NCBI RefSeq assembly: GCF_054482525.1
Contig: NZ_JBTHVG010000003.1
Direction: 5' to 3' (one strand)
DNA from: a plasmid
DNA length: 64,000 nucleotides
Part shown: positions 1 through 64,000 of the stretch, one piece after another
Layout of the letters: each line of letters begins with the position of its first letter
Numbering within the stretch: position 1 is the stretch's first letter
The notes under the pieces: generated by a model
The model's input: the letters and a program-made list of their open reading frames with translations, nothing else
The model's database searches: none
Told to the model about the DNA's origin: nothing
Translations under genes and position numbers: made by a program

Positions 1-10272: not shown

Positions 10273-10704
10273 TGATGATCTCCTGTCTTGTGAGAGACCA
10301 GTTATATCAGGGTGATTCAGTATTTCCGTTTAGAAAAGAGTACTAATTTGGCCCTGTTCGATCTTAATTTGCCATCCGGGAAAAAGTCATAGGGATAGGC
10401 CTGCCAGAGTCAATAACTTCCAGTGATCTGGAGGAGACCCCGGCTCTCTGAGCCCTCATGGATGGTACGGCTTTACCCCCTGTAAACAGATTCACGTTCC
10501 GCAGGACAAACATCGACTACTGACGTCTCATATTTGCTGACGCTAATCCGACGTCTCATTGCCGTCTGCTTGTTTTCTTTAAAGGGTGTATTAGACGAAT
10601 ATCAAATCGGAATGGTAGGGGATGTGTGGGCACCATGCCCGGCCCTCTTTGAGCATCTGAGAGATTGGAGACCTAGCCGGGTAAGATAGCTACTTTCTTA
10701 CGGG

Positions 10705-11073
10705 TTACCCTTCAAATCCAAAGACGAAACGGACGCTGCCGTTCTCCACGTGGAGACGCTTTACTTCTTCGACAAATTCCTGGATCACCTCTCCGGCGTT
10801 ATCGGGTGGTATGGCTGACAAAATTTCTTCCGAAGTCAGCCATGAGTATGAATGTTCACCGAATAAATCATCATCTTCGGACGGTATATCATCAGGTAAT
10901 CCGCGTAATGCGTGGATAAAAACTGCTGATGTGCTCGCCCTTTCACGATCTACATCAAATCCGAGCCAGGCAAAGTGGAGATATGATCGGTCCCCTTTAT
11001 AATTGCTTGATAAATTAATCCATTTACCAGGCTTTTCTTCCCTTTGAAATCGCCAGCAGATATCAACGCCCAT
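10705..11073 (-). CDS. Hypothetical protein
   Basis: GGAG upstream of ATG; 122 aa. Confidence 0.45.
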   Translation of the reverse strand: MGVDICWRFQREEKPGKWINLSSNYKGDRSYLHFAWLGFDVDRERASTSAVFIHALRGLPDDIPSEDDDLFGEHSYSWLTSEEILSAIPPDNAGEVIQEFVEEVKRLHVENGSVRFVFGFEG

Positions 11074-11237
11074 TAAGAAACTCCATTACTATCGTTCGTA
11101 TGAGATAACTATCATTTCAGAATACTATGACTTCTTCCCGTATAGAACTAATCGCTCACGCCAACTGGGCGAAGCCAACCGGTTCCGCCACTTCGCTCAT
11201 TGGTTTTTAGGCGTAAGCACTGAAGCCAGTCTCCATG

Positions 11238-11780
11238 CTAACTGGCGAGCCTGCGAAAGTCAGACTCGTTGTTATAAAGCGGCATATCGTAAGCGGTGTC
11301 TGAAATGAACATGCGGATCTGCTCAAGCGTCATGCCACAATGAAAACGGTTTACGCTCACATTGGCCCGGGGGAAGTCAGCACAAAACGCATTCAAAACA
11401 TTTTCATGGACAATGCCAATGTTGATCAACGCAGCTGGCCCGTTGTCACGGAAGGATACGACACGGAATCCCCCATACCAGCCTGAATGGGAGAAAAATG
11501 AAAATGCGCCGGATGCCAGACCATTAGACAGGTCATAGCGCAATTTCCCGCACAGAGACTGGCTGTCTTTGCTGTACACGCGATTAATGAAAATACCGGG
11601 ACCAACTTCTACCGGCTGCTTGTTGCTTGCTAAACACGGAAAGCCCACCAGCGAAACCTCCCTTTCTCCTGACCAGTTTACCTGATACCCGGCAGTGAGA
11701 AAGTCCGTCAGTTCTACGCCAGAAAGAGCATTAATGGCCGCGATATCGGTAGTCAAAATATTTACGTTTTTCATATTCAT
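11238..11780 (-). CDS. Hypothetical protein
   Basis: 180-aa ORF in the unidirectional block. Confidence 0.45.
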   Translation of the reverse strand: MNMKNVNILTTDIAAINALSGVELTDFLTAGYQVNWSGEREVSLVGFPCLASNKQPVEVGPGIFINRVYSKDSQSLCGKLRYDLSNGLASGAFSFFSHSGWYGGFRVVSFRDNGPAALINIGIVHENVLNAFCADFPRANVSVNRFHCGMTLEQIRMFISDTAYDMPLYNNESDFRRLAS

Positions 11781-11841
11781 CTCATCTTTATTCTAAAGTG
11801 CGTTTTTTGTCTATCAGCCCGAGGATTGAAAATTTGAATAT

Positions 11842-12279
11842 TTAATGTGACAGATAAATACCTGTCACTTTTTCAAAAACAGCCTGTAATTGAATATCGA
11901 GAGAGTTCATTTTAAAATCCACCAGCTCAGCTTTATTATCGCAAACCAAATAAAAATAGGAGTCAAATGCGTCTGTATCTTCATCTTTAAAAATACGGAA
12001 GGAATTAATTTTATCATGCCCTTCAAATTCGGCATGAATACCATAGCGAACCGAGCCGTCATCGAACTGAACAACCCGTCGTACAGAATTAATCCGGACG
12101 TACTGTTTTAAGGCCCTCGCGAAATCGGCATTTAACGCCAACGCTCGTAAGATTGAATCAGCGGTTTCATTCTGCTTTTTACGATCGTATTCAAATATCC
12201 CACAGCCGGTGTTACGAAAGACCGGCTGAAGAGCATTAACCAGGTTGAAGGAATCCACGTTTCTGTCGTTTCTGTACAT
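11842..12279 (-). CDS. Hypothetical protein
   Basis: 145-aa ORF; AGGAG upstream of ATG. Confidence 0.45.
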   Translation of the reverse strand: MYRNDRNVDSFNLVNALQPVFRNTGCGIFEYDRKKQNETADSILRALALNADFARALKQYVRINSVRRVVQFDDGSVRYGIHAEFEGHDKINSFRIFKDEDTDAFDSYFYLVCDNKAELVDFKMNSLDIQLQAVFEKVTGIYLSH

Positions 12280-12323
12280 GAGATATCTCCTGCCCCTCCG
12301 CTATACGAAGGGGCTTGATAGGG

Positions 12324-12620
12324 TTACTGCCAGGCTGCGATCACTTCTTCGCACTGGAAATGAGATAAGCACTGCTGGAGTAGAAGAGCCAGCACCGCTG
12401 TGTTAGGGACGCGATTGTTACACCACGCGTTGAAAAGCAGCTGCCATGGACCGGCATAATACCCGGCCAGTTTCTTTTTTTGTTTAGCTGTACGGCAGCG
12501 GGAAATGGCCTGCTGATAAAGGCTTTCATTCTCATCACCAGCCCGTTTTTGCAGAGTGCGATAAATATACGAATAAAGACTGTCAGAACAGTTTGAAGCG
12601 TACGCCAGTTGTTTTTTCAT
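12324..12620 (-). CDS. Hypothetical protein
   Basis: 98-aa ORF; conserved promoter cassette about 45 nt upstream. Confidence 0.45.
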   Translation of the reverse strand: MKKQLAYASNCSDSLYSYIYRTLQKRAGDENESLYQQAISRCRTAKQKKKLAGYYAGPWQLLFNAWCNNRVPNTAVLALLLQQCLSHFQCEEVIAAWQ

Positions 12621-12639
12621 AATACCTCCTGTTTAGAAG

Positions 12640-12676
12640 TATTATATGTAAACAGCCTCAGCGGCTAATAACCCGT
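12640..12676 (-). promoter_or_regulatory. Conserved promoter cassette
   Basis: Coding strand GGGTTATTAGCC, 16 nt, TATAAT, then RBS and ATG at 12620. Confidence 0.45.
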
Positions 12677-12740
12677 AGCAATATAATTTGCATTTTTTCT
12701 ATTTCTGAAGACGCTTTTTAAATTAATATTTACTGAGTTA

Positions 12741-13019
12741 TCACAACTTATTATTCTTCCCGTCTGCTGTTTTATTAATCCCCCAGTTAGTAATCACGCC
12801 AAGTCGGCGCAATTTTTCACGTTGTTCATAAATAAAAAAATCGCCAAGGCAGTCTTTTAAAACTTCACTATCCTGATATTTTATTTTTTGAAGCATCCTC
12901 GCAACTATGGCGCGTTTCAGGAATATGGCTGCATCAGACTCAAGCATTTGTGAGGACTGTCTGACGGTCTCCTGCATGTCGACGATACTGCTGAGCTTTC
13001 GTCTGACCACGCTTAGCAT
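12741..13019 (-). CDS. Hypothetical protein
   Basis: 92-aa ORF. Confidence 0.35.
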   Translation of the reverse strand: MLSVVRRKLSSIVDMQETVRQSSQMLESDAAIFLKRAIVARMLQKIKYQDSEVLKDCLGDFFIYEQREKLRRLGVITNWGINKTADGKNNKL

Positions 13020-13203
13020 AGTGTCCGGGAACCGCTTAGCGGCTGAATGTAACCCGCAACAACGTTACGCATTGTTTTACTCACTGCAATTTTCCATTTA
13101 AGTCTGTTTGTTCCACCAGCTGCTAACATCAGCGTTATTCATCCTGAGGTTTCGCCCGCGATTGACAGATCAGAGGCAGCATGGATGAAATTGCCAGAGT
13201 AGA

Positions 13204-13485
13204 TCACTGCATACGCGAATAGTGGTTTGTATTCAGTTCTGCGTTTGCCTGCTTTTCCAGTGCTGTCATAACCCGGCGGAGCATCGCCAGAGCCTGAACA
13301 GGCGAGCTCCCAAACTGCACTTTCACTTCAGCCGTATCATGATCCTGAATCAGGTCGAGTATATTCACTTCGATCCCTGCCCCGTTTTCATCTTTTGCCG
13401 TGCACTGAATACTTACCCGGGTCACCGAATCCGTCAGGACTGGCAGTGGGTTAGTTTTGTCTACGTTGATAACAGCCTTCTTCAT
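13204..13485 (-). CDS. Hypothetical protein
   Basis: 93-aa ORF immediately downstream of the ParB-like gene. Confidence 0.45.
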   Translation of the reverse strand: MKKAVINVDKTNPLPVLTDSVTRVSIQCTAKDENGAGIEVNILDLIQDHDTAEVKVQFGSSPVQALAMLRRVMTALEKQANAELNTNHYSRMQ

Positions 13486-13550
13486 TGCCCTGTTTCCCCT
13501 TGTCCTGAAAAAGTTACCGACCCGTCCGGATGGAGGGGTCGGTCAGAAAA

Positions 13551-14735
13551 TCATGACTGTCCCTTGTTCATCTTATCAGCATGCTTACGCAGGTACTCTT
13601 TCAGGTCAGCATGAGCGTTGATGATATCGTTCATTTCATCATTGGTCAGAACAAGCGTGTAAGTATCAGTACTGACAGATTCACCTTCTTTAAGCTTGGC
13701 TTCTTCAGCAATACGTTCAAAAATCGGGATCGCGGTGTCTGCAATGACGGTCACAGTCTTTTTGTTCAGAACGCTGGACATGGAAGGTGCTTTACCTGCC
13801 GGGTTCTGTTTAGGAGCGCTGTCCTTTGGAGCTGGAGCCGGTTCCTGTACCGGTGGCGTATCCAGCGTCTCCGTATTGCTTTCATCGTTCAGTTGATCCG
13901 GTACCGGGGTGTTATCGGTAGTATCATCTGCCGGTTGCTCAGCACCGATGTTTTCCGGAGTCTGCGGATCTGCCATGCGCTCTTCTACCTTGGCAGCTTT
14001 GACGAATTTCAGCGTGTTTTTCGTCGCCTTGCCATAGATGGAGATCGCTTTGTTGATGTTATCTACCGCATCCTCACCGCTGTACATATACTCGTCCAGT
14101 GCAACGTACATGCTCACCTGATCGCTCACAAGCATGGTCTGTAGTTCAGAAGGCAGGTCCAGTACGCGAACCATCTGGCGAAGATGCTGCTCTGATTTAC
14201 CACGTTTTTTTGCCAGTTCCGCAAAGGTCTTAGGCTCTTCTTTATCTTCAACCAGACGCTTAATTGAAAGCGCTTCAGCTACGACAGACAGCGCCAGGTT
14301 GGAGTTGCCGGTCAGGGTGAAGAGTTCTGCTTTTGAAGCGCTACCGCGAAACTCTTCGCAGCGAATACGAGTAATGCGTTCACGCCCTTCTGCTTCCAGC
14401 TGGCGGTTTGCAATAGCGATGGAACGGATACGGCAAGCCCCCTGACGCAGTACAGGTACGCCATTAACCATCTGAACAACGATAGGCGTCACGCTGAACG
14501 GGTCTTCCATGTAGGCATCGGCCAGGCTGTTCAGGTGTTCCACAACGTGAGGCATTGAATAGTAGAGCTCGCCCATACCGGCCGTGCGGGTGTTAAAGCC
14601 TTCCTGCTCTACAACAACCGAAGGGTCAATGATAAGGCCGTTGCCTTTACGGGCACCGTTACCAGTGCGTTCCAGGTAACCACGAAGGCTGATTTCGTTG
14701 CTGTTGTTTTTTACTTCAGTTTCGATTGCGGACAT
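13551..14735 (-). CDS. ParB/KorB-family DNA-binding protein (orphan, no adjacent ParA)
   Basis: ParB N-terminal-like segment PIVVQMVNGVPVLRQGACRIRS (compare GERRxRA); HTH-like segment LRQMVRVLDLPSELQTMLVSDQVS; Pro/Ala-rich linker; two copies of the 13-bp palindrome lie just upstream. Confidence 0.6.
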   Translation of the reverse strand: MSAIETEVKNNSNEISLRGYLERTGNGARKGNGLIIDPSVVVEQEGFNTRTAGMGELYYSMPHVVEHLNSLADAYMEDPFSVTPIVVQMVNGVPVLRQGACRIRSIAIANRQLEAEGRERITRIRCEEFRGSASKAELFTLTGNSNLALSVVAEALSIKRLVEDKEEPKTFAELAKKRGKSEQHLRQMVRVLDLPSELQTMLVSDQVSMYVALDEYMYSGEDAVDNINKAISIYGKATKNTLKFVKAAKVEERMADPQTPENIGAEQPADDTTDNTPVPDQLNDESNTETLDTPPVQEPAPAPKDSAPKQNPAGKAPSMSSVLNKKTVTVIADTAIPIFERIAEEAKLKEGESVSTDTYTLVLTNDEMNDIINAHADLKEYLRKHADKMNKGQS

Positions 14736-14825
14736 TTTTGTTCTCTTTTTTGGTTGGTTGTTTAACTGCGCTACAACACAACAATACCAGGTTCGACATT
14801 TTTCCTAATAGGTTGCGGAGAAGAA

Positions 14826-14836
14826 AAAGTAACTTT
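14826..14836. promoter_or_regulatory. Palindrome copy, first of two upstream of the ParB-like gene
   Basis: AAAAAGTAACTTTTT about 90 nt upstream of the start at 14735. Confidence 0.5.
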
Positions 14837-14951
14837 TTTTAAAAATTTTCCTGAGGCAATACTACTCGATCCGTCCGTTTTAAATCTTCACAACAGTGGG
14901 CCGTTTTTACGTTTAAGCAAAATAACTGGTTCAGAAGGTGACTCAGAGAGA

Positions 14952-14962
14952 AAAGTTACTTT
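14952..14962. promoter_or_regulatory. Palindrome copy, second of two upstream of the ParB-like gene
   Basis: AAAAGTTACTTTTCCGG. Confidence 0.5.
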
Positions 14963-15150
14963 TCCGGTTGTCTGGGCCAGTGATGGGAGAGTGGCAGGAC
15001 AGGAATGGCTAAACCGGTGCGGGTCTCTTGTAAGTCGCAGGGGATTCAGGAGATATAGAGGTAAACTGGTACGTTCAGTTTTTGGATTGAGCCGGGCTTT
15101 TGGCCCGGGCTTAAGGAAGCAGAAATTTGAACGAACTGGCAGGTAATGCT

Positions 15151-15327
15151 TTATGCCGCCGACAGCTGGCCGTCAGTGCTTTGCTGTTCTGGTTTGACAG
15201 TTGGGGGATAACCGGCAGTTAGCCGCTGGCATTCCGCATCACAGAAAGCCCTGAGGTTGCTGAAGACGGACTCCATGAAATCAGCATGAGCATACGAGTC
15301 TACAGGACGTGTCTTGTTATCTTTCAT
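15151..15327 (-). CDS. Small hypothetical protein
   Basis: Internal ATG at 15327 preceded by GAGGAG; 58 aa. Confidence 0.35.
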   Translation of the reverse strand: MKDNKTRPVDSYAHADFMESVFSNLRAFCDAECQRLTAGYPPTVKPEQQSTDGQLSAA

Positions 15328-15836
15328 CTTGTTCTCCTCAATCATTATTAAAACCAGCGGATTTAGTTTCTGGCGCTCCATCTGCTGACCGGCTTTCCCA
15401 GAGAGCAGCGATGTGTCGGGTTCTTTTTCTCATTTTATCGTTTTCATCGGGCCCATCCGGGCGTATAAGAGACCGATTTGGCATGTTTAGGAAACGTACT
15501 GGCGTAATTAAAAGCTGAGGTTGGATTTGGAATAAAAGGATGCTTTTCCCGTTTGTCGGGTCTTTCGCCACCGCTGCACGATGATTCTGTCAGGCATTCT
15601 GCGCCCTCCCAGGCTGCACATCTGGAAACAAGCGTTGGGATGTTCCCTTCCCCTGCTCACCGTAGAAAGATCGGCAAGTCCCGACGGTCGTTCCGTACGA
15701 GCCGGGTCCAAATAATGAATAAATAAAACGCCGCTTCAATTGTATTGACAATAGAAGTCAGGAGGATCATAGTGTCATTCATGGTGCGGCTTTCACACCA
15801 CCGCCCCGGCGGTACCGGGCAGAACTGGAGTACCTC

Positions 15837-16781
15837 ATGAAACTTTCCCGTCAGACGACTTCTGATACTTCTGTTGATGGCCGTTCACGCGCATATGCCT
15901 GGGGCCGTGTCCATTATTTCATTATCGAACATGCACCAATGGCTGAGCTGGTCGCTATTGACGAGCTGCTGGAAAAAGCTGGCTGGAGCAATGACGGCTG
16001 TCCGAACTATGAGAAAGATGACGAGTTTGGTAATGCTGGTTACAGCTGTGGTTACTGGATCGATATTGACAGCGTGGGAAGCTTCAAGGCTGACTACAAA
16101 CGTCTTAAGGGGGAGATTAGTGCGCATATCGCCTCAAAGGCGGCAGAGGTGGAGATCCGCGTACTGGACTCGATGTCCGACAAAGAATGTAAAGATGTTG
16201 CCTCGGTGGCATCTACTGTTCGCCGTGACTTACGTACGCAGTCCGAATCGCTTCATTCACTGCGTACAATCGTAACGGTTGATCATTACAATCCCTATGT
16301 GACCACCAGCCGCCCGCTGAGCATTTCCGCCTGGACACTTATCCACGACTGTCTGAAAACAGGCACCATCAATGACGTCTGTTCACGGTTGAGTTCATTA
16401 ATCCTGCACTCTGAAGCCGCGATTGCCCGTTGTAAGGGAAGCTCCGACTACTCTTCGGAACACGCTCAGCTATCGTTTTTTGCTGGTAACGACTATGTCA
16501 CCAGACGCACCCTTGTTGATGCAGCTCACGAAGAGGCTCTGCGAATGAACCGCCGCTTTGATGAACGCATTGCAATGAACGCGGATTCTGATGCCAGAAG
16601 GCTCCAGTGCGAATTCAACCTTAGCAACCATGTCGTACAGCGTAGGACCGTTGAATCTGCTCATATCCAGGCACTCAATGAAGACGTCACCCGTTCACAG
16701 GCGGAACCACGCTGCCCTGGAAAGCTTCTTCTGAATATGACCAGTCATGAGGAAGTGCGGGACTCACTGAGCGCCTGTTAG
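15837..16781 (+). CDS. Hypothetical protein (first gene of a plus-strand 4-gene cluster)
   Basis: GGAG upstream; TTGACA-like -35 at about 15752; 314 aa. Confidence 0.5.
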   Translation: MKLSRQTTSDTSVDGRSRAYAWGRVHYFIIEHAPMAELVAIDELLEKAGWSNDGCPNYEKDDEFGNAGYSCGYWIDIDSVGSFKADYKRLKGEISAHIASKAAEVEIRVLDSMSDKECKDVASVASTVRRDLRTQSESLHSLRTIVTVDHYNPYVTTSRPLSISAWTLIHDCLKTGTINDVCSRLSSLILHSEAAIARCKGSSDYSSEHAQLSFFAGNDYVTRRTLVDAAHEEALRMNRRFDERIAMNADSDARRLQCEFNLSNHVVQRRTVESAHIQALNEDVTRSQAEPRCPGKLLLNMTSHEEVRDSLSAC

Positions 16782-16877
16782 TCCAGCGACACCCCCTGCG
16801 GCTCTACTACCGGGCCGCAGTCTGCTCCTGCCCAGATGGTGCCAGTGGTGTAATGAATTTGTTTAATAAGGCTAAGT

Positions 16878-17480
16878 ATGATGAATAAAGAACAACTAAT
16901 CGACAAACTGGAACGCGTGGTATGTGGTCAGTACTCCTACGAAATGCAGGAGCTTGCGTATTCGGCCCTCTGCTGCATTAAAGGCACCCCGGACGACTGC
17001 GCTAAGTTCCCTGTTACGCGTCCGCTGCCTGACACCTTAGTGGACGTATGGGACGAAATCGGGCAATACCTTGGCACAGGCAAAGCCATTGAAACTCGCA
17101 GTTGCGGCGTTTCGCTTCTGCTTCATGGACACTGCTACGATTCAAATCATGTGCTTTACTGGCGCAATGCTGGCGCACTTCCAGCAGCTTGCGATACGCC
17201 ACTGGCTGGTGGGTCTCGCAAACTGTTCACCTGCTCAGCCTGTGGAGTGGACGGTCTGGATGAACCACCTGAAACCAGTTGCCACTGCTGCACAGAGGGG
17301 GCCCACTGGGTTGAGAGCAGGCTCTTCACCTCCGGGCAGGCAGACCCTGAAGAATTTAGACCCGTGGCGGTCGTGAAAGAGTGTGCAGGCTCAACGCCGG
17401 ATGATCGGCTTATCTGGAGTGTGATTGAACAGCTCAACGGCGAACTGGCGGAAGGCGATAAACTATTTAAGCGACGCTGA
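16878..17480 (+). CDS. Cysteine-rich hypothetical protein
   Basis: 200 aa with many Cys (CxxC-like pairs). Confidence 0.5.
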   Translation: MMNKEQLIDKLERVVCGQYSYEMQELAYSALCCIKGTPDDCAKFPVTRPLPDTLVDVWDEIGQYLGTGKAIETRSCGVSLLLHGHCYDSNHVLYWRNAGALPAACDTPLAGGSRKLFTCSACGVDGLDEPPETSCHCCTEGAHWVESRLFTSGQADPEEFRPVAVVKECAGSTPDDRLIWSVIEQLNGELAEGDKLFKRR

Positions 17481-17533
17481 CAGATCACGGCAGCATTTAT
17501 AACAGACGAACTCCAGAATAATTTAAAGCAACC

Positions 17534-17890
17534 ATGAACATGAAAAAGCCCAAAGCTGCATTACAGAATGCCATGAAAGAAGATGTGCCAGCTGTGACAC
17601 AGATTCAGATGCGATCTACGGTTTCCAGAAAGGTTCGCTATGTAAAACAGGCAAATCGAGAGGGTCTGAAATTATCTGAGTGGATGTCGCGGCATCTCGA
17701 CGCTGTCTGTGATACCGCAGATGAGATTCATAAAGGCAAACGCTCAACTCCGGTTGCGCCTGGGAAGATTCCCCCAGAGGTATACCAGGTGATATACGAT
17801 CAGTGCGGCGGGTTCGTGGAGTGTGATGCTAATGCCCAGGTTATCTGGGAAGCCTGCCGTAATGCCATTCTTAACGGAGACAAAGGGTAA
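17534..17890 (+). CDS. Hypothetical protein
   Basis: 118-aa basic protein. Confidence 0.45.
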   Translation: MNMKKPKAALQNAMKEDVPAVTQIQMRSTVSRKVRYVKQANREGLKLSEWMSRHLDAVCDTADEIHKGKRSTPVAPGKIPPEVYQVIYDQCGGFVECDANAQVIWEACRNAILNGDKG

Positions 17891-17935
17891 ACGGCAGGTA
17901 TCGCCTGTCATTTTACCCTTGTGAGGACAATACTG

Positions 17936-18139
17936 ATGAACCATGAGAGCCGAACTGTATACCTGAACACGGCCATTGAGGCCCTGCTGAAAGCTGAGGC
18001 GGCTCTGAACGATCTGGCATTAGCCTATGAGCTTAAACCTGATGAAAAGGCAAGCGCATGCCATCCCAGAACCGGCACACTTTCCACTGCGTCCCAGGTA
18101 AAAAAACTCCGCCGTGTCCTTGAGAAGCAGAAGGTATGA
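17936..18139 (+). CDS. Small hypothetical protein
   Basis: ATG at 17936 with GAGGA upstream; 67 aa. Confidence 0.35.
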   Translation: MNHESRTVYLNTAIEALLKAEAALNDLALAYELKPDEKASACHPRTGTLSTASQVKKLRRVLEKQKV

Positions 18140-18545
18140 AGGGCTGCATCAGCCAGGCCCGGATATAAATACATGCTCTGCCAGGTGAGTACCACTGCCC
18201 GGTAGCCGAATGATAAGTTTTGATTTCACGGTTGCAATTTCTCCCTCTGGCATCACTGCTCCACGATGCACCCCGATCAGCTTAGCGTCTGAAAATGAAG
18301 ATGCACCGGACCTGCATGAAGCGGAACGGTGCCCAGCTGAGTGTTTGTGGGCACAATGAACCGCAATTTCATGATGGGAATGAAAGATGGCTGGTGGCCC
18401 GCTGATATGAACGCTTACCCTGCATAACGTTACTAACCACAATCTTTTCACTAAAAGAAAAAAGGGTTCCTCCGCTTTAGAGGAACCCTTTCAAAAGGTG
18501 CCGATGGCATACTAATCCACACCCTGAAAAGAGGGGGGTTGCCCC

Positions 18546-19884
18546 CATAAGCGCTAACTTAAGGGTTGTGGTATTACGCCTGATATGATTTAACGTGCCG
18601 ATGAATTACTCTCACGATAACTGGTCAGCAATTCTGGCCCATATTGGTAAGCCCGAAGAACTGGATACTTCGGCACGTAATGCCGGGGCTCTAACCCGCC
18701 GCCGCGAAATTCGTGATGCTGCAACTCTGCTACGTCTGGGGCTGGCTTACGGCCCCGGGGGGATGTCATTACGTGAAGTCACTGCATGGGCTCAGCTCCA
18801 TGACGTTGCAACATTATCTGACGTGGCTCTCCTGAAGCGGCTGCGGAATGCCGCCGACTGGTTTGGCATACTTGCCGCACAAACACTTGCTGTACGCGCC
18901 GCAGTTACGGGTTGTACAAGCGGAAAGAGATTGCGTCTTGTCGATGGAACAGCAATCAGTGCGCCCGGGGGCGGCAGCGCTGAATGGCGACTACATATGG
19001 GATATGATCCTCATACCTGTCAGTTCACTGATTTTGAGCTAACCGACAGCAGAGACGCTGAACGGCTGGACCGATTTGCGCAAACGGCAGACGAGATACG
19101 CATTGCTGACCGGGGATTCGGTTCGCGTCCCGAATGTATCCGCTCACTTGCTTTTGGAGAAGCTGATTATATCGTCCGGGTTCACTGGCGAGGATTGCGC
19201 TGGTTAACTGCAGAAGGAATGCGCTTTGACATGATGGGTTTTCTGCGCGGGCTGGATTGCGGTAAGAACGGTGAAACCACTGTAATGATAGGCAATTCAG
19301 GTAATAAAAAAGCCGGAGCTCCCTTTCCGGCACGTCTCATTGCCGTATCACTTCCTCCCGAAAAAGCATTAATCAGTAAAACCCGACTGCTCAGCGAGAA
19401 TCGTCGAAAAGGACGAGTAGTTCAGGCGGAAACGCTGGAAGCAGCGGGCCATGTGCTATTGCTAACATCATTACCGGAAGATGAATATTCAGCAGAGCAA
19501 GTGGCTGATTGTTACCGTCTGCGATGGCAAATTGAACTGGCTTTTAAGCGGCTCAAAAGTTTGCTGCACCTGGATGCTTTGCGTGCAAAGGAACCTGAAC
19601 TCGCGAAAGCGTGGATATTTGCTAATCTACTCGCCGCATTTTTAATTGACGACATAATCCAGCCATCGCTGGATTTCCCCCCCAGAAGTGCCGGATCCGA
19701 AAAGAAGAACTAACTCGTTGTGGAGAATAACAAAAATGGTCATCTGGAGCTTACAGGTGGCCATTCGTGGGACAGTATCCCTGACAGCCTACAAAACGCA
19801 ATTGAAGAACGCGAGGCATCGTCTTAACGAGGCACCGAGGCGTCGCATTCTTCAGATGGTTCAACCCTTAAGTTAGCGCTTATG
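18546..19884 (+). mobile_element. IS186 (IS4 family) insertion sequence, complete
   Basis: Terminal inverted repeats CATAAGCGCTAACTTAAGGGTTG at both ends; 11-bp direct target duplication GGGGTTGCCCC (18535-18545 and 19885-19895); inserted in a GC-rich palindrome. Confidence 0.9.
18595..19713 (+). CDS. IS186 transposase
   Basis: 372-aa ORF recognised as the IS186/IS4-family transposase, framed by the IS186 inverted repeats. Confidence 0.9.
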   Translation: MPMNYSHDNWSAILAHIGKPEELDTSARNAGALTRRREIRDAATLLRLGLAYGPGGMSLREVTAWAQLHDVATLSDVALLKRLRNAADWFGILAAQTLAVRAAVTGCTSGKRLRLVDGTAISAPGGGSAEWRLHMGYDPHTCQFTDFELTDSRDAERLDRFAQTADEIRIADRGFGSRPECIRSLAFGEADYIVRVHWRGLRWLTAEGMRFDMMGFLRGLDCGKNGETTVMIGNSGNKKAGAPFPARLIAVSLPPEKALISKTRLLSENRRKGRVVQAETLEAAGHVLLLTSLPEDEYSAEQVADCYRLRWQIELAFKRLKSLLHLDALRAKEPELAKAWIFANLLAAFLIDDIIQPSLDFPPRSAGSEKKN

Positions 19885-19907
19885 GGGGTTGCCCCCCTCT
19901 TTGTCAG

Positions 19908-20066
19908 CTACTTACCGGATTCGTAGGCCAGGATAGCAAATACCTCCCTTGTTCCGTCTTTCATCCGCAACTCGCAAAGCGAGTTTCGTGTGAGCCAGGT
20001 GAATATCAACAGCGTTAAACAAACTATTAATATGCACAAAACAATGGGTTGGTTCGGCATTTTCAT
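19908..20066 (-). CDS. hok: Hok/Gef-family type I toxin (plasmid hok/flm-like)
   Basis: [52 protein letters not shown] resembles plasmid Hok; upstream GCAAGGAGAAGAAGGCC-ATG and the overlapping mok-like start are conserved. Confidence 0.8.
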
Positions 20067-20164
20067 GGCCTTCTTCTCCTTGCATTTAAGCAGGCAAGAG
20101 GCTACGCTGTGTGTGACTAGCATACAGGGGCCTCGGGTTGTACTGACCCCAGAAAGTTGGACAG

Positions 20165-21016
20165 TTAAACACGAGGCATATAGGTCTGATTCCGATATTC
20201 AATTGGAGTCAGACCTTTTAATTTCAGGCTAATTCTTCTGCTGTTGTAGTATTCAATATATTCCGTAACAGCATCCTTCAGCTCGCTTATATTACTGAAC
20301 TCATCAAGATAAAAACACTCCGACTTTAAGGTTCCAAAGAAACACTCCACCACAGCATTATCCAGACAATTGCCTTTTCTGGACATGCTTTGTTTAATAC
20401 CATGTTCTTTAAGGATATTTTGATATCTTCTCATACGATACTGCCATCCCTGGTCAGAGTGCAGAACAGGATGCTCGTGAGGATTAAGCTTTTTGAATGC
20501 CTGATCGAGCATATTCTCGACCATGTTCATCACTGGTCTTTCCGAAAGGCTGTAAGAAATAACTTCGTTGTTGAAGAGATCTATTACTGGAGACAAATAC
20601 AGCTTGCGCCCATTGACTGCAAATTCAGTAACATCGGTAACCCACTTCTCGTTTGGCCGCGTAGCCTTGAAATCTCTTTGGAGAACATTGGGGGCGGTTT
20701 GCCCTACCTCTCCTCTGTAAGAGCGGTATCGCTTGACCTTAATCGCTGCCTTCAGTGAGAGGATTCCCATCAGGCGCTGAACAGCTTTATGGTTAATCTG
20801 TTTCCCTTCTCGATGAAGAGACAGCGTTACCCTACGGTATCCGTATCGGCCTCTATTCTCATGATAAATCTCACCAATACGCTTTTTAACGTCCGCATAC
20901 TTGTCAGGCTTGCTGAGAGCCTTTAGATGGTAATAAAACGTACTGCGCGGTATCTCCGCAGCCCTGAGAAGCTCATCAAGAGGATAAAACTGCCTTAGCT
21001 CGTTGAGTACTTTCAC
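20165..21016 (-). CDS. insK: IS150 orfB (InsK), DDE transposase domain
   Basis: 283 aa, IS3-family integrase/transposase core. Confidence 0.85.
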
Positions 21017-21534
21017 TTTTTCGTGGGATGAGCTAAGGCTTTCAGCTTTTTTAGATACACAAGCCGCGTTTCAAGAAATCGAACTTGCCTTTCAAGATCC
21101 TCAATGCGTCGGTCTTTTGACAGCTCCAATGCTGATGCCGCTTTTTCTGGATCAACTGATATTGCAATGTTTCTTTTGGTGCCAATCTTGAGCGCGCGTA
21201 AACCAGCTTCTCCGCGCTCTTCATAAACCTTCAGCCACCTGGCTACAGAACCACTACCAGCAAGCATAAAGTGAGCAGCAGCCTGATTAAGGGACATGTG
21301 CTGCTCGATCACCGCTTTCACGACCTTAATACGCAACTCAGGATCAGCACTAACACCTTTAGGTTTGGGAATTAAACCTTTTTCTCCATGTTTTTCATAG
21401 AGGGCAACCCATGTCCTGACCTGGGTTCGGGGGACACCAAAACGTGCCGAGATGATCCTGTAACCATCATCAGTAGTGAAGTAGTGATTCACGACTTCAA
21501 GGCGCTTTTCAAAAGGGTATTTTGGCTTTGACAT
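21013..21534 (-). CDS. insJ: IS150 orfA (InsJ)
   Basis: 173 aa with N-terminal HTH; overlaps orfB in the -1 frame. Confidence 0.85.
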   Translation of the reverse strand: MSKPKYPFEKRLEVVNHYFTTDDGYRIISARFGVPRTQVRTWVALYEKHGEKGLIPKPKGVSADPELRIKVVKAVIEQHMSLNQAAAHFMLAGSGSVARWLKVYEERGEAGLRALKIGTKRNIAISVDPEKAASALELSKDRRIEDLERQVRFLETRLVYLKKLKALAHPTKK

Positions 21535-21866
21535 ATCAGGGGCTATTCCATTTCATCGTCCAACAAAATGGGTGCAGTACAGGTTAATTGAAAAATTACT
21601 CGGGGCTTTCTGCTTTTACCACAGTCAAACAGTGTTACCGCTGGCTGGGGCAAAAGCCTCCAGCACCAGCGTCATTATATCACTCTGCCCTGATCAGCCA
21701 AACACCCTGCCTGCATAAATCATTGATTTATAATTTATTTGACATGAGTCACTTCCGGTTGTCGGAGACAGTCTTTTTACACTAAAGAAAAGGGTAACGG
21801 GCAGCTGCTTGGTCGGAACATACAGTGCAGTTCCTGCCCGTTTAATTTCCGGATGCAATGGTAGGA

Positions 21867-22472
21867 TCAGGAGGCACTGGTTCCGTTGATTAGGGAAAGC
21901 TTATGTGCCTGAATACGGCTGTATTCGAGATGGGATGGAATATTACAGATGCGCTCCAGTCGATCATGCAGCCTCGTGTAGGTCAGTCGATGAATACCGG
22001 ACATTTCATCAAGTAGCCAGCGCTTGATGTAAGGGTTACAGGAAAGCCGGGCAAGATCGTCGTCATCCACTTCGTCAAAGAACCAGTACTGCTCCATCGG
22101 GACTACCTGAAATATCCACGGCCGGGGATAGTCCCCTGTGACAACCAAAAACCATGCGAGAAAGCATAGACACAGCTCAACGATCATCAGCATCGAAAAT
22201 TGCGAATAACTTAGACCAGGCACATAGGGTGAACTATCCGCAACATACCCCCTGAACAATTCCGCCACAAGGTAGCCCAATAGCGACAAGGCCAGCATCA
22301 GGGTCAGGATTAATCCCCCATTAAACGCTACCGAAGCCTTTTGAACCCGATCAGGTGCTGTCCGGCTGCGATAGTTGGTCACTACTCTTTCTACAAGTGC
22401 CCTTATGGCAGCCTGTTCTTTACTGACATCAGCTCCGGAAAAACCGGACGGGCTTTTATTTAATTCAGTCAT
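21867..22472 (-). CDS. Hypothetical membrane protein
   Basis: AGGAG 7 nt upstream; two or three hydrophobic helices. Confidence 0.45.
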   Translation of the reverse strand: MTELNKSPSGFSGADVSKEQAAIRALVERVVTNYRSRTAPDRVQKASVAFNGGLILTLMLALSLLGYLVAELFRGYVADSSPYVPGLSYSQFSMLMIVELCLCFLAWFLVVTGDYPRPWIFQVVPMEQYWFFDEVDDDDLARLSCNPYIKRWLLDEMSGIHRLTYTRLHDRLERICNIPSHLEYSRIQAHKLSLINGTSAS

Positions 22473-22687
22473 ACCCCACTCCTGTTATGTGCTCTACTGA
22501 ACAAACACGTAGATCATACAGAGCTCACGGACGCACTCCTGCCAGATAAAGGAGGGAATTTGGCTGTAAGACGGTTAGCCAACAGTTCAGGTTATGCGTG
22601 GGATCCGGCCAGTCAGAAAGGATTCCGTTATTAACAGGCAAGGTTAAAGGCAGATGGACGTTGAAATTGTGGATGCTAAAAGGGGTA

Positions 22688-22969
22688 TTACTCTTTTTCC
22701 TGCATAGCGGCTTTTTCAGCCCGGGTGGCCAGGCGAGCATTTCCGAAAGGTTCACGGACAAGCAGGGGCTTCTCCTTCTTCCAGCCCCTGATAGCCGTTT
22801 CTCCAAAACGACGTGGTGCATTGCCGTTCCAGCGAGCAATCACATGATTATCATGAATTTCTATAATGACAACGGGGTGGACAATGACCGTTGTAATGGT
22901 GGTATTTCCCATTTTGGTACGGGTTACAGACCAAACCTGCATCCCGGATTCCAGCTGGCTGATTTTCAT
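22688..22969 (-). CDS. Hypothetical protein
   Basis: AGGA upstream; 93 aa; orientation matches the block. Confidence 0.35.
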   Translation of the reverse strand: MKISQLESGMQVWSVTRTKMGNTTITTVIVHPVVIIEIHDNHVIARWNGNAPRRFGETAIRGWKKEKPLLVREPFGNARLATRAEKAAMQEKE

Positions 22970-23343
22970 ATTATATCCTTAAGCCAACACGAACTGCGCC
23001 ACAAAAATTAATGTGGCGCAATTTACCATAAACAATAAACATCAGATACCCGTGAAGAGATTTCCCTTTATTTTAAAATTCTTCTGGAGAAAAAATGATA
23101 TTTCCAGAAGAAGTCAGCGAAATTCAGAAACGGCCATCACAATGGTGCTGCGCTGACGCTGGCGTTCTGCCTTGCGCTGCCTGCGGCGATAGATCTATTT
23201 TGCGCTGACGTAAGGGCAGTCCTCACGGGTATACCAGCAGCAGCCGCAAGGTTCGGGCCGGGGTTTTCCGGCAAGTCCAAATGGTTTCATCAAGTCACCT
23301 TTTTAATATTTTTAATGGCAAGATACTTCCCTAACACATTGTT

Positions 23344-23655
23344 TTATCGCATATAACGCTGTTGCATAAACAGATACAGATAACCCTCAGGAGAAAACAT
23401 GCAAAGGTTATCAGTGATAACCGCATCCAGATACCGAGTGTCAGTCTGTAAACGTTTTATCACCAGAAAATGTGCTGCCGCAGCCTTAATGCCAGAACTA
23501 CCGTTTACAACATTATGTATACCCGCTTCGAATAACGAACGAGCATGAATTACCTTTTCCCGGGCCGCTTCGATCTCCGCATTAATAACGCATTGCCGCG
23601 CCTGGATGACTGCCTCTCCGGTTAAATCGCGGAAATTCATTAGAGATGTGATCAT
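23344..23655 (-). CDS. Hypothetical protein
   Basis: 103 aa; variant promoter cassette with TTATAAT -10 upstream. Confidence 0.45.
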   Translation of the reverse strand: MITSLMNFRDLTGEAVIQARQCVINAEIEAAREKVIHARSLFEAGIHNVVNGSSGIKAAAAHFLVIKRLQTDTRYLDAVITDNLCMFSPEGYLYLFMQQRYMR

Positions 23656-23681
23656 GATTAACTCTCCAGATTATGTGGAAT

Positions 23682-23720
23682 CATTATAACAACTGGCATC
23701 CCGCCACAAATAACCTGAGA
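23682..23720 (-). promoter_or_regulatory. Conserved promoter cassette (variant -35)
   Basis: AGGTTATTTGTG then TTATAAT upstream of the gene starting at 23655. Confidence 0.4.
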
Positions 23721-23877
23721 AAAATTCTTTGAAATATTCCTATATATAAGGAATTACAGTCGGAAAAGAAACGATGAAATAGCGCCGACCGCTTAAAATC
23801 GATAAATTAAAATGGACGGCACTGGAATGAAAAACTGAAAGTAGTAAGACCGTAATTATCCTTCACGGATGTAAGCT

Positions 23878-24078
23878 TTATAAGAGGAGTACTGGCAAAG
23901 CTTTGCCAAGTACTTCGGCGGTTGTGTCTACGATTTTACGGATGTCATCGATCTGCGAAGGCTTATTCAACACCACCGTAAAAAGCTCTCCTTCGTTATC
24001 AGCCTGCTCGCAGTTTCCGTATCGGCTCCCGTCGTACAGCTGCACAATACGTGACATAGAAGACTTTGTTTGTTTCAT
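23878..24078 (-). CDS. Small hypothetical protein
   Basis: 66-aa ORF. Confidence 0.35.
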   Translation of the reverse strand: MKQTKSSMSRIVQLYDGSRYGNCEQADNEGELFTVVLNKPSQIDDIRKIVDTTAEVLGKALPVLLL

Positions 24079-24117
24079 GGCTTTGCACCTGCTTTTAGGC
24101 AGTTTGGTTACTGGTTA

Positions 24118-24342
24118 TCAGAAGCTGGTTTCATGCGCTTCCGGCTGGGACACGAACTGGTATTTGACGCCGCCAGGCACACCTACTGCTTCGGCAATAG
24201 AGTCGCAAAGCCGCGATAAATCATTTAGTGTCATCGGATATTCAATATCTACAGAATATAAAGCACCTGCATTTTCAGCATCTTCGATGTTTTTATACTG
24301 GGCACTAAATATAGCAATGGTCTGAATTTCGTGGTTATGCAT
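24118..24342 (-). CDS. Small protein, paralog family A (with 29307-29546)
   Basis: Shares the motif DIE-PMTLNDLS-LC-S-A-AVG-PGG-KY with the 79-aa protein at 29307-29546. Confidence 0.5.
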   Translation of the reverse strand: MHNHEIQTIAIFSAQYKNIEDAENAGALYSVDIEYPMTLNDLSRLCDSIAEAVGVPGGVKYQFVSQPEAHETSF

Positions 24343-24396
24343 GAACCGGTCCTTATTAAATTATAAAAGCCACCCGAGAGTGGCCTGAGTTGAAAC

Positions 24397-24600
24397 TTAA
24401 ATCTGTGAAGTATTTTTGAGAGATTTTTTGCGATCCAGATGCCGGGCAACAATGGTTCCGATAACAAGTAGCATGATGACCGCACTGAAGAAGGTGCTGT
24501 CAGGGACGCCCTGGAAAAAATCACTGAAACTGTAAACAATAAAAATCAATGCGCAAAAATAGAAAACGATACGAACATAAGGGGTAAAAAACATTTTCAT
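24397..24600 (-). CDS. Small membrane protein
   Basis: 67 aa with two hydrophobic helices. Confidence 0.4.
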   Translation of the reverse strand: MKMFFTPYVRIVFYFCALIFIVYSFSDFFQGVPDSTFFSAVIMLLVIGTIVARHLDRKKSLKNTSQI

Positions 24601-24740
24601 CGGTTGCCTTCCATTCAGGGAGAATTCTCAGTAATTACATCACACCTGAAGAGAAACTATTTTCGTATAAATGAGCATTTTCGACATATCAGAGGGGGGG
24701 TTTACTCATAAATGAGGTAGTAAGGGTCACACTTGAGGTG

Positions 24741-24751
24741 AAAGTTACTTT
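24741..24751. promoter_or_regulatory. Palindrome copy
   Basis: AAAGTTACTTTCCTGG, about 140 nt upstream of the gene starting at 24600. Confidence 0.5.
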
Positions 24752-24779
24752 CCTGGCTGCGAACGAACTATCTCAAATG

Positions 24780-25073
24780 TTAGAGGTGTGCGTTCGCCTT
24801 GAGAGCCTCATGCCCTGAGGAGCTCAACTTGAGCCGATAGTATAAACCTGGCTCCAGATGGCTTGCTGGCTGGCATAACTCCACGAGGCCGAGCCGGAAC
24901 AGGACCGGAGAGCTCCTGCACGTCACATCATCAGGATTCCCCATAAACGTACGCCGTTCTCTGGCCCGTCTGAAATTGCCAGAGATATCATAGACCGTGC
25001 CGGATGCCATCCGTCGTAACACGTAAATCTGTGCCATTGTAAGCTTCTGGGCGGAACTGCTTAAACCTGACAT
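24780..25073 (-). CDS. Hypothetical protein
   Basis: 97-aa ORF. Confidence 0.35.
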   Translation of the reverse strand: MSGLSSSAQKLTMAQIYVLRRMASGTVYDISGNFRRARERRTFMGNPDDVTCRSSPVLFRLGLVELCQPASHLEPGLYYRLKLSSSGHEALKANAHL

Positions 25074-25152
25074 ACCTTCCCCTCCTTATATAAAACAATC
25101 CGCCAGCAGCTCGACTGGCGGACAATGTTTGACTGGCAACAGCAAGGACATA

Positions 25153-25644
25153 CTATTTAGTGACAAGTTTGATCTTGGTTTCACTCATTCGAAGTCGAAA
25201 CTCCTGAAAACCCTGCTCTACCGCTAACTCCAGCCACTCAACGGGAATGGTATAGCTACAATCAGACCCACCCAAAGCGGCATCACAAGCGTAATCCCAG
25301 TCCTCATCCAGTTTTGGATTCATCCCCTGGGCGTAAGCCACAGTATCGCGGGATGCGGGAGAGCCCTCAAGCTCAGCATTAGTGATCAGGTATACACCAT
25401 GACTGTGCGCGAGAAGCACTTTTGGCACCAGATGTGTGCTGGCAATTTTTGAGGATGAGGGAAAGAAAACCCTACCAGCTTTACGCGCCTCTTCTTCAGT
25501 CTGTCCCTCAGCGTTAAGGAGGGCTCCCCCCGGATAGCATGCCGGGTCATAGATCTGATCTGCGGTGACCGAAAACGTTTTTGCGGTGCGAATTTCTTCG
25601 ATCAGTTTATTAATATCCGCCATTTCAAATACGAGAGTGGTCAC
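25153..25644 (-). CDS. Hypothetical protein
   Basis: 163-aa ORF; start overlaps or abuts the next gene. Confidence 0.5.
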   Translation of the reverse strand: MTTLVFEMADINKLIEEIRTAKTFSVTADQIYDPACYPGGALLNAEGQTEEEARKAGRVFFPSSSKIASTHLVPKVLLAHSHGVYLITNAELEGSPASRDTVAYAQGMNPKLDEDWDYACDAALGGSDCSYTIPVEWLELAVEQGFQEFRLRMSETKIKLVTK

Positions 25645-25648
25645 AGGC

Positions 25649-25960
25649 TTACTCTCCCTCTTCAGTGGACAACATCAGATACTTTGTTGCCAGCAGAAGC
25701 TCTCCCACATCCTTGAGGGACAATTCAGCTTTGCCTTCTACGGCAAGCTGCAAGCGCTGTCGAATTGCATGAACAGAATCTGAAGATAAAGATGCCATTT
25801 TGCGCAAAACGGCATTAGCCTTTTCTACAGCAGGATACAGAATTTCTGAGTTGGTATTATCTTCGTCATTATCAAAGATAATTTCAGAATCCATATTGAT
25901 GTTATCTTCAAGCCAGCTTGAAAGCACTTCAAGTAATGACATCACCTTTTCAATTTGCAT
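25649..25960 (-). CDS. Small acidic hypothetical protein
   Basis: ATG at 25960 with AGGAGG 5 nt upstream; strongly acidic (D/E-rich). Confidence 0.45.
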   Translation of the reverse strand: MQIEKVMSLLEVLSSWLEDNINMDSEIIFDNDEDNTNSEILYPAVEKANAVLRKMASLSSDSVHAIRQRLQLAVEGKAELSLKDVGELLLATKYLMLSTEEGE

Positions 25961-25985
25961 ATCGCCTCCTCTGTTAATGTGAAAC

Positions 25986-26024
25986 AAATATAACAAAGTG
26001 GCTTACCCGGCTAATAACCTGAGC
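25986..26024 (-). promoter_or_regulatory. Conserved promoter cassette
   Basis: CTCAGGTTATTAGCC then TATATT upstream of the ATG at 25960. Confidence 0.45.
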
Positions 26025-26475
26025 AGAAAGTTTTCGCACTTTGTTTGAAAACAACTTTTCTGCTCAGGTTAATGTTAAAGTCGCTGTGTAAAAGATAAAG
26101 GGCACTAAAGATGATTTAAGCATCAAACAGACTAAATCGGATTCCGTCTTTTATATCGCTTTTAAAATAGAATGAATGAAATATAAATTTAGCGTTTATG
26201 ATTGAACGCTGTAGAGGTTGATTTATCCAGTGATATTCAGTTTGGGGCCTTAAAAAGGTTTTATTTTGGATTCGAATTACAAAGGGAGCACCGACATTTT
26301 TCTGGGGGCTCCCGCAGAGAAAAAGCGGTGAGGCTATGAAGACGAAGAGGAGGTATTCGACGAAATACTGTATGGCCACAGGAGAGCTTCAGCACCCATA
26401 TCCTGCCGTCTCGCTCGCCTGTAATGATTTCAACATGTACAACGTCATACCACGTAGTTGTATTTCTCACTTTGT

Positions 26476-26796
26476 TTATGCTTCCTGACACCGTGTGAAC
26501 GCAATCTTCGTCTGGATGCGTTCATAGATGGAAAACTGCCTTTCAATGGAACCGGCATTAGACAGTAATTCATGAAGCTCAGCAGAGTCTGTATCGGGAA
26601 CGATAGCTACAGAAACTCCATATCTCCGTCCAATTTTGATTAGGTGCGCAAGCTGTTCTTTTTCGGATTCTGTGAGCATTGCCAGATCTCTTCCGGACAC
26701 CTGCTCTATAAACGAACCAAGGTTTTTGGGAAAAAAGGGTTCGGCATCAGAGTTATGTGCTGGGCGCGTCTGCGGCTTATCGAAGCTATTGGGCAT
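26476..26796 (-). CDS. Hypothetical protein
   Basis: 106-aa ORF. Confidence 0.45.
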   Translation of the reverse strand: MPNSFDKPQTRPAHNSDAEPFFPKNLGSFIEQVSGRDLAMLTESEKEQLAHLIKIGRRYGVSVAIVPDTDSAELHELLSNAGSIERQFSIYERIQTKIAFTRCQEA

Positions 26797-26947
26797 GAAT
26801 AGAACCTATACAGTTAGAGAACTGGAGAATGGATAAAGACTCTATGAAAATCAGTTGTGCTACACTCGAATGCTAATCAAGCTTTATGATGGCTTTAGTA
26901 GGGATGGCCGTCAACTTAAACCGATAAGAAGGGAGCCATTTATCGTT

Positions 26948-26958
26948 AAAGTAACTTT
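26948..26958. promoter_or_regulatory. Palindrome copy
   Basis: AAAGTAACTTTCCCGG, about 150 nt upstream of the gene starting at 26796. Confidence 0.5.
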
Positions 26959-26975
26959 CCCGGATGATGCTCTTT

Positions 26976-27203
26976 TTACGAAATAAGTTTCTCACACTCC
27001 TGTATAAGAGTCGCCCTGGAACGAGATCGACTGGCTTTGCTTAATGAAGAGCGTAGTTGATGTTCATCAACCCCATCAGCGATAAACTGACCGATTTTTG
27101 TTTCAAGCCGCTGCATTGCCTCGTAAAGCTTGGCATCCGCATTATTTTTAAGAAACCTCAGTATATAATCAGCAATAATTTGGACGGGAGTGAACTTATA
27201 CAT
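26976..27203 (-). CDS. Small hypothetical protein
   Basis: 75-aa ORF. Confidence 0.4.
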   Translation of the reverse strand: MYKFTPVQIIADYILRFLKNNADAKLYEAMQRLETKIGQFIADGVDEHQLRSSLSKASRSRSRATLIQECEKLIS

Positions 27204-27430
27204 TATGTATCCTTAAGACGTTGTGTTAAATGATTCAAAAAAATTTATAACCAGACGTAAATTATTATACATAAGTAAGCACTTTAGCTAACAAGCTGGA
27301 GGAGTGAATTTCGGTTAGCAACTATATTTTAGAAGCTGATTGCTGAATAGACAAAGCCCGGCTTACCGGGCATTCATTTAATTAGATGCTAGAAATCTGA
27401 CCCGTCGTCTGACTTTTATTCCAGGCAGAG

Positions 27431-28042
27431 TTAGGAACTAATAATGATGGCCTGGTCAGTTTGAGGAAGCCGGTTTCCTCTGATAAATGCAGGGTGGTTT
27501 AAACGAGAAGAAGAAATGGTCATCGCCAGAAATGTCTCTTCACGCGAACGCAGAAATTCCCCCCATGAATAGGTTTCCCATACGTCGTGAGAAAGGTCGG
27601 ATTCCTTTATGTACCGGGATTGCATTGTTGGCTCAAAATCGACAGGGGCTAAACTGTCATAGGATGGATGAACACGGTACCCCAATCCCTCCTCCGTCTG
27701 ATGGTATGCATGTGCCAAAAGGACATCGTGGGAGACCAGGTCATAGTCGTTGTCCTGAACGAGCGTTTTTACGGTATGACTAATTTCCCCAAAGCCGTCT
27801 ATTTCCCAGAGCGTTATCATTGTGAACTCAGCTAAAGTTCGTGGGCTCTTTACCAGAAAGCCATTTAATGCTCGTCGCCCCTTCAGCATGCCAACGTGGT
27901 AGGTCTTGTTGGGATAGGGTTTCATTGCCACCAGCGAATCAGCTTTAAGCTCAAGTGACAATTCAGGGACAGACACGGACATGAGAGTACACTTGTTTTT
28001 CATATGGTGAAGAATACGTGGCACAAGATGCAGATACATCAT
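27431..28042 (-). CDS. Hypothetical protein
   Basis: 203-aa ORF. Confidence 0.45.
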   Translation of the reverse strand: MMYLHLVPRILHHMKNKCTLMSVSVPELSLELKADSLVAMKPYPNKTYHVGMLKGRRALNGFLVKSPRTLAEFTMITLWEIDGFGEISHTVKTLVQDNDYDLVSHDVLLAHAYHQTEEGLGYRVHPSYDSLAPVDFEPTMQSRYIKESDLSHDVWETYSWGEFLRSREETFLAMTISSSRLNHPAFIRGNRLPQTDQAIIISS

Positions 28043-28153
28043 TTTCTCCTTTTATGGATATAACTGGCAGATCCTCAGCAGCATCAAAATAGTTAATAGA
28101 CTTTTTTAATTGGTTAACCACTGTTGATTGACTTGTTTTATGTCTCTGAGAAA

Positions 28154-28720
28154 TTATTCGTTTTGTTTCTGTTCGTTATACTGCTCAAACCAGAAGACGA
28201 CCGGTTTTACTACAATATGAAGCAAACCAAAACGTTCTGCGGTACGGAAATTCACGCTATATGCGCGAGCCCGTTCAACCTGTTTGGTAATTTCATTTCT
28301 CATTCCTTCAACACTAAAAGCTCCTTTAAAAAGGTTGCAGGGAGCGCATGATGGAAATAAGTTTTCTATTGCATGCAGTTCAGGGTGCATAACCTTACCC
28401 GTACTTCGGGCAACATGAGTTACGCCGCTGCCGACCGGGGCTCTCACCAGTTCAAAGTCGCGTCGAACAGGCTCAACATGATCGGCATGCCACCCTTTTT
28501 CAGGAAGCTTGCAACCACAATAGGCACAACGCCCCCCAAATTTCATTCGCAGCTCAGCTCGCTGTATTTTAGAGATCTTATTTTTAGGTTTTGAGAACCT
28601 ACCATCAGGTGATTCCGCTTTGGATAACTTTGCTGAGGGCTCAGGTAACTCAACTAAATTCCCGTTGATATTTATCACCTTGACCATATCATTTTCCGCC
28701 TTTACTAATCTCACGGGCAC
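28154..28720 (-). CDS. HNH endonuclease-domain protein
   Basis: HNH signature CAYCGCKLPEKGWHADHVEPV ... NLFPSCAPCNLFK. Confidence 0.6.
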   Translation of the reverse strand: MPVRLVKAENDMVKVININGNLVELPEPSAKLSKAESPDGRFSKPKNKISKIQRAELRMKFGGRCAYCGCKLPEKGWHADHVEPVRRDFELVRAPVGSGVTHVARSTGKVMHPELHAIENLFPSCAPCNLFKGAFSVEGMRNEITKQVERARAYSVNFRTAERFGLLHIVVKPVVFWFEQYNEQKQNE

Positions 28721-28747
28721 AGGAGCTGGCTTAAGTAACCGCTGAAG

Positions 28748-28936
28748 TTAACAGCCACTGACTGCCTCTACCCAGACCTTCTGTTTATACTCAATAGGCC
28801 ACCCCTCTTTATCTGCCCGGATGACGCAATCATTTACCGTGGTGCGTGACCGGATACGAACATCAAGCGGAAGCGAATCGTTATCCACACGAGCCTGTGC
28901 CTCATTTAAAATGCGTAAAAACATCTCTTTGGTCAT
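28748..28936 (-). CDS. Small hypothetical protein
   Basis: 62 aa; its start overlaps the stop of the upstream gene. Confidence 0.35.
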   Translation of the reverse strand: MTKEMFLRILNEAQARVDNDSLPLDVRIRSRTTVNDCVIRADKEGWPIEYKQKVWVEAVSGC

Positions 28937-29244
28937 TCAGATACCCCCTCAACTTTGCGAATTTTGATCAGATGAGGGCGATTCAGTTTACAAAGTTGTT
29001 CTGTCGCTTCATCAATCGAATTGAACCGATGAGCCTCTTCGATATTTAAAGTCCAGTATTTCGCTTTCCCTTCTCCCAGATCGGACTCAAAATAATTTCG
29101 CTTTACATCCATTTTTTTAGGCCTGCCATTTATCTTGACGACATTATGTCTGTCATCAAAAAGAAATTCGTCCCCCTCAAAAGTGATTAATACAAATGGC
29201 CCCTCAGGCTTGGAAGTCCGGGGACTTCCCATTTTCAAAGTCAT
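28933..29244 (-). CDS. Hypothetical protein
   Basis: 103-aa ORF. Confidence 0.4.
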   Translation of the reverse strand: MTLKMGSPRTSKPEGPFVLITFEGDEFLFDDRHNVVKINGRPKKMDVKRNYFESDLGEGKAKYWTLNIEEAHRFNSIDEATEQLCKLNRPHLIKIRKVEGVSE

Positions 29245-29306
29245 ACTTCAGCCTCTCGATAGAACTCATGAAACCTCAAATTAAAATGGACTCACACCAC
29301 ACTGAT

Positions 29307-29546
29307 TCAGTATTCCTCCTGAACCCCATTAGGCTCTGTTGTGATTTCATATTTAATACCGCCAGGTGCTCCCACAGCGTCCGCGACCGACTCACACAGC
29401 AGCGAGAGATCGTTGAGGGTCATTGGGTGTTCAATGTCCAGCGTGAAGAGTTTCCCGGCTTGCTTGGCGGCTGTCTTGTCAGCATGTTCAGCATTAAAAA
29501 GGTATACGGTGTGTTTTTCCTGAGCGGGGGTATTTTGATTTTGCAT
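29307..29546 (-). CDS. Small protein, paralog family A (with 24118-24342)
   Basis: Shares the conserved core DIEHPMTLNDLSLLCESVADAVGAPGGIKY with 24118-24342. Confidence 0.5.
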   Translation of the reverse strand: MQNQNTPAQEKHTVYLFNAEHADKTAAKQAGKLFTLDIEHPMTLNDLSLLCESVADAVGAPGGIKYEITTEPNGVQEEY

Positions 29547-29678
29547 TGATGATCCTTTTGTTTAGTTCCCCGATTCCGGGGGTGAGTGAATTAATTTAAA
29601 TTTATATTTGTCTGGTTTAATTAGAACGTTTCCAGGCTATGCGTAAACAGGTAATGCAAAGGCTGTATCAACAGGATT

Positions 29679-29689
29679 AAAGTTACTTT
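29679..29689. promoter_or_regulatory. Palindrome copy
   Basis: AAAGTTACTTTTCTGG, about 135 nt upstream of the gene starting at 29546. Confidence 0.5.
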
Positions 29690-29795
29690 TCTGGATGCAG
29701 CAACGCTTGGACATGATGTCCACATTACATCACGATCAAAGCTAAGTTTTTTTTGTATAACCCCTTCATTTTCGTGTGTTTCGCGTTTCAGACGC

Positions 29796-32180
29796 TTATA
29801 CGACCTGCCTGACCATCCTCATCAGAAGGCGGTTTAACAGTCCTTTCGCTGTCGGGCGATTGCTATCGACATAGTAAAAACCTGTTTTGGTCGTACCGTG
29901 AGCACTGCTCAGCACCCTCAGTTCCCAGATAACGTCACGGATAACGCCGCCATTTTCTGGCTTAAGGCATTCAGATAAATGGCGCATGAAACGAGCTCTT
30001 ACGGCACGGTAATAGCGGAACTCCTCTGGCTGGTTAGTATTTTCTTTCACCCGGAGTCGCTGGTTACACAGAGTTAGAACTGCATCCATCATTCCCGCCT
30101 TCAGCTTCGCCTGGATCGCACCTTGTTGCTGTTCCCTCTCACCTTCGAGTAACGTTAAGATTCTTTCTCCGAGTGCCGTCTTGTTGTGTACGTGCAACTG
30201 TACACAGGCAGCTACGCATGCCCAGAATCTGAACTTTTTTATCTGTCCACGCAATTTCCGGGCTACAACCTGACGGTATGCAGTATCGCTGAGTATTTTA
30301 AAACGCCGACTGGCAACCAGCTCTGGAAGCGACACTCTTTCGCCTATCCCCAGGCGGGAAAAGGTTTGTCCCCGTTGTGCGAGACGATGATAGACAGCGC
30401 CCTTCCCTTTTGAAATTCGGACCGCGCCATAACGAAGAAGATACTGAGCAGCAGTCGTTGGAGTAAACTCACCGTCAGCGATGCTCTGGCGTAACCCGTC
30501 GTATTCATGCCAGATAATCCAGGACGCCGTATCTTCTTCAACAGTCAGCTCATCCTCTTCCTCGAATGCCACGACGACAGAACTGCTCTCTCCGGTCTTT
30601 AGGCTACGTGAAGCCCTGGGGTCAGCCTGCCCGTCAAAATAGGTCATCAGCGGCAACGTATCAGTCAGTCCATCATAAGCTGTACCGAACCGGCCTCCGG
30701 GCAGTTTCATCCAGAGTGGAGCTGGCATTGGTGTACGGGCCACAGGCAGCATGTCAGGCTCATCCTCAAGAAGGTCCAGATCGGCCTCTTCCCAGACTCT
30801 GCGATAGATCTCAATTGCCCGAAACGGGCGAGGGTTGAAACAGTGCAACGACCAGAGGAAATCAACGTGGATCACGTTTGCTTCATGTACAAGCCGAAAT
30901 TGTGGCTCAGCCATACGACGGTTATAAGCCGTATCGTCCACCTCGCCGGAAAGTAGCTTTCTGCGATGCTTTGCCGCACGTCTGGCTTCAACATAATCAA
31001 GGCTGCAACAGACATGAAAAAGACGTTCAGTCAGGGACGAAGAAAAGATATTGGGTTGAAGACGCACATACCCGCCTTCGAACACTTTACGACCGATATA
31101 ATCCCGCAGGCTCCAGTCGTACTGGATCTTAGAAAGAAATCGCTGAAGACGACTTAGGCCTGCCTGATAACCATATTTCTCAGGGTCAGTGCGAAGGAGC
31201 GTTTCCATTGAATGGTCAACCCCTACGGCTGTGCAAAGCGAGCACCCATATCTAGCCCCACAAGCTGAGGTTCGCGTGGGTTTCTCCGGCGACCAGATAC
31301 ACTCTCCGGTGGCGTCTTTATAAAGCGTTGCCAGGCTGAAGTTATCCGGCATAAAGCTTGGTAAAGGGAAGCGGGATTCGGAACCACAGGCCATTAGAAA
31401 AGACCAGATGTCCTGAGTGCGCCACTCCTTTACTGGATAGAGTTCACCACCGTGCTCAGTCAGGGTTACTTTCCTCGCCTGCCCTCCCATTTTGAGGATA
31501 TTTCCGGCCCTTCGGGCACTTTCATCATCCCTGGAGCCCAGCATCAGGCATACCCTGCTTCGTACGGATGCCGGGGCGTTTTTTAGATAACGAGCTTTGG
31601 CCTTGCGCAGGGGGGCGATTTTGTAGTCGGTTGAGCACTGACGGGTTGAAGAATTAGTCCAGGTCGGAAGTCCACGTCCAGTCAGAATGCGGCCTACCCA
31701 GCTCTGCGTAAGAGACGGTTGGGCGACAAGGACTGTGACCGGTAGCTGGTGTTCAGCAATGAACATTCTAAGCTGGTTGAGAACCTGTGAAGCCTGATAG
31801 TGCATCTCAGGGTTTTCGATCAGCGTATCGGACATCTGAATGAAATGATGTTCGCTGATATTTGTGCCGTTACGTACTGCCCTGATCAATGCCATCAGAA
31901 ATAGGTGAAGAAGAGAATGGGAGTCTTTACCGCCACTGTATCCCACGCACATCGTCCATCCGTCCGTAATAGCCTGATAAATAGCAGATGTGGCTGACGT
32001 GACCAGAGAAGAAAGACTCACAGTCTCCTTTTCATCGGTATAGTTCAGATCGGCATCGGTTGTCAGGGTCTCCCAAACATCAGCCCATTTATCATGTTTC
32101 AAAATGGCAGCATTAGCCGCCTCAGGAAAAATAACTTCTGAGGGTAATTCAAGGAATGAGTCACTTTTTTCAATAAACAT
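29796..32180 (-). CDS. PP-loop ATP-pyrophosphatase (PAPS-reductase/DndC-like) domain protein with ~450-aa C-terminal extension
   Basis: PP-loop motif VGYSGGKDSHSLLHL; Cys cluster ACGARYGCSLCT; 794 aa; no dndA/B/D/E-like partners seen nearby. Confidence 0.55.
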   Translation of the reverse strand: MFIEKSDSFLELPSEVIFPEAANAAILKHDKWADVWETLTTDADLNYTDEKETVSLSSLVTSATSAIYQAITDGWTMCVGYSGGKDSHSLLHLFLMALIRAVRNGTNISEHHFIQMSDTLIENPEMHYQASQVLNQLRMFIAEHQLPVTVLVAQPSLTQSWVGRILTGRGLPTWTNSSTRQCSTDYKIAPLRKAKARYLKNAPASVRSRVCLMLGSRDDESARRAGNILKMGGQARKVTLTEHGGELYPVKEWRTQDIWSFLMACGSESRFPLPSFMPDNFSLATLYKDATGECIWSPEKPTRTSACGARYGCSLCTAVGVDHSMETLLRTDPEKYGYQAGLSRLQRFLSKIQYDWSLRDYIGRKVFEGGYVRLQPNIFSSSLTERLFHVCCSLDYVEARRAAKHRRKLLSGEVDDTAYNRRMAEPQFRLVHEANVIHVDFLWSLHCFNPRPFRAIEIYRRVWEEADLDLLEDEPDMLPVARTPMPAPLWMKLPGGRFGTAYDGLTDTLPLMTYFDGQADPRASRSLKTGESSSVVVAFEEEDELTVEEDTASWIIWHEYDGLRQSIADGEFTPTTAAQYLLRYGAVRISKGKGAVYHRLAQRGQTFSRLGIGERVSLPELVASRRFKILSDTAYRQVVARKLRGQIKKFRFWACVAACVQLHVHNKTALGERILTLLEGEREQQQGAIQAKLKAGMMDAVLTLCNQRLRVKENTNQPEEFRYYRAVRARFMRHLSECLKPENGGVIRDVIWELRVLSSAHGTTKTGFYYVDSNRPTAKGLLNRLLMRMVRQVV

Positions 32181-32352
32181 ATATTTTCCTGAACCACGGC
32201 ATATGCTGCATCACTGATATTTTTATTAGAACTTTAAAATAACTACAGCGCAACCATTTAGCGAAATTATATTAAATCAAAATCACGCAAATTTAATTCT
32301 TAAATAGATTTAAAATAAAAACCCATTGTAATTTAATCTCCCAGCACAGCTA

Positions 32353-32802
32353 TTAGATATAGGTTGGTGGTGTAATAAAAGCCGTGACATTTGTTTTCAA
32401 CTCAGACAGCGGAATTGAAGGAGTGTTAAGAGTCATGTCATCACCACAATGGCGTGGTAGAGCAGAAAGCTGAAATGAATCTTTCATCACCCTAATAACC
32501 GGGCATTCCGTACGTGCTGATGGCATTACTTCCCGCAGCATCGCTTCCTGCCTTGTGCTATCGCTATGCTTATATTCATCCTGGTCTGTTATTTCTTGAA
32601 TTTCATCTTCACCACAAAATGACCAGTTAGCGTCATAGAAGTAAAACTCAGTTAACTGAAGATCGTTTTTTTTCACGTATGTCGCCAATTTGCGGATACG
32701 CTGTTCAAGCATTGTATCTATCCGTAAGGAAACACTTTGCGGAACATCACTTGCAAAGTCATTGATGCAAACAACGGTAGATACTATGAATTTATTGGTC
32801 AT
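32353..32802 (-). CDS. Hypothetical protein
   Basis: 149-aa ORF. Confidence 0.45.
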   Translation of the reverse strand: MTNKFIVSTVVCINDFASDVPQSVSLRIDTMLEQRIRKLATYVKKNDLQLTEFYFYDANWSFCGEDEIQEITDQDEYKHSDSTRQEAMLREVMPSARTECPVIRVMKDSFQLSALPRHCGDDMTLNTPSIPLSELKTNVTAFITPPTYI

Positions 32803-32853
32803 GGCAGGCTCCAGGCCACCGGGGGAACCGGTGGCTACGGTTATCAGGCAGGC

Positions 32854-33645
32854 TTATGCGCCGCAAAGGGTGTCAAGGGAAGGAAGAAGCTTGCTCAGCT
32901 TGTCGTAATCGAGCGGAGACAGTTCTGTAACGAGTTCGACCGAAAGACTGGTGTTGTCTTCTTCACTCAGAATATAGATTCCGTCTTCTGGCTCTTTTCC
33001 GGCACATGCCTTCAGTCGTCTGTTAACGACCTCCTGGGCTGAATCCGCTACGTCGCAGCTCAGGACATAGCTTGCCACATAGCTGCTCTCACCGTGGTAA
33101 TGCGTCACTTTACACAGAGCATACTGGATACCGGCTTTGTGAGCCTCATTCATGAGACGAGAAAACTGACAGCCATCCTGGTAATAGTGGGTATCCTTTG
33201 TGACCAGAATAGTCATACCCCCAAATTCATCTGTCCGGCTTTTACTGCATGTAAATGCAGCAGTAATTGTTACCATTTCCGGGAGGTCGAATACCGACAG
33301 CACGGCAGTTGTGAGGCAAATTGCATGGTCAAGATCAATAGTCTCTCCATGAAAAACTGACAGCCCACTGCTGTTAACTTCTGTTGCGAACGACAGTTCA
33401 TAATTACAGTCTGGGCAGGATGGTTGCCCAAAGCTCGGCTCTGAAGGGTCATACTCAGGGTGGTTCTCAATAATACTGAGAATCAGCTTCTCAGTCAGAG
33501 AACAATCTGCCAGTGGCTTATCAATCAAACGCTCACCTTCTGCAATTTCTGCTTCGGTAACGAATGTGATTGCTTCTTGTGCCATTTTAGCCTGCTCCTG
33601 AGTGCAGGGAATAATAAACGACGCCAGAGTATAATTATCTGCCAC
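32854..33645 (-). CDS. Hypothetical protein (GTG start)
   Basis: 263 aa; AAGGAG upstream of GTG; conserved promoter cassette about 65 nt upstream. Confidence 0.5.
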   Translation of the reverse strand: MADNYTLASFIIPCTQEQAKMAQEAITFVTEAEIAEGERLIDKPLADCSLTEKLILSIIENHPEYDPSEPSFGQPSCPDCNYELSFATEVNSSGLSVFHGETIDLDHAICLTTAVLSVFDLPEMVTITAAFTCSKSRTDEFGGMTILVTKDTHYYQDGCQFSRLMNEAHKAGIQYALCKVTHYHGESSYVASYVLSCDVADSAQEVVNRRLKACAGKEPEDGIYILSEEDNTSLSVELVTELSPLDYDKLSKLLPSLDTLCGA

Positions 33646-33686
33646 AGTTGACTCCTTGATTATTTAATTAATGTATTTGATGAGAA

Positions 33687-33726
33687 GATCATAACAAACA
33701 CACTACTACCAACTAATAACCTGAAG
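33687..33726 (-). promoter_or_regulatory. Conserved promoter cassette
   Basis: TCAGGTTATTAGTT then TATGAT upstream of the GTG at 33645. Confidence 0.45.
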
Positions 33727-33871
33727 TCGTTTTTTTAGAAAAAATATTAAGAAGAATATGAACACCACCTCATCTTAAATTAATATTGTTCAGGATTAAT
33801 ATTCATTTTTGCAAATAAAAACCGCCAGACGGCGGCTTTTATAAAGAGGGAAATATCATTGGAAGCTGAAA

Positions 33872-34129
33872 TTACTTCACGGCAGGCCGACAAATTACGC
33901 GACTGCTGTGAGCTGAAGCGAAACTTGTAGAGGAAACTATAATCACCTTTTCTAAGTCGTCGGCACTGTCGGCAATATGATGCCGAAAAGCCTCCTCTGC
34001 ATCACCAGGGGAATCGGCTTCGACCGGGTAGGCCTGATCATCATCATCAAACATAATGCGCCCGGAAATGAGATAAAGTCGGCTCAAATCTGGCGTCGCT
34101 GCGCTCGTGCTTCGTTCGTTCAGATTCAT
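33872..34129 (-). CDS. Small acidic hypothetical protein
   Basis: 85 aa, Asp-rich (FDDDDQ). Confidence 0.35.
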   Translation of the reverse strand: MNLNERSTSAATPDLSRLYLISGRIMFDDDDQAYPVEADSPGDAEEAFRHHIADSADDLEKVIIVSSTSFASAHSSRVICRPAVK

Positions 34130-34194
34130 TTTTTCTCCGTCTGTTGCTCGTAAAAAGAATGACGCCGGTTTAAAAGGCGTCGCCAGGGTTCAGG

Positions 34195-34521
34195 CTAAAA
34201 CGCAGGGTTGCCATCGAGGAAGCTCATTGGCTGGCCAATAGCGGATGCCACCCTGAGAATTTCACCTGGTGTGGCATAGCGCAGCATTTCTGAGCGTCCA
34301 AATTTCTGATACTCATCTACTGACATCTTTCTCCACTCGGGGTGAGGATCTTTTCCGCACAGTGACCAGTTGCTTTCAGAGGAATCACGACGGAGAACGT
34401 ACACATCAAGCGAGGCTGTAAGCCCGCTTCCATATCCCCGCTGCGCTACAATACGAACCTGAGAACCATCGTCGCGTTGCAACGTCTGGGTTAATTTCGT
34501 GATAGGATCCTGAGAATGCAT
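34195..34521 (-). CDS. Hypothetical protein
   Basis: 108 aa; variant promoter cassette upstream. Confidence 0.45.
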   Translation of the reverse strand: MHSQDPITKLTQTLQRDDGSQVRIVAQRGYGSGLTASLDVYVLRRDSSESNWSLCGKDPHPEWRKMSVDEYQKFGRSEMLRYATPGEILRVASAIGQPMSFLDGNPAF

Positions 34522-34558
34522 GCCATTTACCTCGTTTTTAAAAGAATTACCGTAAGTA

Positions 34559-34598
34559 AATGATACCGAATCGAGAATTCTGGCTAATAGGTCAGAAG
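34559..34598 (-). promoter_or_regulatory. Conserved promoter cassette (variant)
   Basis: GACCTATTAGCC then TATCAT upstream of the start at 34521. Confidence 0.35.
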
Positions 34599-34727
34599 AA
34601 AAAATATTGCATATTTTTGAAGTGTAGGATAATGATTAGAATAAAATGGCCTGAATAAATCGTTAGCTTTAACTCTGCTTATTTCAGAAAAACTCTGAAT
34701 TAGTAGTGATGGAAAACGACGCGGTGA

Positions 34728-34738
34728 AAAGTAACTTT
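34728..34738. promoter_or_regulatory. Palindrome copy
   Basis: AAAAGTAACTTTT, about 205 nt upstream of the gene starting at 34521. Confidence 0.5.
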
Positions 34739-35363
34739 TACACCGCAATTCAGAAAAAAGTTTCAGTTAGTCACATTACGAATAACCCGGCTTACTTTCG
34801 CATGTGCGTTCCCCTGCATGTTAAAGTAAAGCCCTCCGGGCAGACTCGTCGCCCACTTAACGCCTCGCTCAGCCATACGCTTCGGTGTTTCCAGCCAACC
34901 ACGAGGAATATTGCCCGGAACGTTACCGATAACCCGTCAAATGCATGCTGCTACCCGGATGCCGCCGGGAATATCGCATTTGGATTCAACAATATGCATG
35001 ACCTCAGATAAAGCACCATGCCGCTGGACATGATCGCCAATGTGCAACTCGATAGGAGAAGCCATTTCTGAATCTGACTTCATATCTGTCCACCTTTAAT
35101 TTAGAAACCGTCTAAATTACCAAATTAGTTAATCCAACAACATCTGTATCACAACCATCAATTTGTTTTTGTTGGGTCTATATCGTAGAAACAAGTGAAT
35201 AATGAATACACTCGTTAATACAGACAACCGGAAATGAATGACTACCTGATTATCTCAGCGGTATATGCTAAGCCGTTAATATTGCCATTCTCTGGTGGAA
35301 CCACTGCTAAATGAATAAACCGTTTGTCGCTTCAAACCACTTTATCAAAACCGTTAACTTGCA

Positions 35364-36614
35364 TTAAGTCCGATACAGTTCGGCGAGCTCATCCAGCATG
35401 GGGTTACTCTTATATCCCGGTGCGGCCGTAAAAAGGTTTCGGGAAATCGCCAGCCACTCCATGATTTTGTCCGTCGCCAGCCAACGTCTGCCAAGTCGCT
35501 CGGCTGCGATGGGGACTTTATGCAAGCCAGCGAAGGGATCTACAACAAGATCTCCCGGCTCTGTCAAAAACTCAATCAGAAACGCTGCAAGCCTGGTAGG
35601 AGACGTTGCACCGTGCAGCGGAAAACCGAGCTCGCGGGCAATGGAATGGCAAAATCTCGTATCAGCGCAGCTATTGCCGTAAAACAAAGTATTCTTGGGG
35701 ATCGTTCCTTCTGTTTTATTTCCAAAGGAACCGCTTTTAAGCTGGTACGCCCCATCACCATAAAAGGTCGTGCGATTTTCACCGCCTGCTGCCTGCAATT
35801 TTAGATGCTGGTCTGAATGCGGTTGTAGTACACGTAAGTTGTTTGAACGAACCTTACTCGCATCATTGGTAAACCACAGCACAGGCTCATACGATGAGCA
35901 GAGCTGCACCCGTTGCTTACATGCCCAGTGCGTTGGCGATGGGGGCTTACTGCGATTCACCCACTGAAGCCTGTCCATGAGCTCAAGCCCCAGCTTGTCA
36001 CATAATGCCAGTGTCAGACGCTCCAGATACAGAGAACGTGAAGGCCTACCCCTATTAAAGCTATCTTGAGTGATATTCAATGCCACACTTGCGCCCGGTA
36101 CAAGCTGTTTCACGATCGGTTCGAGGATACGCAGAAGCCAGTCAATATAAGCCTGCTCGCCACGCCCCCCTCCGTGCCCGTAGTCTCTTGAATTTCGAAG
36201 GAGGTAAGGTGGCGAGGTCAGGCAAAGATGAATTTGCTCGGTGATATTGCTGAAGAAGGCATAGGCGTTTCCAAAAACCGATGCCCCAAGAGAAGTTGAG
36301 AAACCGACAACACAGAGCTTTTCCCATGACTCATGCAGGTTTGTTTTCGTCTTAGAGGCGTATCTCCAGACGCCCCGTTTTTCTGGAACGCGTTCGATGA
36401 CCCCGGCCTGACGGAGAGTCTGCTGAAACCAGCGAACCTTATGTTTGACGCCGCTGGTTCTGGTTTTATCTGACCCAAATTCTTTCAGTTCGTGCAATTC
36501 GGCATCCGACATGCCAGTTTTACGCTGCACTTCGCGATAAAGCTCGTCGTTGGTCAACGGCGATTCGGAGGCAGCGTAGATATGCGCAATTAAGTCCGTA
36601 TTAATCGTACTCAT
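35364..36614 (-). CDS. DNA methyltransferase (amino-methyltransferase, N6-adenine or N4-cytosine, beta-class order)
   Basis: Motif IV TSPPY precedes the SAM-binding motif DPFAG near the C-terminus; 416 aa; no adjacent restriction endonuclease recognised. Confidence 0.65.
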   Translation of the reverse strand: MSTINTDLIAHIYAASESPLTNDELYREVQRKTGMSDAELHELKEFGSDKTRTSGVKHKVRWFQQTLRQAGVIERVPEKRGVWRYASKTKTNLHESWEKLCVVGFSTSLGASVFGNAYAFFSNITEQIHLCLTSPPYLLRNSRDYGHGGGRGEQAYIDWLLRILEPIVKQLVPGASVALNITQDSFNRGRPSRSLYLERLTLALCDKLGLELMDRLQWVNRSKPPSPTHWACKQRVQLCSSYEPVLWFTNDASKVRSNNLRVLQPHSDQHLKLQAAGGENRTTFYGDGAYQLKSGSFGNKTEGTIPKNTLFYGNSCADTRFCHSIARELGFPLHGATSPTRLAAFLIEFLTEPGDLVVDPFAGLHKVPIAAERLGRRWLATDKIMEWLAISRNLFTAAPGYKSNPMLDELAELYRT

Positions 36615-36782
36615 CAGCCATCCTAATGGGGATACAGTTATTATATCGGCCTGATGGTTGGAAGTGAGATTACTAAATCAGACCGATCTGGTTTGTTGAA
36701 GACTTTGCCAAATCATGCAGCACAGCTGGGCTTGCACAGAGCGAGCCGGGCTCCTTTAGCGGAGACACCTTCGCAAGTTGGA

Positions 36783-37403
36783 TTAATCAGCCTCAAGATT
36801 CTGGAACTCAATGAGCTTTTGCTCACACTCCTCCCTGCCCCACGATCCCTGCCAGTCACAGATGTCCCGGTACTTACTTTCCAGCTTATCCATCTGTGCG
36901 AGATTAGCTGTTGCGAAGTCTGTCCATATGTCATGCCAGCAAGCGTTGTACGTAACGCCAGCTGGTGGACAATACTCCATTGCATCAGCATTAATAATTT
37001 CAACGCGAAGATCGGTTGCAAACGAGGCTGCAACGAGGTTAATAACATCCTGTTCTTTTTCGATTACCGTGACATGGGTTACATCGTCTTTCTGAAGAAT
37101 GGCGTGGAGCACCATACCAAGACCAAGACCATTAATGAGCACCCGCCCGGTGGCTCGCTCTATAAAATCCTGGCAGGTTCGGATCTCCATCGGGGTATTG
37201 GACATCACCACATCCCAGCCGTTGGACAAGCGGCGATATCTACCGGGCGGGATAAACTCATCTGTATTACCAGTACACTCGGCACGAAGGGCGAGGGTCA
37301 GCGCCTTATCTGTGGTAATTTCGAAAGTGTCCAGTTTCCAAGTTCCGGACTTGCCGTCTTTAACGGGTAAATCAGAAAAGCAGCTCTTCATCGAGGCAAC
37401 CAA
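36783..37403 (-). CDS. Putative class I SAM-dependent methyltransferase
   Basis: Gly-rich loop VLINGLGLGMV followed by an acidic residue (VTVIEKE); 206 aa. Confidence 0.4.
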   Translation of the reverse strand: MVASMKSCFSDLPVKDGKSGTWKLDTFEITTDKALTLALRAECTGNTDEFIPPGRYRRLSNGWDVVMSNTPMEIRTCQDFIERATGRVLINGLGLGMVLHAILQKDDVTHVTVIEKEQDVINLVAASFATDLRVEIINADAMEYCPPAGVTYNACWHDIWTDFATANLAQMDKLESKYRDICDWQGSWGREECEQKLIEFQNLEAD

Positions 37404-37546
37404 AATTCCAGTAGTTTTGTTACGCTGAACCTACCACAAACCCGCTCTTAATGAAGGCATCAGGAGCGATAGCGATCTTTGAGGCATCGTTTAAAACAGC
37501 GGCATCCTGTAACAGACACCCGATATTTTTTTTAATGCCGCAGGTG

Positions 37547-37804
37547 TTAAAGGTAGCGTTGCAAAGTTGCAACATCTTCAGGGGCAACCTCCACGCAGCT
37601 CCTGACACTGTAGTGATTTTCGCCGTTGTAGTCATAAACCCCACCGTCTTCAAAACTCAGCTGTTCAACCTCGCCAGCACACTCGGAAATCAGTGCCGTC
37701 TGGCAAGCATTTTTCTCACAATCGCTGACGAGTATACGAACATAGCTTTTCTCATGGTCGCCGTTACGGTTCTGGATCTTTACGATAAAGTGTTTTTCAG
37801 ACAT
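37547..37804 (-). CDS. Small hypothetical protein
   Basis: 85-aa ORF. Confidence 0.4.
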   Translation of the reverse strand: MSEKHFIVKIQNRNGDHEKSYVRILVSDCEKNACQTALISECAGEVEQLSFEDGGVYDYNGENHYSVRSCVEVAPEDVATLQRYL

Positions 37805-37868
37805 TTGTGCCTCCAGCTCAGGTTGAGGTTAATTTAGCGTTGCCCCGGTTCACCGGGGCAAGAATAAA

Positions 37869-38297
37869 TCAACCCTTAATGAAATTGTGCCCCCAGGTGT
37901 TAGGCTTAAATGCCTGCTCTTTGATATATGTTTTCATTACCTTGCAGGTTTTTTTCAGGGCTTTGGTATTGGCATCGGTTACTGGGATAAAATGGCGAGA
38001 ATGACGGTTTTCCCGGTACTGCTTATCAGCGTTTGGGTCAATTGCTTCGCTTTGCAGGAGCCCTTCGTGCCTGCCAATTACTATTACGTAGTTCATTTCA
38101 CCTGAAACACGATCCGTGAGTAATTGAAGGGAAATATCAGCTGCTCGCGTGGCCTGGCTTGCAGATATTTTTGCATGCAAGAAAGCCCCCTTTCTGAATT
38201 TGGCCGGAGTTAGCCCTGTAATATCCTCAACACTAAAATTAAGTGAGGAAAGAATTGAAAATAAGTCGCAGCTAATGACTTCAGTATTATTAGGCAT
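37869..38297 (-). CDS. Hypothetical protein (size and context compatible with a small anti-restriction protein; unverified)
   Basis: 142 aa; promoter cassette upstream; no motif I can assign with certainty. Confidence 0.4.
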   Translation of the reverse strand: MPNNTEVISCDLFSILSSLNFSVEDITGLTPAKFRKGAFLHAKISASQATRAADISLQLLTDRVSGEMNYVIVIGRHEGLLQSEAIDPNADKQYRENRHSRHFIPVTDANTKALKKTCKVMKTYIKEQAFKPNTWGHNFIKG

Positions 38298-38319
38298 TTT
38301 ACCCGTCCCCGTCCATATT

Positions 38320-38370
38320 CATGATACGGTAATGATACCAGGTCGATATCATTACCTAATAACTTGGTGA
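38320..38370 (-). promoter_or_regulatory. Conserved promoter cassette (variant)
   Basis: AAGTTATTAGGT then TATCAT upstream of the start at 38297. Confidence 0.4.
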
Positions 38371-38391
38371 AAGAAAATCTGTAATTTTTAG

Positions 38392-38769
38392 TTAACTAAA
38401 ATTAATAGTCTCAATACTGCTCAAGAATTCTTTTTTTACGTCCGGTGTAAAAGGTATACGTTCAATGTATTTATAAAGTGTCGCAAATGTTTTGGGTTCA
38501 ATGTTTCGGGAGATAATGTCATCAATCGGATCTTCGAACATATTGATAAAGATATCGACATGCTGCTCTCCGCTTTCTGATGCCTTTGAAAGAAGACTGA
38601 CCACTTCAATGTAGCGATTATCCTGCTCTGCAATGAACAACCAGTGCCCTTCGTTAAAGGCGGGTGCAGCGCTGTAGCGTTTAACAACAATTTCTGAAAG
38701 ATTATATCCTGCCTGATTCAGCAGATTATTAAAGTTGAGTTGAGTTGAAATCACGTCTAACGTTTTCAT
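38392..38769 (-). CDS. Hypothetical protein
   Basis: 125 aa; AGGAGG upstream; promoter cassette with TATAAT -10. Confidence 0.45.
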   Translation of the reverse strand: MKTLDVISTQLNFNNLLNQAGYNLSEIVVKRYSAAPAFNEGHWLFIAEQDNRYIEVVSLLSKASESGEQHVDIFINMFEDPIDDIISRNIEPKTFATLYKYIERIPFTPDVKKEFLSSIETINFS

Positions 38770-38791
38770 AAAACCTCCTTTTCATCTGTAC

Positions 38792-38829
38792 TTATTATAC
38801 TGTTACCCAACCCCCAGCTAATAACCTCC
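38792..38829 (-). promoter_or_regulatory. Conserved promoter cassette
   Basis: GGAGGTTATTAGCT, about 17 nt, TATAAT upstream of the start at 38769. Confidence 0.45.
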
Positions 38830-38939
38830 CAGCAAATTTTCAGAAAAAAAACACCGCCTTTTATTTAAGATTGAACACATCCTTTTTAAATACCAACAAT
38901 GATTATGAAACCACAATGTAAGTGAAGCGCCATTATGGA

Positions 38940-38950
38940 AAAGTAACTTT
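38940..38950. promoter_or_regulatory. Palindrome copy
   Basis: AAAAGTAACTTTT, about 170 nt upstream of the gene starting at 38769. Confidence 0.5.
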
Positions 38951-39176
38951 TGTGCAGCTCATAAATTTTATTTATTAGTTACGTTCCTTTGTCTTGTGGT
39001 CGAAGTTCATCAGGCGAGGCCTAAGAAGAATATGTGTGGTTTCAGCCAATGCGGTGATCGGGCATTATAATTTGGTCGGGCTATTATACGTGGGTAAAGG
39101 TAGTGGTAGGGAGAGGATCAGGTTAAATTGCATTTTCCCGGTTGCCTTCCCTGGCCTACCGGTTTCAGGTCAGACG

Positions 39177-40124
39177 CTAAGACCAGCGGTAATACTTAAA
39201 GTAGTCCTCATTTACAGCCAAAAACTCCCTTAAACCGTTCATTAATCCCTTTTCAAACGCTGTAACGATAAACCGGTATCCGTCCAGTGTTTCAATGTAG
39301 TAGATCCCGCCCGGTGTTATTCCAACATGCAACACCTCGGCTGTCATCATAAACTGGCCTTCCGGAAAATCATGCGACAGGTATATAAAACCCGTCGTGG
39401 CCGGTGCGGGTGTGGCATTCACTAAGACACCGTTAAACTGCTGCCCGTGCCTCGCCGGTACAAGCTCACTTCCCCTGGTTGACTTATCGAGCAGCCCCTT
39501 AACATCTTTTTGCTCTTTAGATGAGGTATAGCCCCGCACATCACTCCCATCACCTGGGCGAGAGCCGGTGCCGACATGTGCAAGACGACGGTAAGCGCTG
39601 CGCATATTGATGTGGCAGGATGCCCCGGCTCTACCCTGAAGCCTTACGCCAAAATCTTCGCAAAGTAATAAAATCTGACGTAGCTGGTGTTCATACACGG
39701 ACGCAGAAAGTGAAAGGTTGAAACTGGAAAAGGTCAGTTCTAAAACCTTTTCCCGTTTGTCATTGAAATGTGCTTCCAGCCTGATGATTGGCTTTTCCGA
39801 CATTGCAAAAGCTTTGTCCGTTGCTCTGTACCGGCATTCATCTCCGAAACATTCTTCAACAACGCTGGCTATAACCGTGTCGTGATCGCCATCTTCCGGA
39901 GCTGGCACAAAGATTTCAAATTGTGCCGGTGTCTCCGGCTCCAGCAGAACGGGATATAAACGCGGAGAATTAAGCAATGCGCATTCAGAATTAATGAGCT
40001 TAACCCAGGCGCTTTTGTCGTCCGGATCCTTAAGCTGCTGTCCAAGGTTATCGCAAAAGTCTACTATCTGACGGGTATGCTCATCCGTGACTGCACAGAT
40101 CAGGTTAAGACCATGCGTGGCCAT
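39177..40124 (-). CDS. Hypothetical protein (about 315 aa from ATG at 40124; the listed ORF extends to a TTG at 40220)
   Basis: Long ORF downstream of the HigB-like gene; start uncertain. Confidence 0.45.
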   Translation of the reverse strand: MATHGLNLICAVTDEHTRQIVDFCDNLGQQLKDPDDKSAWVKLINSECALLNSPRLYPVLLEPETPAQFEIFVPAPEDGDHDTVIASVVEECFGDECRYRATDKAFAMSEKPIIRLEAHFNDKREKVLELTFSSFNLSLSASVYEHQLRQILLLCEDFGVRLQGRAGASCHINMRSAYRRLAHVGTGSRPGDGSDVRGYTSSKEQKDVKGLLDKSTRGSELVPARHGQQFNGVLVNATPAPATTGFIYLSHDFPEGQFMMTAEVLHVGITPGGIYYIETLDGYRFIVTAFEKGLMNGLREFLAVNEDYFKYYRWS

Positions 40125-40366
40125 ACTCAATTCCCGGGTTCGGGACTGGGAATTGATCGACCAGGGGTTAAGTGAAAGCGAAATAGGGCTTATGGAAGGG
40201 ACGACCGTCTCATTCTGCAAATCTGTAAGCTGGCAGTTCGCAGTAGGCTTCGGGGAAAGGGTACTAAATATGTAACTTGCCTATTGTTTAGTACTGGCCT
40301 GGATATAAAACATCGCGTCCATGCTTGTATCCCGGGATGAAATTGAAAATAGCTTCATTTTTAACC

Positions 40367-40663
40367 TTAATGGATGAGCGATTTATAGTCATGTGCTGAC
40401 AAATGGACATTATGTGCGCCATCATTCCATTCAAAGAATAATCGATACTTAGAGTTTACTCGAATGGAGGAATAACGGTTTGACGTCATTCTTAAGCGTT
40501 CATAACGCAAGCTGTTGGATAATAACTCCCGCTCACTCTGGACATTATCCAGCGTTTCGAGTCGACACAGAATCGCGTTAATAATTTCAGAAGGAATACC
40601 TGCCGTTGTTTTTCCATTACGGAAGAACTTTTCAAGCCGTCTGTCTTTAAATGAATGGATCAT
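40367..40663 (-). CDS. HigB-like toxin (RelE/ParE superfamily, plasmid-killer type)
   Basis: MIHSFKDRRLEKFF...GIPSE...SIRVNSKYRLFFEWNDGAHNVHLSAHDYKSLIH follows the HigB pattern MIKSFKHKGLKLLF...SITVRANWRITFQF..GDAYILNYEDYH. Confidence 0.6.
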   Translation of the reverse strand: MIHSFKDRRLEKFFRNGKTTAGIPSEIINAILCRLETLDNVQSERELLSNSLRYERLRMTSNRYSSIRVNSKYRLFFEWNDGAHNVHLSAHDYKSLIH

Positions 40664-40712
40664 AGTTCCTCCGTAATAATTGACCTTAAAATTAAATTAA
40701 AAGGGCTTTGAA

Positions 40713-41183
40713 TTAATGAATCCCTAAAATGCGGGCGGCGACTGCCAGCTGCTTATCACTTAACTGACGCTGGTGGGTTAAAGAAGACTTAAGGCTTTCC
40801 AGAAAATTATTACTGCTGGATTGCTGGGTGATTGCATCAACCATTTTTTGATGAGATCTGCACCATGCATTGAACGCAGAGTTGTGGGCGTTTTCAGTCC
40901 TCAAACGCTCGTTTTGCAAGGATGCTGACACTTTGCGGGCAGCTTGAGCATTAATGCGGTACAGCGCATTCAGCGTGTAAGCAGTGCGGGTCGTTTCGAG
41001 GCTGTAACCCGTGGCTTTACAAGCCATACAGCGACTTCTATAAAAATGCTTACGCTCTCCCCGACCATTGCATTTATCGCAAAGAATACGAAAAGTATAT
41101 TCCGCAGTACCTTTTACAGAATCAACACAGCGGATTTTTGCGCTGGAGATTTCAATTCCACTGCGATCATAATATTTGGTCAT
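40713..41183 (-). CDS. Zinc-ribbon hypothetical protein
   Basis: CDKCNGRG and CMACKATG Cys pairs; GGAGGAA upstream of ATG; 156 aa. Confidence 0.45.
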   Translation of the reverse strand: MTKYYDRSGIEISSAKIRCVDSVKGTAEYTFRILCDKCNGRGERKHFYRSRCMACKATGYSLETTRTAYTLNALYRINAQAARKVSASLQNERLRTENAHNSAFNAWCRSHQKMVDAITQQSSSNNFLESLKSSLTHQRQLSDKQLAVAARILGIH

Positions 41184-41199
41184 AATGTGATTCCTCCGG

Positions 41200-41252
41200 T
41201 TAGTTCTGGAGTAATCATGACAGAATGAATCTACTGGCTAATAACCTGAGAG
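41200..41252 (-). promoter_or_regulatory. Conserved promoter cassette
   Basis: CTCAGGTTATTAGCC upstream of the start at 41183; the -10 element is less clear. Confidence 0.4.
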
Positions 41253-41617
41253 TAAATATTTTAAAAAAACATTGAGAGAGGGTCTGCAAATTTATACACG
41301 AAGGATTCAAATATAATTTTGTTTAAAAAATTAAGAGCATTCTGAAGTAAAAGTGCATCAAAAAGCATTCATGGATAAATCATGTACTGGTGCCAGCCAT
41401 TTAAACGCGGGCATTGTTCCGGAGTGATTAAACGGTTTAGCATCATAGATTAAAACCAAAAGGAAGGCGTCCTTCCCGTCTCGGGAATATTACTTTCCCG
41501 TTTGCAATTTAAGAGCCACTTAATGAGAAAGTAATAATTAAGTCATGCTCAACTCTACATATTACATTGAGGATGGCGTAACAGGGTACGGCATACTACC
41601 GCACCCTTCTGAAGAGC

Positions 41618-44008
41618 TTATGTTTGAGGGAATTCTATAGCAAATGTGGCCGTGCCAGATTGACCACTTACAGCGGGAGTAACGGGATACGTGCGCTCTT
41701 CACCATTACCAAGATCCAGTGACAGCGATTTAGTTTCACCAGGCTGGACCGTAACTCCGGCAACCGTAACGCCGAACTGGGCATTTTTCTGAACAGTCAG
41801 GGTTCCGTTTAACTGTCCGGTAATGATAGAACCGTCCTGACGCCGCAACACACTGGTTCGGATGATGGCCAGCGGCGTGTTGTCCGTTGCTTTCAGTGCT
41901 ACGGCTGTGGCCAGCGTCTTGAGATTATCCAGCATAATCAGATTCGCAGGCTGGTAGGTAAAATTAAGCGTTTTAGTGGTCCGGTTACCTGATTCGTCAA
42001 TAGCCAGTGCCTCCAGATGATACATCTGTCCCGATTCGTCAGTGTTGGGGAAGATTCTGGGGTATTCCGGAATAAAGACATCCTTGGATAACGGCGTGAA
42101 TGCCAGGGTGACCTTTTCAGAGTTAGGTCCACCAGCGAGCTGAAGCGATGTCAGGGAAGCATCCCCAGAGGCATCAGTAACGCTTATGCGAAGGTTCTCA
42201 AGCCCTTTAACCAGTTTTCCTTCTGCGTCTGCGCCATTAAAACTGAACGCGATAACCGGAAGCGTTGAGTCAATTTTCAGCGGTGCATTAAGCGTTTTGG
42301 TTCCGGTGTTTCCAACAAGATCCGTGGCAGAGACGCTAACCACCGTATAATCCCCGTCCGGTAGACCAGCGTATGAGAAGGTGGCGTTTTTGGTTTTATA
42401 ATCGCTTTCACTGACGGTCACAGGCTTCAGCGTGAAAGGTTCCCCCCGGGCATTTTTAAGGGTGGCTTCGAAAACTTTGGTATCCCAGTAGCTGATGTTC
42501 CAGGCGTTGACGCGATCATTATCGGTGGCCGTCATAGTGATTGTCTTGGAGGCCTTGTTTACCTGAGCGACATTAACCACCGGTGGGTTGTTATCCCAGA
42601 TAACCGTAAAATTACCAGCAAGCGCATCGAATATGCTGTCACCATCTTTTCCCGAGTAAAGGTGCAGATACTCAAATCCTTTGTCACTGGTGTAGTTGAA
42701 GTTAACCGTCATCTCGCATGAACTTTGTCCGATAGGTATAGTGCAGAACCAGGCTGCATTTTTTACCGTTCTGAACTTTTGCACGTATGGTCGGGGTTCA
42801 GCGGTTACCTTTATGCGGCTAATGGTGGCGGTTTTAACGCTGATTGAGGCCTGAGTTAACCACTCACTGGTATCACTCCGGTACATCTCTTTAGCCACTA
42901 TCTTCGGGGCTATTTCCATCGCCGGGGCTGGAGTGAAGTTGAGGGAGTTATGATGAATTCGTCTTACTCCTCCTGCCAGAGTCTGGAATTCATGATAAGT
43001 ATCCCCCACATTGGGATATATGTATTTGAAAGTATAAATATTATAAGTGCTATCGGACGTCTGGAAATTCGAGTCCGCCCAGCCATATTTGGAACCGTTA
43101 ACAGCAGTAAAGTCACTTTTTTTCCTTAATACCCGTACGGAAATAGGGTTCTGGAAGACGGTCATGCCAGACTGATAAGTGACCCATGATCCGGTAGTGG
43201 CGTCCTGCACCTGGATGATATCGTCAGGCTTAACCCGATCAATTACGCTTCGGCGGCTTAGTTCGATCCTGTTTCCCGCTTTGTCATAAAGGTAGATCCC
43301 CACTTTATATTCAGAGCGGTTTTCCGGTGCCAGGGCATTGCTGCTTGCGTCGGCGACTTGAACGGTTACGCTACCTTCCACTGTATTAATTTCCGCTGGC
43401 TTTTTACGCTCCACTCCAGCGGCATCGGTTATGAAATATTCAGCATTAGCAAGCCCGGAACCTTTATCACTCAGTCCATTAAAGACCAGTGCCTGGACGC
43501 TGGCGTACTGCATACCGGCTGGTACTGAAGTGAAGATCGCTTCGCTGCCAAAGTTCCACCCGTTTCTCGTATAACTTATGGTACCCGTTGCCGGAGGCGT
43601 TCGGTCAATTGCAAGCGGGTAATCCTGCCGGGAGACCTCCTTCCCTTGCAAGTCGGTAATCACCTCTCTGAGGGTGAAGCTATCTTCTCCCATCGCTGGT
43701 ACGGTCAGAGTCTTGCCGTAATAATCAAAGCCTGTCGAAGATGTGGTACGGTCATCTACGGTAACCAGGCTGCTTTTCGTGCTCCAGATGAGGCTCCCGT
43801 CACTTTTCAGCAGACTGAGCGTAATATAACGGTCCAGACCGGAAATAACGGCAACGTCAAAGCTCGTTACCGGATTAATCCATACGGATGCAGGCGATAC
43901 GGTCTTTTTAACGTTCAGGGTATCTTTAAAGCTGAATTCTGCGATTTCAGCGGAAGCTCCTGCGCTGAAACCTGCAAATGCAATAAGCAGGGCTAGTTTG
44001 ATTTTCAT
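41618..44008 (-). CDS. Secreted Ig-like (Big-domain) surface protein, paralog 1 of 3
   Basis: Signal peptide MKIKLALLIAFAGFSAGASA with AGGAG upstream; repeated D-x-(A/S)GN Ig-like motifs; conserved ISGLDRY N-terminal and LDLGNGEERTYPV C-terminal segments shared with the other two. Confidence 0.6.
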   Translation of the reverse strand: MKIKLALLIAFAGFSAGASAEIAEFSFKDTLNVKKTVSPASVWINPVTSFDVAVISGLDRYITLSLLKSDGSLIWSTKSSLVTVDDRTTSSTGFDYYGKTLTVPAMGEDSFTLREVITDLQGKEVSRQDYPLAIDRTPPATGTISYTRNGWNFGSEAIFTSVPAGMQYASVQALVFNGLSDKGSGLANAEYFITDAAGVERKKPAEINTVEGSVTVQVADASSNALAPENRSEYKVGIYLYDKAGNRIELSRRSVIDRVKPDDIIQVQDATTGSWVTYQSGMTVFQNPISVRVLRKKSDFTAVNGSKYGWADSNFQTSDSTYNIYTFKYIYPNVGDTYHEFQTLAGGVRRIHHNSLNFTPAPAMEIAPKIVAKEMYRSDTSEWLTQASISVKTATISRIKVTAEPRPYVQKFRTVKNAAWFCTIPIGQSSCEMTVNFNYTSDKGFEYLHLYSGKDGDSIFDALAGNFTVIWDNNPPVVNVAQVNKASKTITMTATDNDRVNAWNISYWDTKVFEATLKNARGEPFTLKPVTVSESDYKTKNATFSYAGLPDGDYTVVSVSATDLVGNTGTKTLNAPLKIDSTLPVIAFSFNGADAEGKLVKGLENLRISVTDASGDASLTSLQLAGGPNSEKVTLAFTPLSKDVFIPEYPRIFPNTDESGQMYHLEALAIDESGNRTTKTLNFTYQPANLIMLDNLKTLATAVALKATDNTPLAIIRTSVLRRQDGSIITGQLNGTLTVQKNAQFGVTVAGVTVQPGETKSLSLDLGNGEERTYPVTPAVSGQSGTATFAIEFPQT

Positions 44009-44505
44009 GGGTTGTCTCCTGATCAGGTTCCCCATGATACTTTTTCAGTGTTCGAGATCTTTTCGGGAAAATAGCTAATTTTAATGTTTTTCTTTTCTGC
44101 CCGGCGGGACCTGTTTTGTTCCATTTTTATCAGTGAATGTAATGAGACCGATTCGTCCACTGTTAACAGTGTAAAAGCGAGGTTGAAAGCCAGCTTTGAG
44201 AAGGTTTTCAATAGCTGAAAAAAAATCTTTTTTGAGCATTGGTTTCAAGATGGTTTTCCTTTTATGCCCGGTGCCGCCGGGACGGTGGCATTAAATATAC
44301 GCCATGTAAGTAAATTAATTTTTACCCATTTGATTGTCAATACAAACAAAAAATAAACCATGTTTATTATTTTACCAGCGATGCTATTTTAAAGTCCGTC
44401 TAAAATAAAAAACCAAAAAGTTAAATTTGAAGCCATCCTTCCTAAATTCATTTCTTGCGCATATTAGCCCCTGCTTTAAGTATATAATTTTTGAAAAAGT
44501 TGTCT

Positions 44506-44545
44506 GGAGGTTATTAGCTCGTGCATCTGGATTGTTAATATAAAG
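44506..44545 (+). promoter_or_regulatory. Conserved promoter cassette, plus-strand copy
   Basis: GGAGGTTATTAGCTC then about 17 nt to TAATAT, upstream of the gene at 44569. Confidence 0.45.
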
Positions 44546-44568
44546 CCAACACAGAAAAGGAAAACAAA

Positions 44569-45333
44569 ATGTATAAATTAGTATCTCCTCGTGAACTGAC
44601 TGAGATTATTACCGGTTTACTGCTTAAACCTGAACTCCTTGGTGAGCTGGACTCACCAGAAAAGCATCGGATGTTTATGGCAGATTTAGGCCGGGTGGTG
44701 GCAGAACATTGTGGAGGTCTGGTAAACAGCGTCGTCTTGCCAGGAGCTGAAGTTACAGTGCCGGATGGGTTACCGCTTAACGGCCAGCCAGTACGTTATC
44801 TCGGAATCAAAGAGAGCATCCCTCACCTCCTTGTAGAGCCTGATGCTTCCTTACCTTCGCTCGCTAAAAACGTCTGGATGTATGCAGATCCTGAAGGCTG
44901 GAAAGAACATTTTGGAGCTGAGGAAGACTGCCTTACTCATGAAATGATGCAGCTGTTCCGTAAAGGTATCCAGGCTCTTCAGAAGGAGCATGATACCCCT
45001 GAAATTAGCCTCACACTTCAGGACTGGCGCCTGGAGGAGGAAACACTGAGAGAAGAGGACAGTCAGGCCTATCAGGTCAGCGTTACCGGCCAACATAACA
45101 TCCACTGTGAAGTTGTTAACAAGGAAGGTAACCCCTGTTTTGGTGTCATGTTCGAAATCGATCAGGGTGTGCCTGCCTTACACATCAACACCGGCGGGGA
45201 TATGTTGCTCCACATTCATTGCGCCCATAACGGACTCGTTCTGACCCCTGATGCAAGCGGTCAGCGATTTGAGAAGGCTCCCGTTGACCGCTTCGCTTAT
45301 AACAGCCCATCCCTGCTGTTGTCTGCCGACTAA
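44569..45333 (+). CDS. Hypothetical protein
   Basis: 254 aa; AAAGGAAAA upstream. Confidence 0.5.
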   Translation: MYKLVSPRELTEIITGLLLKPELLGELDSPEKHRMFMADLGRVVAEHCGGLVNSVVLPGAEVTVPDGLPLNGQPVRYLGIKESIPHLLVEPDASLPSLAKNVWMYADPEGWKEHFGAEEDCLTHEMMQLFRKGIQALQKEHDTPEISLTLQDWRLEEETLREEDSQAYQVSVTGQHNIHCEVVNKEGNPCFGVMFEIDQGVPALHINTGGDMLLHIHCAHNGLVLTPDASGQRFEKAPVDRFAYNSPSLLLSAD

Positions 45334-45413
45334 CCAAGGCCAAATCTGAATTGTCCTGTTTAAGTAACCAACCCGCTGCCGCCAGGCGGGTAAATCCTCT
45401 TAATGGAGTTTTA

Positions 45414-46175
45414 ATGCAAATCTCAACTGAAGTTCTGAACGTCTTATCTCGCTGCCGTGCTGAAGGGAACTTTCTTTTCCTGGCCGACCAGCTCGACCGC
45501 AGCATTTATGTTAAGACAAACAAAGTGCTGGAAGCTGCCGGTGGCAAATGGAACCGAAAAGAGCAGGCACATATTTTTACGGCGGATGCAGCTGAGCGTA
45601 TCGAGCAAATCATTCTGACAGGTTCGGTCGACATCCCACGTGATTTGTTCAATTTCTTCCCTACCCCTGAGAATTTAGTCACAGATATGGTTCTACGCGC
45701 TGAACCAGCTGCCGGGGAACGTGTTCTGGAGCCTGAGTTTGGTGATGGCCGCATTCTGAAAGCCTTAAAACTGGCGGCTCCGGATGCATTGATTACCGGG
45801 ATCGAATTGAACGATGAGCGATTCCTTGCAGTGAAGAACGATAGTGTCCTTAGCACAGGGGCCGAGCTGGTGCATACCGACTTTCTTGGGTACCAGCCCG
45901 ATGAAACTTTTGATGTTATCGTTATGAATCCACCATTCCTTAAACGCTCTGACGTTAAACATGTCATGCATGCCATCGCAATGCTCGCTAAGCGAGGTCG
46001 CTTACAGGCCATTCTGTCAGCTGGGGTATTGTTCCGGGAAGACACACTGACAAAAGCGCTCAGGGAGCGAGTCAAACAACTTGGCGGACAAATTTCGCCT
46101 CTTCCGGATGATACATTTAGGGAGTCCGGAACAAAGGTCAAAACAGCCCGCCTTGAAATTGATCTTCGCCGCTAA
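45414..46175 (+). CDS. N6-adenine DNA methyltransferase (gamma-like motif order), orphan
   Basis: Motif I LEPEFGDGRI and motif IV VIVMNPPF; GGAG upstream of the ATG at 45414; homologous to the C-terminal domain of the gene at 62502-64000. Confidence 0.6.
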   Translation: MQISTEVLNVLSRCRAEGNFLFLADQLDRSIYVKTNKVLEAAGGKWNRKEQAHIFTADAAERIEQIILTGSVDIPRDLFNFFPTPENLVTDMVLRAEPAAGERVLEPEFGDGRILKALKLAAPDALITGIELNDERFLAVKNDSVLSTGAELVHTDFLGYQPDETFDVIVMNPPFLKRSDVKHVMHAIAMLAKRGRLQAILSAGVLFREDTLTKALRERVKQLGGQISPLPDDTFRESGTKVKTARLEIDLRR

Positions 46176-46268
46176 CTGACAAGCAACCGGAAAGAAATCT
46201 TAATACGAGTAGCCGGTTAAAGTTACCTGACCGGCTTAACTGACTAAATCAATAAAGAGTGAACAGAA

Positions 46269-46532
46269 ATGACGCATACTGCCGTTTCTCAGGCTAATAG
46301 TGCTTTGCAGCTACCCACGCTGGAGCATGTCTACGCACTTCTGAAAGCAAATTGTAAACCTGACCGCTTTGACGGGCGTGACGGACCCGTGTGGGGCCAG
46401 GAATACTCGTGGAATCTGGCAAAAGATCGCTTACAGGATCTGGAGAAATACGGTAAGGCATATGTCTCCCGTCATGAAGACCGTATGGGGGAAGGATTTA
46501 GTTTTGGTCCTGACCTGTTAATTATTCGCTAA
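46269..46532 (+). CDS. Small hypothetical protein
   Basis: 87-aa ORF. Confidence 0.4.
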   Translation: MTHTAVSQANSALQLPTLEHVYALLKANCKPDRFDGRDGPVWGQEYSWNLAKDRLQDLEKYGKAYVSRHEDRMGEGFSFGPDLLIIR

Positions 46533-46552
46533 CGCTCTTAAGGCCTGATGAT

Positions 46553-47164
46553 ATGGTAAGCACAACTGGAAAAAATATGTTTTCAAAGCCTATGACCACT
46601 TTCACACCAGAACGTATTGAACAAATTTTGGAATTTTCCGAGGGTAGTAACCCAAGCGAAGCAATGAGTCTTAGAGCTGACGAAGTTGCTGTACTGGCAC
46701 GTATTGGAAAGGCAGTTATGTCGATTGCGCCTGTTTATCAGTGCGAGTTTTGCCACCATGACGCAACCGGGCAACTTCAGTGGCACTGGGAAGATGTGAA
46801 CAAAGCTTTTTATGATAAATACGATCCAGACAGACGCGGAAGACGTCGAATCCTCTATACCGCCCCGCCGATGCCTTTAGTTTCGGCTGACCTGCTTAAC
46901 ATGGCTTCATCTGCTATTGAAGACTTGCTCACTAACAAAGACAGAAGTGGTGCGGGAATGTGGAATGACATTCCAGAACAGCTACGACGCGCAGCAGAAC
47001 TGGTAATGGATAATAGCCGGGCCGCTGAAATAGAAGCGATGCTGATGCGTCTTTATGTAGAATGTGACACCGGTGAGCGCAGAGGCAACGGCAGTCAATC
47101 TGGCGTAGCAATGCCTTCGTGGCAAACCGTTGAAGAGGCACGTGTGTTGCTGGGGGTGAAATGA
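46553..47164 (+). CDS. Hypothetical protein
   Basis: 203-aa ORF. Confidence 0.45.
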   Translation: MVSTTGKNMFSKPMTTFTPERIEQILEFSEGSNPSEAMSLRADEVAVLARIGKAVMSIAPVYQCEFCHHDATGQLQWHWEDVNKAFYDKYDPDRRGRRRILYTAPPMPLVSADLLNMASSAIEDLLTNKDRSGAGMWNDIPEQLRRAAELVMDNSRAAEIEAMLMRLYVECDTGERRGNGSQSGVAMPSWQTVEEARVLLGVK

Positions 47165-47628
47165 TGCAGTTCTCGCCAGGGCAGTTTGTAATTCACAACA
47201 AGAAGCGCCTTGCGGAACGAAGGTAGACGTACTGACTGAGGTTCACTCCCCTCTCGACTGGTGGCGTAATACCGCCAGGTTTTGATTCATATATGCCGTC
47301 CGTTAACGCATTTATATCTGTCATACCTAATTTATCCTGATTCTTTTTTACACAAAGTAAAAGCATCACTTAATGCGATATGTGGATGCCGATAGTTTCA
47401 GGCTAATGTTATAAGTTTTGCAATCGTTGCCAGTTTGGATACCACAGCAATGTCAGATGTAATTCCAAAAAGAAAGATTTACGTCCTGAACGCACAATAA
47501 GGTTTGTCGAAAGGCAAATTATAGATTTGTAATTTCGAGCACCATATGGAGAAGTTTTTTATACTTTTACGAACATAGTGACCTTTAGGAAAAGCTTAAA
47601 ATAACACCAAACCTAAAGGGGAATAAGA

Positions 47629-50049
47629 ATGAAACATCTCGCTTTTATTACTGCTGTAGCCGGACTCGGTATGTCTGTTCAGGCCCCAGCTCAGATATAT
47701 GAATCGGCCTTTAAGGACACGAACGGTATTGAGATCCACGCCCCGTCTTCTCGTCTTATGCTTAATCCGGCATCACCGGTAACTTTGACACTTATTTCAG
47801 GTCTTGATCGTTTCGTTAATGTCAAAGTCACGAAAGACACTGGAACTGTCATTCTTAATACTACGACTACACGGACGGGTGTATCAGACCGACTAACAGC
47901 TGCTGACGGTAGTGAGTTCTACGGCAAAAAAGTAACTTTGCCTGCTTTGGGTGAAGGCAAATTTGTCGTTCAGATAAACGTGTTAGATCTCAATCAGAAG
48001 CCTGTAGCGACCTATAACTATAACTGGCTAATTGATGTCACCCCTCCAGCGGCAAATGCTCTTACCGCTAATACTGGTTCTGGCTCTACCGCTGGTGACG
48101 TGTGGAAGCTTGGATTAGAGGCAACGGGGCAGTATGACTTCACCTCTTCGGGCGTAAGTGATGCAAATGGTATTGATAAGGGCCTAATATATATTTACAG
48201 GCAGGACGGTAGCCTCTACAGCACTACACAGATGCAGTATGACGTATCCGGCCAAAAGATGTACCACACTTACTCTAAGAATTCAGTTAAGGGAACCGGA
48301 ATACCAGACAGCAACCTGGATGAAGACTTTACTGCAAAAGTTGTTATCTTCGATAACGCAGGTAATAGCCGAACGCTGCCAACTCAAAAATTTCGCTACG
48401 ACAACACGCTGGGTGAGATGACACTGTGGGCCGTTCATGATCCAAATACGTCTTCCAGCGTCGTACCCGGGGTTTCTAATTATCCGGCTTACAAAGCCGG
48501 TATGGTCGTTAACGAAAACCCTATTCGATTAGTCTACCGGATCCCAAAATCTAACTACCGTGCTTATTCAGAAGGTGGGCTTCAGTTCATCAATCAATAT
48601 TCCGCCCCCAAAGAGATAGCTGTAGACAGCACTTATGCTTATGTTGAAATGACTCTTCCCTATGGCTCAATTAATGGGGATATGGCTCGTATGGCGAACT
48701 TTGGCCAGTGGGGAGGGTATTATCCGTCATACAGCCTCGTTCTAAACCCATCTGCAAACCAAACGCCTGCATTTGCGGGTACCTGGGTAGATTTCCTCGA
48801 TGATAAGGGGAACTGGGTTAAGTGGAAGGATTTTGAGAGTGTGGCTTCATCACGACTGCCAATTAAAATTTCCCGACTTCGTTTTAACGTTGAAGCCCGG
48901 CCCTTTGCACAGGAGATCGGCGGTAAGGCGACCTGCACCATTCCGGCAGGAAAAACCTCGTGTGAAGCGCCTGAGACGTTTGATATGGCCTTGGGTACCC
49001 AGGGCTACAATAGAATCCTTTACTTCGTTCGCAGCATCAGCAATCCCATTTTGCGGTCTGAGCAATGGATTATGACACGCTGGAACAATAAACAACTGCC
49101 GGTAATAAACTCGATATCATATGACGAGACTAACAAGCAGCTGGATGTACTGGCGTCACTTGAAGGCGATGGTAACTGGTTCGACTCGGTCTCATTGAGG
49201 GAATTTTATCTTTCCGATAAGAACACCGGTACCCGGATGTCACCAACAGGCGTAATCAAATCTCGTATCTCAGGTAACTACACGATTGCTTATGATTTAT
49301 CCCGTCAGTCTGAAGGAAAATACAACGTTGAGGTCAACATCAGGGACTTCTTCCAGAACCAGACCAATAAAACTTTCGGAGAAATTGCTCTGGATAACAC
49401 TCCTCCGACAGTGGCCATAACATTCGACGGAAAGCCGGTAAAAGACGATACGGTAGTGTACGGCCTGGAGAACCTCAGGATCGCTCTGGCAGATAATCTG
49501 ACAACCCCGAGGATAACCCGTCTTCAGCTCGTAGGTGGCCCCACAGCTGATAACGTTGAGCTTACGTGGTCACCGGCAGGCAAAGATACATACATGCCTG
49601 AGTATCCGAGGCTGTTCCCAAATTTCGAACCATCTGAAAATTATTCAATTAGCGTAACAGTTGCCGATAGTCAGTCGAATACCAAAACCTATACTCAGAA
49701 GTTCAGTTATCTACCGAATAACCTTGTGCAGTTACATAATCTACGCACATTGTCGGTCAGTTCACCTCTCAAAACGACAGATGGCGTACCACTTGCGTAC
49801 CTGTCCACTAACGTTCTGCGTAAGACAAATGGAGAAATTGCTAAAGGGGTCCAGAACGCAACGCTGACTGTGCGGAAGGATGCAGCCTTCGGTATTAAAT
49901 TTAATGGGGCACAGGCGGCTCCAGGCGAGTCAGTTGAGGTGCAAATAGATATGGGCCAGGGGGATAATCTTCTGTTACCCGTTTATCCTTCCGAAAATGG
50001 GAAAGTTGGCACCTCAGAATTCATGATTCAGATCGACGAGTTGAAGTAA
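47629..50049 (+). CDS. Secreted Ig-like (Big-domain) surface protein, paralog 2 of 3
   Basis: Signal peptide; ISGLDRF; D-x-AGN repeats; C-terminal IDMGQGDNLLLPVYP. Confidence 0.6.
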   Translation: MKHLAFITAVAGLGMSVQAPAQIYESAFKDTNGIEIHAPSSRLMLNPASPVTLTLISGLDRFVNVKVTKDTGTVILNTTTTRTGVSDRLTAADGSEFYGKKVTLPALGEGKFVVQINVLDLNQKPVATYNYNWLIDVTPPAANALTANTGSGSTAGDVWKLGLEATGQYDFTSSGVSDANGIDKGLIYIYRQDGSLYSTTQMQYDVSGQKMYHTYSKNSVKGTGIPDSNLDEDFTAKVVIFDNAGNSRTLPTQKFRYDNTLGEMTLWAVHDPNTSSSVVPGVSNYPAYKAGMVVNENPIRLVYRIPKSNYRAYSEGGLQFINQYSAPKEIAVDSTYAYVEMTLPYGSINGDMARMANFGQWGGYYPSYSLVLNPSANQTPAFAGTWVDFLDDKGNWVKWKDFESVASSRLPIKISRLRFNVEARPFAQEIGGKATCTIPAGKTSCEAPETFDMALGTQGYNRILYFVRSISNPILRSEQWIMTRWNNKQLPVINSISYDETNKQLDVLASLEGDGNWFDSVSLREFYLSDKNTGTRMSPTGVIKSRISGNYTIAYDLSRQSEGKYNVEVNIRDFFQNQTNKTFGEIALDNTPPTVAITFDGKPVKDDTVVYGLENLRIALADNLTTPRITRLQLVGGPTADNVELTWSPAGKDTYMPEYPRLFPNFEPSENYSISVTVADSQSNTKTYTQKFSYLPNNLVQLHNLRTLSVSSPLKTTDGVPLAYLSTNVLRKTNGEIAKGVQNATLTVRKDAAFGIKFNGAQAAPGESVEVQIDMGQGDNLLLPVYPSENGKVGTSEFMIQIDELK
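47928..47938. promoter_or_regulatory. Palindrome copy inside the CDS of Ig-like paralog 2
   Basis: AAAAAAGTAACTTTG. Confidence 0.35.
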
Positions 50050-50152
50050 CTACCCGGAGCCGACAGTAAAACTGACGGCTTCAATTTTACTGCCCTCCTC
50101 GACTCCGATCAGCCAGTACGTCTTCAGAGATTCGCAAGGAAGAACCGAAAGA

Positions 50153-50163
50153 AAAGTTACTTT
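50153..50163. promoter_or_regulatory. Palindrome copy 3' of Ig-like paralog 2
   Basis: AAAAGTTACTTTA. Confidence 0.45.
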
Positions 50164-50290
50164 AATCGTACGTTTCCAGCGATGCTTTCAAAAGACAATG
50201 CATACTCGTTGATTACGACAATGGGAGTGAGTGTCGAACCCCTTGAGTAAGGATACCTGGTAAATATACAGCCCCGGGGATTCTCTTCCT

Positions 50291-50700
50291 TCAACCGGGG
50301 ATGACAACGGGAGTGAGTCCGGCAACTCACACCTGTTGTCACTTCTCTGACATATCGTCATACGAGCTTACTCAAGCGCATCCACAAAGATGGGATCGTT
50401 TTGAATCTAAACTGGTACTGGTTAGCCAGTCACTTGCATCTACTCCCCCGTCGATATTTAAGTGACAATTGTAGTGATCTGCAATACTGGTGTCTCAGAA
50501 ACACTGACGACGGTAGAGACTCAATACCCTAACCCCTGACAACAGAAGTGAGCTTAGAGGTGTTACGCTGCTGTCACCTAATGCTTGGGAATTGCCTGAC
50601 TCACAACCATTGTCATCCGGAGCTACTGATTAACGTTGAACCGCTGGACTTTAATGACAGTGGTAGTGATGGATAGGCTCATTTCCATTGTCGTCATTTT
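50291..50700. repeat. Three or four further iteron-like inverted pairs on the far side of the IS91-family element
   Basis: gacaacgggagtgag...ctcacacctgttgtc and similar copies at about 50291, 50526, 50581 and 50650. Confidence 0.5.
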
Positions 50701-50759
50701 ATCGGAGAACCACGGCAGCCTGGCGGCTGCAAATTGAAAACCGCCCCGGTTCGTCCTGT

Positions 50760-52410
50760 TGTTGCCGCACGCCCCGCAGAATATGTATGCTCTGAGGACC
50801 TGTTTTATTAAGGACTCATCCCCTTATGTTGACCCGCAAAAGTATCGATACAGTTCTGCTCTCTGTTGGTGCTGAGAAGCTCTCACAACGAGAATGGGAC
50901 TGGATGAAAATGCTCAAACCCATGGACCCACCACCTGCGATGGTGACGACCTCCATCCTGAAGCGCCGTGGCGATACAGCAGCCCTTACCCTGCTACAGG
51001 ATACCGGGGTTTAATCCATCCTCATGTTGTCCGGTTTTACTCCCCGCCCTCTGAAACGTCTGTTCACAGCCAACCAGTGCTGGACGTCCTTCCTGGATGC
51101 GGGCGGTCTGCGCGATATCGAGGTTGAAGCCGTCACCAAAATGCTGGCCTGCGGCACACGGATACTGGGTGTAAAAGAGTTCGGGTGTGATAACCCGGAC
51201 TGTCAGCACGTAAAGTACCTGACCAACTCATGCGGCAGCCGTGCCTGCCCGTCCTGCGGAAAGAAGGCCACAGACCTGTGGACAGCAACACAGCTGAATC
51301 GTCTTCCTGACTGCGACTGGGTACATCTGGTCTTCACCCTGCCGGACACGCTGTGGCCGGTGTTCGAAAGCAACCGCTGGCTGCTGAATGACGTGTGCCG
51401 TCTGGCGGTGGAGAATCTGCTGTATGCCGCCCGAAAACGGGGGCTGGAACCCGGTATCTTCTGCGCCATCCACACGTATGGCCGTCGTCTCAACTGGCAT
51501 CCGCATGTACATGTGTCTGTAACCTGTGGAGGTCTGAATAAGCATGGTCAGTGGAAAAAGCTGAGCTTCCTGAAAGACGCGATGCGTTCACGGTGGATGT
51601 GGAATATGCGGCAGCTGCTTCTGAAAGCGTGGTCAGAGGGGATGGCAATGCCGGAGTCGTTGTCACATATCACGACGGAATCACAGTGGAGAAGCCTGGT
51701 GCTGAAATCCGGCGGAAAATACTGGCATGTGTACATGTCGAAGAAGACAGCCGGAGGGCGGAATACGGCACGCTACCTGGGTCGTTATCTGAAGAAGCCA
51801 CCAATAGCGGCTTCCCGACTGGCTCATTACAACGGAGGGGCAAGCCTGAGCTTCCGTTACCTGGACCACAAAACGGGAGAAACGGCGACGGAAACGCTGA
51901 CACAGCGTGAGCTGGTCGCGAGGCTGAAACAGCACATCCCGGAGAAGTTTTTTAAGATGGTGAGGTACTTCGGGTTCCTTGCCAACCGTGTGTGTGGAGA
52001 GAAGCTGCCGCAGGTGTACCGTGCACTGGGGATGGATAAACCGGAACCAGTGGCGAAAGTGTGCTATGCACAAATGGTGAAACAGTTCCTGAGTCGTGAC
52101 CCGTTCGAATGCGTGCTGTGTGGCTGCCGGATGGTATACCGCCGGGCCATTGCGGGGCTGAATGTATCAGGGCTGAAGAAAAACGCGCGGGATATCAGTC
52201 TACTGAGGTATATGCCGGCCTGACACAGGCTAAGTGTGCCCGGGAATCGGTGAAAGTATAAAAAACAGCCTGTTACGGTATAAAAATCGACCATACAGAG
52301 AGGGAAACCACCGGAGTGGTGGGAAAAGCAGAAAGGCTCACGTGGCATAAGGCGTGGACAATGGTATCGACTGGTTTTTCAATTTCCTATACGTCAAGCC
52401 TCTTCGTCCT
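50760..52410 (+). mobile_element. IS91-family (rolling-circle) insertion element; boundaries approximate
   Basis: IS91-like transposase gene plus a putative oriIS-like end (tttttcaatttcctatacgtcaagcc, about 52373-52400); the element sits between two blocks of iteron-like repeats. Confidence 0.4.
51024..52223 (+). CDS. IS91-family transposase (HUH Y2 type)
   Basis: N-terminal Zn-binding Cys cluster CGSRACPSCGKK and HUH motif WHPHVHVSV; an in-frame TAA separates it from the upstream ORF 50826-51014, which may belong to the same gene or to an orf121-like gene. Confidence 0.7.
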   Translation: MLSGFTPRPLKRLFTANQCWTSFLDAGGLRDIEVEAVTKMLACGTRILGVKEFGCDNPDCQHVKYLTNSCGSRACPSCGKKATDLWTATQLNRLPDCDWVHLVFTLPDTLWPVFESNRWLLNDVCRLAVENLLYAARKRGLEPGIFCAIHTYGRRLNWHPHVHVSVTCGGLNKHGQWKKLSFLKDAMRSRWMWNMRQLLLKAWSEGMAMPESLSHITTESQWRSLVLKSGGKYWHVYMSKKTAGGRNTARYLGRYLKKPPIAASRLAHYNGGASLSFRYLDHKTGETATETLTQRELVARLKQHIPEKFFKMVRYFGFLANRVCGEKLPQVYRALGMDKPEPVAKVCYAQMVKQFLSRDPFECVLCGCRMVYRRAIAGLNVSGLKKNARDISLLRYMPA

Positions 52411-52422
52411 ACAGGTTTAAGC

Positions 52423-53660
52423 TGACAATGGTAGTGATTGGATGATCTCACTACTGTTGTCACTCAGTTCTTTGAGCGGACCCTTCCCTCGGTTGGTCGG
52501 CATTAACAACGGTAGTGACTCGATTGGCTCACTGCCATTGTCATCGTGTAAATGACGTACCTTATCAGCTCAGCTGAAAGCAATGACAACGGTAGTGACT
52601 CTAATTGCTCACTGCCATTGTCGTCGTGTCTATTGAGAGCCTTATCAGTGCACCTGAAAAGCAATGACAACGGTAGTGATTCTAATGGCTCACTACCGTT
52701 GTCACCGTGTGTATTGAGAGGATGGTCCACTTAACTGGACGTATATGACAATGGTAGTGACTTTAATAGCTCACTACCATTGTCGGTGTGTGAATTGAGA
52801 GGATGAGCAGCTCAGCTGTACGTCCATGACAATGGTAATGACTTAATGAGCTCACTACCGTTGTCACCCTGTTAATTAAGAGGCTCATCTGCTCTTCTGG
52901 AAGGCTATGACAACGGAAGTGACTTGCTGGGCTCACTGCCATTGTCGCCGTATGAATTGAGAGGATCATCCGCTCTTCTGGATGGCAATGACAACGGTAA
53001 TGACTTAATAGGCTCACTACCATTGTCACCCTGTGAATTGAGAGGATGATCTGCTTAACCAGACGGCCATGACAACGGTAGTGACTTTCTGGGCTCAATA
53101 CCGTTGTCACCCTGTGAGTTAAGAGGTTGACCCGCTCTACTGGACGGCCATGACAACGGTAGTCACTTTCTGGGCTCACTACCGTTGTCGCCATATAGAA
53201 TGAGAGGAGCATCAGCTCAACTGAACGGCAATGACTACAGTAATGAGCTGGATGAAGCATAACCATTGACATCTGGCCCAACCGGAAGCCGTATTCGCCA
53301 ATCCAATCGAGATTCACAATGGCCGTGACTCGCCGCATTAAGTTCCGGTGTCCTCCCAAAGCTGAACGCACACTCGGAGGACAATGACAATGCCAGTAAG
53401 GTACACATCATTACCATTGTCACTATAGCTACCAGAGAAGCCGGGATTTGAATGTCGATGGTAGTGAGTGGGTCAACTCACTGCCATTGTCACCCCGTTA
53501 CGATATTTTCCGTTGGATGTACTGGCCAATGAAGTAAAGCGTAGAAACCGGGTGTTAACAGGTGACTCAGGAGAAAGCGTTGAATTTCGCAATCTCGATC
53601 TACATAGGGTGGTAGAGAACAATGACAACGGTAATGACTTTTGACTCATTACCGTTGACG
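52423..53660. repeat. Tandem array of about 15 units (~80 bp each), each containing an inverted pair of iteron-like 15-mers
   Basis: tgacaacggtagtgac...ctcactaccgttgtca repeated at roughly 80-bp spacing; lies 3' of repA, comparable to incA-type copy-control iteron arrays. Confidence 0.7.
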
Positions 53661-53734
53661 TGAAAGAGCGGGCTGGGACTAACGAAAATCGAAGAAGTAA
53701 TTTAGCACCCGGAGCCTAAACCGCCGGGTTAACT

Positions 53735-54823
53735 TTAGCTGGCGTTGCTGTTCTTTTTCTGGCTTCGAAGACTACGAATATAGCGCAGTTCTTCAGCGGT
53801 TAAATCATGGACGGTAAGAACATCATCGCCGTCAATCGGGTCAGCTGGTGGGCATAACTCACCTTCTAAAACAGAAGACCCTGAGTTCTCTTCTTCATCT
53901 TCAACCACTTCTAAAGGAGGCTGAGTATTGTTCAAATTCAGATCGGGATCCCGCTTATGAATCTGGAAGTATACTTTTCCGTCTTTCTTAATTTCGGTGT
54001 ACTTGAGGTATCCTATCGATGCCAACTCTTCAAGAGCCTTTCTCACGGTAGCATTCTGACTATTTGCTCGTGTTTTGAGGTTCAGACGATTTTTCAGCCG
54101 AGTAAGGGATATCGGTATAGGATTTGGCGGTAATGACTCTATGAACGTATAGAGAGCCTGGGCGCTTTCCTTCTTGGCCAACTCCTTAATTGCCTTCAGC
54201 TGCATCAAAACCTTATGATCGTATTGATAGAGCTCGAAAATCTTAGGATCAACCTGAAGGACAACCTGATCTGATTCCGGGTCTAACAGGGCAGACTGTA
54301 CCAGATGCGTTGTATAGACTTTGGACGAGTTATTACTGGTGAACGACAAGGTAACGGATGCTAACCTGCGTAAGGAGGCGTCTATACGTTTTCTGGACGC
54401 TGTAGATGAGCGATAATTTTCAGGCGTACATAGCTTGAGGAATTCAGTGAATTTTAAGCTTATCGTGTCATTGTTAATCGGATGATTGGCATAGGTTCGA
54501 ATGATGCCCATCCACGTCTTAAAATCTACTGACATATTAAGACGCTCACCGACAATTGAAATATTGGTGAACCCCTCGCTCTCCATTAAAGAGAGCGTCT
54601 GTAACTCTTTCGTTGCGTCAAAGCCAACCGTTTTATATTCCCGATTTTGACGCCCCACACTCTTTGGTGATGGGACGAACAGCCCGAGCCGCATCAAAGC
54701 AATAGACTGCACCGTACGGTTGCTGTTAGGACGCAAAATGATGTCTTTACCTGATTCTTTCTCTCTAACAGAGAAAGCCCTGGTGACCAGGTCCTGCTGC
54801 TCAGTATCTTTCTCTTTAGTCAT
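53735..54823 (-). CDS. repA: Replication initiator RepA (RepFIB/P1 RepA family, iteron-binding)
   Basis: LMRLGLFVP, DFKTWMGII, LVQSALLDPESDQVVLQVDPKIFELYQYDHKVLMQLKAI and ESAQALYTFIESLP match the RepFIB RepA pattern; iterons on both sides. Confidence 0.8.
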   Translation of the reverse strand: MTKEKDTEQQDLVTRAFSVREKESGKDIILRPNSNRTVQSIALMRLGLFVPSPKSVGRQNREYKTVGFDATKELQTLSLMESEGFTNISIVGERLNMSVDFKTWMGIIRTYANHPINNDTISLKFTEFLKLCTPENYRSSTASRKRIDASLRRLASVTLSFTSNNSSKVYTTHLVQSALLDPESDQVVLQVDPKIFELYQYDHKVLMQLKAIKELAKKESAQALYTFIESLPPNPIPISLTRLKNRLNLKTRANSQNATVRKALEELASIGYLKYTEIKKDGKVYFQIHKRDPDLNLNNTQPPLEVVEDEEENSGSSVLEGELCPPADPIDGDDVLTVHDLTAEELRYIRSLRSQKKNSNAS

Positions 54824-54892
54824 AATAAGTTATCACTGAATGTGTAAACAGATTGGTGAATAGTAAGCCCCAGCGAACTCTATGTCACTGGA

Positions 54893-55575
54893 TGGATCAT
54901 TGTGATGATCCATATCTGTGCATAAGTTCTACCTAAAAAAACGACTCCACTCATTAAAACTTGGCAAAAACTCTTTGCATACAATGACCTGCAACTCTTA
55001 TCAACAACGGATCAGATCAAGTTAAAAAGATCTAATGAAAAGTCACTACTATTGTCGCTCTGATCACTACTGATGTCAAAAAACTCATTACCAACGTTAT
55101 AATAATCACTACTAATGTCAAAATAATCACTACTGTTGTCACTGATCACGTCTCAGGCCTTGTGCCGTCTGGCCTGGAGGCAGCGGGGATCTCTTTTGAT
55201 CTATCAGGAACACTAAGGTACTAATTATTGGAACTACCTTGTGGAAAATGGGGATAAATAAATGCTTAGTTCTTATACAGGTCTCAACTTGCCTCCCTGA
55301 TAAAAACTGTCGTCAAAGCTAAATCGCAGCCACAGGCATTTTCGGTGGATAAATTTTTGAGAAATAGAAGCATACATGCAGACTCGTGTCGCAAGTAATT
55401 GAAAGTAATGATTTATTTAAATAATGCGAGTCACCTTACCTCACAGTGGAAGTTTAAGTCTAACCTCACTACCATTGTCACTTAAAATCATTACCAACGT
55501 CGAAATAGTCTCTACCATTGTCTTTTAAGTCACTCCCGTTGTCACTTATGTCGCTACTGTTGTCAGTGACAATGC
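54893..55575 (-). promoter_or_regulatory. Putative replication origin and repA control region
   Basis: GATC cluster (54893-55040); five direct ~21-bp iterons TCACTACnnTTGTC (55043-55145); DnaA-box-like GGTGGATAA (55345-55353) within an AT-rich stretch; five more iterons (55466-55575). Confidence 0.55.
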
Positions 55576-55930
55576 TCCAGCCCAGTAACCATGCGGCCTA
55601 CAGCGTACCGGGATCTTCTTTGTACTCTCTGGCACCTTTGGGATCATTTATTGGATCTACATGAGGGATAAAATCTTTTGACGATTTCGTAGTGCAGTTA
55701 TACCAGCGACTTAGCAAGACAAAAGCTGCAATTTAGTGACGAGTTACTAGTCTGCCCAACAAGAGCAATGCAGAGAAGATATGTGGTGAAATGACCATGG
55801 TAGTGAGTCTAATCACTACCATGGTCCGCAGTAAGCGTTACTTACGCAATGAACGTCGGACTGATTTGCAACAACATGGGCTACGGCGCATCAGAAGGCG
55901 GCCGTTGTGCTTCAGCAAAACAGCCCTGCT

Positions 55931-58387
55931 TTATTTTAATTCTTCAATGTTAATCATGAACTCAGATCTGCCAGTAAGGCCGGATACAGCAGGGAAAATA
56001 GGAAAGCTACGGCTGTCCCCGAGCCCCAAATCCAGTTGAAGCTCTTTGCTTTCACCTGGCATCGCAGAAACGCCATTTACAGTCACGCCGAATGCAGCGT
56101 CCTTACGGACAGTAAGCACTGCGTCCTGAAGCCCTGTAGCGATTGAACCATCCTTTTTACGCAGCTGGCTGGCATACAGAACAGCCAGAGCAGTATTGTC
56201 AGATGTTTTGAGAGAAGCATTGACAGCTAAGGTTTTCAGATTCTCTAGCCTGACGAGATTGTTTGGAAGGTAGTTAAATTCGACTGAGCTTTCTTTAACG
56301 TTGTTCATCTCATCTTTGGCCTGAACTGTGAGAGTGTATGTTTCGCCTTCATTAAGAGACGGAAAGATCTTGGGATAATTAGGTGCATACAGGTTGTTTC
56401 CCAGATTCACCCAAGACAATTCCACCGCATCAGAAACAGGGCCACCGCGAAGAGTCATACGGCTTAAGGATGGTTTAGTTAGAGCATCGGTGAGCTGTAT
56501 ACGGACGTTCTCCAGCCCATATACTGTTACGTTTTTGCTGATCGGTTTTCCTTCGTAGCTAATACTTACAGATGGTGCTGTATTATCAACGACAACTGTT
56601 TGATAAGGGAGGTTACCGGTATTGTTGAATGTATCTTGGGCATTAATCACCACGTTATAACTGCCTTCTGGTACCTCTTTCATGTTGAACTCATACGTGT
56701 AGTTCCCAGACGCCATATTTCTACCTGTTTGTTTGCCGGTTACGCTTATTTCTGCGTTGTTACGGTTTTTATCTGACAACCAAACTCGATTTACATAAAC
56801 ATGGTCGAAATATGAACCATCTCCAGGTTGATTCACGTAAACCTGGAGAATGTTGGTGGTTTCATTGTAATCAAATCCAGTGACGGAGGGACCCAGTGTA
56901 TGCCAGGCTATATTCTCCCATATAGGGGCAAAGAAGGTTGCTTCGGTGGTTGACCTTACTTCATAGCCACTATGAAGATAACCGGTAGTGCCATTTATAA
57001 TATCCTGGGGCAAAGAGACGGTACAGGTTGTTGAGCCAGCTGGAATACTGCATGTTGCTCCGCCAGTGATTTTTTGATCATATGGCCTGGCCTGTACATT
57101 GAATCGGATATTAGTAAGTTTTATAGGCATATCAGATGCCTTGAACAGGTTCCAGTTTACGCTGTTGAACCATGTTCCATCAGCCTTTTGTCGTTCTATG
57201 GGTGAACTTCCCCAAGCCGGACTCTTTACAGAGGCAGGATCCCAGTTGAGCCAGCTGGCATACTGACCAAGATCTCCTCCAGACCATTGATATGTATTCA
57301 CAGGTCTATAGTAGTTTCCATCTAAGGCACCCTGTGGCAGCTTAACTTCCACGTAGACATAGGTGGCATCTTCGGAAAGGACCTGTACTCCGCCATAGTT
57401 ATTGGTAATGCTCATGCCACCATTTCGATATGGCTTCCAGTTAGTTCTTGGGATACGTATAACCAACTTGTAGGGGTTTTCCAGCACTGTAAGGCCTCGT
57501 TTAAACGGGACGTATCCCGAAGAAATGCCGGGTACAACACTGGTGCTTACACGTGAGTCATGAACTGCAAATGGCGTAAATTCTCCCATTTGATCGTCAT
57601 ATAAAAACCGCTGGGGAGGAATGTTAAGCGTATTTCCTGCCAGGTCCGTAACGATGAAATTGAAGGTGAATTCTTCATCAAGATCACTTGAGGGCATGCC
57701 AGCCTGGGTGTTCATATCTTTAATCCACGGATAGACCGCACGTTTATTGGCTGTGTCATAACTCAGGTTATTGTCGGAGACCACAGAACCATTACTTCGT
57801 TTAATGACAAGACGGATCTTGTCAATTCCACTAGCATCCTCAATACCGTCTGCAAATATAGAAAACTGGCCACTACCGCCTCGGCCCAACTCCCAAAGTG
57901 GCCCAGAAAGTACCATGTCGTAACCTGCGTTTTGACTCGGATAAATACTCTTATAGCGTGGAGGAGTTGTATCAACGATGAAATGATAAGTAGATGTGCT
58001 CACTACAGTCTGGCGAATATCCAGAGTTTCATTGACTACAGTAAAGGTCCCTTCTCCGAGCGCCGGTAGAACCATATCCTTTCCATAGTATTCTGTTCCA
58101 TCGGCAGCAACGATACGATCTGCAACGCTCGTTTTGGTCGAGACGGAGGAATACATAACCTTTTTATCGCTGTCTCGTGTGACCGTCACTCGCTCGTACC
58201 GATCAAGACCCGATATCAAGTTCAGAGTCAAAACACCAGCGGGATTAAGATATGTTTGTGTTGCAGGTTTGATATTCCGAACAGCCTTATTGGTATCTGT
58301 AAATGAGTAGCTAAATACCTGAGCATGTGCCGAAGATACAGTAGCAAGGGCAGTTGCAACCATGCAGCCAATTAGAGTTTTACGCAT
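55931..58387 (-). CDS. Secreted Ig-like (Big-domain) surface protein, paralog 3 of 3
   Basis: Signal peptide; ISGLDRY; D-x-AGN repeats; C-terminal LDLGLGDSRSFPIFP; GGAG upstream of ATG. Confidence 0.6.
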   Translation of the reverse strand: MRKTLIGCMVATALATVSSAHAQVFSYSFTDTNKAVRNIKPATQTYLNPAGVLTLNLISGLDRYERVTVTRDSDKKVMYSSVSTKTSVADRIVAADGTEYYGKDMVLPALGEGTFTVVNETLDIRQTVVSTSTYHFIVDTTPPRYKSIYPSQNAGYDMVLSGPLWELGRGGSGQFSIFADGIEDASGIDKIRLVIKRSNGSVVSDNNLSYDTANKRAVYPWIKDMNTQAGMPSSDLDEEFTFNFIVTDLAGNTLNIPPQRFLYDDQMGEFTPFAVHDSRVSTSVVPGISSGYVPFKRGLTVLENPYKLVIRIPRTNWKPYRNGGMSITNNYGGVQVLSEDATYVYVEVKLPQGALDGNYYRPVNTYQWSGGDLGQYASWLNWDPASVKSPAWGSSPIERQKADGTWFNSVNWNLFKASDMPIKLTNIRFNVQARPYDQKITGGATCSIPAGSTTCTVSLPQDIINGTTGYLHSGYEVRSTTEATFFAPIWENIAWHTLGPSVTGFDYNETTNILQVYVNQPGDGSYFDHVYVNRVWLSDKNRNNAEISVTGKQTGRNMASGNYTYEFNMKEVPEGSYNVVINAQDTFNNTGNLPYQTVVVDNTAPSVSISYEGKPISKNVTVYGLENVRIQLTDALTKPSLSRMTLRGGPVSDAVELSWVNLGNNLYAPNYPKIFPSLNEGETYTLTVQAKDEMNNVKESSVEFNYLPNNLVRLENLKTLAVNASLKTSDNTALAVLYASQLRKKDGSIATGLQDAVLTVRKDAAFGVTVNGVSAMPGESKELQLDLGLGDSRSFPIFPAVSGLTGRSEFMINIEELK

Positions 58388-58543
58388 ATGATGCTCCGGG
58401 AATAGGTTATAGCCTTATTCTACGGATTCAGCCTACAAGGTCCGGTCGGATAAAGTGATAATTTGCCTGTTAAAAGAGACATCAAGTGAGAAAGCAACCA
58501 ACGTACAGAATGCAAAATGGCGGCAGTGCATCTGGATGACGCA

Positions 58544-58554
58544 AAAGTAACTTT
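58544..58554. promoter_or_regulatory. Palindrome copy upstream of Ig-like paralog 3
   Basis: AAAAGTAACTTTTT, about 160 nt upstream of the start at 58387. Confidence 0.5.
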
Positions 58555-58608
58555 TTGTATCCACTTTTTTGGATTTTAGCCTTCAAAATGAGTATTCAAC
58601 CAATCATA

Positions 58609-58619
58609 AAAGTAACTTT
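58609..58619. promoter_or_regulatory. Palindrome copy upstream of Ig-like paralog 3
   Basis: AAAAGTAACTTTTG, about 225 nt upstream of the start at 58387. Confidence 0.5.
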
Positions 58620-58881
58620 TGATAGACGCTGCTCCTTTATGTTTGCCAATTGTGCTGATATGTTTGTAAATTCAAGGAAGCGAGATTTTAAAAGCATCTG
58701 TTGAGTCAAATTTATGTAAAATAACAGGGAAACCATCACTTCTAGGTTGAGGAAACCCAATGTTATACATGCTCTTATGCTGTTTTCTGATAGACTGGCC
58801 CCCTGAATCTCCAGACAACCAATATCACTTAAATAAGTGATAGTCTTAATACTAGTTTTTAGACTAGTCATTGGAGAGCAG

Positions 58882-59247
58882 ATGATTGATGTCTTAGGAC
58901 CGGAGAAACGCAGACGGCGTACTACACAGGAAAAGATCGCTATTGTTCAGCAGAGCTTTGAACCGGGAATGACGGTCTCCCTTGTTGCCCGGCAACACGG
59001 TGTGGCAGCCAGCCAGTTATTTCTCTGGCGCAAGCAATACCAGGAGGGAAGTCTTACTGCTGTGGCCGCAGGAGAACAGGTCGTTCCTGCCTCTGAACTT
59101 GCTGCTGCCATGAAGCAGATTAAAGAACTCCAGCGCCTGCTCGGCAAAAAAACGATGGAAAATGAACTCCTTAAAGAAGCCGTTGAATACGGGCGTGCAA
59201 AAAAGTGGATAGCGCACGCGCCCTTATTGCCCGGGGATGGGGAGTAA
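58882..59247 (+). CDS. insC: IS2 orfA (InsC)
   Basis: [18 protein letters not shown]...; GGAGAG upstream. Confidence 0.85.
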
Positions 59248-60110
59248 GCTTAGTCAGCCGTTGTCTCCGGGTGTCGCGTGCGCAGTTGCACGTCATTCTC
59301 AGACGAACCGATGACTGGAAAGATGGTCGCCGCAGCCGTCACTCAGATGATACGGATGTGCTTCTCCGTATACACCATGTTATCGGAGAGCTGCCCACGT
59401 ATGGTTATCGTCGGGTATGGGCGCTGCTTCGCAGACAGGCCGAACTTGATGGTATGCCTGCTATCAATGCCAAACGTGTTTACCGGATCATGCGCCAGAA
59501 TGCGCTGTTGCTTGAGCGAAAAACCGCTGTACCGCCATCGAAACGGGCACATACTGGCAAAGTGGCCGTGAAAGAAAGCAATCAACGATGGTGCTCTGAC
59601 GGGTTCGAGTTCCGCTGTGATAACGGAGAAAAACTGCGAGTCACGTTCGCGCTGGACTGCTGTGACCGTGAGGCACTGCACTGGGCAGTCACTACGGGCG
59701 GCTTCGACAGTGAAACAGTACAGGACGTAATGCTGGGAGCGGTGGAACGCCGCTTCGGCAACGAGCTTCCGGCGTCTCCAGTAGAGTGGCTGACGGATAA
59801 TGGTTCATGCTACCGGGCTAATGAAACACGGCAGTTTGCCCGGATGTTGGGGCTTGAACCGAAGAACACGGCGGTGCGGAGTCCGGAGAGTAACGGCATA
59901 GCAGAGAGCTTCGTGAAAACGATAAAGCGTGACTACATCAGTATCATGCCTAAACCAGACGGGTTAACGGCAGCAAAGAACCTTGCAGAGGCGTTCGAGC
60001 ATTATAACGAATGGCATCCGCATAGTGCACTGGGTTATCGCTCGCCACGGGAATATCTACGGCAGCGGGCCAGTAATGGGTTAAGTGATAACAGGTGTCT
60101 GGAAATATAG
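59205..60110 (+). CDS. insD: IS2 orfB (InsD), DDE transposase
   Basis: 301 aa; overlaps orfA in the -1 frame. Confidence 0.85.
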
Positions 60111-60264
60111 GGGCAAATCCATCTGATGCTCAACAGTACATTCGTTATGTTCAGAGCAATGTCTGCAATAAGTAAAGGATCCGCTAAAGAAAACCGGTCT
60201 GAAATATCGCTGATAGTCCTAGCAACACTTGGAATCGCATCACCATTCAGGTAATGACTCCAAC

Positions 60265-60768
60265 TTATTGATAGTGTTTTATGTTCAGATAATGCCCGAT
60301 GACTTTGTCATGCAGCTCCACCGATTTTGAAAACGACAGCGACTTCCGTCCCAGCCGTGCCAGGTGCTGCCTCAGATTCAGGTTATGCCGCTCAATTCGC
60401 TGCGTATATCGCTTGCTGATTACGTGCAGCTTTCCCTTCAGGCGGGATTCATACAGCGGCCAGCCATCCGTCATCCATATCACCACGTCAAAGGGTGACA
60501 GCAGGCTCATAAGACGCCCCAGCGTCGCCATAGTGCGTTCACCGAATACGTGCGCAACAACCGTCTTCCGGAGCCTGTCATACGCGTAAAACAGCCAGCG
60601 CTGGCGCGATTTAGCCCCGACGTATCCCCACTGTTCGTCCATTTCCGCGCAGACGATGACGTCACTGCCCGGCTGTATGCGCGAGGTTACCGACTGCGGC
60701 CTGAGTTTTTTAAGTGACGTAAAATCGTGTTGAGGCCAACGCCCATAATGCGGGCGGTTGCCCGGCAT
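60265..60768 (-). CDS. insB: IS1 InsB (expressed as an InsAB' frameshift fusion)
   Basis: 167-aa ORF overlapping insA. Confidence 0.85.
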
Positions 60769-60962
60769 CCAACGCCATTCATGGCCATATCAATGATTTT
60801 CTGGTGCGTACCGGGTTGAGAAGCGGTGTAAGTGAACTGCAGTTGCCATGTTTTACGGCAGTGAGAGCAGAGATAGCGCTGATGTCCGGCGGTGCTTTTG
60901 CCGTTACGCACCACTCCGTCAGTAGCTGAACAGGAGGGACAGCTGATAGAAACAGAAGCCAC
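60687..60962 (-). CDS. insA: IS1 InsA
   Basis: 91 aa with Zn-finger CPSC...CSHC. Confidence 0.85.
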
Positions 60963-61034
60963 TGGAGCACCTCAAAAACACCATCATACACTAAATCAGT
61001 AAGTTGGCAGCATCACCCACCATTCATTGTCGCA

Positions 61035-61499
61035 ATGATTACTATTAATGAAAGTATGACATCTAAAACAGTAACAGATTTTTCTTTGGGTGCTCAGTGG
61101 TACGGAATGGTTTCAGCGGTAGCGCTAATGGGGTTATATGCTCGACGCGTTTGGAAAGAGAAGAAGTCCTTATTTACTGGCGCTTTCCTGGCCTCTTCCT
61201 TAATGGCCTTTATTTTTACTGACAGCCTTGTTTTCGTATCCCAGAAGGACACCGGCGTTCTGGCTACTTTCGTACTCGATAAAAACGCTGGAGATATTGA
61301 TTGTAGTCGCCCGGCTATGATTGTCCATTACAGTAAAGGTGTTCCAACGGACTGGCGTTGCCCAACCAGTATCATGTTGATGGCGTATTCTTCATATCCT
61401 TTTTTACCCTGGCCTGAGTATAGCCATGGTACCAGCCAGTCTCTTACGGTTGTTATTGATACATTTATGGAAAACGCTGTTAATCTCAGCCAAAAATAA
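61035..61499 (+). CDS. Hypothetical membrane protein
   Basis: 154 aa with hydrophobic helices; begins 18 nt after the IS1 end. Confidence 0.4.
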   Translation: MITINESMTSKTVTDFSLGAQWYGMVSAVALMGLYARRVWKEKKSLFTGAFLASSLMAFIFTDSLVFVSQKDTGVLATFVLDKNAGDIDCSRPAMIVHYSKGVPTDWRCPTSIMLMAYSSYPFLPWPEYSHGTSQSLTVVIDTFMENAVNLSQK

Positions 61500-61556
61500 A
61501 AAATAAACCTCACTAGTGAGAGGTTTTATAAACCTGAGCCACCAATCTAATTAACT

Positions 61557-61838
61557 CTATATTTTTGTTTTAGCTTTTTTAAAGATAGACTTACCGAATA
61601 AAACAGCAATTATAGAGCAAAGGCCTGGCGTTAGGACAAAAGCTAATAATGCACTGCCAAAACTTGTCATTTCAGGCACCAGGAACCAGCTGATAGGCCA
61701 CGTCAGGGCTGGTAAATTTAGCGGATCATAAAGCGCATGTAGAGCGCTTAACACACAGTAAAGTGCTAAAAAGCAAACTAGATAAACAACGATCCACATT
61801 TTAATTTGCTCAGCAATTTCAAATTTTGGACTGCCCAT
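61557..61838 (-). CDS. Small membrane protein
   Basis: 93 aa, three hydrophobic segments; overlaps the upstream gene by 20 nt. Confidence 0.4.
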   Translation of the reverse strand: MGSPKFEIAEQIKMWIVVYLVCFLALYCVLSALHALYDPLNLPALTWPISWFLVPEMTSFGSALLAFVLTPGLCSIIAVLFGKSIFKKAKTKI

Positions 61839-62280
61839 GCTTTACCTCAGTGGCTGAATATTGATGGTTAATATCTTTAATCACCCGTAAGCACTTAGTG
61901 CATACCTTAGTTCGATTTGTCTGCTTGTCCAGAGTGTATTTAACTTCAAGTTGACCTCCAGCATTAAGCAAAGTGAGCATCTCATCTTCTAACACGCTTC
62001 GGTAAATGGTCTTGGCCGAGAGTGTGCCCGGTAACGAGTACTCAACATAATTGTTTGAAACTCTTACCGATTTAGGGATTTTACCACTGAGCTGGGTTTC
62101 ATTCGTTGAAGGCATTACAGTTACTTTAATCACAGTTGCCGGTGACCAGAAATCCTGATAACGCACTTTATGAATTTTATCAGCTCTAAGGCCTAACCAC
62201 ACATTTCCGGCGATAAGAACAATAAGCAATCCATAAACTGATCGTCGAATGTTACGCCTTTTAATCACAATGTCCCCCAT
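61819..62280 (-). CDS. Hypothetical protein with N-terminal transmembrane anchor
   Basis: 153-aa ORF. Confidence 0.45.
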   Translation of the reverse strand: MGDIVIKRRNIRRSVYGLLIVLIAGNVWLGLRADKIHKVRYQDFWSPATVIKVTVMPSTNETQLSGKIPKSVRVSNNYVEYSLPGTLSAKTIYRSVLEDEMLTLLNAGGQLEVKYTLDKQTNRTKVCTKCLRVIKDINHQYSATEVKHGQSKI

Positions 62281-62328
62281 CCCTCAAATATCATTCTAAA
62301 TAACTGCACCAGGATATCATGAGCGTAA

Positions 62329-62505
62329 TTAATAGAATTCTTCATAACCGGGGTTTTCAGTTGAGTTTGCGGACTCTTTACTTTGCGGTTTCTCACCCTC
62401 TAGTTGAGTATCCCTGACAGGCTTGGATTTACCCATGCTCCTCTGAAAGGTATCCATAACAAACTCAATATCTTCTTCTGGCAGGCTGGTGGGTTGGTTG
62501 CTCAT
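62329..62505 (-). CDS. Small acidic protein (58 aa), translationally coupled to the upstream methyltransferase gene
   Basis: ATG overlaps the TGA of the upstream gene (ATGA); hand-translated as MSNQPTSLPEEDIEFVMDTFQRSMGKSKPVRDTQLEGEKPQSKESANSTENPGYEEFY; below the ORF-track size cut-off. Confidence 0.3.
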   Translation of the reverse strand: MSNQPTSLPEEDIEFVMDTFQRSMGKSKPVRDTQLEGEKPQSKESANSTENPGYEEFY

Positions 62506-64000
62506 AGGACTTCCTCTTGTTGAATACGTTCGGCGTACAGGATGCGAACCGAAACGGTCGTGTTTTCAAACTCGTTCTCAAAAACGTCCATCCATTCCGT
62601 CCGGAATTCTTCCCCCAAAAGGTTATCGAGCCCCTGAAGAGATAATGGAAGAACGGCTGCTAGAGATCCCCCGGCTGCGAGATGAGATGCAGCTGCCTGG
62701 AGATGCAGCCTGGCCCGGTTATCGGCAAAAGGTGGGTTCATCACGACATAATCAAACTTCTTCTGTTGATTAGACTTAGACCATGTGAGGAAGTCAGCTT
62801 CTGTCGTATCGTATCCCTTAGCCCGGGAGATAAGGCAATTCAAAGTATCAAGCTCGATGCCAGTAACGATCACACCGGCAGGGAATGATTTAAGCAAATC
62901 CGCATGGCCAATATTAGGCTCCAGGAGGGTATCCCCTTCCCCTGCACCAAGCAGGGAAGATACATATTCGCTGATTCGGCAAGATGAAGGGTAAAACTGA
63001 TGCGATACAATATCAGGCATCTCCCCTATCTGGCCGATGTAACGAATAACCTCACACGGATCATAGGAAAATGTCACATCGTATTTTGTTACTGTTGCCC
63101 CTAAGAACCGAAGGGTGTCAGCGGCAACACTCGAAGATTTGCGTTCGGCGAGAGACCCTAAAGATGTCCAGCAACTCCATTTATTGTCCCCGTCATTTTT
63201 AAACATCAGTTCAGAAAGCTGCATCCGGGTATCAAAGTCGATGCACTGCTTAAGTACAGGGAATGCCTCCAAAGATTTCTTGCTATGAGCCATACGGTCG
63301 GCAGGTAATGCCAGCGGTACGATAGCTGATAAAATATTGTTAAGCCGCTCGGCGATATCAGGGTGGACGTCAATATGCATTGATCCATTTTTGTAAACCC
63401 TGAAACGAATACTGTTGCCATCGATGCAGATCCATTTTCTGAACCCCTCATGTTCGACCAACGCCTCAACCAATGATTTGGTGTTATGGATCGCCTTCAC
63501 CTGTTCGCCACGGAAGAATGCGCATATAACGCGGAGCTCGCTCAGCGGTGAAATGCCAGACTCTTTAAAATCCACCCTTAATTTCTGCCAGGGGTATTTA
63601 GACGGCTCGCAAACTCCGGTAGTGATCATGCGGGTGGAGAACCCAAAAGCTTTGTTTGTCTTGTGACTGCGGCTCAGAGACTGGAAGACGTCGTAAACCC
63701 TTTCTTTAATAAATTGATTGCGGTCATTAAGCAAAGCAACGACTGTGCCCACTACAGCGTCAGCTGTGAAATCAGGGATCACCTGAGGCGGCATAATATA
63801 ACGGTCGGCCGTAAACTGCTTATCCCATTCGTTACGTTTGGCATCCGACATGATAGGCAAAACATCAGTGAGTGCCATAACGCATTTCCAGTATTCTGAT
63901 CTCAGAGCGTTTTCTGCGAACAAAGCATCCGCTTCTGAGATGCTGTGGTTGTAGCCTGAGAGATAAGAATAAAGTTTCTGGTGATTGTGGGTTTTGAACT
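62502..64000 (-). CDS. Protein with C-terminal N6-adenine methyltransferase domain; N-terminus outside the window
   Basis: Motif I LEPNIGHADL and motif IV YVVMNPPF in the C-terminal third; the frame stays open upstream of the listed TTG through nt 64000. Confidence 0.55.
   Translation of the reverse strand, partial: FKTHNHQKLYSYLSGYNHSISEADALFAENALRSEYWKCVMALTDVLPIMSDAKRNEWDKQFTADRYIMPPQVIPDFTADAVVGTVVALLNDRNQFIKERVYDVFQSLSRSHKTNKAFGFSTRMITTGVCEPSKYPWQKLRVDFKESGISPLSELRVICAFFRGEQVKAIHNTKSLVEALVEHEGFRKWICIDGNSIRFRVYKNGSMHIDVHPDIAERLNNILSAIVPLALPADRMAHSKKSLEAFPVLKQCIDFDTRMQLSELMFKNDGDNKWSCWTSLGSLAERKSSSVAADTLRFLGATVTKYDVTFSYDPCEVIRYIGQIGEMPDIVSHQFYPSSCRISEYVSSLLGAGEGDTLLEPNIGHADLLKSFPAGVIVTGIELDTLNCLISRAKGYDTTEADFLTWSKSNQQKKFDYVVMNPPFADNRARLHLQAAASHLAAGGSLAAVLPLSLQGLDNLLGEEFRTEWMDVFENEFENTTVSVRILYAERIQQEEVL

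What the first reader, a model, noticed from the sequence alone, without database searches (positions are those of the whole stretch)
41618..58387. Three paralogous ~800-aa secreted Ig-like proteins surrounding the replicon
The proteins at 41618-44008 (minus), 47629-50049 (plus) and 55931-58387 (minus) share signal peptides, an N-terminal ISGLDR(Y/F) block, multiple D-x-(A/S)GN Ig-like repeats and a conserved C-terminal (L/I)D(L/M)G-G...P(V/I)(Y/F)P segment. Paralogs 2 and 3 are closest. No usher, autotransporter barrel or secretion partner is apparent nearby. Plasmid-encoded Big-domain proteins have been linked to conjugation in IncHI-type plasmids, but that link is from recollection and unverified here.
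Basis: partly seen in the sequence, partly recalled or inferred. Interest (0 to 1): 0.7.

Follow-up and report, generated by a model that had tools for sequence, protein, structure and literature searches.

The report
Three RSP2-like conjugation proteins, IncHI2
The three genes are real, intact paralogues on an IncHI2 resistance plasmid and belong to the family of RSP2, a secreted Ig-like protein that the related plasmid R27 needs for efficient conjugation. They are new members of a known kind, but they contradict a published statement that IncHI2 plasmids lack rsp2-type genes.

Summary
The window is an IncHI2 plasmid, 100% identical to p8C59-NDM over the 18 kb tested. It holds three intact genes of 796, 806 and 818 aa around repHI2.

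All three have a Sec-type signal peptide, the Pfam architecture DUF4165–Big_3_2–Big_3_3, and a conserved C-x8-C pair. AlphaFold models of Ig-1 and Ig-3 are all-beta (pLDDT about 91); Ig-2 was not modelled.

They are full-length homologues of R27 RSP2 (39, 32 and 35% identity; E 1e-174 to 5e-107). In R27, RSP2 is exported in a T4SS- and RSP-dependent way, binds flagella and the H-pilus, and raises conjugation about 100-fold at 25 °C (PMC8730810). That paper states that IncHI2 plasmids lack rsp2; its hit table holds only hits of at least 85% identity.

- **Paralogue lineages:** the IncHI backbone carries at least four (RSP2, Ig-1, Ig-2, Ig-3). R27 has lost the Ig-2 and Ig-3 types to deletion and IS30.
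- **Partner RSP:** it is encoded elsewhere on IncHI2 plasmids (83.5% identity). It is distantly related to this family, lies next to four such genes in an Aeromonas plasmid, and is fused to such a module in IncC plasmids.

Function in IncHI2 is inferred, not shown. Verdict: new members of a known kind, moderate interest.

The parts
41618..44008 (-). Ig-1: 796-aa RSP2/Ig-1-clade protein (86.4 kDa precursor). It occupies the position that rsp2 has in R27.
   Evidence: ORF and start codon. Pfam: DUF4165 at 43601-43957, Big_3_2 at 43238-43597, Big_3_3 at 41921-42391. 39% identity to R27 RSP2 over the full length, E 1e-174. Groups with RSP2 at NJ bootstrap 98. AF2 pLDDT 91.2, all-beta. Found in 1048 PLSDB plasmids.
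43949..44008 (-). Ig-1 predicted Sec signal peptide (aa 1-20, MKIKLALLIAFAGFSAGASA|E)
   Evidence: Rule-based check. Helix then a low-pLDDT stretch at residues 11-19 in the AF2 model.
47629..50049 (+). Ig-2: 806-aa paralogue (88.6 kDa)
   Evidence: Pfam: DUF4165 at 47689-48042, Big_3_2 at 48043-48405, Big_3_3 at 49273-49743. 32% identity to RSP2, E 5e-107. 86% identity to the C-terminal remnant of the R27/pHCM1 pseudogene. 75% identity to the intact p8025 orthologue. Found in 1113 plasmids.
47629..47691 (+). Ig-2 predicted signal peptide (aa 1-21, ...VQAPA|Q)
55931..58387 (-). Ig-3: 818-aa paralogue (89.9 kDa)
   Evidence: Pfam: DUF4165 at 57965-58330, Big_3_2 at 57596-57964, Big_3_3 at 56237-56707. 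35% identity to RSP2, E 2e-122. 81-82% identity to the R27 (IS30-truncated) and pHCM1 (intact) orthologues. AF2 pLDDT 90.7. Found in 1123 plasmids.
58322..58387 (-). Ig-3 predicted signal peptide (aa 1-22, ...SSAHA|Q)
   Evidence: Rule-based check. Helix at 2-15 then low pLDDT at 15-22.
53735..54823 (-). repHI2 replication initiator (context: the replicon between Ig-2 and Ig-3)
   Evidence: Annotation of the identical plasmid
52414..53280 (.). Array of about 11 repeats of 81 bp. Each holds an inverted pair of the 14-bp iteron TCACTACCATTGTC (context).
55040..55549 (.). Two groups of 21-bp-spaced iterons upstream of repHI2 (context)
52..4940 (+). Tra1 genes: MobH relaxase and TraD coupling protein. 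The window starts inside the transfer region of the same plasmid (context). RSP and the Tra2 pilus genes are outside the window.

Best explanation
The three genes encode Sec-exported, rod-like chains of roughly seven Ig/FN3-like beta-sandwich domains (my estimate from Pfam hits and model secondary structure). They belong to the RSP2 family of accessory conjugation proteins found on MOBH / H-pilus plasmids.

**Shown here.** Homology to RSP2, shared architecture, signal peptides, strong constraint on the protein sequences, and co-occurrence with RSP and the Trh type IV system.

**Inferred by homology to R27 RSP2.**
1. Each protein crosses the inner membrane through Sec. It folds in the periplasm, where the conserved C-x8-C pair could form a disulfide; the Trh and Tra regions encode a DsbC/HtdT isomerase.
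2. It is released to the cell surface or medium only when the plasmid's type IV apparatus (TrhC, TrhH, pilin TrhA) and the large protein RSP are present.
3. Outside the cell it binds the H-pilus and flagella. This lowers motility and stabilises donor-recipient contact, which raises transfer, especially in liquid at about 25 °C.

**Proposed module logic.** The 800-aa proteins are 'head' modules that work with the RSP 'tail'. The evidence is that RSP2 co-precipitates with RSP in R27, the two are adjacent in an Aeromonas plasmid, and they form one polypeptide in IncC plasmids. The three IncHI2 copies are old paralogues that are probably partly redundant.
For: **Plasmid identity.** The window is an IncHI2A, MOBH, MPF_F plasmid.

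**Homology to RSP2.**
- Full-length BLASTP to R27 RSP2 gives 39, 32 and 35% identity, with E 1e-174, 5e-107 and 2e-122.
- The Pfam architecture is identical in all three proteins and in RSP2.

**Export signals.** A signal peptide followed by a conserved mature N-terminus, and the C-x8-C pair, are present in every one of 23 family members examined.

**Fold.** The AF2 models of Ig-3 and Ig-1 have pLDDT 90.7 and 91.2. They contain only beta-sandwich domains, with no barrel or enzyme domain.

**Selection.** Synonymous sites are saturated against the IncHI1 and p8025 orthologues, while dN is 0.12-0.34. The genes occur in about 1050-1120 plasmids.

**Link to RSP.**
- RSP is present at 83.5% identity on IncHI2 plasmids, including one that matches the 18-kb query region at 100%.
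- The IncC 1828-aa protein consists of an RSP2-type module (aa 5-797, E 1.6e-133 to Ig-3) followed by an RSP tail (aa 822-1819, E 6e-63). It lies between the pilin gene traA and dsbC/traC.
- Aeromonas pSS332-218k has four tandem copies followed by an RSP homologue.
- tblastn finds the two families in nearly the same set of plasmids: 3058 against 2962 records, with the same genera.

**Experimental basis for RSP2.** PMC8730810 and PMC6764697.
Against: - No experiment exists for any of the three IncHI2 proteins.
- Identity to the characterised RSP2 is only 32-39%. Ig-2 and Ig-3 belong to a different clade from RSP2.
- The IncA/C relative affected conjugation but not motility, so activities differ within the family.
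- The genes lie outside the Tra regions.
- R27 conjugates with its Ig-2 and Ig-3 types inactivated, so those two lineages are dispensable in at least one backbone.
- The published export model (a type IV substrate) does not mention signal peptides. The two-step route proposed here is my inference.
- Signal peptides were judged by rules, not by a trained predictor.
Confidence: 0.7

Rival explanations
1. They are general surface adhesins or biofilm factors that help the host bacterium colonise surfaces or animals. They are carried by the plasmid as cargo and have no role in transfer.
Against: The full-length ~800-aa relatives whose genomic context was examined all lie on MOBH-type plasmids, and the plasmid hits of this family and of RSP cover nearly the same records. 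Chromosomal copies were not excluded. In IncC the module is fused to RSP within the tra operon. The characterised relative RSP2 has a conjugation phenotype. There is no anchoring domain (barrel, LPXTG or lipobox) for a cell-bound adhesin.
Confidence: 0.12
2. They are shields. By coating the H-pilus and flagella, the secreted proteins block pilus-specific and flagellotropic phages, or limit unproductive contacts. The conjugation effects would then be secondary.
For: RSP and RSP2 bind both flagella and pili. Multi-copy, diverging paralogue sets are typical of loci in arms races.
Against: There is no direct evidence. Orthologues show strong constraint on the protein sequence rather than diversification. 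The R27 Δrsp2 phenotype was measured without phage.
Confidence: 0.05
3. They are redundant relics. Only one family member is needed, and the extra copies in IncHI2 are functionless duplicates on the way to decay, as in R27.
For: R27 and pHCM1 carry an internally deleted Ig-2 type, R27 an IS30-truncated Ig-3 type, and p8025 an internally deleted rsp2. Some IncHI2 plasmids have IS insertions in one of the genes.
Against: All three are intact in the window. They were retained through a divergence long enough to saturate synonymous sites, with 75-82% protein identity for Ig-2 and Ig-3. Each is present in more than 1000 plasmids, most at 99% DNA identity or higher.
Confidence: 0.08

Closest known systems
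RSP2 (ORF R0055) of IncHI1 plasmid R27, 794 aa (Hüttener et al. 2022, PMC8730810)
   Same: Full-length homology at 32-39% identity. Same DUF4165–Big_3_2–Big_3_3 architecture, signal peptide, C-x8-C pair and conserved C-terminal 200 aa. Same type of plasmid (MOBH, H-pilus, RSP-encoding). Ig-1 occupies the same backbone position and orientation, between the Ig-2 gene and the Zn-finger/RelE pair.
   Different: None is a strict orthologue. Ig-2 and Ig-3 form a separate clade. Ig-1 is the sister lineage of RSP2, and both lineages co-exist in p8025. There are three intact copies instead of one. No functional data exist for these three.
RSP (ORF R0009) of R27, 1432 aa, 'IncHI-type conjugal transfer protein RSP' (PMC6764697)
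   Same: A secreted Big protein with a signal peptide and a C-x8-C domain. RSP aa 138-499 align to the family profile over Ig-3 aa 383-711 (hhalign probability 97.6%, E 4e-12). It interacts with RSP2 and is needed for RSP2 release.
   Different: RSP lacks DUF4165 and Big_3_2 and has a specific tail of about 900 aa. Pairwise BLASTP to Ig-3 is insignificant. It is encoded in Tra2, outside the window.
ALG87338.1-type protein of IncA/C (IncC) plasmids, about 1830-1843 aa
   Same: Its N-terminal 800 aa form a complete RSP2-family module, 33% identical to Ig-3. The pKAZ3 protein is secreted and needed for conjugation at 25 °C.
   Different: It is fused to an RSP-like tail and present as a single copy. 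It lies inside the tra operon between traA and dsbC/traC. It had no effect on motility.
Giant Big-domain adhesins such as Salmonella SiiE
   Different: SiiE-type adhesins are type I secretion substrates without an N-terminal signal peptide and are made of many near-identical repeats (general knowledge). These proteins have a Sec signal and roughly seven dissimilar domains.

Membership tests
RSP2 family (DUF4165–Big_3 secreted proteins of MOBH plasmids) | Significant full-length sequence similarity to R27 RSP2 | tested here: met
   39, 32 and 35% identity over about 790-850 aligned columns; E 1e-174, 5e-107 and 2e-122
RSP2 family (DUF4165–Big_3 secreted proteins of MOBH plasmids) | Domain architecture DUF4165 + Big_3_2 + Big_3_3 in a protein of about 800 aa | tested here: met
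   Pfam hits in all three proteins and in RSP2 itself
RSP2 family (DUF4165–Big_3 secreted proteins of MOBH plasmids) | Extracytoplasmic: N-terminal signal peptide, all-beta Ig-like fold | tested here: met
   AXA sites and hydrophobic cores. AF2 models of Ig-1 and Ig-3 with pLDDT about 91, beta-sandwich hits only. Rule-based signal-peptide check only; Ig-2 not modelled.
RSP2 family (DUF4165–Big_3 secreted proteins of MOBH plasmids) | Encoded on a conjugative plasmid that also encodes RSP and an H-type (MPF_F/MOBH) transfer system | tested here: met
   Typing of the identical plasmid. Tra1 genes lie in the window. rsp is present at 83.5% identity in IncHI2 plasmids, including NZ_CP038454.
RSP2 family (DUF4165–Big_3 secreted proteins of MOBH plasmids) | Release to the medium depends on TrhC, TrhH, TrhA and RSP | not testable with these tools
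   Known only for R27 RSP2
RSP2 family (DUF4165–Big_3 secreted proteins of MOBH plasmids) | Binds flagella and the conjugative pilus; deletion lowers conjugation about 100-fold at 25 °C and raises motility | not testable with these tools
   Known only for R27 RSP2
Strict orthologue of rsp2 (R0055) | Same lineage as R27 rsp2 in a gene tree, with no co-existing rsp2 copy in related backbones | tested here: not met
   Ig-2 and Ig-3 fall in another clade. Ig-1 is sister to RSP2 (bootstrap 98), but p8025 carries both an Ig-1-type gene (61% identity) and an internally deleted rsp2 (82-92% to R27 RSP2).
RSP (R0009) family | Full-length similarity to the 1432-aa RSP, including its C-terminal tail | tested here: not met
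   BLASTP is insignificant. Only RSP aa 138-499 align at profile level.
Autotransporter, intimin/invasin or chaperone-usher adhesins | Outer-membrane beta-barrel translocator domain, or an adjacent usher and chaperone | tested here: not met
   No such Pfam domain. The models contain sandwiches only. Neighbouring genes are a methyltransferase, IS elements, the replicon and small unknown ORFs.

The most novel reading that the evidence does not exclude
The multi-copy sets of 800-aa proteins are interchangeable, specialised 'heads' that dock through their conserved C-terminal 200 aa onto one common RSP 'tail' or the H-pilus. IncHI2 has three copies, and Klebsiella and Aeromonas plasmids have four. 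Each paralogue's divergent N-terminal and central domains would recognise a different surface, such as a flagellin type or a recipient envelope. The paralogue repertoire would then set mating efficiency and recipient range, in the way TraN variants do for F-like plasmids. Loss of Ig-2 and Ig-3 types in S. Typhi IncHI1 plasmids would reflect a narrowed niche.
Probability: 0.18. Interest if true: 0.6.

Novelty: new member of a known kind. Interest (0 to 1): 0.4.

Why it matters
IncHI2 plasmids are major carriers of mcr-1 and other resistance genes. RSP-type surface proteins have been proposed as antibody, nanobody and vaccine targets against plasmid spread (PMC11268884).

The literature says IncHI2 plasmids have RSP but no RSP2. 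In fact they carry three intact RSP2-family genes, conserved in more than 1000 sequenced plasmids. This has three consequences:
- It adds three candidate exposed targets.
- It predicts redundancy, which would mask single-knockout phenotypes in IncHI2.
- Together with the IncC fusion and the Aeromonas gene cluster, it gives a simple evolutionary model (head module plus RSP tail) for an accessory layer of H-pilus conjugation that is still poorly understood.

It is a useful correction and extension, not a new kind of system.

Tried and rejected
- **A fourth paralogue in the window?** The 794-aa ORF at 29796-32180 is a PAPS-reductase-family protein and is unrelated.
- **Secretion partner nearby?** NCBIfam and PHROGs scans of nine neighbouring ORFs found only a DNA methyltransferase, IS2, a Zn-finger protein and unknowns.
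- **Promoter and terminator scan of 41-59 kb.** Counts equal chance, so it says nothing about operon structure.
- **NCBIfam on the three proteins.** No family was found; one sub-threshold hit to PorU is noise.
- **PDB sequence search with the family profile.** Only a weak SiiE match at E 0.0014.
- **Whole-chain Foldseek.** TM-scores are 0.1-0.2 because the model is a flexible multi-domain rod. This shows the fold class only.
- **Numerical dN/dS.** Not obtainable because synonymous sites are saturated between IncHI2 and IncHI1/p8025 orthologues. Only the qualitative conclusion is used.
- **Ig-1 as a simple orthologue of rsp2.** Rejected after p8025 was found to hold both lineages.
- **Fragments of one disrupted gene.** Rejected.
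Full report
**1. What is in the sequence**

The region 41000-59000 is 100% identical to IncHI2 plasmids such as p8C59-NDM (NZ_MT407547; typed IncHI2A, MOBH, MPF_F, conjugative). There the three ORFs are annotated only as 'Ig-like domain-containing protein'.

The ORFs are:
- Ig-1, 41618-44008 (-), 796 aa
- Ig-2, 47629-50049 (+), 806 aa
- Ig-3, 55931-58387 (-), 818 aa

It has an AGGAG 8 nt upstream and is the annotated start.

The proteins align end to end. Ig-1 is 27-28% identical to the other two, and Ig-2 is 41% identical to Ig-3.

repHI2 (53735-54823) lies between Ig-2 and Ig-3. It is flanked by an array of about eleven 81-bp repeats (52414-53280) and by two groups of 21-bp-spaced iterons (55040-55549).

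**2. Nature of the proteins**

Each N-terminus has the n-, h- and c-regions of a Sec signal peptide with an AXA site after residue 20, 21 or 22. The same layout recurs in all 23 relatives inspected. It is followed by a conserved mature N-terminus, (Q/E)-(V/I)-(Y/F)-E-x-x-(F/Y)-x-D-T, and by an invariant C-x8-C pair in the middle of the protein.

Pfam finds DUF4165, Big_3_2 and Big_3_3 in all three.

AlphaFold2 models built with 66-69 homologues have mean pLDDT 90.7 (Ig-3) and 91.2 (Ig-1); Ig-2 was not modelled. After the signal helix they contain only beta strands, arranged as roughly seven sandwich domains by my reading of the secondary structure.

**3. Identity: the RSP2 family**

R27 (IncHI1) encodes RSP2 (ORF R0055, 794 aa), which has DUF4165 and Big domains. 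According to Hüttener et al. 2022 (PMC8730810):
- It is found in the periplasm and in the cell-free medium.
- It is released only if TrhC, TrhH, TrhA and, in part, RSP are present.
- It co-precipitates with RSP.
- It binds flagella and the conjugative pilus.
- Its deletion lowers liquid conjugation about 100-fold at 25 °C.

I fetched R27 and compared it. Ig-1, Ig-2 and Ig-3 are 39, 32 and 35% identical to RSP2 over the full length (E 1e-174, 5e-107 and 2e-122). My own Pfam scan of RSP2 gives the same three domains.

[quoted passage not shown] Its Table S2 lists only hits of 85-99.9% identity. That search could not have seen relatives at 32-39% protein identity. At the protein level the statement does not hold.

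**4. Orthology and history**

The R27 region is syntenic with the window:

DUF4942 gene – Ig gene – replicon – Ig gene – Ig gene – … – Zn-finger gene – RelE/ParE

The flanking Zn-finger and RelE proteins are 65% and 90% identical between the two plasmids.

| IncHI2 gene | Counterpart in IncHI1 plasmids | Evidence |
|---|---|---|
| Ig-3 | 81-82% identical gene. Truncated by IS30 in R27, intact (818 aa) in pHCM1. | |
| Ig-2 | 86% identical over the C-terminal 197 aa of a pseudogene. About aa 349-607 are deleted in R27; pHCM1 carries the same annotated C-terminal fragment. | |
| Ig-1 | Sits at the rsp2 position and orientation, but is only 39% identical to RSP2. | |

In a neighbour-joining tree (768 columns, 100 bootstraps), Ig-1 groups with RSP2 at 98%. 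Ig-2 and Ig-3 form a separate clade at 100%, together with four Klebsiella paralogues.

Plasmid p8025 (NZ_KP899803) carries four family genes: an intact Ig-1-type gene (61% identity), Ig-2 and Ig-3 orthologues, and an internally deleted rsp2 at the rsp2 position (82-92% to R27 RSP2). Ig-1 and RSP2 are therefore distinct lineages, and the IncHI backbone has held at least four paralogues.

In the four backbones examined, at least one member of the RSP2/Ig-1 clade is intact. This is a small sample.

Against the IncHI1 and p8025 orthologues, synonymous sites are saturated while dN is 0.12-0.34. The proteins have therefore been under strong constraint.

Megablast finds Ig-1, Ig-2 and Ig-3 in 1048, 1113 and 1123 PLSDB plasmids, from Escherichia, Salmonella, Enterobacter, Klebsiella and Citrobacter.

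**5. The wider family and the link to RSP**

A profile search of 1.84 billion cluster representatives found 273 at E ≤ 1e-30. These are mostly stand-alone proteins of about 800 aa, or proteins of about 1830 aa that carry the module at their N-terminus. Named members come from Yersinia, Rahnella, Vibrio, Enterovibrio, Aeromonas and Pseudoalteromonas.

The genomic arrangements vary:
- Klebsiella pKp6001 has three tandem copies plus a fourth beyond parAB.
- Aeromonas pSS332-218k has four tandem copies downstream of traD and DUF4400. They are followed directly by a 1399-aa RSP homologue (27% identity over the full length, E 1e-131).
- In IncC pSH111_166 a single 1828-aa gene lies between the pilin gene traA and dsbC/traC. 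Its aa 5-797 are an RSP2-type module (33% to Ig-3, E 1.6e-133). Its aa 822-1819 match RSP aa 372-1405 (E 6e-63). This is the same type as the pKAZ3 protein shown to be secreted and needed for conjugation at 25 °C.

RSP itself has a signal peptide and a C-x8-C pair. Its aa 138-499 align to the family profile, covering Ig-3 aa 383-711, at 97.6% probability.

RSP is present at 83.5% identity in IncHI2 plasmids, including one that matches the 18-kb query region at 100%. The plasmids hit by the RSP2 family (3058) and by RSP (2962) have almost the same genus profile.

Fusion, adjacency, co-occurrence and the published co-precipitation all point to one functional unit.

**6. Mechanism proposed**

Shown here: homology, architecture, export signals, selective constraint, and the genomic link to RSP and the Trh system.

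Inferred:
1. Sec export is followed by periplasmic folding. A disulfide in the C-x8-C domain is plausible, because the IncC tra operon and the IncHI Tra2 region examined (R27, p8025) encode DsbC/HtdT.
2. Release is coupled to H-pilus biogenesis and to RSP.
3. The proteins then bind pilus and flagella, which favours mating-pair formation at low temperature.

The most conserved part among paralogues is the C-terminal ~200 aa: 45-60% identity, against 30-44% elsewhere (profile conservation). In the IncC fusion this part abuts the RSP tail. I take it as the likely docking end and the N-terminal and central domains as the variable, specificity-bearing end. This last point is speculative.

**7. Rivals**

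- **Generic host adhesins:** unlikely, given the tie to MOBH plasmids and to RSP.
- **Phage shields:** no evidence.
- **Decaying duplicates:** contradicted by conservation, although R27 shows that the Ig-2 and Ig-3 types can be lost.

**8. Verdict**

The genes are new, uncharacterised members of a known, recently described family.

The useful new points are:
- a correction of the 'no rsp2 in IncHI2' statement;
- the four-lineage history of the IncHI backbone;
- signal peptides throughout the family, which neither RSP paper mentions;
- the head/tail relationship with RSP.

Interest is moderate.

Noticed in passing
window 50707-52394: A 1688-bp IS91-family element (transposase at 51024-52223) lies 20 bp from the RepHI2 81-bp iteron array. 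In the otherwise identical p8C59-NDM the same element sits at the equivalent of window 45707, inside the methyltransferase gene. Most other IncHI2 plasmids listed lack it in the 41-59 kb region.
   Followed up: partly
window 52763-53371 (-): This 202-aa GTG ORF lies entirely within the 81-bp iteron repeat array and has no family hit. It is probably not a gene.
   Followed up: partly
window 58791-60110: An IS2 (IS3 family) begins about 403 bp upstream of the Ig-3 start codon, so the native upstream region of Ig-3 is cut at that point. Some other IncHI2 plasmids have IS3-family, IS26, ISApl1 or IS91-family insertions within one of the three genes.
   Followed up: partly
window 45351-46175 (+): An orphan DNA methyltransferase lies between Ig-1 and Ig-2 and resembles domains of large phage and plasmid methyltransferases (PHROG 9133, 15406). 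It is flanked by three small or unknown ORFs (44569-45333, 46269-46532, 46553-47164) that are absent from the R27 counterpart region.
   Followed up: partly
window 29796-32180 (-): A 794-aa phosphoadenosine-phosphosulfate-reductase-family (DndC-like) protein, conserved in IncHI1 pHCM1 and, in shorter form, in the Aeromonas plasmid. It may be a DNA-modification or defence function of the backbone.
   Followed up: no
window 40367-41183 (-): A RelE/ParE-family toxin gene (90% to R27) is preceded by a 156-aa CxxC zinc-finger protein (65% to R27). No canonical antitoxin is annotated.
   Followed up: partly
window 47629-58387; L002, L005, L006: Ig-2 and Ig-3 are transcribed convergently towards the replicon. 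The same convergent layout around a replication or partition region is seen in R27, pHCM1 and Klebsiella pKp6001. Its significance is unknown.
   Followed up: no
window 41618-44008: Among IncHI2 plasmids Ig-1 has two DNA allele groups: 609 records at 99% or higher and 439 at 95-99%. Ig-2 and Ig-3 are at 99% or higher in almost all records. Protein identity of the second Ig-1 group is still about 99.2%, so the differences are mostly synonymous.
   Followed up: partly
L010:8887-14373 (IncC pSH111_166); L008:15110-28906 (Aeromonas pSS332-218k): The IncC 1828-aa Big protein is a fusion of an RSP2-type module and an RSP-type tail. The Aeromonas plasmid has four tandem RSP2-type genes followed by an RSP homologue.
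   Followed up: yes

What the first reader, a model, noticed from the sequence alone, without database searches (positions are those of the whole stretch)
50291..53660. IS91-family element inserted inside the iteron array
Iteron-like inverted pairs occur on both sides of the IS91-family element (50291-50700 and 52423-53660), and an oriIS-like sequence lies at about 52373-52400. This indicates a rolling-circle insertion into the copy-control array, which could alter copy number and also mobilise adjacent DNA by one-ended transposition. An in-frame TAA separates a 62-codon ORF from the transposase ORF, so the transposase may be a pseudogene or have a separate upstream ORF.
Basis: partly seen in the sequence, partly recalled or inferred. 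Interest (0 to 1): 0.45.

Follow-up and report, generated by a model that had tools for sequence, protein, structure and literature searches.

The report
IS1294 inserted beside IncHI2 iterons
A well-known jumping gene (IS1294) has landed cleanly in the frayed outer edge of the repeat array next to the replication gene of an IncHI2 resistance plasmid; this is an ordinary event, and its only mildly new aspect is that the small reading frame in front of the transposase is a conserved gene.

Summary
Window 50707-52394 is a 1688-bp insertion, delimited to the base by an uninterrupted IncHI2 plasmid. It has no target duplication and is 100% identical to the element called IS1294. Its left end (GAAC...) is terIS. 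Its right end (...TTTCCTATACGT) is oriIS and abuts a CAAG target.

The host locus is the RepHI2 replicon. RepHI2 is a homologue of phage P1 RepA. 21-bp iterons and DnaA-like boxes lie upstream of repHI2, and an 81-bp-period array of inverted half-site pairs lies downstream, in the position of P1 incA.

The IS sits in a spacer between the outermost, degenerate in-phase pair and the rest of the array. It breaks no half-site.

The transposase is complete. The in-frame 62-codon ORF is a separate gene under purifying selection, not a broken N-terminus.

One-ended transposition would carry DNA to the left of the element, not the array or repHI2. An effect on copy number is untested and probably small:
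- The array varies in length among IncHI2 plasmids.
- Other IS elements, including IS1294 copies much closer to repHI2, occur in related plasmids.
- IncHI2 backbones carry a second replicon.

Known element, known plasmid, new but unremarkable insertion site.

The parts
50707..52394 (+). IS1294, complete 1688-bp copy (tnpA on the + strand; terIS at the left, oriIS at the right)
   Evidence: The empty site in L001 defines both ends. It is 100% identical over 1688 bp to hundreds of plasmid copies. These include pST3553, whose depositors call the gene 'IS1294 transposase', and the single copy in pHNAH9, called IS1294 in PMC6052338.
50707..50731 (+). terIS end: terminal GAAC (GTTC on the transposed strand) followed by the subterminal palindrome GCAGCC-TGGC-GGCTGC (50716-50731)
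   Evidence: Sequence. The hairpin appears in the fold of both strands, although the overall z-score is not significant. The literature states that terIS of IS1294 ends in GTTC next to a subterminal palindrome (PMC13181058, PMC5043248).
50826..51014 (+). orf62, a conserved small gene 9 nt upstream of tnpA and in frame with it
   Evidence: 131 homologues, mostly exactly 62 aa, down to about 62% identity. pN/pS is 0.18-0.27 across five DNA copies, against 1.6-2.0 in the other two frames. AF2 model: four helices, pLDDT 83.6. No Pfam, NCBIfam, PHROG or PDB match.
51024..52223 (+). tnpA, IS91-family HUH/Y2 transposase, 399 aa, intact
   Evidence: NCBIfam NF033538: 309.6 bits (cut-off 125), profile positions 7-355 of 356. 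Pfam Zn_Tnp_IS91 2-90/90 and Y2_Tnp 1-180/183.
52373..52394 (+). oriIS end, GGTTTTTCAATTTCCTATACGT
   Evidence: It is the last bases of the insertion. The same end is conserved in ISSbo1, the Morganella relative and the sister element L005.
52395..52398 (+). Target tetranucleotide CAAG (CTTG on the other strand), part of the plasmid and not of the IS
   Evidence: It is present in the empty site, TATCGGA|CAAGCC. Other copies of the same IS abut GAAC or CAAG. The published IS1294 targets are GTTC/CTTG (PMC6052338).
50216..50693 (.). Distal, degenerate block of RepHI2 half-sites (9 hits), ending with the inverted pair 50655-50693, which is in 80-bp phase with the array
52423..53280 (.). 81-bp-period array of inverted half-site pairs: 9 core units at 77-89% to the consensus, plus two decaying edge units
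   Evidence: the repeat finder D1-D9. TRF on the empty site gives 81 bp x 9.3 copies. Unit identities.
53385..53660 (.). Three further inverted half-site pairs between the array and the 3' end of repHI2
53735..54823 (-). repHI2, replication initiator of the P1 RepA family
   Evidence: RefSeq annotation of the identical gene. 41% identity to P1 RepA, E 4e-61. phrog_775, E 6e-110.
55043..55565 (-). Presumptive oriV: two sets of five 21-bp direct iterons (55043-55141 and 55466-55565) flanking an AT-rich stretch and DnaA-box-like sequences (55240-55257, 55344)
   Evidence: (period 21). Its function is inferred by analogy with P1 oriR.

Best explanation
Window 50707-52394 is a complete and presumably active copy of the known rolling-circle insertion sequence IS1294 (IS91 family). 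It made a simple insertion into an IncHI2 plasmid.

The site is a CAAG tetranucleotide in the spacer between two inverted RepHI2 half-site pairs, at the degenerate rep-distal edge of the 81-bp repeat array downstream of repHI2.

Shown:
- the exact ends, the absence of a target duplication, and the target tetranucleotide;
- identity to IS1294, and an intact transposase;
- that orf62 is a separate gene under purifying selection;
- that RepHI2 is a P1 RepA homologue;
- that the replicon has the P1 order: iterons with DnaA-like boxes, then rep, then a downstream repeat array.

Inferred:
- The downstream array acts like P1 incA, binding initiator and pairing with the origin to hold copy number down.
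- The insertion is close to neutral. It breaks no half-site. It leaves all core units next to repHI2. It only moves one degenerate pair and about seven scattered half-sites 1.7 kb further away.
- If termination at terIS fails, the element would carry DNA on its left. The next GAAC on the + strand is at 50638, then 50236 and 50142, then the Ig-like gene.
- orf62 is probably translated together with tnpA by coupling.
For: Ends, lack of duplication, contiguous flanks.

Identity and name.

Target rule: eight further copies of this IS or its close relatives checked here abut GAAC or CAAG at the oriIS end. A more distant Morganella relative abuts CGAG.

Intact TnpA.

orf62 under selection.

Repeats and phase.

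P1-like replicon.

Tolerance of the region:
- The 100%-identical empty site is common.
- The array is one unit longer or five units shorter in other IncHI2 plasmids (H212-H218).
- IS2, IS1203 and ISKpn18 occur in the same region.
- IS1294 sits at 50638, 50142 and 53617, and inside the presumptive oriV at 55272, in other plasmids.
- A second initiator gene lies about 15 kb away in IncHI2 backbones.
- Evolved pJXP9 clones survived a deletion of about 165 kb that included repHI2 (PMC9599605).
Against: - No measurement of copy number, incompatibility or transposition exists for this plasmid.
- The role of the 81-bp array in R478 rests on Page et al. 2001, which I could not read. One review places the long iterons next to the rep start codon, whereas here they lie beyond the stop codon.
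- The second replicon lies outside the window, so its presence in this plasmid is assumed from relatives.
- This exact junction is absent from PLSDB, complete RefSeq E. coli genomes and one genome per species of GTDB. There is therefore no evidence that plasmids carrying it spread.
- tnpA points into the array, and no terminator-like site follows it on the + strand. Read-through transcription, convergent with repHI2, cannot be excluded.
Confidence: 0.88

Rival explanations
1. The insertion matters for replication control. By splitting the initiator-binding array, or by sending tnpA transcription into it against repHI2, it changes plasmid copy number or incompatibility.
For: - The IS does lie between initiator half-site pairs of an array in the incA position of a P1-type replicon.
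- tnpA faces the array and no terminator-like site intervenes.
Against: - No half-site is broken: 13 bp and 28 bp of spacer remain on either side.
- All nine core units stay next to repHI2.
- Natural IncHI2 plasmids differ by one to five whole units and carry other IS elements here, or even within the presumptive origin.
- A second replicon exists in the backbone.
- From my own knowledge, P1 incA acts independently of its position, even in trans.
Confidence: 0.12
2. The element is a decaying copy. The TAA between the 62-codon ORF and the 399-codon ORF is a nonsense mutation that truncates a longer transposase.
For: The two ORFs are in the same frame, separated by one stop and three sense codons.
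Against: - The 399-aa ORF spans the whole IS91 transposase model, starting at residue 17.
- The same stop-plus-9-nt arrangement is present in ISSbo1 and in a Morganella relative with 75% nucleotide identity.
- In a more distant relative the two ORFs are in different frames.
- Identical copies sit at many different sites in hundreds of plasmids.
Confidence: 0.02
3. The structure arose by one-ended transposition or by recombination between IS copies that brought foreign DNA or rearranged the replicon, or it is an assembly artefact.
For: IS1294 does mobilise adjacent DNA. In other IncHI2 plasmids it is associated with rearrangements (L008 and L009).
Against: - Here both flanks are contiguous to the base in the empty site.
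- The inserted DNA is exactly one IS.
- There is no other copy or fragment of the IS in the window.
- The junction obeys the target rule, which a random chimera would not.
Confidence: 0.03

Closest known systems
IS1294 (IS91 family; Tavakoli et al. 2000)
   Same: - 100% identical over 1688 bp to copies named IS1294 by depositors and authors.
- HUH/Y2 transposase with an N-terminal zinc domain.
- terIS ends in GTTC.
- oriIS lies next to a CTTG/GTTC target.
- No target duplication.
   Different: Nothing in the element itself differs. Only the insertion site is unrecorded in the collections searched. I had no ISfinder reference sequence, so the name rests on annotation and papers.
ISSbo1 and an unnamed sister element (L005, p13KWH46-1)
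   Same: ISSbo1 is 94.5% identical, has the same length and carries the same orf62. The sister element shares the first 28 bp of terIS, a tnpA at 94.5% identity, and oriIS.
   Different: The sister element has an unrelated left-hand module with a Cys-rich 90-codon ORF that overlaps the tnpA start.
IS91 with orf121-tnpA (PMC13181058)
   Same: Both have a small ORF placed directly in front of tnpA, between terIS and the transposase gene, and positioned for coupled translation.
   Different: - Orf62 shows no sequence similarity to Orf121 (hhalign probability 0.1%).
- It is half the length.
- It is separated from tnpA by 9 nt rather than overlapping it.
- Its function is untested.
Phage P1 plasmid replicon (oriR - repA - incA)
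   Same: - RepHI2 is 41% identical to P1 RepA.
- Direct iterons plus DnaA-like boxes lie upstream of rep.
- An initiator-binding repeat array lies downstream of rep.
   Different: - The downstream sites are inverted pairs of 15-bp half-sites with an 81-bp period, not 19-bp iterons.
- There are two upstream sets of five 21-bp iterons.
- Control function has not been shown here.
R478 RepHI2A replicon (Page et al. 2001; Gilmour et al. 2004)
   Same: It has the same initiator and the same 80-81-bp long iterons. Twelve are reported for R478, which fits the 12 in-phase pairs counted here once the IS is removed.
   Different: This plasmid has IS1294 between in-phase pairs 1 and 2, counted from the rep-distal end.

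Membership tests
IS91 family / IS1294 | HUH/Y2 transposase with an N-terminal zinc-binding domain | tested here: met
   NF033538, 309.6 bits against a cut-off of 125. Pfam Zn_Tnp_IS91 and Y2_Tnp, both full length.
IS91 family / IS1294 | No target-site duplication on insertion | tested here: met
   Comparison with the empty site: L001 2207|2208 are contiguous, with no repeated bases.
IS91 family / IS1294 | oriIS end adjacent to a GTTC or CTTG target; terIS ends in GTTC | tested here: met
   CAAG at 52395-52398. The element starts with GAAC. Eight further copies of this IS or its close relatives abut GAAC or CAAG.
IS91 family / IS1294 | Nucleotide identity to the named element | tested here: met
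   100% over 1688 bp to pST3553 (annotated 'IS1294 transposase') and to the sole copy in pHNAH9, described as IS1294. No ISfinder reference was available.
IS91 family / IS1294 | Rolling-circle transposition with one-ended events | not testable with these tools
   This needs a mating-out or sacB-capture assay. Many identical copies at distinct sites argue for activity.
P1-type iteron replicon with a downstream control array | Initiator homologous to P1 RepA | tested here: met
   41% identity over residues 30-297, E 4e-61. phrog_775, E 6e-110. Pfam and NCBIfam gave no hit.
P1-type iteron replicon with a downstream control array | Direct iterons with DnaA boxes and an AT-rich stretch upstream of rep | tested here: met
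   Two sets of five 21-bp repeats. DnaA-like boxes at 55240-55257 and 55344, each with one mismatch. Box counts in the window as a whole are not above chance.
P1-type iteron replicon with a downstream control array | The downstream repeats bind the initiator and lower copy number | not testable with these tools
   They share the half-site sequence with the upstream iterons. Their function is inferred from position.
IS91 Orf121-type accessory gene | Small ORF immediately upstream of tnpA, conserved with it | tested here: met
   orf62 ends 9 nt before tnpA. It is conserved, with pN/pS 0.18-0.27.
IS91 Orf121-type accessory gene | Sequence homology to Orf121 | tested here: not met
   hhalign probability 0.1%, E 0.6.
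IS91 Orf121-type accessory gene | Regulates transposition and termination at terIS | not testable with these tools
   This needs genetics.

The most novel reading that the evidence does not exclude
IS1294 and its relatives encode a second protein, Orf62. It is a four-helix protein of 62 residues with no detectable relatives, and it is kept under purifying selection directly in front of tnpA.

It may be translationally coupled to the transposase gene. It may tune transposition or termination at terIS, and hence how often adjacent resistance genes are carried along, as the unrelated Orf121 does in IS91. A 2026 paper states that IS91 is unique in its family in having such an ORF.

A sister element carries yet another unrelated ORF at the same position. 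The slot between terIS and tnpA would then be a general, exchangeable regulatory module in this family.
Probability: 0.35. Interest if true: 0.4.

Novelty: already known. Interest (0 to 1): 0.13.

Why it matters
There is little here for plasmid biology. It is one more IS1294 copy in a multiresistance IncHI2 backbone, in a region that comparative data show to be tolerant of change.

It does place a one-ended-transposition engine next to the replicon, but it points away from repHI2.

The useful by-products are:
1. A base-exact map of the RepHI2 repeat system and its P1-like logic.
2. Evidence that IS1294 repeatedly hits GAAC/CAAG sites around repHI2, including the presumptive origin, in other plasmids.
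3. Evidence that orf62 is a real gene. This bears on how IS1294-mediated mobilisation of genes such as blaCMY-2 is controlled.

Tried and rejected
- Comparing orf62 only with ISSbo1 (12 differences, 5 synonymous and 6 non-synonymous codons) first suggested no selection. This was overturned by more distant copies.
- Junction searches in PLSDB and complete RefSeq E. coli genomes found no record with this exact insertion.
- An exact scan of one genome per species for the left junction found nothing. The source plasmid remains unidentified.
- Pfam, NCBIfam and PDB sequence searches gave nothing for RepHI2. Only PHROGs and tblastn against phages linked it to P1 RepA.
- Folding of the IS ends gave non-significant z-scores. 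The terIS hairpin is visible but is not statistical evidence.
- Orf62 shows no relation to IS91 Orf121 or to the 90-aa ORF of the sister element.
- Foldseek of the Orf62 model against the PDB gave no match with E below 2.
- Page et al. 2001 and Tagg et al. 2014 are not held in the library. Further literature searches gave no functional detail on the 81-bp array.
- DnaA-box counts over the whole window are at chance level. Only their clustering between the two iteron sets is suggestive.
Full report
**What is in the sequence**

The region belongs to an IncHI2 (R478-type) plasmid. A megablast of window 50000-54900 against PLSDB finds repHI2 and its flanking Ig-like genes in many Escherichia, Salmonella, Enterobacter and Klebsiella plasmids. 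Most of the IncHI2 records listed match in two pieces that skip about 1.7 kb.

Alignment to one such uninterrupted plasmid, pWW012, gives:
- window 48500-50706 = L001 1-2207;
- window 52395-56400 = L001 2208-6213.

The extra DNA is therefore exactly 50707-52394 (1688 bp). No base is duplicated or lost at the target, and the junction bases do not allow the boundaries to be shifted.

**Identity of the insertion**

The 1688 bp are 100% identical, end to end, to copies in hundreds of plasmids. 719 E. coli RefSeq records and 1392 PLSDB records hold at least 80% of it. Two of these copies carry the name IS1294:
- pST3553 (AP014566.1), where the depositors call the gene 'IS1294 transposase'.
- The only copy in pHNAH9 (MG197493), a plasmid whose IS1294 is described in PMC6052338.

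ISSbo1 is 94.5% identical.

The 399-aa ORF (51024-52223) scores 309.6 bits on the NCBIfam IS91 transposase model (cut-off 125), covering profile positions 7-355 of 356. It contains a full Zn_Tnp_IS91 domain and a full Y2_Tnp domain.

The element begins with GAAC followed by the palindrome GCAGCC-TGGC-GGCTGC. It ends with GGTTTTTCAATTTCCTATACGT. According to PMC13181058, PMC5043248 and PMC6052338:
- terIS of IS1294 ends in GTTC next to a subterminal palindrome;
- oriIS lies next to a GTTC or CTTG target;
- no target duplication is made.

Read on the minus strand, the window shows exactly this: CTTG | oriIS ... terIS-GTTC.

Eight further copies of this IS or its close relatives examined here (in L002, L003, L004, L005, L007, L008, L009 and L017) abut GAAC or CAAG at the oriIS end. 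A more distant Morganella relative abuts CGAG.

**The repeats**

The half-site TGACAAYGGTAGTGA, allowing three mismatches, occurs 52 times in the window against 2.8 expected by chance:

| Location | Hits |
|---|---|
| 50216-50693 (left of the IS) | 9 |
| Inside the IS (three mismatches, present in every IS1294 copy, so chance) | 1 |
| 52423-53660 (right of the IS) | 28 |
| 55043-55827 (upstream of repHI2) | 10 |
| Elsewhere | 4 |

To the right of the IS the half-sites form inverted pairs, 15 + 10 + 15 bp, repeated every 80-81 bp. TRF on the uninterrupted plasmid reports 81 bp x 9.3 copies, equal to window 52499-53246.

I scored every in-phase 81-bp unit against the consensus of the core units:

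| Unit (window start) | Identity to consensus |
|---|---|
| 52504 to 53151 (nine units) | 77-89% |
| 52423 (edge) | 60% |
| 53232 (edge) | 52% |
| 50654 (next unit leftwards) | 44% |
| Random 81-mers from the window | mean 32%, maximum 47% |

The similarity of the 50654 unit is carried by its half-site pair.

With the IS removed, pair 50655/50679 lies 80 bp from pair 52423/52448. It is therefore the twelfth in-phase pair, which fits the 'twelve 80-81 bp iterons' reported for R478 (PMC8490738).

The IS sits in the spacer, 13 bp after the left pair and 28 bp before the right pair. The site is the frayed, rep-distal edge and not the core.

**What the array is likely to do**

RepHI2 (53735-54823, minus strand) has no Pfam, NCBIfam or PDB sequence match. 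It does match phrog_775 at E 6e-110, and it is 41% identical to phage P1 RepA (E 4e-61).

Upstream of repHI2 lie two sets of five 21-bp direct repeats of the same half-site, at 55043-55141 and 55466-55565. They bracket an AT-rich stretch, GATC sites and one-mismatch DnaA boxes at 55240-55257 and 55344.

The order is thus the same as in P1: origin iterons, then rep, then a downstream array. In P1 the downstream incA iterons hold copy number down by binding RepA and pairing with the origin. That statement is my own knowledge and was not tested here.

The label 'copy-control array' is therefore a reasonable inference from homology and position, but it has not been demonstrated. I could not read Page et al. 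2001. One paper places the long iterons next to the rep start codon, whereas here they follow the stop codon.

**Consequences of the insertion**

No half-site is interrupted. All core units remain contiguous with repHI2. Only one degenerate in-phase pair and about seven scattered half-sites are moved 1.7 kb away.

Comparative data show that this region tolerates more than that:
- Hundreds of plasmids have the 100%-identical empty site, but others have arrays one unit longer or five units shorter (H212-H218).
- IS2, IS1203 and ISKpn18 occur in the same intergenic region.
- IS1294 itself is found at GAAC 50638 (pE105-4 and CP090540), at GAAC 50142 and GAAC 53617 (p602A1-220K-mcr3), and in the Ig-like gene at 49222.
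- In two plasmids IS1294 sits at 55272, between the two iteron sets of the presumptive origin.
- IncHI2 backbones carry a second initiator gene about 15 kb away. That position lies outside this window.
- Evolved derivatives of the IncHI2 plasmid pJXP9 survived a deletion of about 165 kb that included repHI2 (PMC9599605).

I therefore rate a marked effect on copy number as unlikely (about 0.12), though it is untested. One open point remains. tnpA reads towards the array, and no terminator-like site follows it on the + strand.

**One-ended transposition**

Published IS1294 transposition units run from oriIS through the element to terIS. When terIS is missed, they run on to the next GTTC. The blaCMY-2 unit is an example: IS1294-ΔISEcp1-blaCMY-2 ... 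GTTC.

In this window that direction is leftwards. The DNA at risk is the degenerate half-site block and the Ig-like gene 47629-50049. Surrogate ends, GAAC on the + strand, are available at 50638, 50236 and 50142. The core array and repHI2 lie on the oriIS side and would not be carried.

**The 62-codon ORF**

orf62 (50826-51014) ends in TAA, and tnpA starts 9 nt later in the same frame. The pseudogene reading is excluded:
- The family models begin at about residue 16 of the 399-aa ORF.
- The arrangement is identical in all active-looking copies.

orf62 is a gene in its own right:
- A protein search finds 131 homologues, most of them exactly 62 residues long. They reach down to about 62% identity and occur in Erwinia, Morganella, Serratia, Enterobacter, Klebsiella and Citrobacter. 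They share the invariant core KLSQREW and a conserved PMDPPP motif.
- Across five DNA copies, pairwise pN/pS is 0.18-0.27, similar to tnpA (0.175).
- Differences between IS1294 and the Morganella copy fall 11, 12 and 35 on codon positions 1 to 3.
- The other two frames give ratios of 1.6-2.0 and contain stops.
- The Morganella element keeps the 9-nt linker and the frame, with a TGA stop and a GTG start. A metagenomic relative has a 1-nt gap and a different frame. This favours coupled translation over read-through.
- An AlphaFold model is confident (pLDDT 83.6) and shows four helices, with no match in the PDB.

Orf62 is unrelated in sequence to IS91 Orf121, taken from L016, and to a Cys-rich 90-aa ORF that occupies the same slot in a sister element. 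PMC13181058 describes IS91 as unique in its family in having an upstream ORF. orf62 qualifies that statement, at least architecturally. Whether it regulates transposition is unknown.

**Novelty and verdict**

The element, the plasmid family and the mode of insertion are all known. This particular junction is absent from PLSDB, from complete RefSeq E. coli genomes and from one genome per species of GTDB. It is therefore a new site, but an unremarkable one.

- The insertion and its location are right.
- The mobilisation target and the pseudogene option are wrong.
- The copy-number effect is unsupported.

Interest is low. The only lead worth following is orf62.

Noticed in passing
window 50826-51014 (and L004, L010, L012, L014, L015): orf62 in front of the IS1294 transposase gene is conserved in length and sequence across Enterobacterales and is under purifying selection (pN/pS about 0.2). 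A 2026 paper says only IS91 has an upstream ORF in this family. Orf62 is unrelated in sequence to IS91 Orf121.
   Followed up: yes
L005 621-893 (p13KWH46-1, NZ_CP019251.1): A sister element shares the first 28 bp of terIS, a tnpA at 94.5% identity, and oriIS with IS1294. Its left-hand module is unrelated and encodes a Cys-rich 90-aa ORF that overlaps the tnpA start by 20 nt. The slot between terIS and tnpA looks exchangeable.
   Followed up: partly
L007 and L009 (p602A1-220K-mcr3, p22C057LT1); window-equivalent sites 50142, 53617 and 55272: Other IncHI2 plasmids carry up to three IS1294 copies around repHI2. One lies 118 bp from the rep stop codon. One lies between the two 21-bp iteron sets of the presumptive origin. 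MOB-suite no longer types p602A1-220K-mcr3 as IncHI2A.
   Followed up: partly
window 47721-53617 equivalents in L002, L003, L007 and L009: All six IS1294 insertions seen on the 3' (array) side of repHI2 have the same orientation, with tnpA pointing towards repHI2. The copy at 55272 on the other side is reversed. With 9 versus 6 usable tetranucleotides in the intergenic region this is only suggestive. It could reflect strand-specific targeting relative to the replication fork.
   Followed up: no
window 52423-53280; H212-H218: The 81-bp array varies in length among IncHI2 plasmids: spans of +81, +80 and -405 bp relative to this window, that is one unit more or five fewer.
   Followed up: partly
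window 52763-53371 (-), and 52503-52734 on both strands: A 202-aa ORF and several ORFs of 60-75 aa run through the repeat array. They are artefacts of the periodic repeat (period 81 = 27 codons), not genes. RefSeq annotates nothing there.
   Followed up: partly
window 41618-44035 (-), 47629-50049 (+), 55931-58387 (-): Three paralogous Ig-like-domain proteins of about 800 aa (41% and 29% identity, no DNA-level similarity) surround the RepHI2 replicon. Two of them converge on it from either side. Their function is unknown.
   Followed up: partly
window 52356-52370: The oriIS-proximal part of IS1294 contains GGACAATGGTATCGA, a three-mismatch match to the RepHI2 half-site. It is present in all IS1294 copies, so it is a coincidence. 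It may have contributed to the impression of continuity across the junction.
   Followed up: yes
window 54824-55930: The presumptive RepHI2 origin consists of two sets of five 21-bp direct iterons, an AT-rich stretch, two GATC sites and tandem one-mismatch DnaA boxes. One review places the long 81-bp iterons of R478 next to the rep start codon, but here they follow the stop codon.
   Followed up: partly

Follow-up and report, generated by a model that had tools for sequence, protein, structure and literature searches.

The window analyzed here is a 64-kb (64,000-nucleotide) stretch of plasmid DNA representing the backbone of an IncHI2 resistance plasmid. A 362-aa ORF at 53735-54823 lies 1108 bp from an Ig-like gene, the same spacing as that of the annotated repHI2 in pSTM6-275, and the distance from repHI2 to the locus described here amounts to 1.1 kb plus that one Ig-like gene between them. 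The Ig-like gene adjoining the insertions encodes 818 aa on the minus strand, with its start codon at 58387. Beyond it stands a plus-strand gene of 208 codons, cut into three pieces by two insertion sequences, IS2 and IS1. In the list that follows, IS2 is placed by its ends, its length, and family models, IS1 by its ends and a family model, the gene fragments by reconstruction, and the intergenic region by the ORF map and the sequence.

52-4940: MOBH-type relaxase and coupling protein
41618-44035, 47629-50049, and 55931-58387: three DUF4165/Big_3 Ig-like paralogs
about 50.7-52.4 kb of the window: IS91-family element
58388-58759: actual intergenic region, flanked by the divergent Ig-like (minus) and 208-codon (plus) genes
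58760-58790, plus strand: gene fragment 1, codons 1-10 (MLYMLLCCFL) and 1 nt
58786-58790: IS2 target-site duplication TCTGA, left copy
58791-60121, plus strand: IS2, complete, 1331 bp
58882-59247, plus strand: IS2 orfA
59205-60110, plus strand: IS2 orfB
60122-60126: IS2 target-site duplication TCTGA, right copy
60126-60249, plus strand: gene fragment 2, codons 11-51 and 1 nt
60237-60244, plus strand: GCATCACC, an 8-mer identical to the IS1 outer tip
60241-60249: IS1 target-site duplication CACCATTCA (9 bp), left copy
60250-61017, minus strand: IS1, complete, 768 bp
60962-60687, minus strand: IS1 insA, a 91-aa ORF
60768-60265, minus strand: IS1 insB', a 167-aa ORF
61018-61026: IS1 target-site duplication CACCATTCA, right copy
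61026-61499, plus strand: gene fragment 3, codons 52-208 and the stop codon
61505-61526: terminator-like hairpin, 3' of fragment 3

The termini of the IS2 copy are canonical (TAGACTGGCC at the left and GGGGCAAATCCA at the right); a 26-nt probe for the right end matches without mismatch and occurs once in the 64-kb window, which contains a single IS2. Among NCBIfam models, orfA matches NF006928, "IS2 repressor TnpA," over 121/121 positions (276 bits, cut-off 229), and orfB matches NF006918, "IS2 transposase TnpB," over 301/301 (708 bits, cut-off 597). An A7 slippery run is located near 59146-59152, within the orfA/orfB overlap, and PGAP labels an identical IS2 copy "programmed frameshift." The element is oriented with its left end toward the Ig-like gene and its right end toward the remainder of the disrupted gene, and the final A of the right TCTGA, at 60126, is also the A of the ATG that forms codon 11 of that gene. 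In length (1331 bp), canonical ends, overlapping orfA and orfB with a slippery A-run, and 5-bp duplication, this copy is like known IS2 (IS3 family, IS2 group), and its mechanism is no different. What is particular here is that one IncHI2 sublineage has inherited it and can be recognized by it, and that its site falls exactly at the usual PGAP start codon, masking the disruption in annotations.

The IS1 copy lies 128 bp farther on (the gap is 60122-60249) and is transcribed toward IS2. It is bounded by the termini GGTAATGACTCC...GGCAGCATCACC. Both ends match the IS1 end pattern GGTRATG...CCAACTTAYTGAT, part of imperfect terminal inverted repeats of ~23 bp, with no mismatches, and the degenerate end pattern matches nowhere else in the window, which thus contains one IS1. 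The IS1 ORFs match the NCBIfam model NF033558, "IS1 family transposase," with 91 bits over its N-terminal part and 146 bits over its C-terminal part, and an A6C frameshift motif, TTAAAAAAC, is found on the minus strand near 60706-60716. The duplication of 9 bp agrees with the published IS1 range of 8-9 bp (PMC5009759, PMC12428005). The element is therefore like known IS1 in its 768 bp, its ~23-bp imperfect repeats, its insA and insB' with the A6C motif, its 9-bp duplication, and its AT-rich target. It differs in its setting: the insertion is private to the window, and other plasmids have an IS1A of independent origin at a distance of 11 bp, beside the 8-mer that resembles the IS1 tip. The coordinates and numbers of the original prediction, namely IS2 and IS1 128 bp apart with intact duplications of TCTGA and CACCATTCA, hold, as does its placement of the site ~400 bp upstream of the Ig-like gene, the IS2 left end being 403 bp from the start codon at 58387. 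An origin as a composite transposon or by recombination was considered and rejected, since each element is present in single copy in the window with its own intact duplication.

Removal of both elements, with one repeat copy each, restores a 208-codon plus-strand ORF that runs across both sites. The gene is 627 bp long, starts with the ATG at 58760, and has a GAGGA 6 nt before that ATG. IS2 cuts it after codon 10 and IS1 within codon 52. From fragment 1 the reading frame runs 16 codons into IS2 before it meets a stop; fragment 2 shares its frame with IS2 orfB and begins five codons past the orfB stop; and fragment 3 appears in the ORF list as a 154-aa ORF starting at 61035. On the sequence evidence this ORF is a genuine gene, because it has homologs of 37-47% identity, a conserved N-terminus, a GAGGA before its ATG, and a PGAP call of the full 208 aa. 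That call is found in CP031547 (WP_000966519.1), whereas in most records the PGAP CDS starts at codon 11 and yields a protein of 198 aa (WP_046788420.1). The PGAP start at codon 11 coincides with the IS2 junction, so the disruption is concealed in annotations, and in hundreds of records the broken gene passes for an intact one of 198 aa. A minus-strand ORF of 80/91 aa across the junctions was also considered and was rejected as a real gene, as it has no family match and the plus-strand ORF has conserved homologs.

These findings relocate the insertions: rather than sharing a short intergenic stretch, as had been proposed, both elements lie inside one conserved coding sequence. The native intergenic region, 372 bp at 58388-58759 with a GC content of 35-39%, is untouched by either element; it includes the GAGGA Shine-Dalgarno sequence (58749-58753) and one promoter-like site (58643-58672). 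A search of 58380-58800 for inverted repeats or palindromes (seed 7, length ≥10) returned none. The genes downstream of the disrupted gene, ORFs of 93 and 153 aa, are convergent with it.

The encoded protein belongs to a conserved, unnamed family of plasmid proteins. As reconstructed, its gene shows 98-100% identity to the IncHI2 members (WP_000966519.1 and WP_046788420.1), and more distant homologs, of 206-212 aa with 37-47% identity over 97-100% coverage, are encoded by pOXA-48-like plasmids from Klebsiella and E. coli as well as by plasmids from Pantoea. Alignment shows an N-terminus, MLYM-LC-F-M, that is kept across homologs; with these distant relatives the protein has in common the MLYM-LC-F N-terminus, the QW, WRCPT, and PFLPWP motifs, and two invariant cysteines. 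An AlphaFold model (pLDDT 77.8, pTM 0.70) predicts transmembrane helices at residues 2-26, 34-58, 65-96, and 99-123, followed on the C-terminal side by a small predicted domain that contains the two invariant cysteines and the WRCPT and PFLPWP motifs. The product is thus predicted by the model to be a four-helix membrane protein, so far uncharacterized. From the predicted helix positions, IS2 would cut the gene in helix 1 and IS1 in helix 2, the latter next to the nearly invariant Pro50. Searches with the disrupted protein gave sub-threshold matches alone in Pfam, no match in NCBIfam, and nothing better than E = 0.13 in Foldseek against the PDB, and comparison of IncHI2, pOXA-48-like, and Pantoea plasmids showed no conservation of the gene neighborhood. 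Unlike intact members of the family, the window's gene is in three pieces, and the full protein cannot be made.

Comparison with relatives free of the elements establishes that the flanking repeats are real target-site duplications, because the uninterrupted relatives hold one copy of each. In pSTM6-275 the empty site carries a single copy of each target, ...CTGTTTTCTGATGCTCAAC... and ...GCATCACCATTCATTGTCGC..., and excision of each IS together with one repeat from the window gives 100% identity to 856 PLSDB plasmids. The 523-bp empty-site segment is present in 1106 PLSDB plasmids, 856 of them uninterrupted and 250 with IS2. In all 250 the IS2 occupies the same position in the same orientation, both junctions are 100% identical to those of the window, and the window's IS1 is absent. 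Complete E. coli genomes give a similar picture, with about 194 uninterrupted and about 72 IS2-containing records among 270 with the segment. Counted as records that have this IS2 at this site and lack the window's IS1, the E. coli set comes to 73. The broken IS2 allele is therefore carried by 23-27% of the sequenced plasmids with the segment, and about 75% keep the gene intact and identical. Hosts of the allele include E. coli, Salmonella, Klebsiella, and E. fergusonii, and its carriers include plasmids typed as conjugative. In contrast to IS2, the window's IS1 junction is absent from PLSDB and from the complete E. coli genomes. IS1 consequently came second, into a gene that IS2 had already disrupted, because it is private to the window and the IS2 allele is widespread. 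The earlier view of two independent, simple insertions is borne out by the same data: 250 PLSDB plasmids have IS2 without IS1, the IS1 junction is in no record, and each element is single-copy. One record, CP100896, seemed at 100% query coverage to have the same arrangement of IS2 and IS1, and was rejected because its IS1 lies ~1 kb away, in the region of the neighboring 153-aa ORF. Likewise, two apparent "alleles" of a neighboring ORF (450 and 462 bp), which might have signified recurrent IS2 insertion or recombination, were discounted; they have the same DNA and differ in nothing but the called start. Papers found in a literature search for this IS2 site in IncHI2 plasmids mention IS2 copies, traG::IS2, and virB6::IS2, and nothing on the present locus.

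Other plasmids carry further insertions in or at the same gene. Here they are placed by gene nucleotide, counted from the ATG at window position 58760.

nt 26-30 (TCTGA): IS2, forward, the lineage allele; 250 PLSDB plasmids, about 72 E. coli records, and the window
nt 135-143 (window 60230-60238), duplication TGGAATCGC: IS1A; pTB4019 and pTB4328, both without IS2
nt 146-154, duplication CACCATTCA: IS1; the window only
nt 172, joined to a segment of the resistance region whose neighbor in CP031547 is ISEcp1 (ISEcp1-type unit); read-archive assembly SRR8655894
nt 227-231, duplication GGTAC (5 bp): a second IS2, reversed, 1321/1331 identical; PV022938
about nt 358: end of an IS91-family element; GCA_022556515 and GCA_002546935
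15 nt ahead of the ATG, in a plasmid that has lost the gene: IS5; p21AR0133A
upstream intergenic region: ISApl1; pS441

At least seven independent IS-associated breakpoints thus lie in or at the 627-bp gene, at least five of them besides the window's two. The two IS2 events are 200 bp apart and in opposite orientations. The two IS1 events are independent, 11 bp apart, and in the same orientation, the IS1A site being upstream of the window's IS1 target; the window's IS1 and the IS1A of pTB4019 differ at 7/768 positions. Insertions are also found nearby. The neighboring 523-bp segment with the 93- and 153-aa ORFs is intact in 232/268 E. coli records and shows at least three breakpoint classes, one of them in roughly 30/268, and individual plasmids have IS66, IS91, and IS3-family insertions at the nearby Ig-like genes. 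As a rough baseline, the E. coli records all keep a 523-bp stretch of repHI2 uninterrupted (274/274). The GC content of the targets is 35-40%, vs. about 45% in the flanking genes.

Taken together, these data make it likely that the locus records two sequential, unrelated transpositions into a single accessory gene of the IncHI2 backbone, AT-rich and dispensable. The most parsimonious reading of the sequences is that one old IS2 insertion was inherited by a successful sublineage and was followed by a recent, private IS1 insertion. According to this model, IS2 would have entered after codon 10, generating its 5-bp duplication, cutting helix 1, and leaving the rest of the coding sequence without the promoter and ribosome-binding site that had served it. 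The IS2 allele would then have been inherited and spread with a successful plasmid lineage. Later, IS1 would have entered codon 52, in helix 2, with its 9-bp duplication; the gene being already broken, this second event was probably cost-free, and it is private to the window's plasmid. The net result is the gene in three pieces. That the gene is dispensable is suggested by the broken allele in 23-27% of the plasmids with the segment, some of them typed as conjugative. The IS1 event appears to have been neutral, and a regulatory effect of either element seems not to be involved. In kind, simple insertions of IS2 and IS1 into plasmid accessory genes are already known and are textbook events.

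Several other explanations bear on the same observations. The original prediction raised selection for altered expression of the flanking genes, which would require IS-borne outward or hybrid promoters, or upstream disruption, that change expression of the Ig-like paralog or of the convergent 93/153-aa ORFs. IS2 and IS1 do create hybrid promoters in other contexts (IS2 at ampC; IS1 hybrid promoters), and the left end of the present IS2 points toward the Ig-like gene, so that any read-out from it would run in the sense orientation of that gene. The arrangement is also like known cases of IS promoter activation (IS2 upstream of ampC, IS1/IS5 at bgl) in having an IS end beside a start codon, with the IS2 right end facing a downstream ORF. 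However, both elements lie within coding sequence and not in a promoter region, and the left end of IS2 stands 403 bp from the Ig-like start codon, with the 372-bp intergenic region untouched. A promoter and terminator scan of 58300-61600 yielded 4 promoter-like sites against 3.9 expected by chance, with no outward promoter-like sites from the IS ends on the relevant strands, and no -35 element within an IS end was paired at proper spacing with a flanking -10 element so as to face an intact downstream gene. In contrast to the known cases, an acceptable and suitably spaced -10 is missing here: the best hybrid assembled manually at the right junction of IS2 (TGGAAA-16 nt-TCTGAT) has 8/12 matches, without the key A in position 2 of the -10. 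Moreover, what lies downstream of the IS2 right end is the rest of the broken gene, without its first 10 codons (part of helix 1) and cut again by IS1, and then the hairpin at 61505-61526 and convergent genes. Rightward read-out would therefore reach only gene remains and the hairpin, the window's IS1 stands between IS2 and its sole downstream target, and no selection scenario is evident. The weak hybrid promoter, together with the frame that fragment 2 shares with orfB past the orfB stop, may permit some residual expression of a truncated product. As far as the sequence goes, nothing indicates that either element would alter expression of a neighboring gene, and selection for such a change appears highly improbable.

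The number of breakpoints in and at the gene, at least seven in 627 bp, might instead suggest that it was loss of the gene itself that was selected. In this scenario the 208-aa protein is costly or limits success in some hosts, and knockouts by any IS are favored; the frequency of the IS2 allele, 23-27% of backbone plasmids across E. coli, Salmonella, Klebsiella, and E. fergusonii, could be read in the same way. Yet the neighboring accessory segment bears a similar disruption load, with its one class in roughly 30/268 records, so the pattern is not peculiar to this gene. Hitch-hiking with an epidemic lineage of resistance plasmids can account for the frequency of the IS2 allele, the gene is intact and identical in about 75% of plasmids, and its conservation in distant plasmid families argues for general usefulness. 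Selection for loss is accordingly unlikely, and quite unlikely in the stronger form of recurrent adaptive inactivation of a membrane-protein gene in epidemic IncHI2 resistance plasmids. If that were true, the gene would encode a costly or host-range-limiting function whose loss aided the spread of the lineage. A further alternative is targeting, which was originally put forward as an insertion hot spot. The finding that at least five unrelated transposase families are represented argues against a single sequence-specific targeting mechanism. Tolerance is favored over targeting because different IS families have hit the gene and because the neighboring accessory segment has been hit about equally often, a statement of no excess over neighbors that refers to one neighboring segment and one essential-gene control and to raw event counts, not phylogeny-normalized. 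The hot-spot idea therefore survives, weakly, for IS1 alone, given the IS1A 11 bp away and the 8-mer, and gives way for the other families. The regional pattern is best read as tolerance of insertions by AT-rich, dispensable accessory DNA, to which a weak local preference of IS1 may add. This tolerance reading fits the published finding that IS1 favors AT-rich DNA and that IS2 has no target motif (PMC5009759).

Two same-orientation IS1 insertions 11 bp apart are nonetheless more than pure tolerance predicts. They could be accounted for if a target sequence resembling the IS1 terminus attracts the IS1 transposase or InsA, leading to repeated IS1 insertion within a few base pairs. Tn9/IS1 hot spots, as reportedly described by Galas, Calos, and Miller in 1980, resemble IS1 ends. 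At the present locus the 8-mer GCATCACC overlaps or abuts both IS1 duplications (CACCATTCA and TGGAATCGC), and there is a loose likeness between the target, TTGG-N4-GCATCACC, and the IS1 end, TTGG-CA-GCATCACC. The 8-mer occurs in just 0.55% of random 90-bp backbone chunks, a post hoc observation, as the motif was noticed after looking. The independent IS1A of pTB4019 and pTB4328, with its 7/768 differences and its own duplication, lies in the same orientation 11 bp upstream, and the insertion region is AT-rich, in line with the published IS1 preference (PMC5009759). Against a specific attraction, probes of 10-14 nt gave no significant match, there are just two IS1 events at the site among >1,300 plasmids, a third IS1 (CP100896) lies ~1 kb away in the 153-aa ORF, and the remaining nearby insertions are of unrelated IS families. 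The neighboring IS1A and the tip-like 8-mer are hints of a micro-hot-spot, not proof of one, and attraction by an IS1-like target is possible but rather doubtful. A further possibility is that the IS1-end-like motif acts as a built-in IS1 trap inside the gene.

A local preference of IS1 is compatible with sequential insertion into a dispensable gene and concerns merely the exact landing point of IS1. For the protein family, conserved on plasmids and as yet unnamed, the broken alleles now document an apparent natural dispensability. The two insertions are also of practical use in following these plasmids: the common IS2 insertion is a clean, cheap lineage marker of a large IncHI2 sublineage, and the IS1 insertion is a private marker of the window's plasmid.

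The start codon assigned to the 208-codon membrane-protein gene split by IS2 and IS1 (58760-58790, 60126-60249, and 61026-61499) determines how its disrupted copies appear in databases. The usual PGAP call, WP_046788420.1, is a 198-aa protein that starts at codon 11 (L001, L002, L005, and L006), and codon 11 coincides exactly with the IS2 junction. As a consequence, hundreds of records list an IS2-disrupted copy as if it were an undamaged “hypothetical protein.” A Shine–Dalgarno site, together with conservation among homologs, supports the 208-aa start at 58760, and the annotation of CP031547 uses this longer form. The second gene fragment, which opens at the ATG at 60126, shares its reading frame with IS2 orfB and begins five codons past the orfB stop (60108-60128, TAG GGG CAA ATC CAT CTG ATG, from stop to ATG). 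It is conceivable that a truncated product would be made from the second fragment by translational re-initiation.

Alignment places the reconstructed 208-aa protein in a conserved, unnamed plasmid family, with members on IncHI2, pOXA-48-like, and Pantoea plasmids. The family has no model in Pfam or NCBIfam and no structural match in the PDB. The protein is predicted to contain four transmembrane helices followed by a small domain, which carries two invariant cysteines and the motifs WRCPT and PFLPWP. Several database proteins (P0009, P0036, and P0042) represent a frameshifted C terminus of this gene, in which the frame switches at a T6 run, converting PFLPWP to PFYPGLS.... The run lies as follows:

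~61400-61415, T6 run in the 208-codon gene, context ...tatccttttttaccctgg...

These C termini reflect either homopolymer sequencing errors or genuine slippage variants.

The IS1 target contains, at 60237-60244, the sequence GCATCACC, which is the same as the outer 8 nt of IS1 itself (61010-61017). The independent IS1A insertion in the same gene of plasmids pTB4019 and pTB4328 has its duplication directly upstream, at 60230-60238. This stretch may be an IS1-end-like micro-hot-spot (p ~0.005, uncorrected and post hoc).

The surrounding region contains three Ig-like paralogs of ~800 aa each, which share one architecture, bear signal peptides, and are grouped around repHI2, as well as an IS91-family element just downstream of the second paralog:

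41618-44035, minus strand, Ig-like paralog (DUF4165, Big_3_2, Big_3_3)
47629-50049, plus strand, Ig-like paralog (DUF4165, Big_3_2, Big_3_3)
~50709-52400, IS91-family element (transposase ORF 51024-52223, plus strand; Y2_Tnp and Zn_Tnp_IS91 domains)
55931-58387, minus strand, Ig-like paralog (DUF4165, Big_3_2, Big_3_3)

The original prediction had mentioned two palindrome sites of the third paralog. The divergent intergenic region, 58380-58800, contains no inverted repeat of at least 10 nt (seed 7, arms within 60 nt), and at those settings the two sites are therefore absent from it. For two further large ORFs on the minus strand, 29796-32180 (794 aa) and 39177-40220 (347 aa), Pfam yielded nothing at E <= 1e-5.

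In other plasmids, the Ig-like paralogs are often broken by IS66, IS91, or IS3-family elements. In two further assemblies, L012 and L013, an element end is inserted into the 208-codon gene, and the 77 nt at 50707-50783 match this end exactly; the same end also occurs near the Ig-like gene in pHZ010 (L005). Among 268 E. coli IncHI2 records, ~30 keep the control segment, a 523-bp piece of the neighboring 93- and 153-aa ORFs, only to the right of ~61978, a point inside the 153-aa ORF (61819-62280); this is a further inherited breakpoint class among the neighboring accessory ORFs.

What the first reader, a model, noticed from the sequence alone, without database searches (positions are those of the whole stretch)
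62329..64000. Minus-strand operon: methyltransferase-domain gene translationally coupled to a 58-aa acidic ORF and two membrane proteins
The ATGA overlap at 62502-62505 couples a small acidic ORF, below the ORF-track cut-off, to the methyltransferase gene. Two membrane-protein genes (61819-62280 and 61557-61838) follow with a 20-nt overlap. Pairing a methyltransferase domain with small acidic and membrane proteins is unusual.
Basis: seen in the sequence. Interest (0 to 1): 0.3.

Follow-up and report, generated by a model that had tools for sequence, protein, structure and literature searches.

The report
IncHI plasmid methylase with tiny acidic partner
This is the backbone of a well-sequenced IncHI2 resistance plasmid: an orphan methyltransferase gene followed by a real, conserved but uncharacterised 58-residue acidic protein gene. 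The two small membrane-protein genes behind them occur only in IncHI2, so the four-gene combination is mostly an accident of position.

Summary
The ATGA overlap at 62502-62505, the 58-aa acidic ORF (pI 4.4), and the two small hydrophobic ORFs overlapping by 20 nt are all present, and terminators bound the unit.

Three corrections apply:
- The window is an IncHI2 plasmid, 100% identical to more than 200 sequenced E. coli plasmids, and RefSeq already annotates all four ORFs.
- The methyltransferase gene is cut by the window end. The real protein is 563 aa, with an N-terminal DUF4942 region and a C-terminal TaqI/METTL5-like NPPF Rossmann domain. No nuclease gene is recognisable nearby, so it looks like an orphan.
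It lies -4 to +14 nt after the methyltransferase gene in seven IncHI-type lineages, is always 56-62 aa and acidic, has a Shine-Dalgarno site, and shows dN/dS of about 0.1-0.3. It has no relatives elsewhere.

The membrane pair is different. It is an IncHI2-only ORFan pair with lower GC, absent from the other six lineages and deleted in one IncHI2 plasmid.

The conserved unit is therefore a methyltransferase plus acidic-peptide bicistron. I infer plasmid DNA modification with an accessory partner; binding is untested, and a fusion model left the peptide disordered. Interest is low to moderate.

The parts
62502..64000 (-). 3' 88% of the gene for a 563-aa DUF4942-type class I SAM-dependent (N/D)PP(F/Y) methyltransferase. 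The true start lies 193 nt beyond the window end.
   Evidence: 100% identity to IncHI2 plasmids, where the CDS is 1692 nt (WP_042634269.1). Pfam DUF4942 E=6.7e-22. phrog_6263 'DNA methyltransferase' E=1.4e-111 over residues 37-556.
63324..63908 (-). Region encoding the DUF4942 domain (residues ~96-290 of the full protein).
   Evidence: Pfam PF13708 match at 6-200 of the 473-aa in-window fragment. The same domain occurs alone in ~285-aa proteins located among ssb, ardA and psiA in IncL/M and IncK plasmids.
62526..62996 (-). Region encoding the catalytic Rossmann methyltransferase domain (residues ~400-556). It includes motif I LLEPNIGHA and motif IV NPPF (NPPF at 62727-62738).
62502..62505 (-). 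ATGA stop/start overlap between the methyltransferase gene and the small ORF, with GAGGA Shine-Dalgarno at 62512-62516.
   Evidence: Read directly from the sequence.
62329..62505 (-). Gene for a 58-aa acidic protein, predicted disordered. It is the founding IncHI2 member of a small orphan family.
   Evidence: Conserved in position, size (56-62 aa), acidity (pI 4.05-4.46) and core motif F-[VA]-[MI]-D-x-F ... K-[PK]-V in seven lineages. dN/dS 0.11-0.30 where measurable. An exhaustive profile search found only this clade.
61819..62280 (-). IncHI2-specific ORFan gene for a 153-aa basic protein with an N-terminal signal-anchor-like segment. A possible alternative GTG start lies at 62268.
   Evidence: Only IncHI2 homologues at 95% identity or more. 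All three differences between the two IncHI2 lineages change the protein, so there is no comparative proof of coding.
61557..61838 (-). IncHI2-specific ORFan gene for a 93-aa protein with two hydrophobic helices. Its GAGG Shine-Dalgarno lies inside the end of the 153-aa gene.
61495..61526 (-). Intrinsic-terminator-like hairpin plus T-run that closes the unit. It lies between the unit and the convergent gene.
   Evidence: Terminator scan on the identical locus (L001 8821-8842). Fold z-score -3.5.
61035..61499 (+). Convergent gene for a multi-pass membrane protein (208 aa when intact). Here an IS1 insertion ending near 61017 has removed its first ~48 codons.
   Evidence: The match to intact plasmids stops at window 61018. 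The intact CDS is WP_000966519.1. IS1 InsA/InsB ORFs lie at 60265-60962.

Best explanation
The region is backbone DNA of an IncHI2 conjugative plasmid.

The conserved functional unit is a two-gene operon.
- Gene 1 encodes a 563-aa orphan amino-methyltransferase. It has an N-terminal DUF4942 region of unknown role and a C-terminal gamma-type Rossmann domain with intact SAM-binding and NPPF catalytic motifs. Its closest relatives are N6-adenine DNA methyltransferases such as M.TaqI and M.BseCI.
- Gene 2 is translated by ribosomes that terminate on gene 1, through the ATGA overlap here and a 9-14 nt spacer with its own Shine-Dalgarno site in relatives. It encodes a 56-62 aa, strongly acidic, probably disordered protein under purifying selection.

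Inferred mechanism:
- The enzyme methylates adenines in plasmid and host DNA without a cognate nuclease. Orphan methyltransferases of phages and plasmids do this to escape restriction in new hosts or to set epigenetic marks.
- The acidic peptide is made alongside it and acts as its accessory partner, either as a modulator or a stabiliser.

The two small membrane-protein genes belong to an IncHI2-only, lower-GC cassette, as does the convergent membrane-protein gene. The pair sits between the small ORF and the terminator, so it is probably co-transcribed by position, not because it works with the methyltransferase.

Shown:
- gene structures, coupling and conservation;
- lineage restriction of the membrane pair;
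- catalytic fold and motifs;
- absence of a recognisable nuclease.

Inferred:
- DNA as substrate;
- the protective or epigenetic role;
- any physical or functional link between the peptide and the enzyme.
For: - Identity: 100% match to 226 or more E. coli IncHI2 plasmids, with annotation.
- Enzyme family: DUF4942 and phrog_6263 'DNA methyltransferase' at E=1e-111. PADLOC gives only weak Type II/orphan MTase models and no defence-system partner. M.TaqI is the best solved-structure sequence match.
- Mobile-element distribution: homologues sit in SSU5-type phage-plasmids, temperate Pseudomonas and Aeromonas phages, and a lambdoid prophage early region. They carry different neighbours there, as expected of a self-sufficient orphan enzyme.
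- No nuclease: none was detected among the IncHI neighbours.
- Small ORF conservation: it is present directly after the methyltransferase gene in IncHI2, IncHI1A, IncHI1B and four metagenomic lineages whose methyltransferase is 54-64% identical.
- Small ORF selection: pN is below pS in every pair, and dN/dS is 0.11-0.30 against 0.08-0.11 for the methyltransferase.
- Small ORF boundaries: a Shine-Dalgarno site precedes it in each lineage. A GC-rich hairpin of divergent sequence follows it in all six non-IncHI2 lineages, closing a bicistron.
- Membrane pair: found only in IncHI2, GC 0.39-0.41 against 0.47, and deleted by IS66 in pKO_1, which keeps the methyltransferase and small ORF.
Against: - No experiment or methylome links this enzyme to a DNA motif, and the paper searches found nothing.
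- The NPPF Rossmann domain is equally close in structure to rRNA m6A enzymes such as METTL5 and KsgA/Erm, so an RNA target is not excluded.
- A methyltransferase-linker-peptide fusion model left the peptide unstructured and undocked, with pLDDT 32-44. This gives no support for a complex, although only six paired sequences were available.
- Methyltransferase homologues at 47% identity or below lack the peptide, so the enzyme does not need it.
- The peptide co-occurs just as perfectly with the downstream Ig-like conjugation genes as with this methyltransferase subclade.
- IncHI1A keeps a 105-nt relic of the convergent gene. Part of the IncHI2 cassette may therefore be ancestral and lost elsewhere, not newly inserted.
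Confidence: 0.6

Rival explanations
1. The acidic peptide is an independent anti-restriction or anti-defence factor. It would act as a charge-based decoy like the DNA mimics Ocr, ArdA and Arn, but much smaller. It would be co-expressed with the methyltransferase so that the plasmid gets immediate inhibition of host nucleases plus lasting protection by methylation.
For: - Net charge is -6.5 to -11.4 in every lineage.
- It is coupled to an orphan methyltransferase on a conjugative plasmid.
- Stand-alone DUF4942 proteins lie among ardA, ssb and psiA in the leading regions of IncK and IncL/M plasmids. This ties the wider gene family to establishment functions.
Against: - No similarity to any known anti-restriction family: Pfam, PHROGs, PADLOC, NCBIfam and PDB are all negative.
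- It is predicted disordered, whereas known DNA mimics are folded.
- No evidence was obtained that this locus lies in the IncHI leading region.
Confidence: 0.15
2. The small protein works with the downstream Ig-like (RSP-type) conjugation proteins, not with the methyltransferase. It might be an export or assembly factor, and its coupling to the methyltransferase gene would be only a way of being expressed.
For: - Every lineage that has the small ORF also has DUF4165/Big_3 Ig-like genes next downstream.
- The 47%-identity methyltransferase clade lacks both.
- The Ig-like proteins are required for IncHI conjugation (PMC6764697).
Against: - The small ORF lies -4 to +14 nt from the methyltransferase gene.
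- It lies 170-450 nt from the Ig-like gene, separated from it by a strong hairpin in all six non-IncHI2 lineages. In IncHI2 three other genes and a terminator intervene.
- It has no signal peptide and no hydrophobic segment.
Confidence: 0.1
3. The enzyme methylates RNA (rRNA or tRNA adenine, or another amino group) instead of DNA.
For: - METTL5-type enzymes depend on a small partner, TRMT112 (title of the 6h2u entry). This parallels the coupled small ORF.
Against: - The best sequence-profile match is M.TaqI.
- PHROGs and PADLOC matches are all DNA methyltransferase models.
- The family lives on phages, prophage early regions and plasmids beside Dam and other DNA-metabolism genes.
- The peptide has no Zn-knuckle or Trm112 similarity.
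Confidence: 0.1
4. All four genes form one functional system. The methyltransferase, acidic peptide and two membrane proteins would cooperate, for example in exclusion, defence or a membrane-anchored modification complex.
For: - The genes share one strand with overlaps or short gaps and no internal terminator. Terminators bound the unit on both sides in IncHI2.
Against: - The membrane pair is absent from six of the seven lineages that keep the first two genes.
- It has no homologues outside IncHI2 and different GC.
- It is dispensable in pKO_1.
- It matches no PADLOC defence model.
- A weak promoter-like site lies in the 48-nt gap.
Confidence: 0.04
5. The 58-aa ORF is not a gene but a chance open frame.
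For: - It is short, low in complexity, predicted disordered and has no database family.
Against: - The frame stays open at the same place in seven lineages even though synonymous sites are saturated.
- pN is below pS in all 15 pairs.
- The Shine-Dalgarno site and core motif are conserved.
Confidence: 0.01

Closest known systems
Gamma-class N6-adenine DNA methyltransferases (M.TaqI, M.BseCI, CamA)
   Same: - Rossmann fold.
- Motif I (ExxxGxG-like, LLEPNIGHA) precedes motif IV (NPPF).
   Different: - Those enzymes carry the target-recognition domain C-terminal to the catalytic domain.
- Here the catalytic domain is at the extreme C-terminus, behind a ~400-aa DUF4942-containing region. The structure searches returned only catalytic-domain-length alignments for that region.
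- No cognate endonuclease is present, and the specificity is unknown.
Phage and phage-plasmid DUF4942 methyltransferases (phrog_6263; SSU5_095 'putative DNA modification methylase'; phiPSA1, Aeromonas and Marinomonas phage homologues)
   Same: - The same full-length architecture at ~30% identity over 80-96% of the length.
   Different: - None of them is followed by the small acidic ORF.
METTL5-TRMT112 (an amino-methyltransferase that needs a small partner protein)
   Same: - NPPF chemistry.
- The idea of a small obligate partner.
   Different: - The 58-aa protein has no Trm112 zinc-knuckle and no sequence similarity to it.
- It is predicted disordered, and the fusion model gave no interface.
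- This is an analogy only.
Acidic DNA-mimic anti-restriction proteins (ArdA, Ocr, Arn)
   Same: - A strongly acidic product encoded on a mobile element next to DNA-modification genes.
   Different: - Those proteins are larger and folded.
- Here there is no homology and no predicted fold.
Stand-alone DUF4942 proteins of IncI/K, IncL/M and IncF plasmids
   Same: - They share the DUF4942 domain at 26-28% identity over residues 72-317.
- They are plasmid-borne.
   Different: - They are ~285 aa and lack the methyltransferase domain.
- They lie among ssb, ardA and psiA near oriT.

Membership tests
Pfam PF13708 (DUF4942) | Score above the Pfam gathering threshold (25 bits). | tested here: met
   78.5 bits, E=6.7e-22, profile positions 3-186 of 190. 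All seven homologues tested also match.
Class I SAM-dependent (N/D)PP(F/Y/W) amino-methyltransferase | Rossmann fold with a glycine-rich SAM loop, the acidic residue after strand 2, and the NPPF catalytic motif. | tested here: met
   [not shown]
Gamma-class N6-adenine DNA methyltransferase (TaqI-like) | Motif I precedes motif IV, with sequence similarity to the family. | tested here: met
   The motif order can be read from the sequence. M.TaqI is the best PDB profile match at E=1.5e-6.
Gamma-class N6-adenine DNA methyltransferase (TaqI-like) | DNA is the substrate and m6A is formed at a defined motif. | not testable with these tools
   This needs a methylome or enzymology. The structural neighbours include rRNA enzymes at equal Z.
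Gamma-class N6-adenine DNA methyltransferase (TaqI-like) | Target-recognition domain C-terminal to the catalytic domain. | tested here: not met
   The catalytic domain ends about 7 residues before the C-terminus. The extra ~400 aa are N-terminal.
Type II restriction-modification system | A cognate restriction endonuclease gene adjacent to the methyltransferase gene. | tested here: not met
   The neighbours are HTH_ParB proteins, Dam, a zinc-finger-like protein, hypothetical proteins and Ig-like proteins. There is no nuclease domain by Pfam or PADLOC. A nuclease of novel fold cannot be excluded.
C-protein-controlled R-M (small controller gene coupled to the methyltransferase or endonuclease gene) | The small protein is a helix-turn-helix DNA binder. 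| tested here: not met
   There is no HTH match. The protein is acidic and predicted disordered.
DNA-mimic anti-restriction proteins (ArdA, Ocr, Arn) | Homology to, or a folded acidic surface mimicking, B-DNA. | tested here: not met
   No hits in Pfam, PADLOC, PHROGs or PDB. pLDDT is 32-44. Acidity is the only shared trait.
Trm112-type methyltransferase activator | Zn-knuckle or Trm112 fold, and a beta-zipper interface with the methyltransferase. | tested here: not met
   No cysteines, no Pfam Trm112 match and no modelled interface. The interface test is weak because it used a monomer model with a linker and only six paired sequences.
   The methyltransferase and small ORF co-occur in all 7 IncHI-type lineages. 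The membrane pair occurs in 1 of 7.

The most novel reading that the evidence does not exclude
The 56-62 aa acidic, disordered protein is a new kind of dedicated partner for an orphan mobile-element methyltransferase. It might switch the enzyme's activity or specificity, or protect it. Alternatively it might be a minimal charge-decoy that blocks host restriction while the co-translated enzyme methylates the incoming plasmid. Either way IncHI resistance plasmids would carry a previously unrecognised two-part establishment module.
Probability: 0.2. Interest if true: 0.45.

Novelty: new member of a known kind. Interest (0 to 1): 0.2.

Why it matters
IncHI2 plasmids are major carriers of mcr-1, carbapenemase genes and other resistance genes in Enterobacteriaceae. 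Their backbone genes are mostly uncharacterised.

- If the methyltransferase and its acidic partner help the plasmid survive restriction in new hosts, they would contribute to its broad host range and could be targets for blocking spread.
- The result also shows that apparent operon composition in one plasmid lineage can mislead. Only two of the four genes travel together.

As it stands, the finding is an annotated but unstudied orphan methyltransferase operon, not a new system.

Tried and rejected
- **Family searches for the small ORF and both membrane ORFs.** Pfam, NCBIfam, PADLOC, PHROGs and PDB gave nothing significant.
- **Exhaustive profile search with the small ORF against 1.84 billion representatives.** It returned 16 hits, all from the IncHI clade apart from two spurious repeat or synthetic proteins.
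- **Word-indexed search with the 153-aa protein.** It found only near-identical IncHI2 copies.
- **Fusion model to test docking.** AlphaFold on methyltransferase-(GGGGS)6-peptide with 6 paired and 22 unpaired rows left the peptide at pLDDT 32-44 with no interface. This is inconclusive, not negative.
- **Programmed recoding.** The idea that the peptide is a C-terminal extension of the methyltransferase is rejected. The two frames stand in different relations across lineages: a -4 overlap, a 14-nt spacer (out of frame) and a 9-nt spacer (in frame). Each lineage also has its own Shine-Dalgarno site and ATG.
- **Gene fission.** Rejected, because distant homologues of 530-570 aa align to the end of the 563-aa protein with no extra C-terminal segment.
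- **'Lar family restriction alleviation' label.** This label on the Pseudomonas phage MR13 homologue has no Pfam support.
- **Rfam scan of 58000-64000.** No RNA family matched.
- **Literature.** Searches on DUF4942, IncHI methyltransferases, IncHI2 methylomes and the R27 Ig-like protein papers gave nothing on these genes.
- **AFDB structure search.** The afdb50 library was unavailable.
- **Coding test for the membrane pair.** The two IncHI2 sublineages differ at too few sites to test coding: 3 and 4 sites.
Full report
**What the window is.** Bases 61018-64000 are 100% identical to 200-370 kb plasmids in at least 226 complete E. coli genomes. One example is pSJ_255, where the locus lies a few kb from repHI2. 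PLSDB types related records as IncHI2A, MOBH, MPF_F. The finding therefore lies in the backbone of a very well sequenced IncHI2 resistance plasmid. RefSeq already calls all four ORFs: a DUF4942 domain-containing protein and three hypothetical proteins.

**Check of the observation.** All details hold.
- The minus-strand sequence reads ...GAGGAAGTCCTATGAGCAAC... The methyltransferase stop TGA and the next ATG share ATGA at 62505-62502, and GAGGA lies 6 nt upstream.
- The 58-aa product has pI 4.37 and charge -6.5.
- The 153-aa and 93-aa ORFs overlap by 20 nt (61819-61838). The 93-aa ORF has a GAGG site 6 nt before its ATG.
- The 93-aa protein has two clear hydrophobic helices. The 153-aa protein has a KRRNIRR + hydrophobic N-terminus.
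- On the identical reference locus, one hairpin terminator lies between the upstream ParB-like gene and the methyltransferase gene. A second lies right after the 93-aa gene (window 61495-61526), and there is none in between.

Corrections:
- The methyltransferase gene is truncated by the window. Its true length is 563 aa, and its start lies 193 nt past position 64000.
- An ATGA overlap is the most ordinary kind of gene junction in bacteria.

**The methyltransferase.**
- Pfam finds DUF4942 in the N-terminal half (E=6.7e-22) and only weak methyltransferase models at the C-terminus. PHROGs matches phrog_6263 'DNA methyltransferase' end to end (E=1.4e-111).
- A 27-sequence alignment shows an invariant SAM loop (E425, G429), D467-F468, and N486-P487-P488 of NPPF.
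- The best sequence-profile match among solved structures is M.TaqI.
- Viral structure matches are methyltransferase modules inside giant multi-domain phage proteins, as also seen with PHROGs.
- Full-length homologues at ~30% identity occur in SSU5-type phage-plasmids, in temperate Pseudomonas, Aeromonas and Marinomonas phages, and in a lambdoid prophage between the CII-like and DnaT/RusA genes. They also occur in other large MOBH plasmids. Each has different neighbours.
- No nuclease is detectable next to it in IncHI plasmids. The neighbours are two HTH_ParB proteins, Dam, a zinc-finger-like protein, hypothetical proteins and Ig-like proteins.
- I therefore read it as an orphan, mobile-element-type amino-methyltransferase, most probably acting on DNA adenine. 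The substrate is inferred, not shown.

**The 58-aa ORF is a real, conserved gene.**
- tblastn finds it in 1,386 plasmids in three identity bands: >90% (IncHI2), 61% (IncHI1A) and 53% (IncHI1B).
- In IncHI1A, IncHI1B and four metagenomic or draft-genome lineages (methyltransferase 64, 57, 56 and 54% identical), a 56-62 aa ORF always starts 9-14 nt after the methyltransferase stop. A Shine-Dalgarno site precedes it in each lineage.
- Peptide identity falls to 29%. Size, acidity (pI 4.05-4.46, charge -6.5 to -11.4) and the core F-[VA]-[MI]-D-x-F...K-[PK]-V persist.
- pN is below pS in all 15 pairs. dN/dS is 0.11, 0.28 and 0.30 in the least saturated pairs, against 0.08-0.11 for the methyltransferase.
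- The family is tiny. An exhaustive HMM search of 1.84 billion representatives returned only this clade. A six-frame HMM scan of all fetched loci hit only the IncHI-type ones.
- The peptide is absent from the 47%-identity methyltransferase clade, which keeps the upstream Dam/ParB-like synteny but has no Ig-like genes downstream. It is also absent from all phage and plasmid homologues at ~30% identity.
- In the six non-IncHI2 lineages a GC-rich hairpin of unrelated sequence follows the small ORF within ~10-35 nt. The ancestral unit is therefore a methyltransferase-peptide bicistron.

**The membrane pair is a lineage-specific neighbour.**
- Both proteins occur only in IncHI2 plasmids at 95% identity or more. 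The only other hits are partial matches in two IncHI2-type plasmids, beside IS66 or IS91/IS3 elements.
- They are missing between the small ORF and the Ig-like gene in all six other lineages.
- Their GC is 0.39-0.41 against 0.47 for the methyltransferase.
- In pKO_1, IS66 has replaced them while the methyltransferase and small ORF remain.
- IncHI1A keeps a 105-nt relic (70% identity) of the convergent 208-aa membrane-protein gene. Part of the cassette therefore predates the HI1/HI2 split and was lost in HI1. Whether the pair was gained in HI2 or lost elsewhere cannot be decided.
- Between the two IncHI2 sublineages the 153-aa gene differs at three sites, all protein-changing and including an earlier stop. 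Comparative data cannot confirm that it codes.
- The function of the pair is unknown. No defence, exclusion or holin family matches.

**What the peptide does.**
- This is the weakest part of the account. A fusion model (methyltransferase, linker, peptide) kept the enzyme model unchanged and left the peptide disordered and undocked, with pLDDT 32-44.
- Tight coupling in seven lineages argues for co-production with the enzyme. I therefore favour an accessory or partner role.
- An independent acidic decoy (anti-restriction) role and a link to the Ig-like conjugation proteins remain open. The Ig-like genes co-occur perfectly with the peptide but are separated from it by a hairpin and 170-450 nt.
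- Recoding and gene fission were excluded.

**Comparison with known systems.**
- The enzyme is a member of Pfam DUF4942 and of the NPPF amino-methyltransferase superfamily. It resembles gamma-class DNA methyltransferases in motif order, but its extra domains are on the opposite side.
- It fails the test for a Type II R-M system, since no nuclease is present. The peptide fails the tests for C-proteins, DNA mimics and Trm112.
- Stand-alone DUF4942 proteins sit among ssb, ardA and psiA near oriT in IncK and IncL/M plasmids. This hints at an establishment role for the domain, but I could not place the IncHI locus relative to oriT.

**Verdict.**
The sequence, however, is a known, annotated plasmid backbone.
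- The methyltransferase belongs to a widespread mobile-element family, and the 'unusual' pairing with membrane proteins is an IncHI2-specific juxtaposition.
- What remains of interest is an uncharacterised, clade-restricted acidic micro-protein coupled to an orphan methyltransferase.
- Interest is 0.2. Novelty: a new (uncharacterised) member of a known kind.

Noticed in passing
window 1707, 3145, 4875, 9777, 14826, 14952, 24741, 26948, 29679, 34728, 38940, 43109, 47929, 50153, 58544, 58609; also L001-L004, L009-L012, L016-L021: The 11-bp palindrome AAAGTNACTTT (core of AAAAGT-N-ACTTTT) occurs 16 times in the window, against 0.15 expected from shuffles (maximum 2). Ten of the 16 copies lie outside ORFs of 100 aa or more, several of them 90-220 nt upstream of minus-strand ORFs. 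It is conserved upstream of the Ig-like gene in six of the seven IncHI-type lineages that carry one, IncHI2 included (IncHI1B has a one-mismatch copy there). In several lineages it also lies between the Dam gene and the ParB-like gene that precedes the methyltransferase gene. It is absent from the unrelated plasmid and phage loci fetched. It looks like the operator of a plasmid-wide regulator. This recalls KorB (a ParB homologue) and its 12 operators on RK2, and two HTH_ParB genes lie beside the methyltransferase gene. A text search for the sequence found no relevant paper.
   Followed up: partly
window ~60250-61017 (IS1) and 61035-61499: An IS1 copy (InsA/InsB ORFs at 60265-60962) is inserted into the convergent 208-aa membrane-protein gene (WP_000966519.1 in intact plasmids) and removes its first ~48 codons. 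Homology to uninterrupted IncHI2 plasmids stops at 61018.
   Followed up: partly
window 58837-60110: An IS3-family element with IS2-like InsC/InsD ORFs sits directly beside the IS1. This end of the window is a small IS pile-up between the methyltransferase locus and the Ig-like/repHI2 region.
   Followed up: no
L002 6898-6925, L003, L009, L010, L011, L021 (10-35 nt after the small ORF stop): A GC-rich hairpin follows the small ORF in every non-IncHI2 lineage. The sequences are unrelated and the T-runs are weak. The position is conserved without sequence conservation, which suggests a selected terminator or mRNA-stabilising structure.
   Followed up: partly
L002 6958-7060 against L001 8930-9034: The IncHI1A spacer between the small ORF and the Ig-like gene keeps a 105-nt, 70%-identical relic of the 3' part of the IncHI2 convergent membrane-protein gene. 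That gene was therefore present before the HI1/HI2 split.
   Followed up: partly
L013 5818-6678 (pOXA-48-like IncL/M) and L014 5722-6570 (pCT, IncK): Stand-alone DUF4942 proteins of ~285 aa with no methyltransferase domain lie among ssb, antirestriction, psiA and hha-like genes near oriT/mobA. DUF4942 is therefore an independent module of plasmid leading regions, and its function is unknown.
   Followed up: partly
L023 2240-3871 (Pseudomonas phage MR13 gp23c): The depositor named the DUF4942 methyltransferase homologue 'restriction alleviation protein, Lar family'. Pfam finds only DUF4942 and a methyltransferase domain, so the label seems unfounded.
   Followed up: yes
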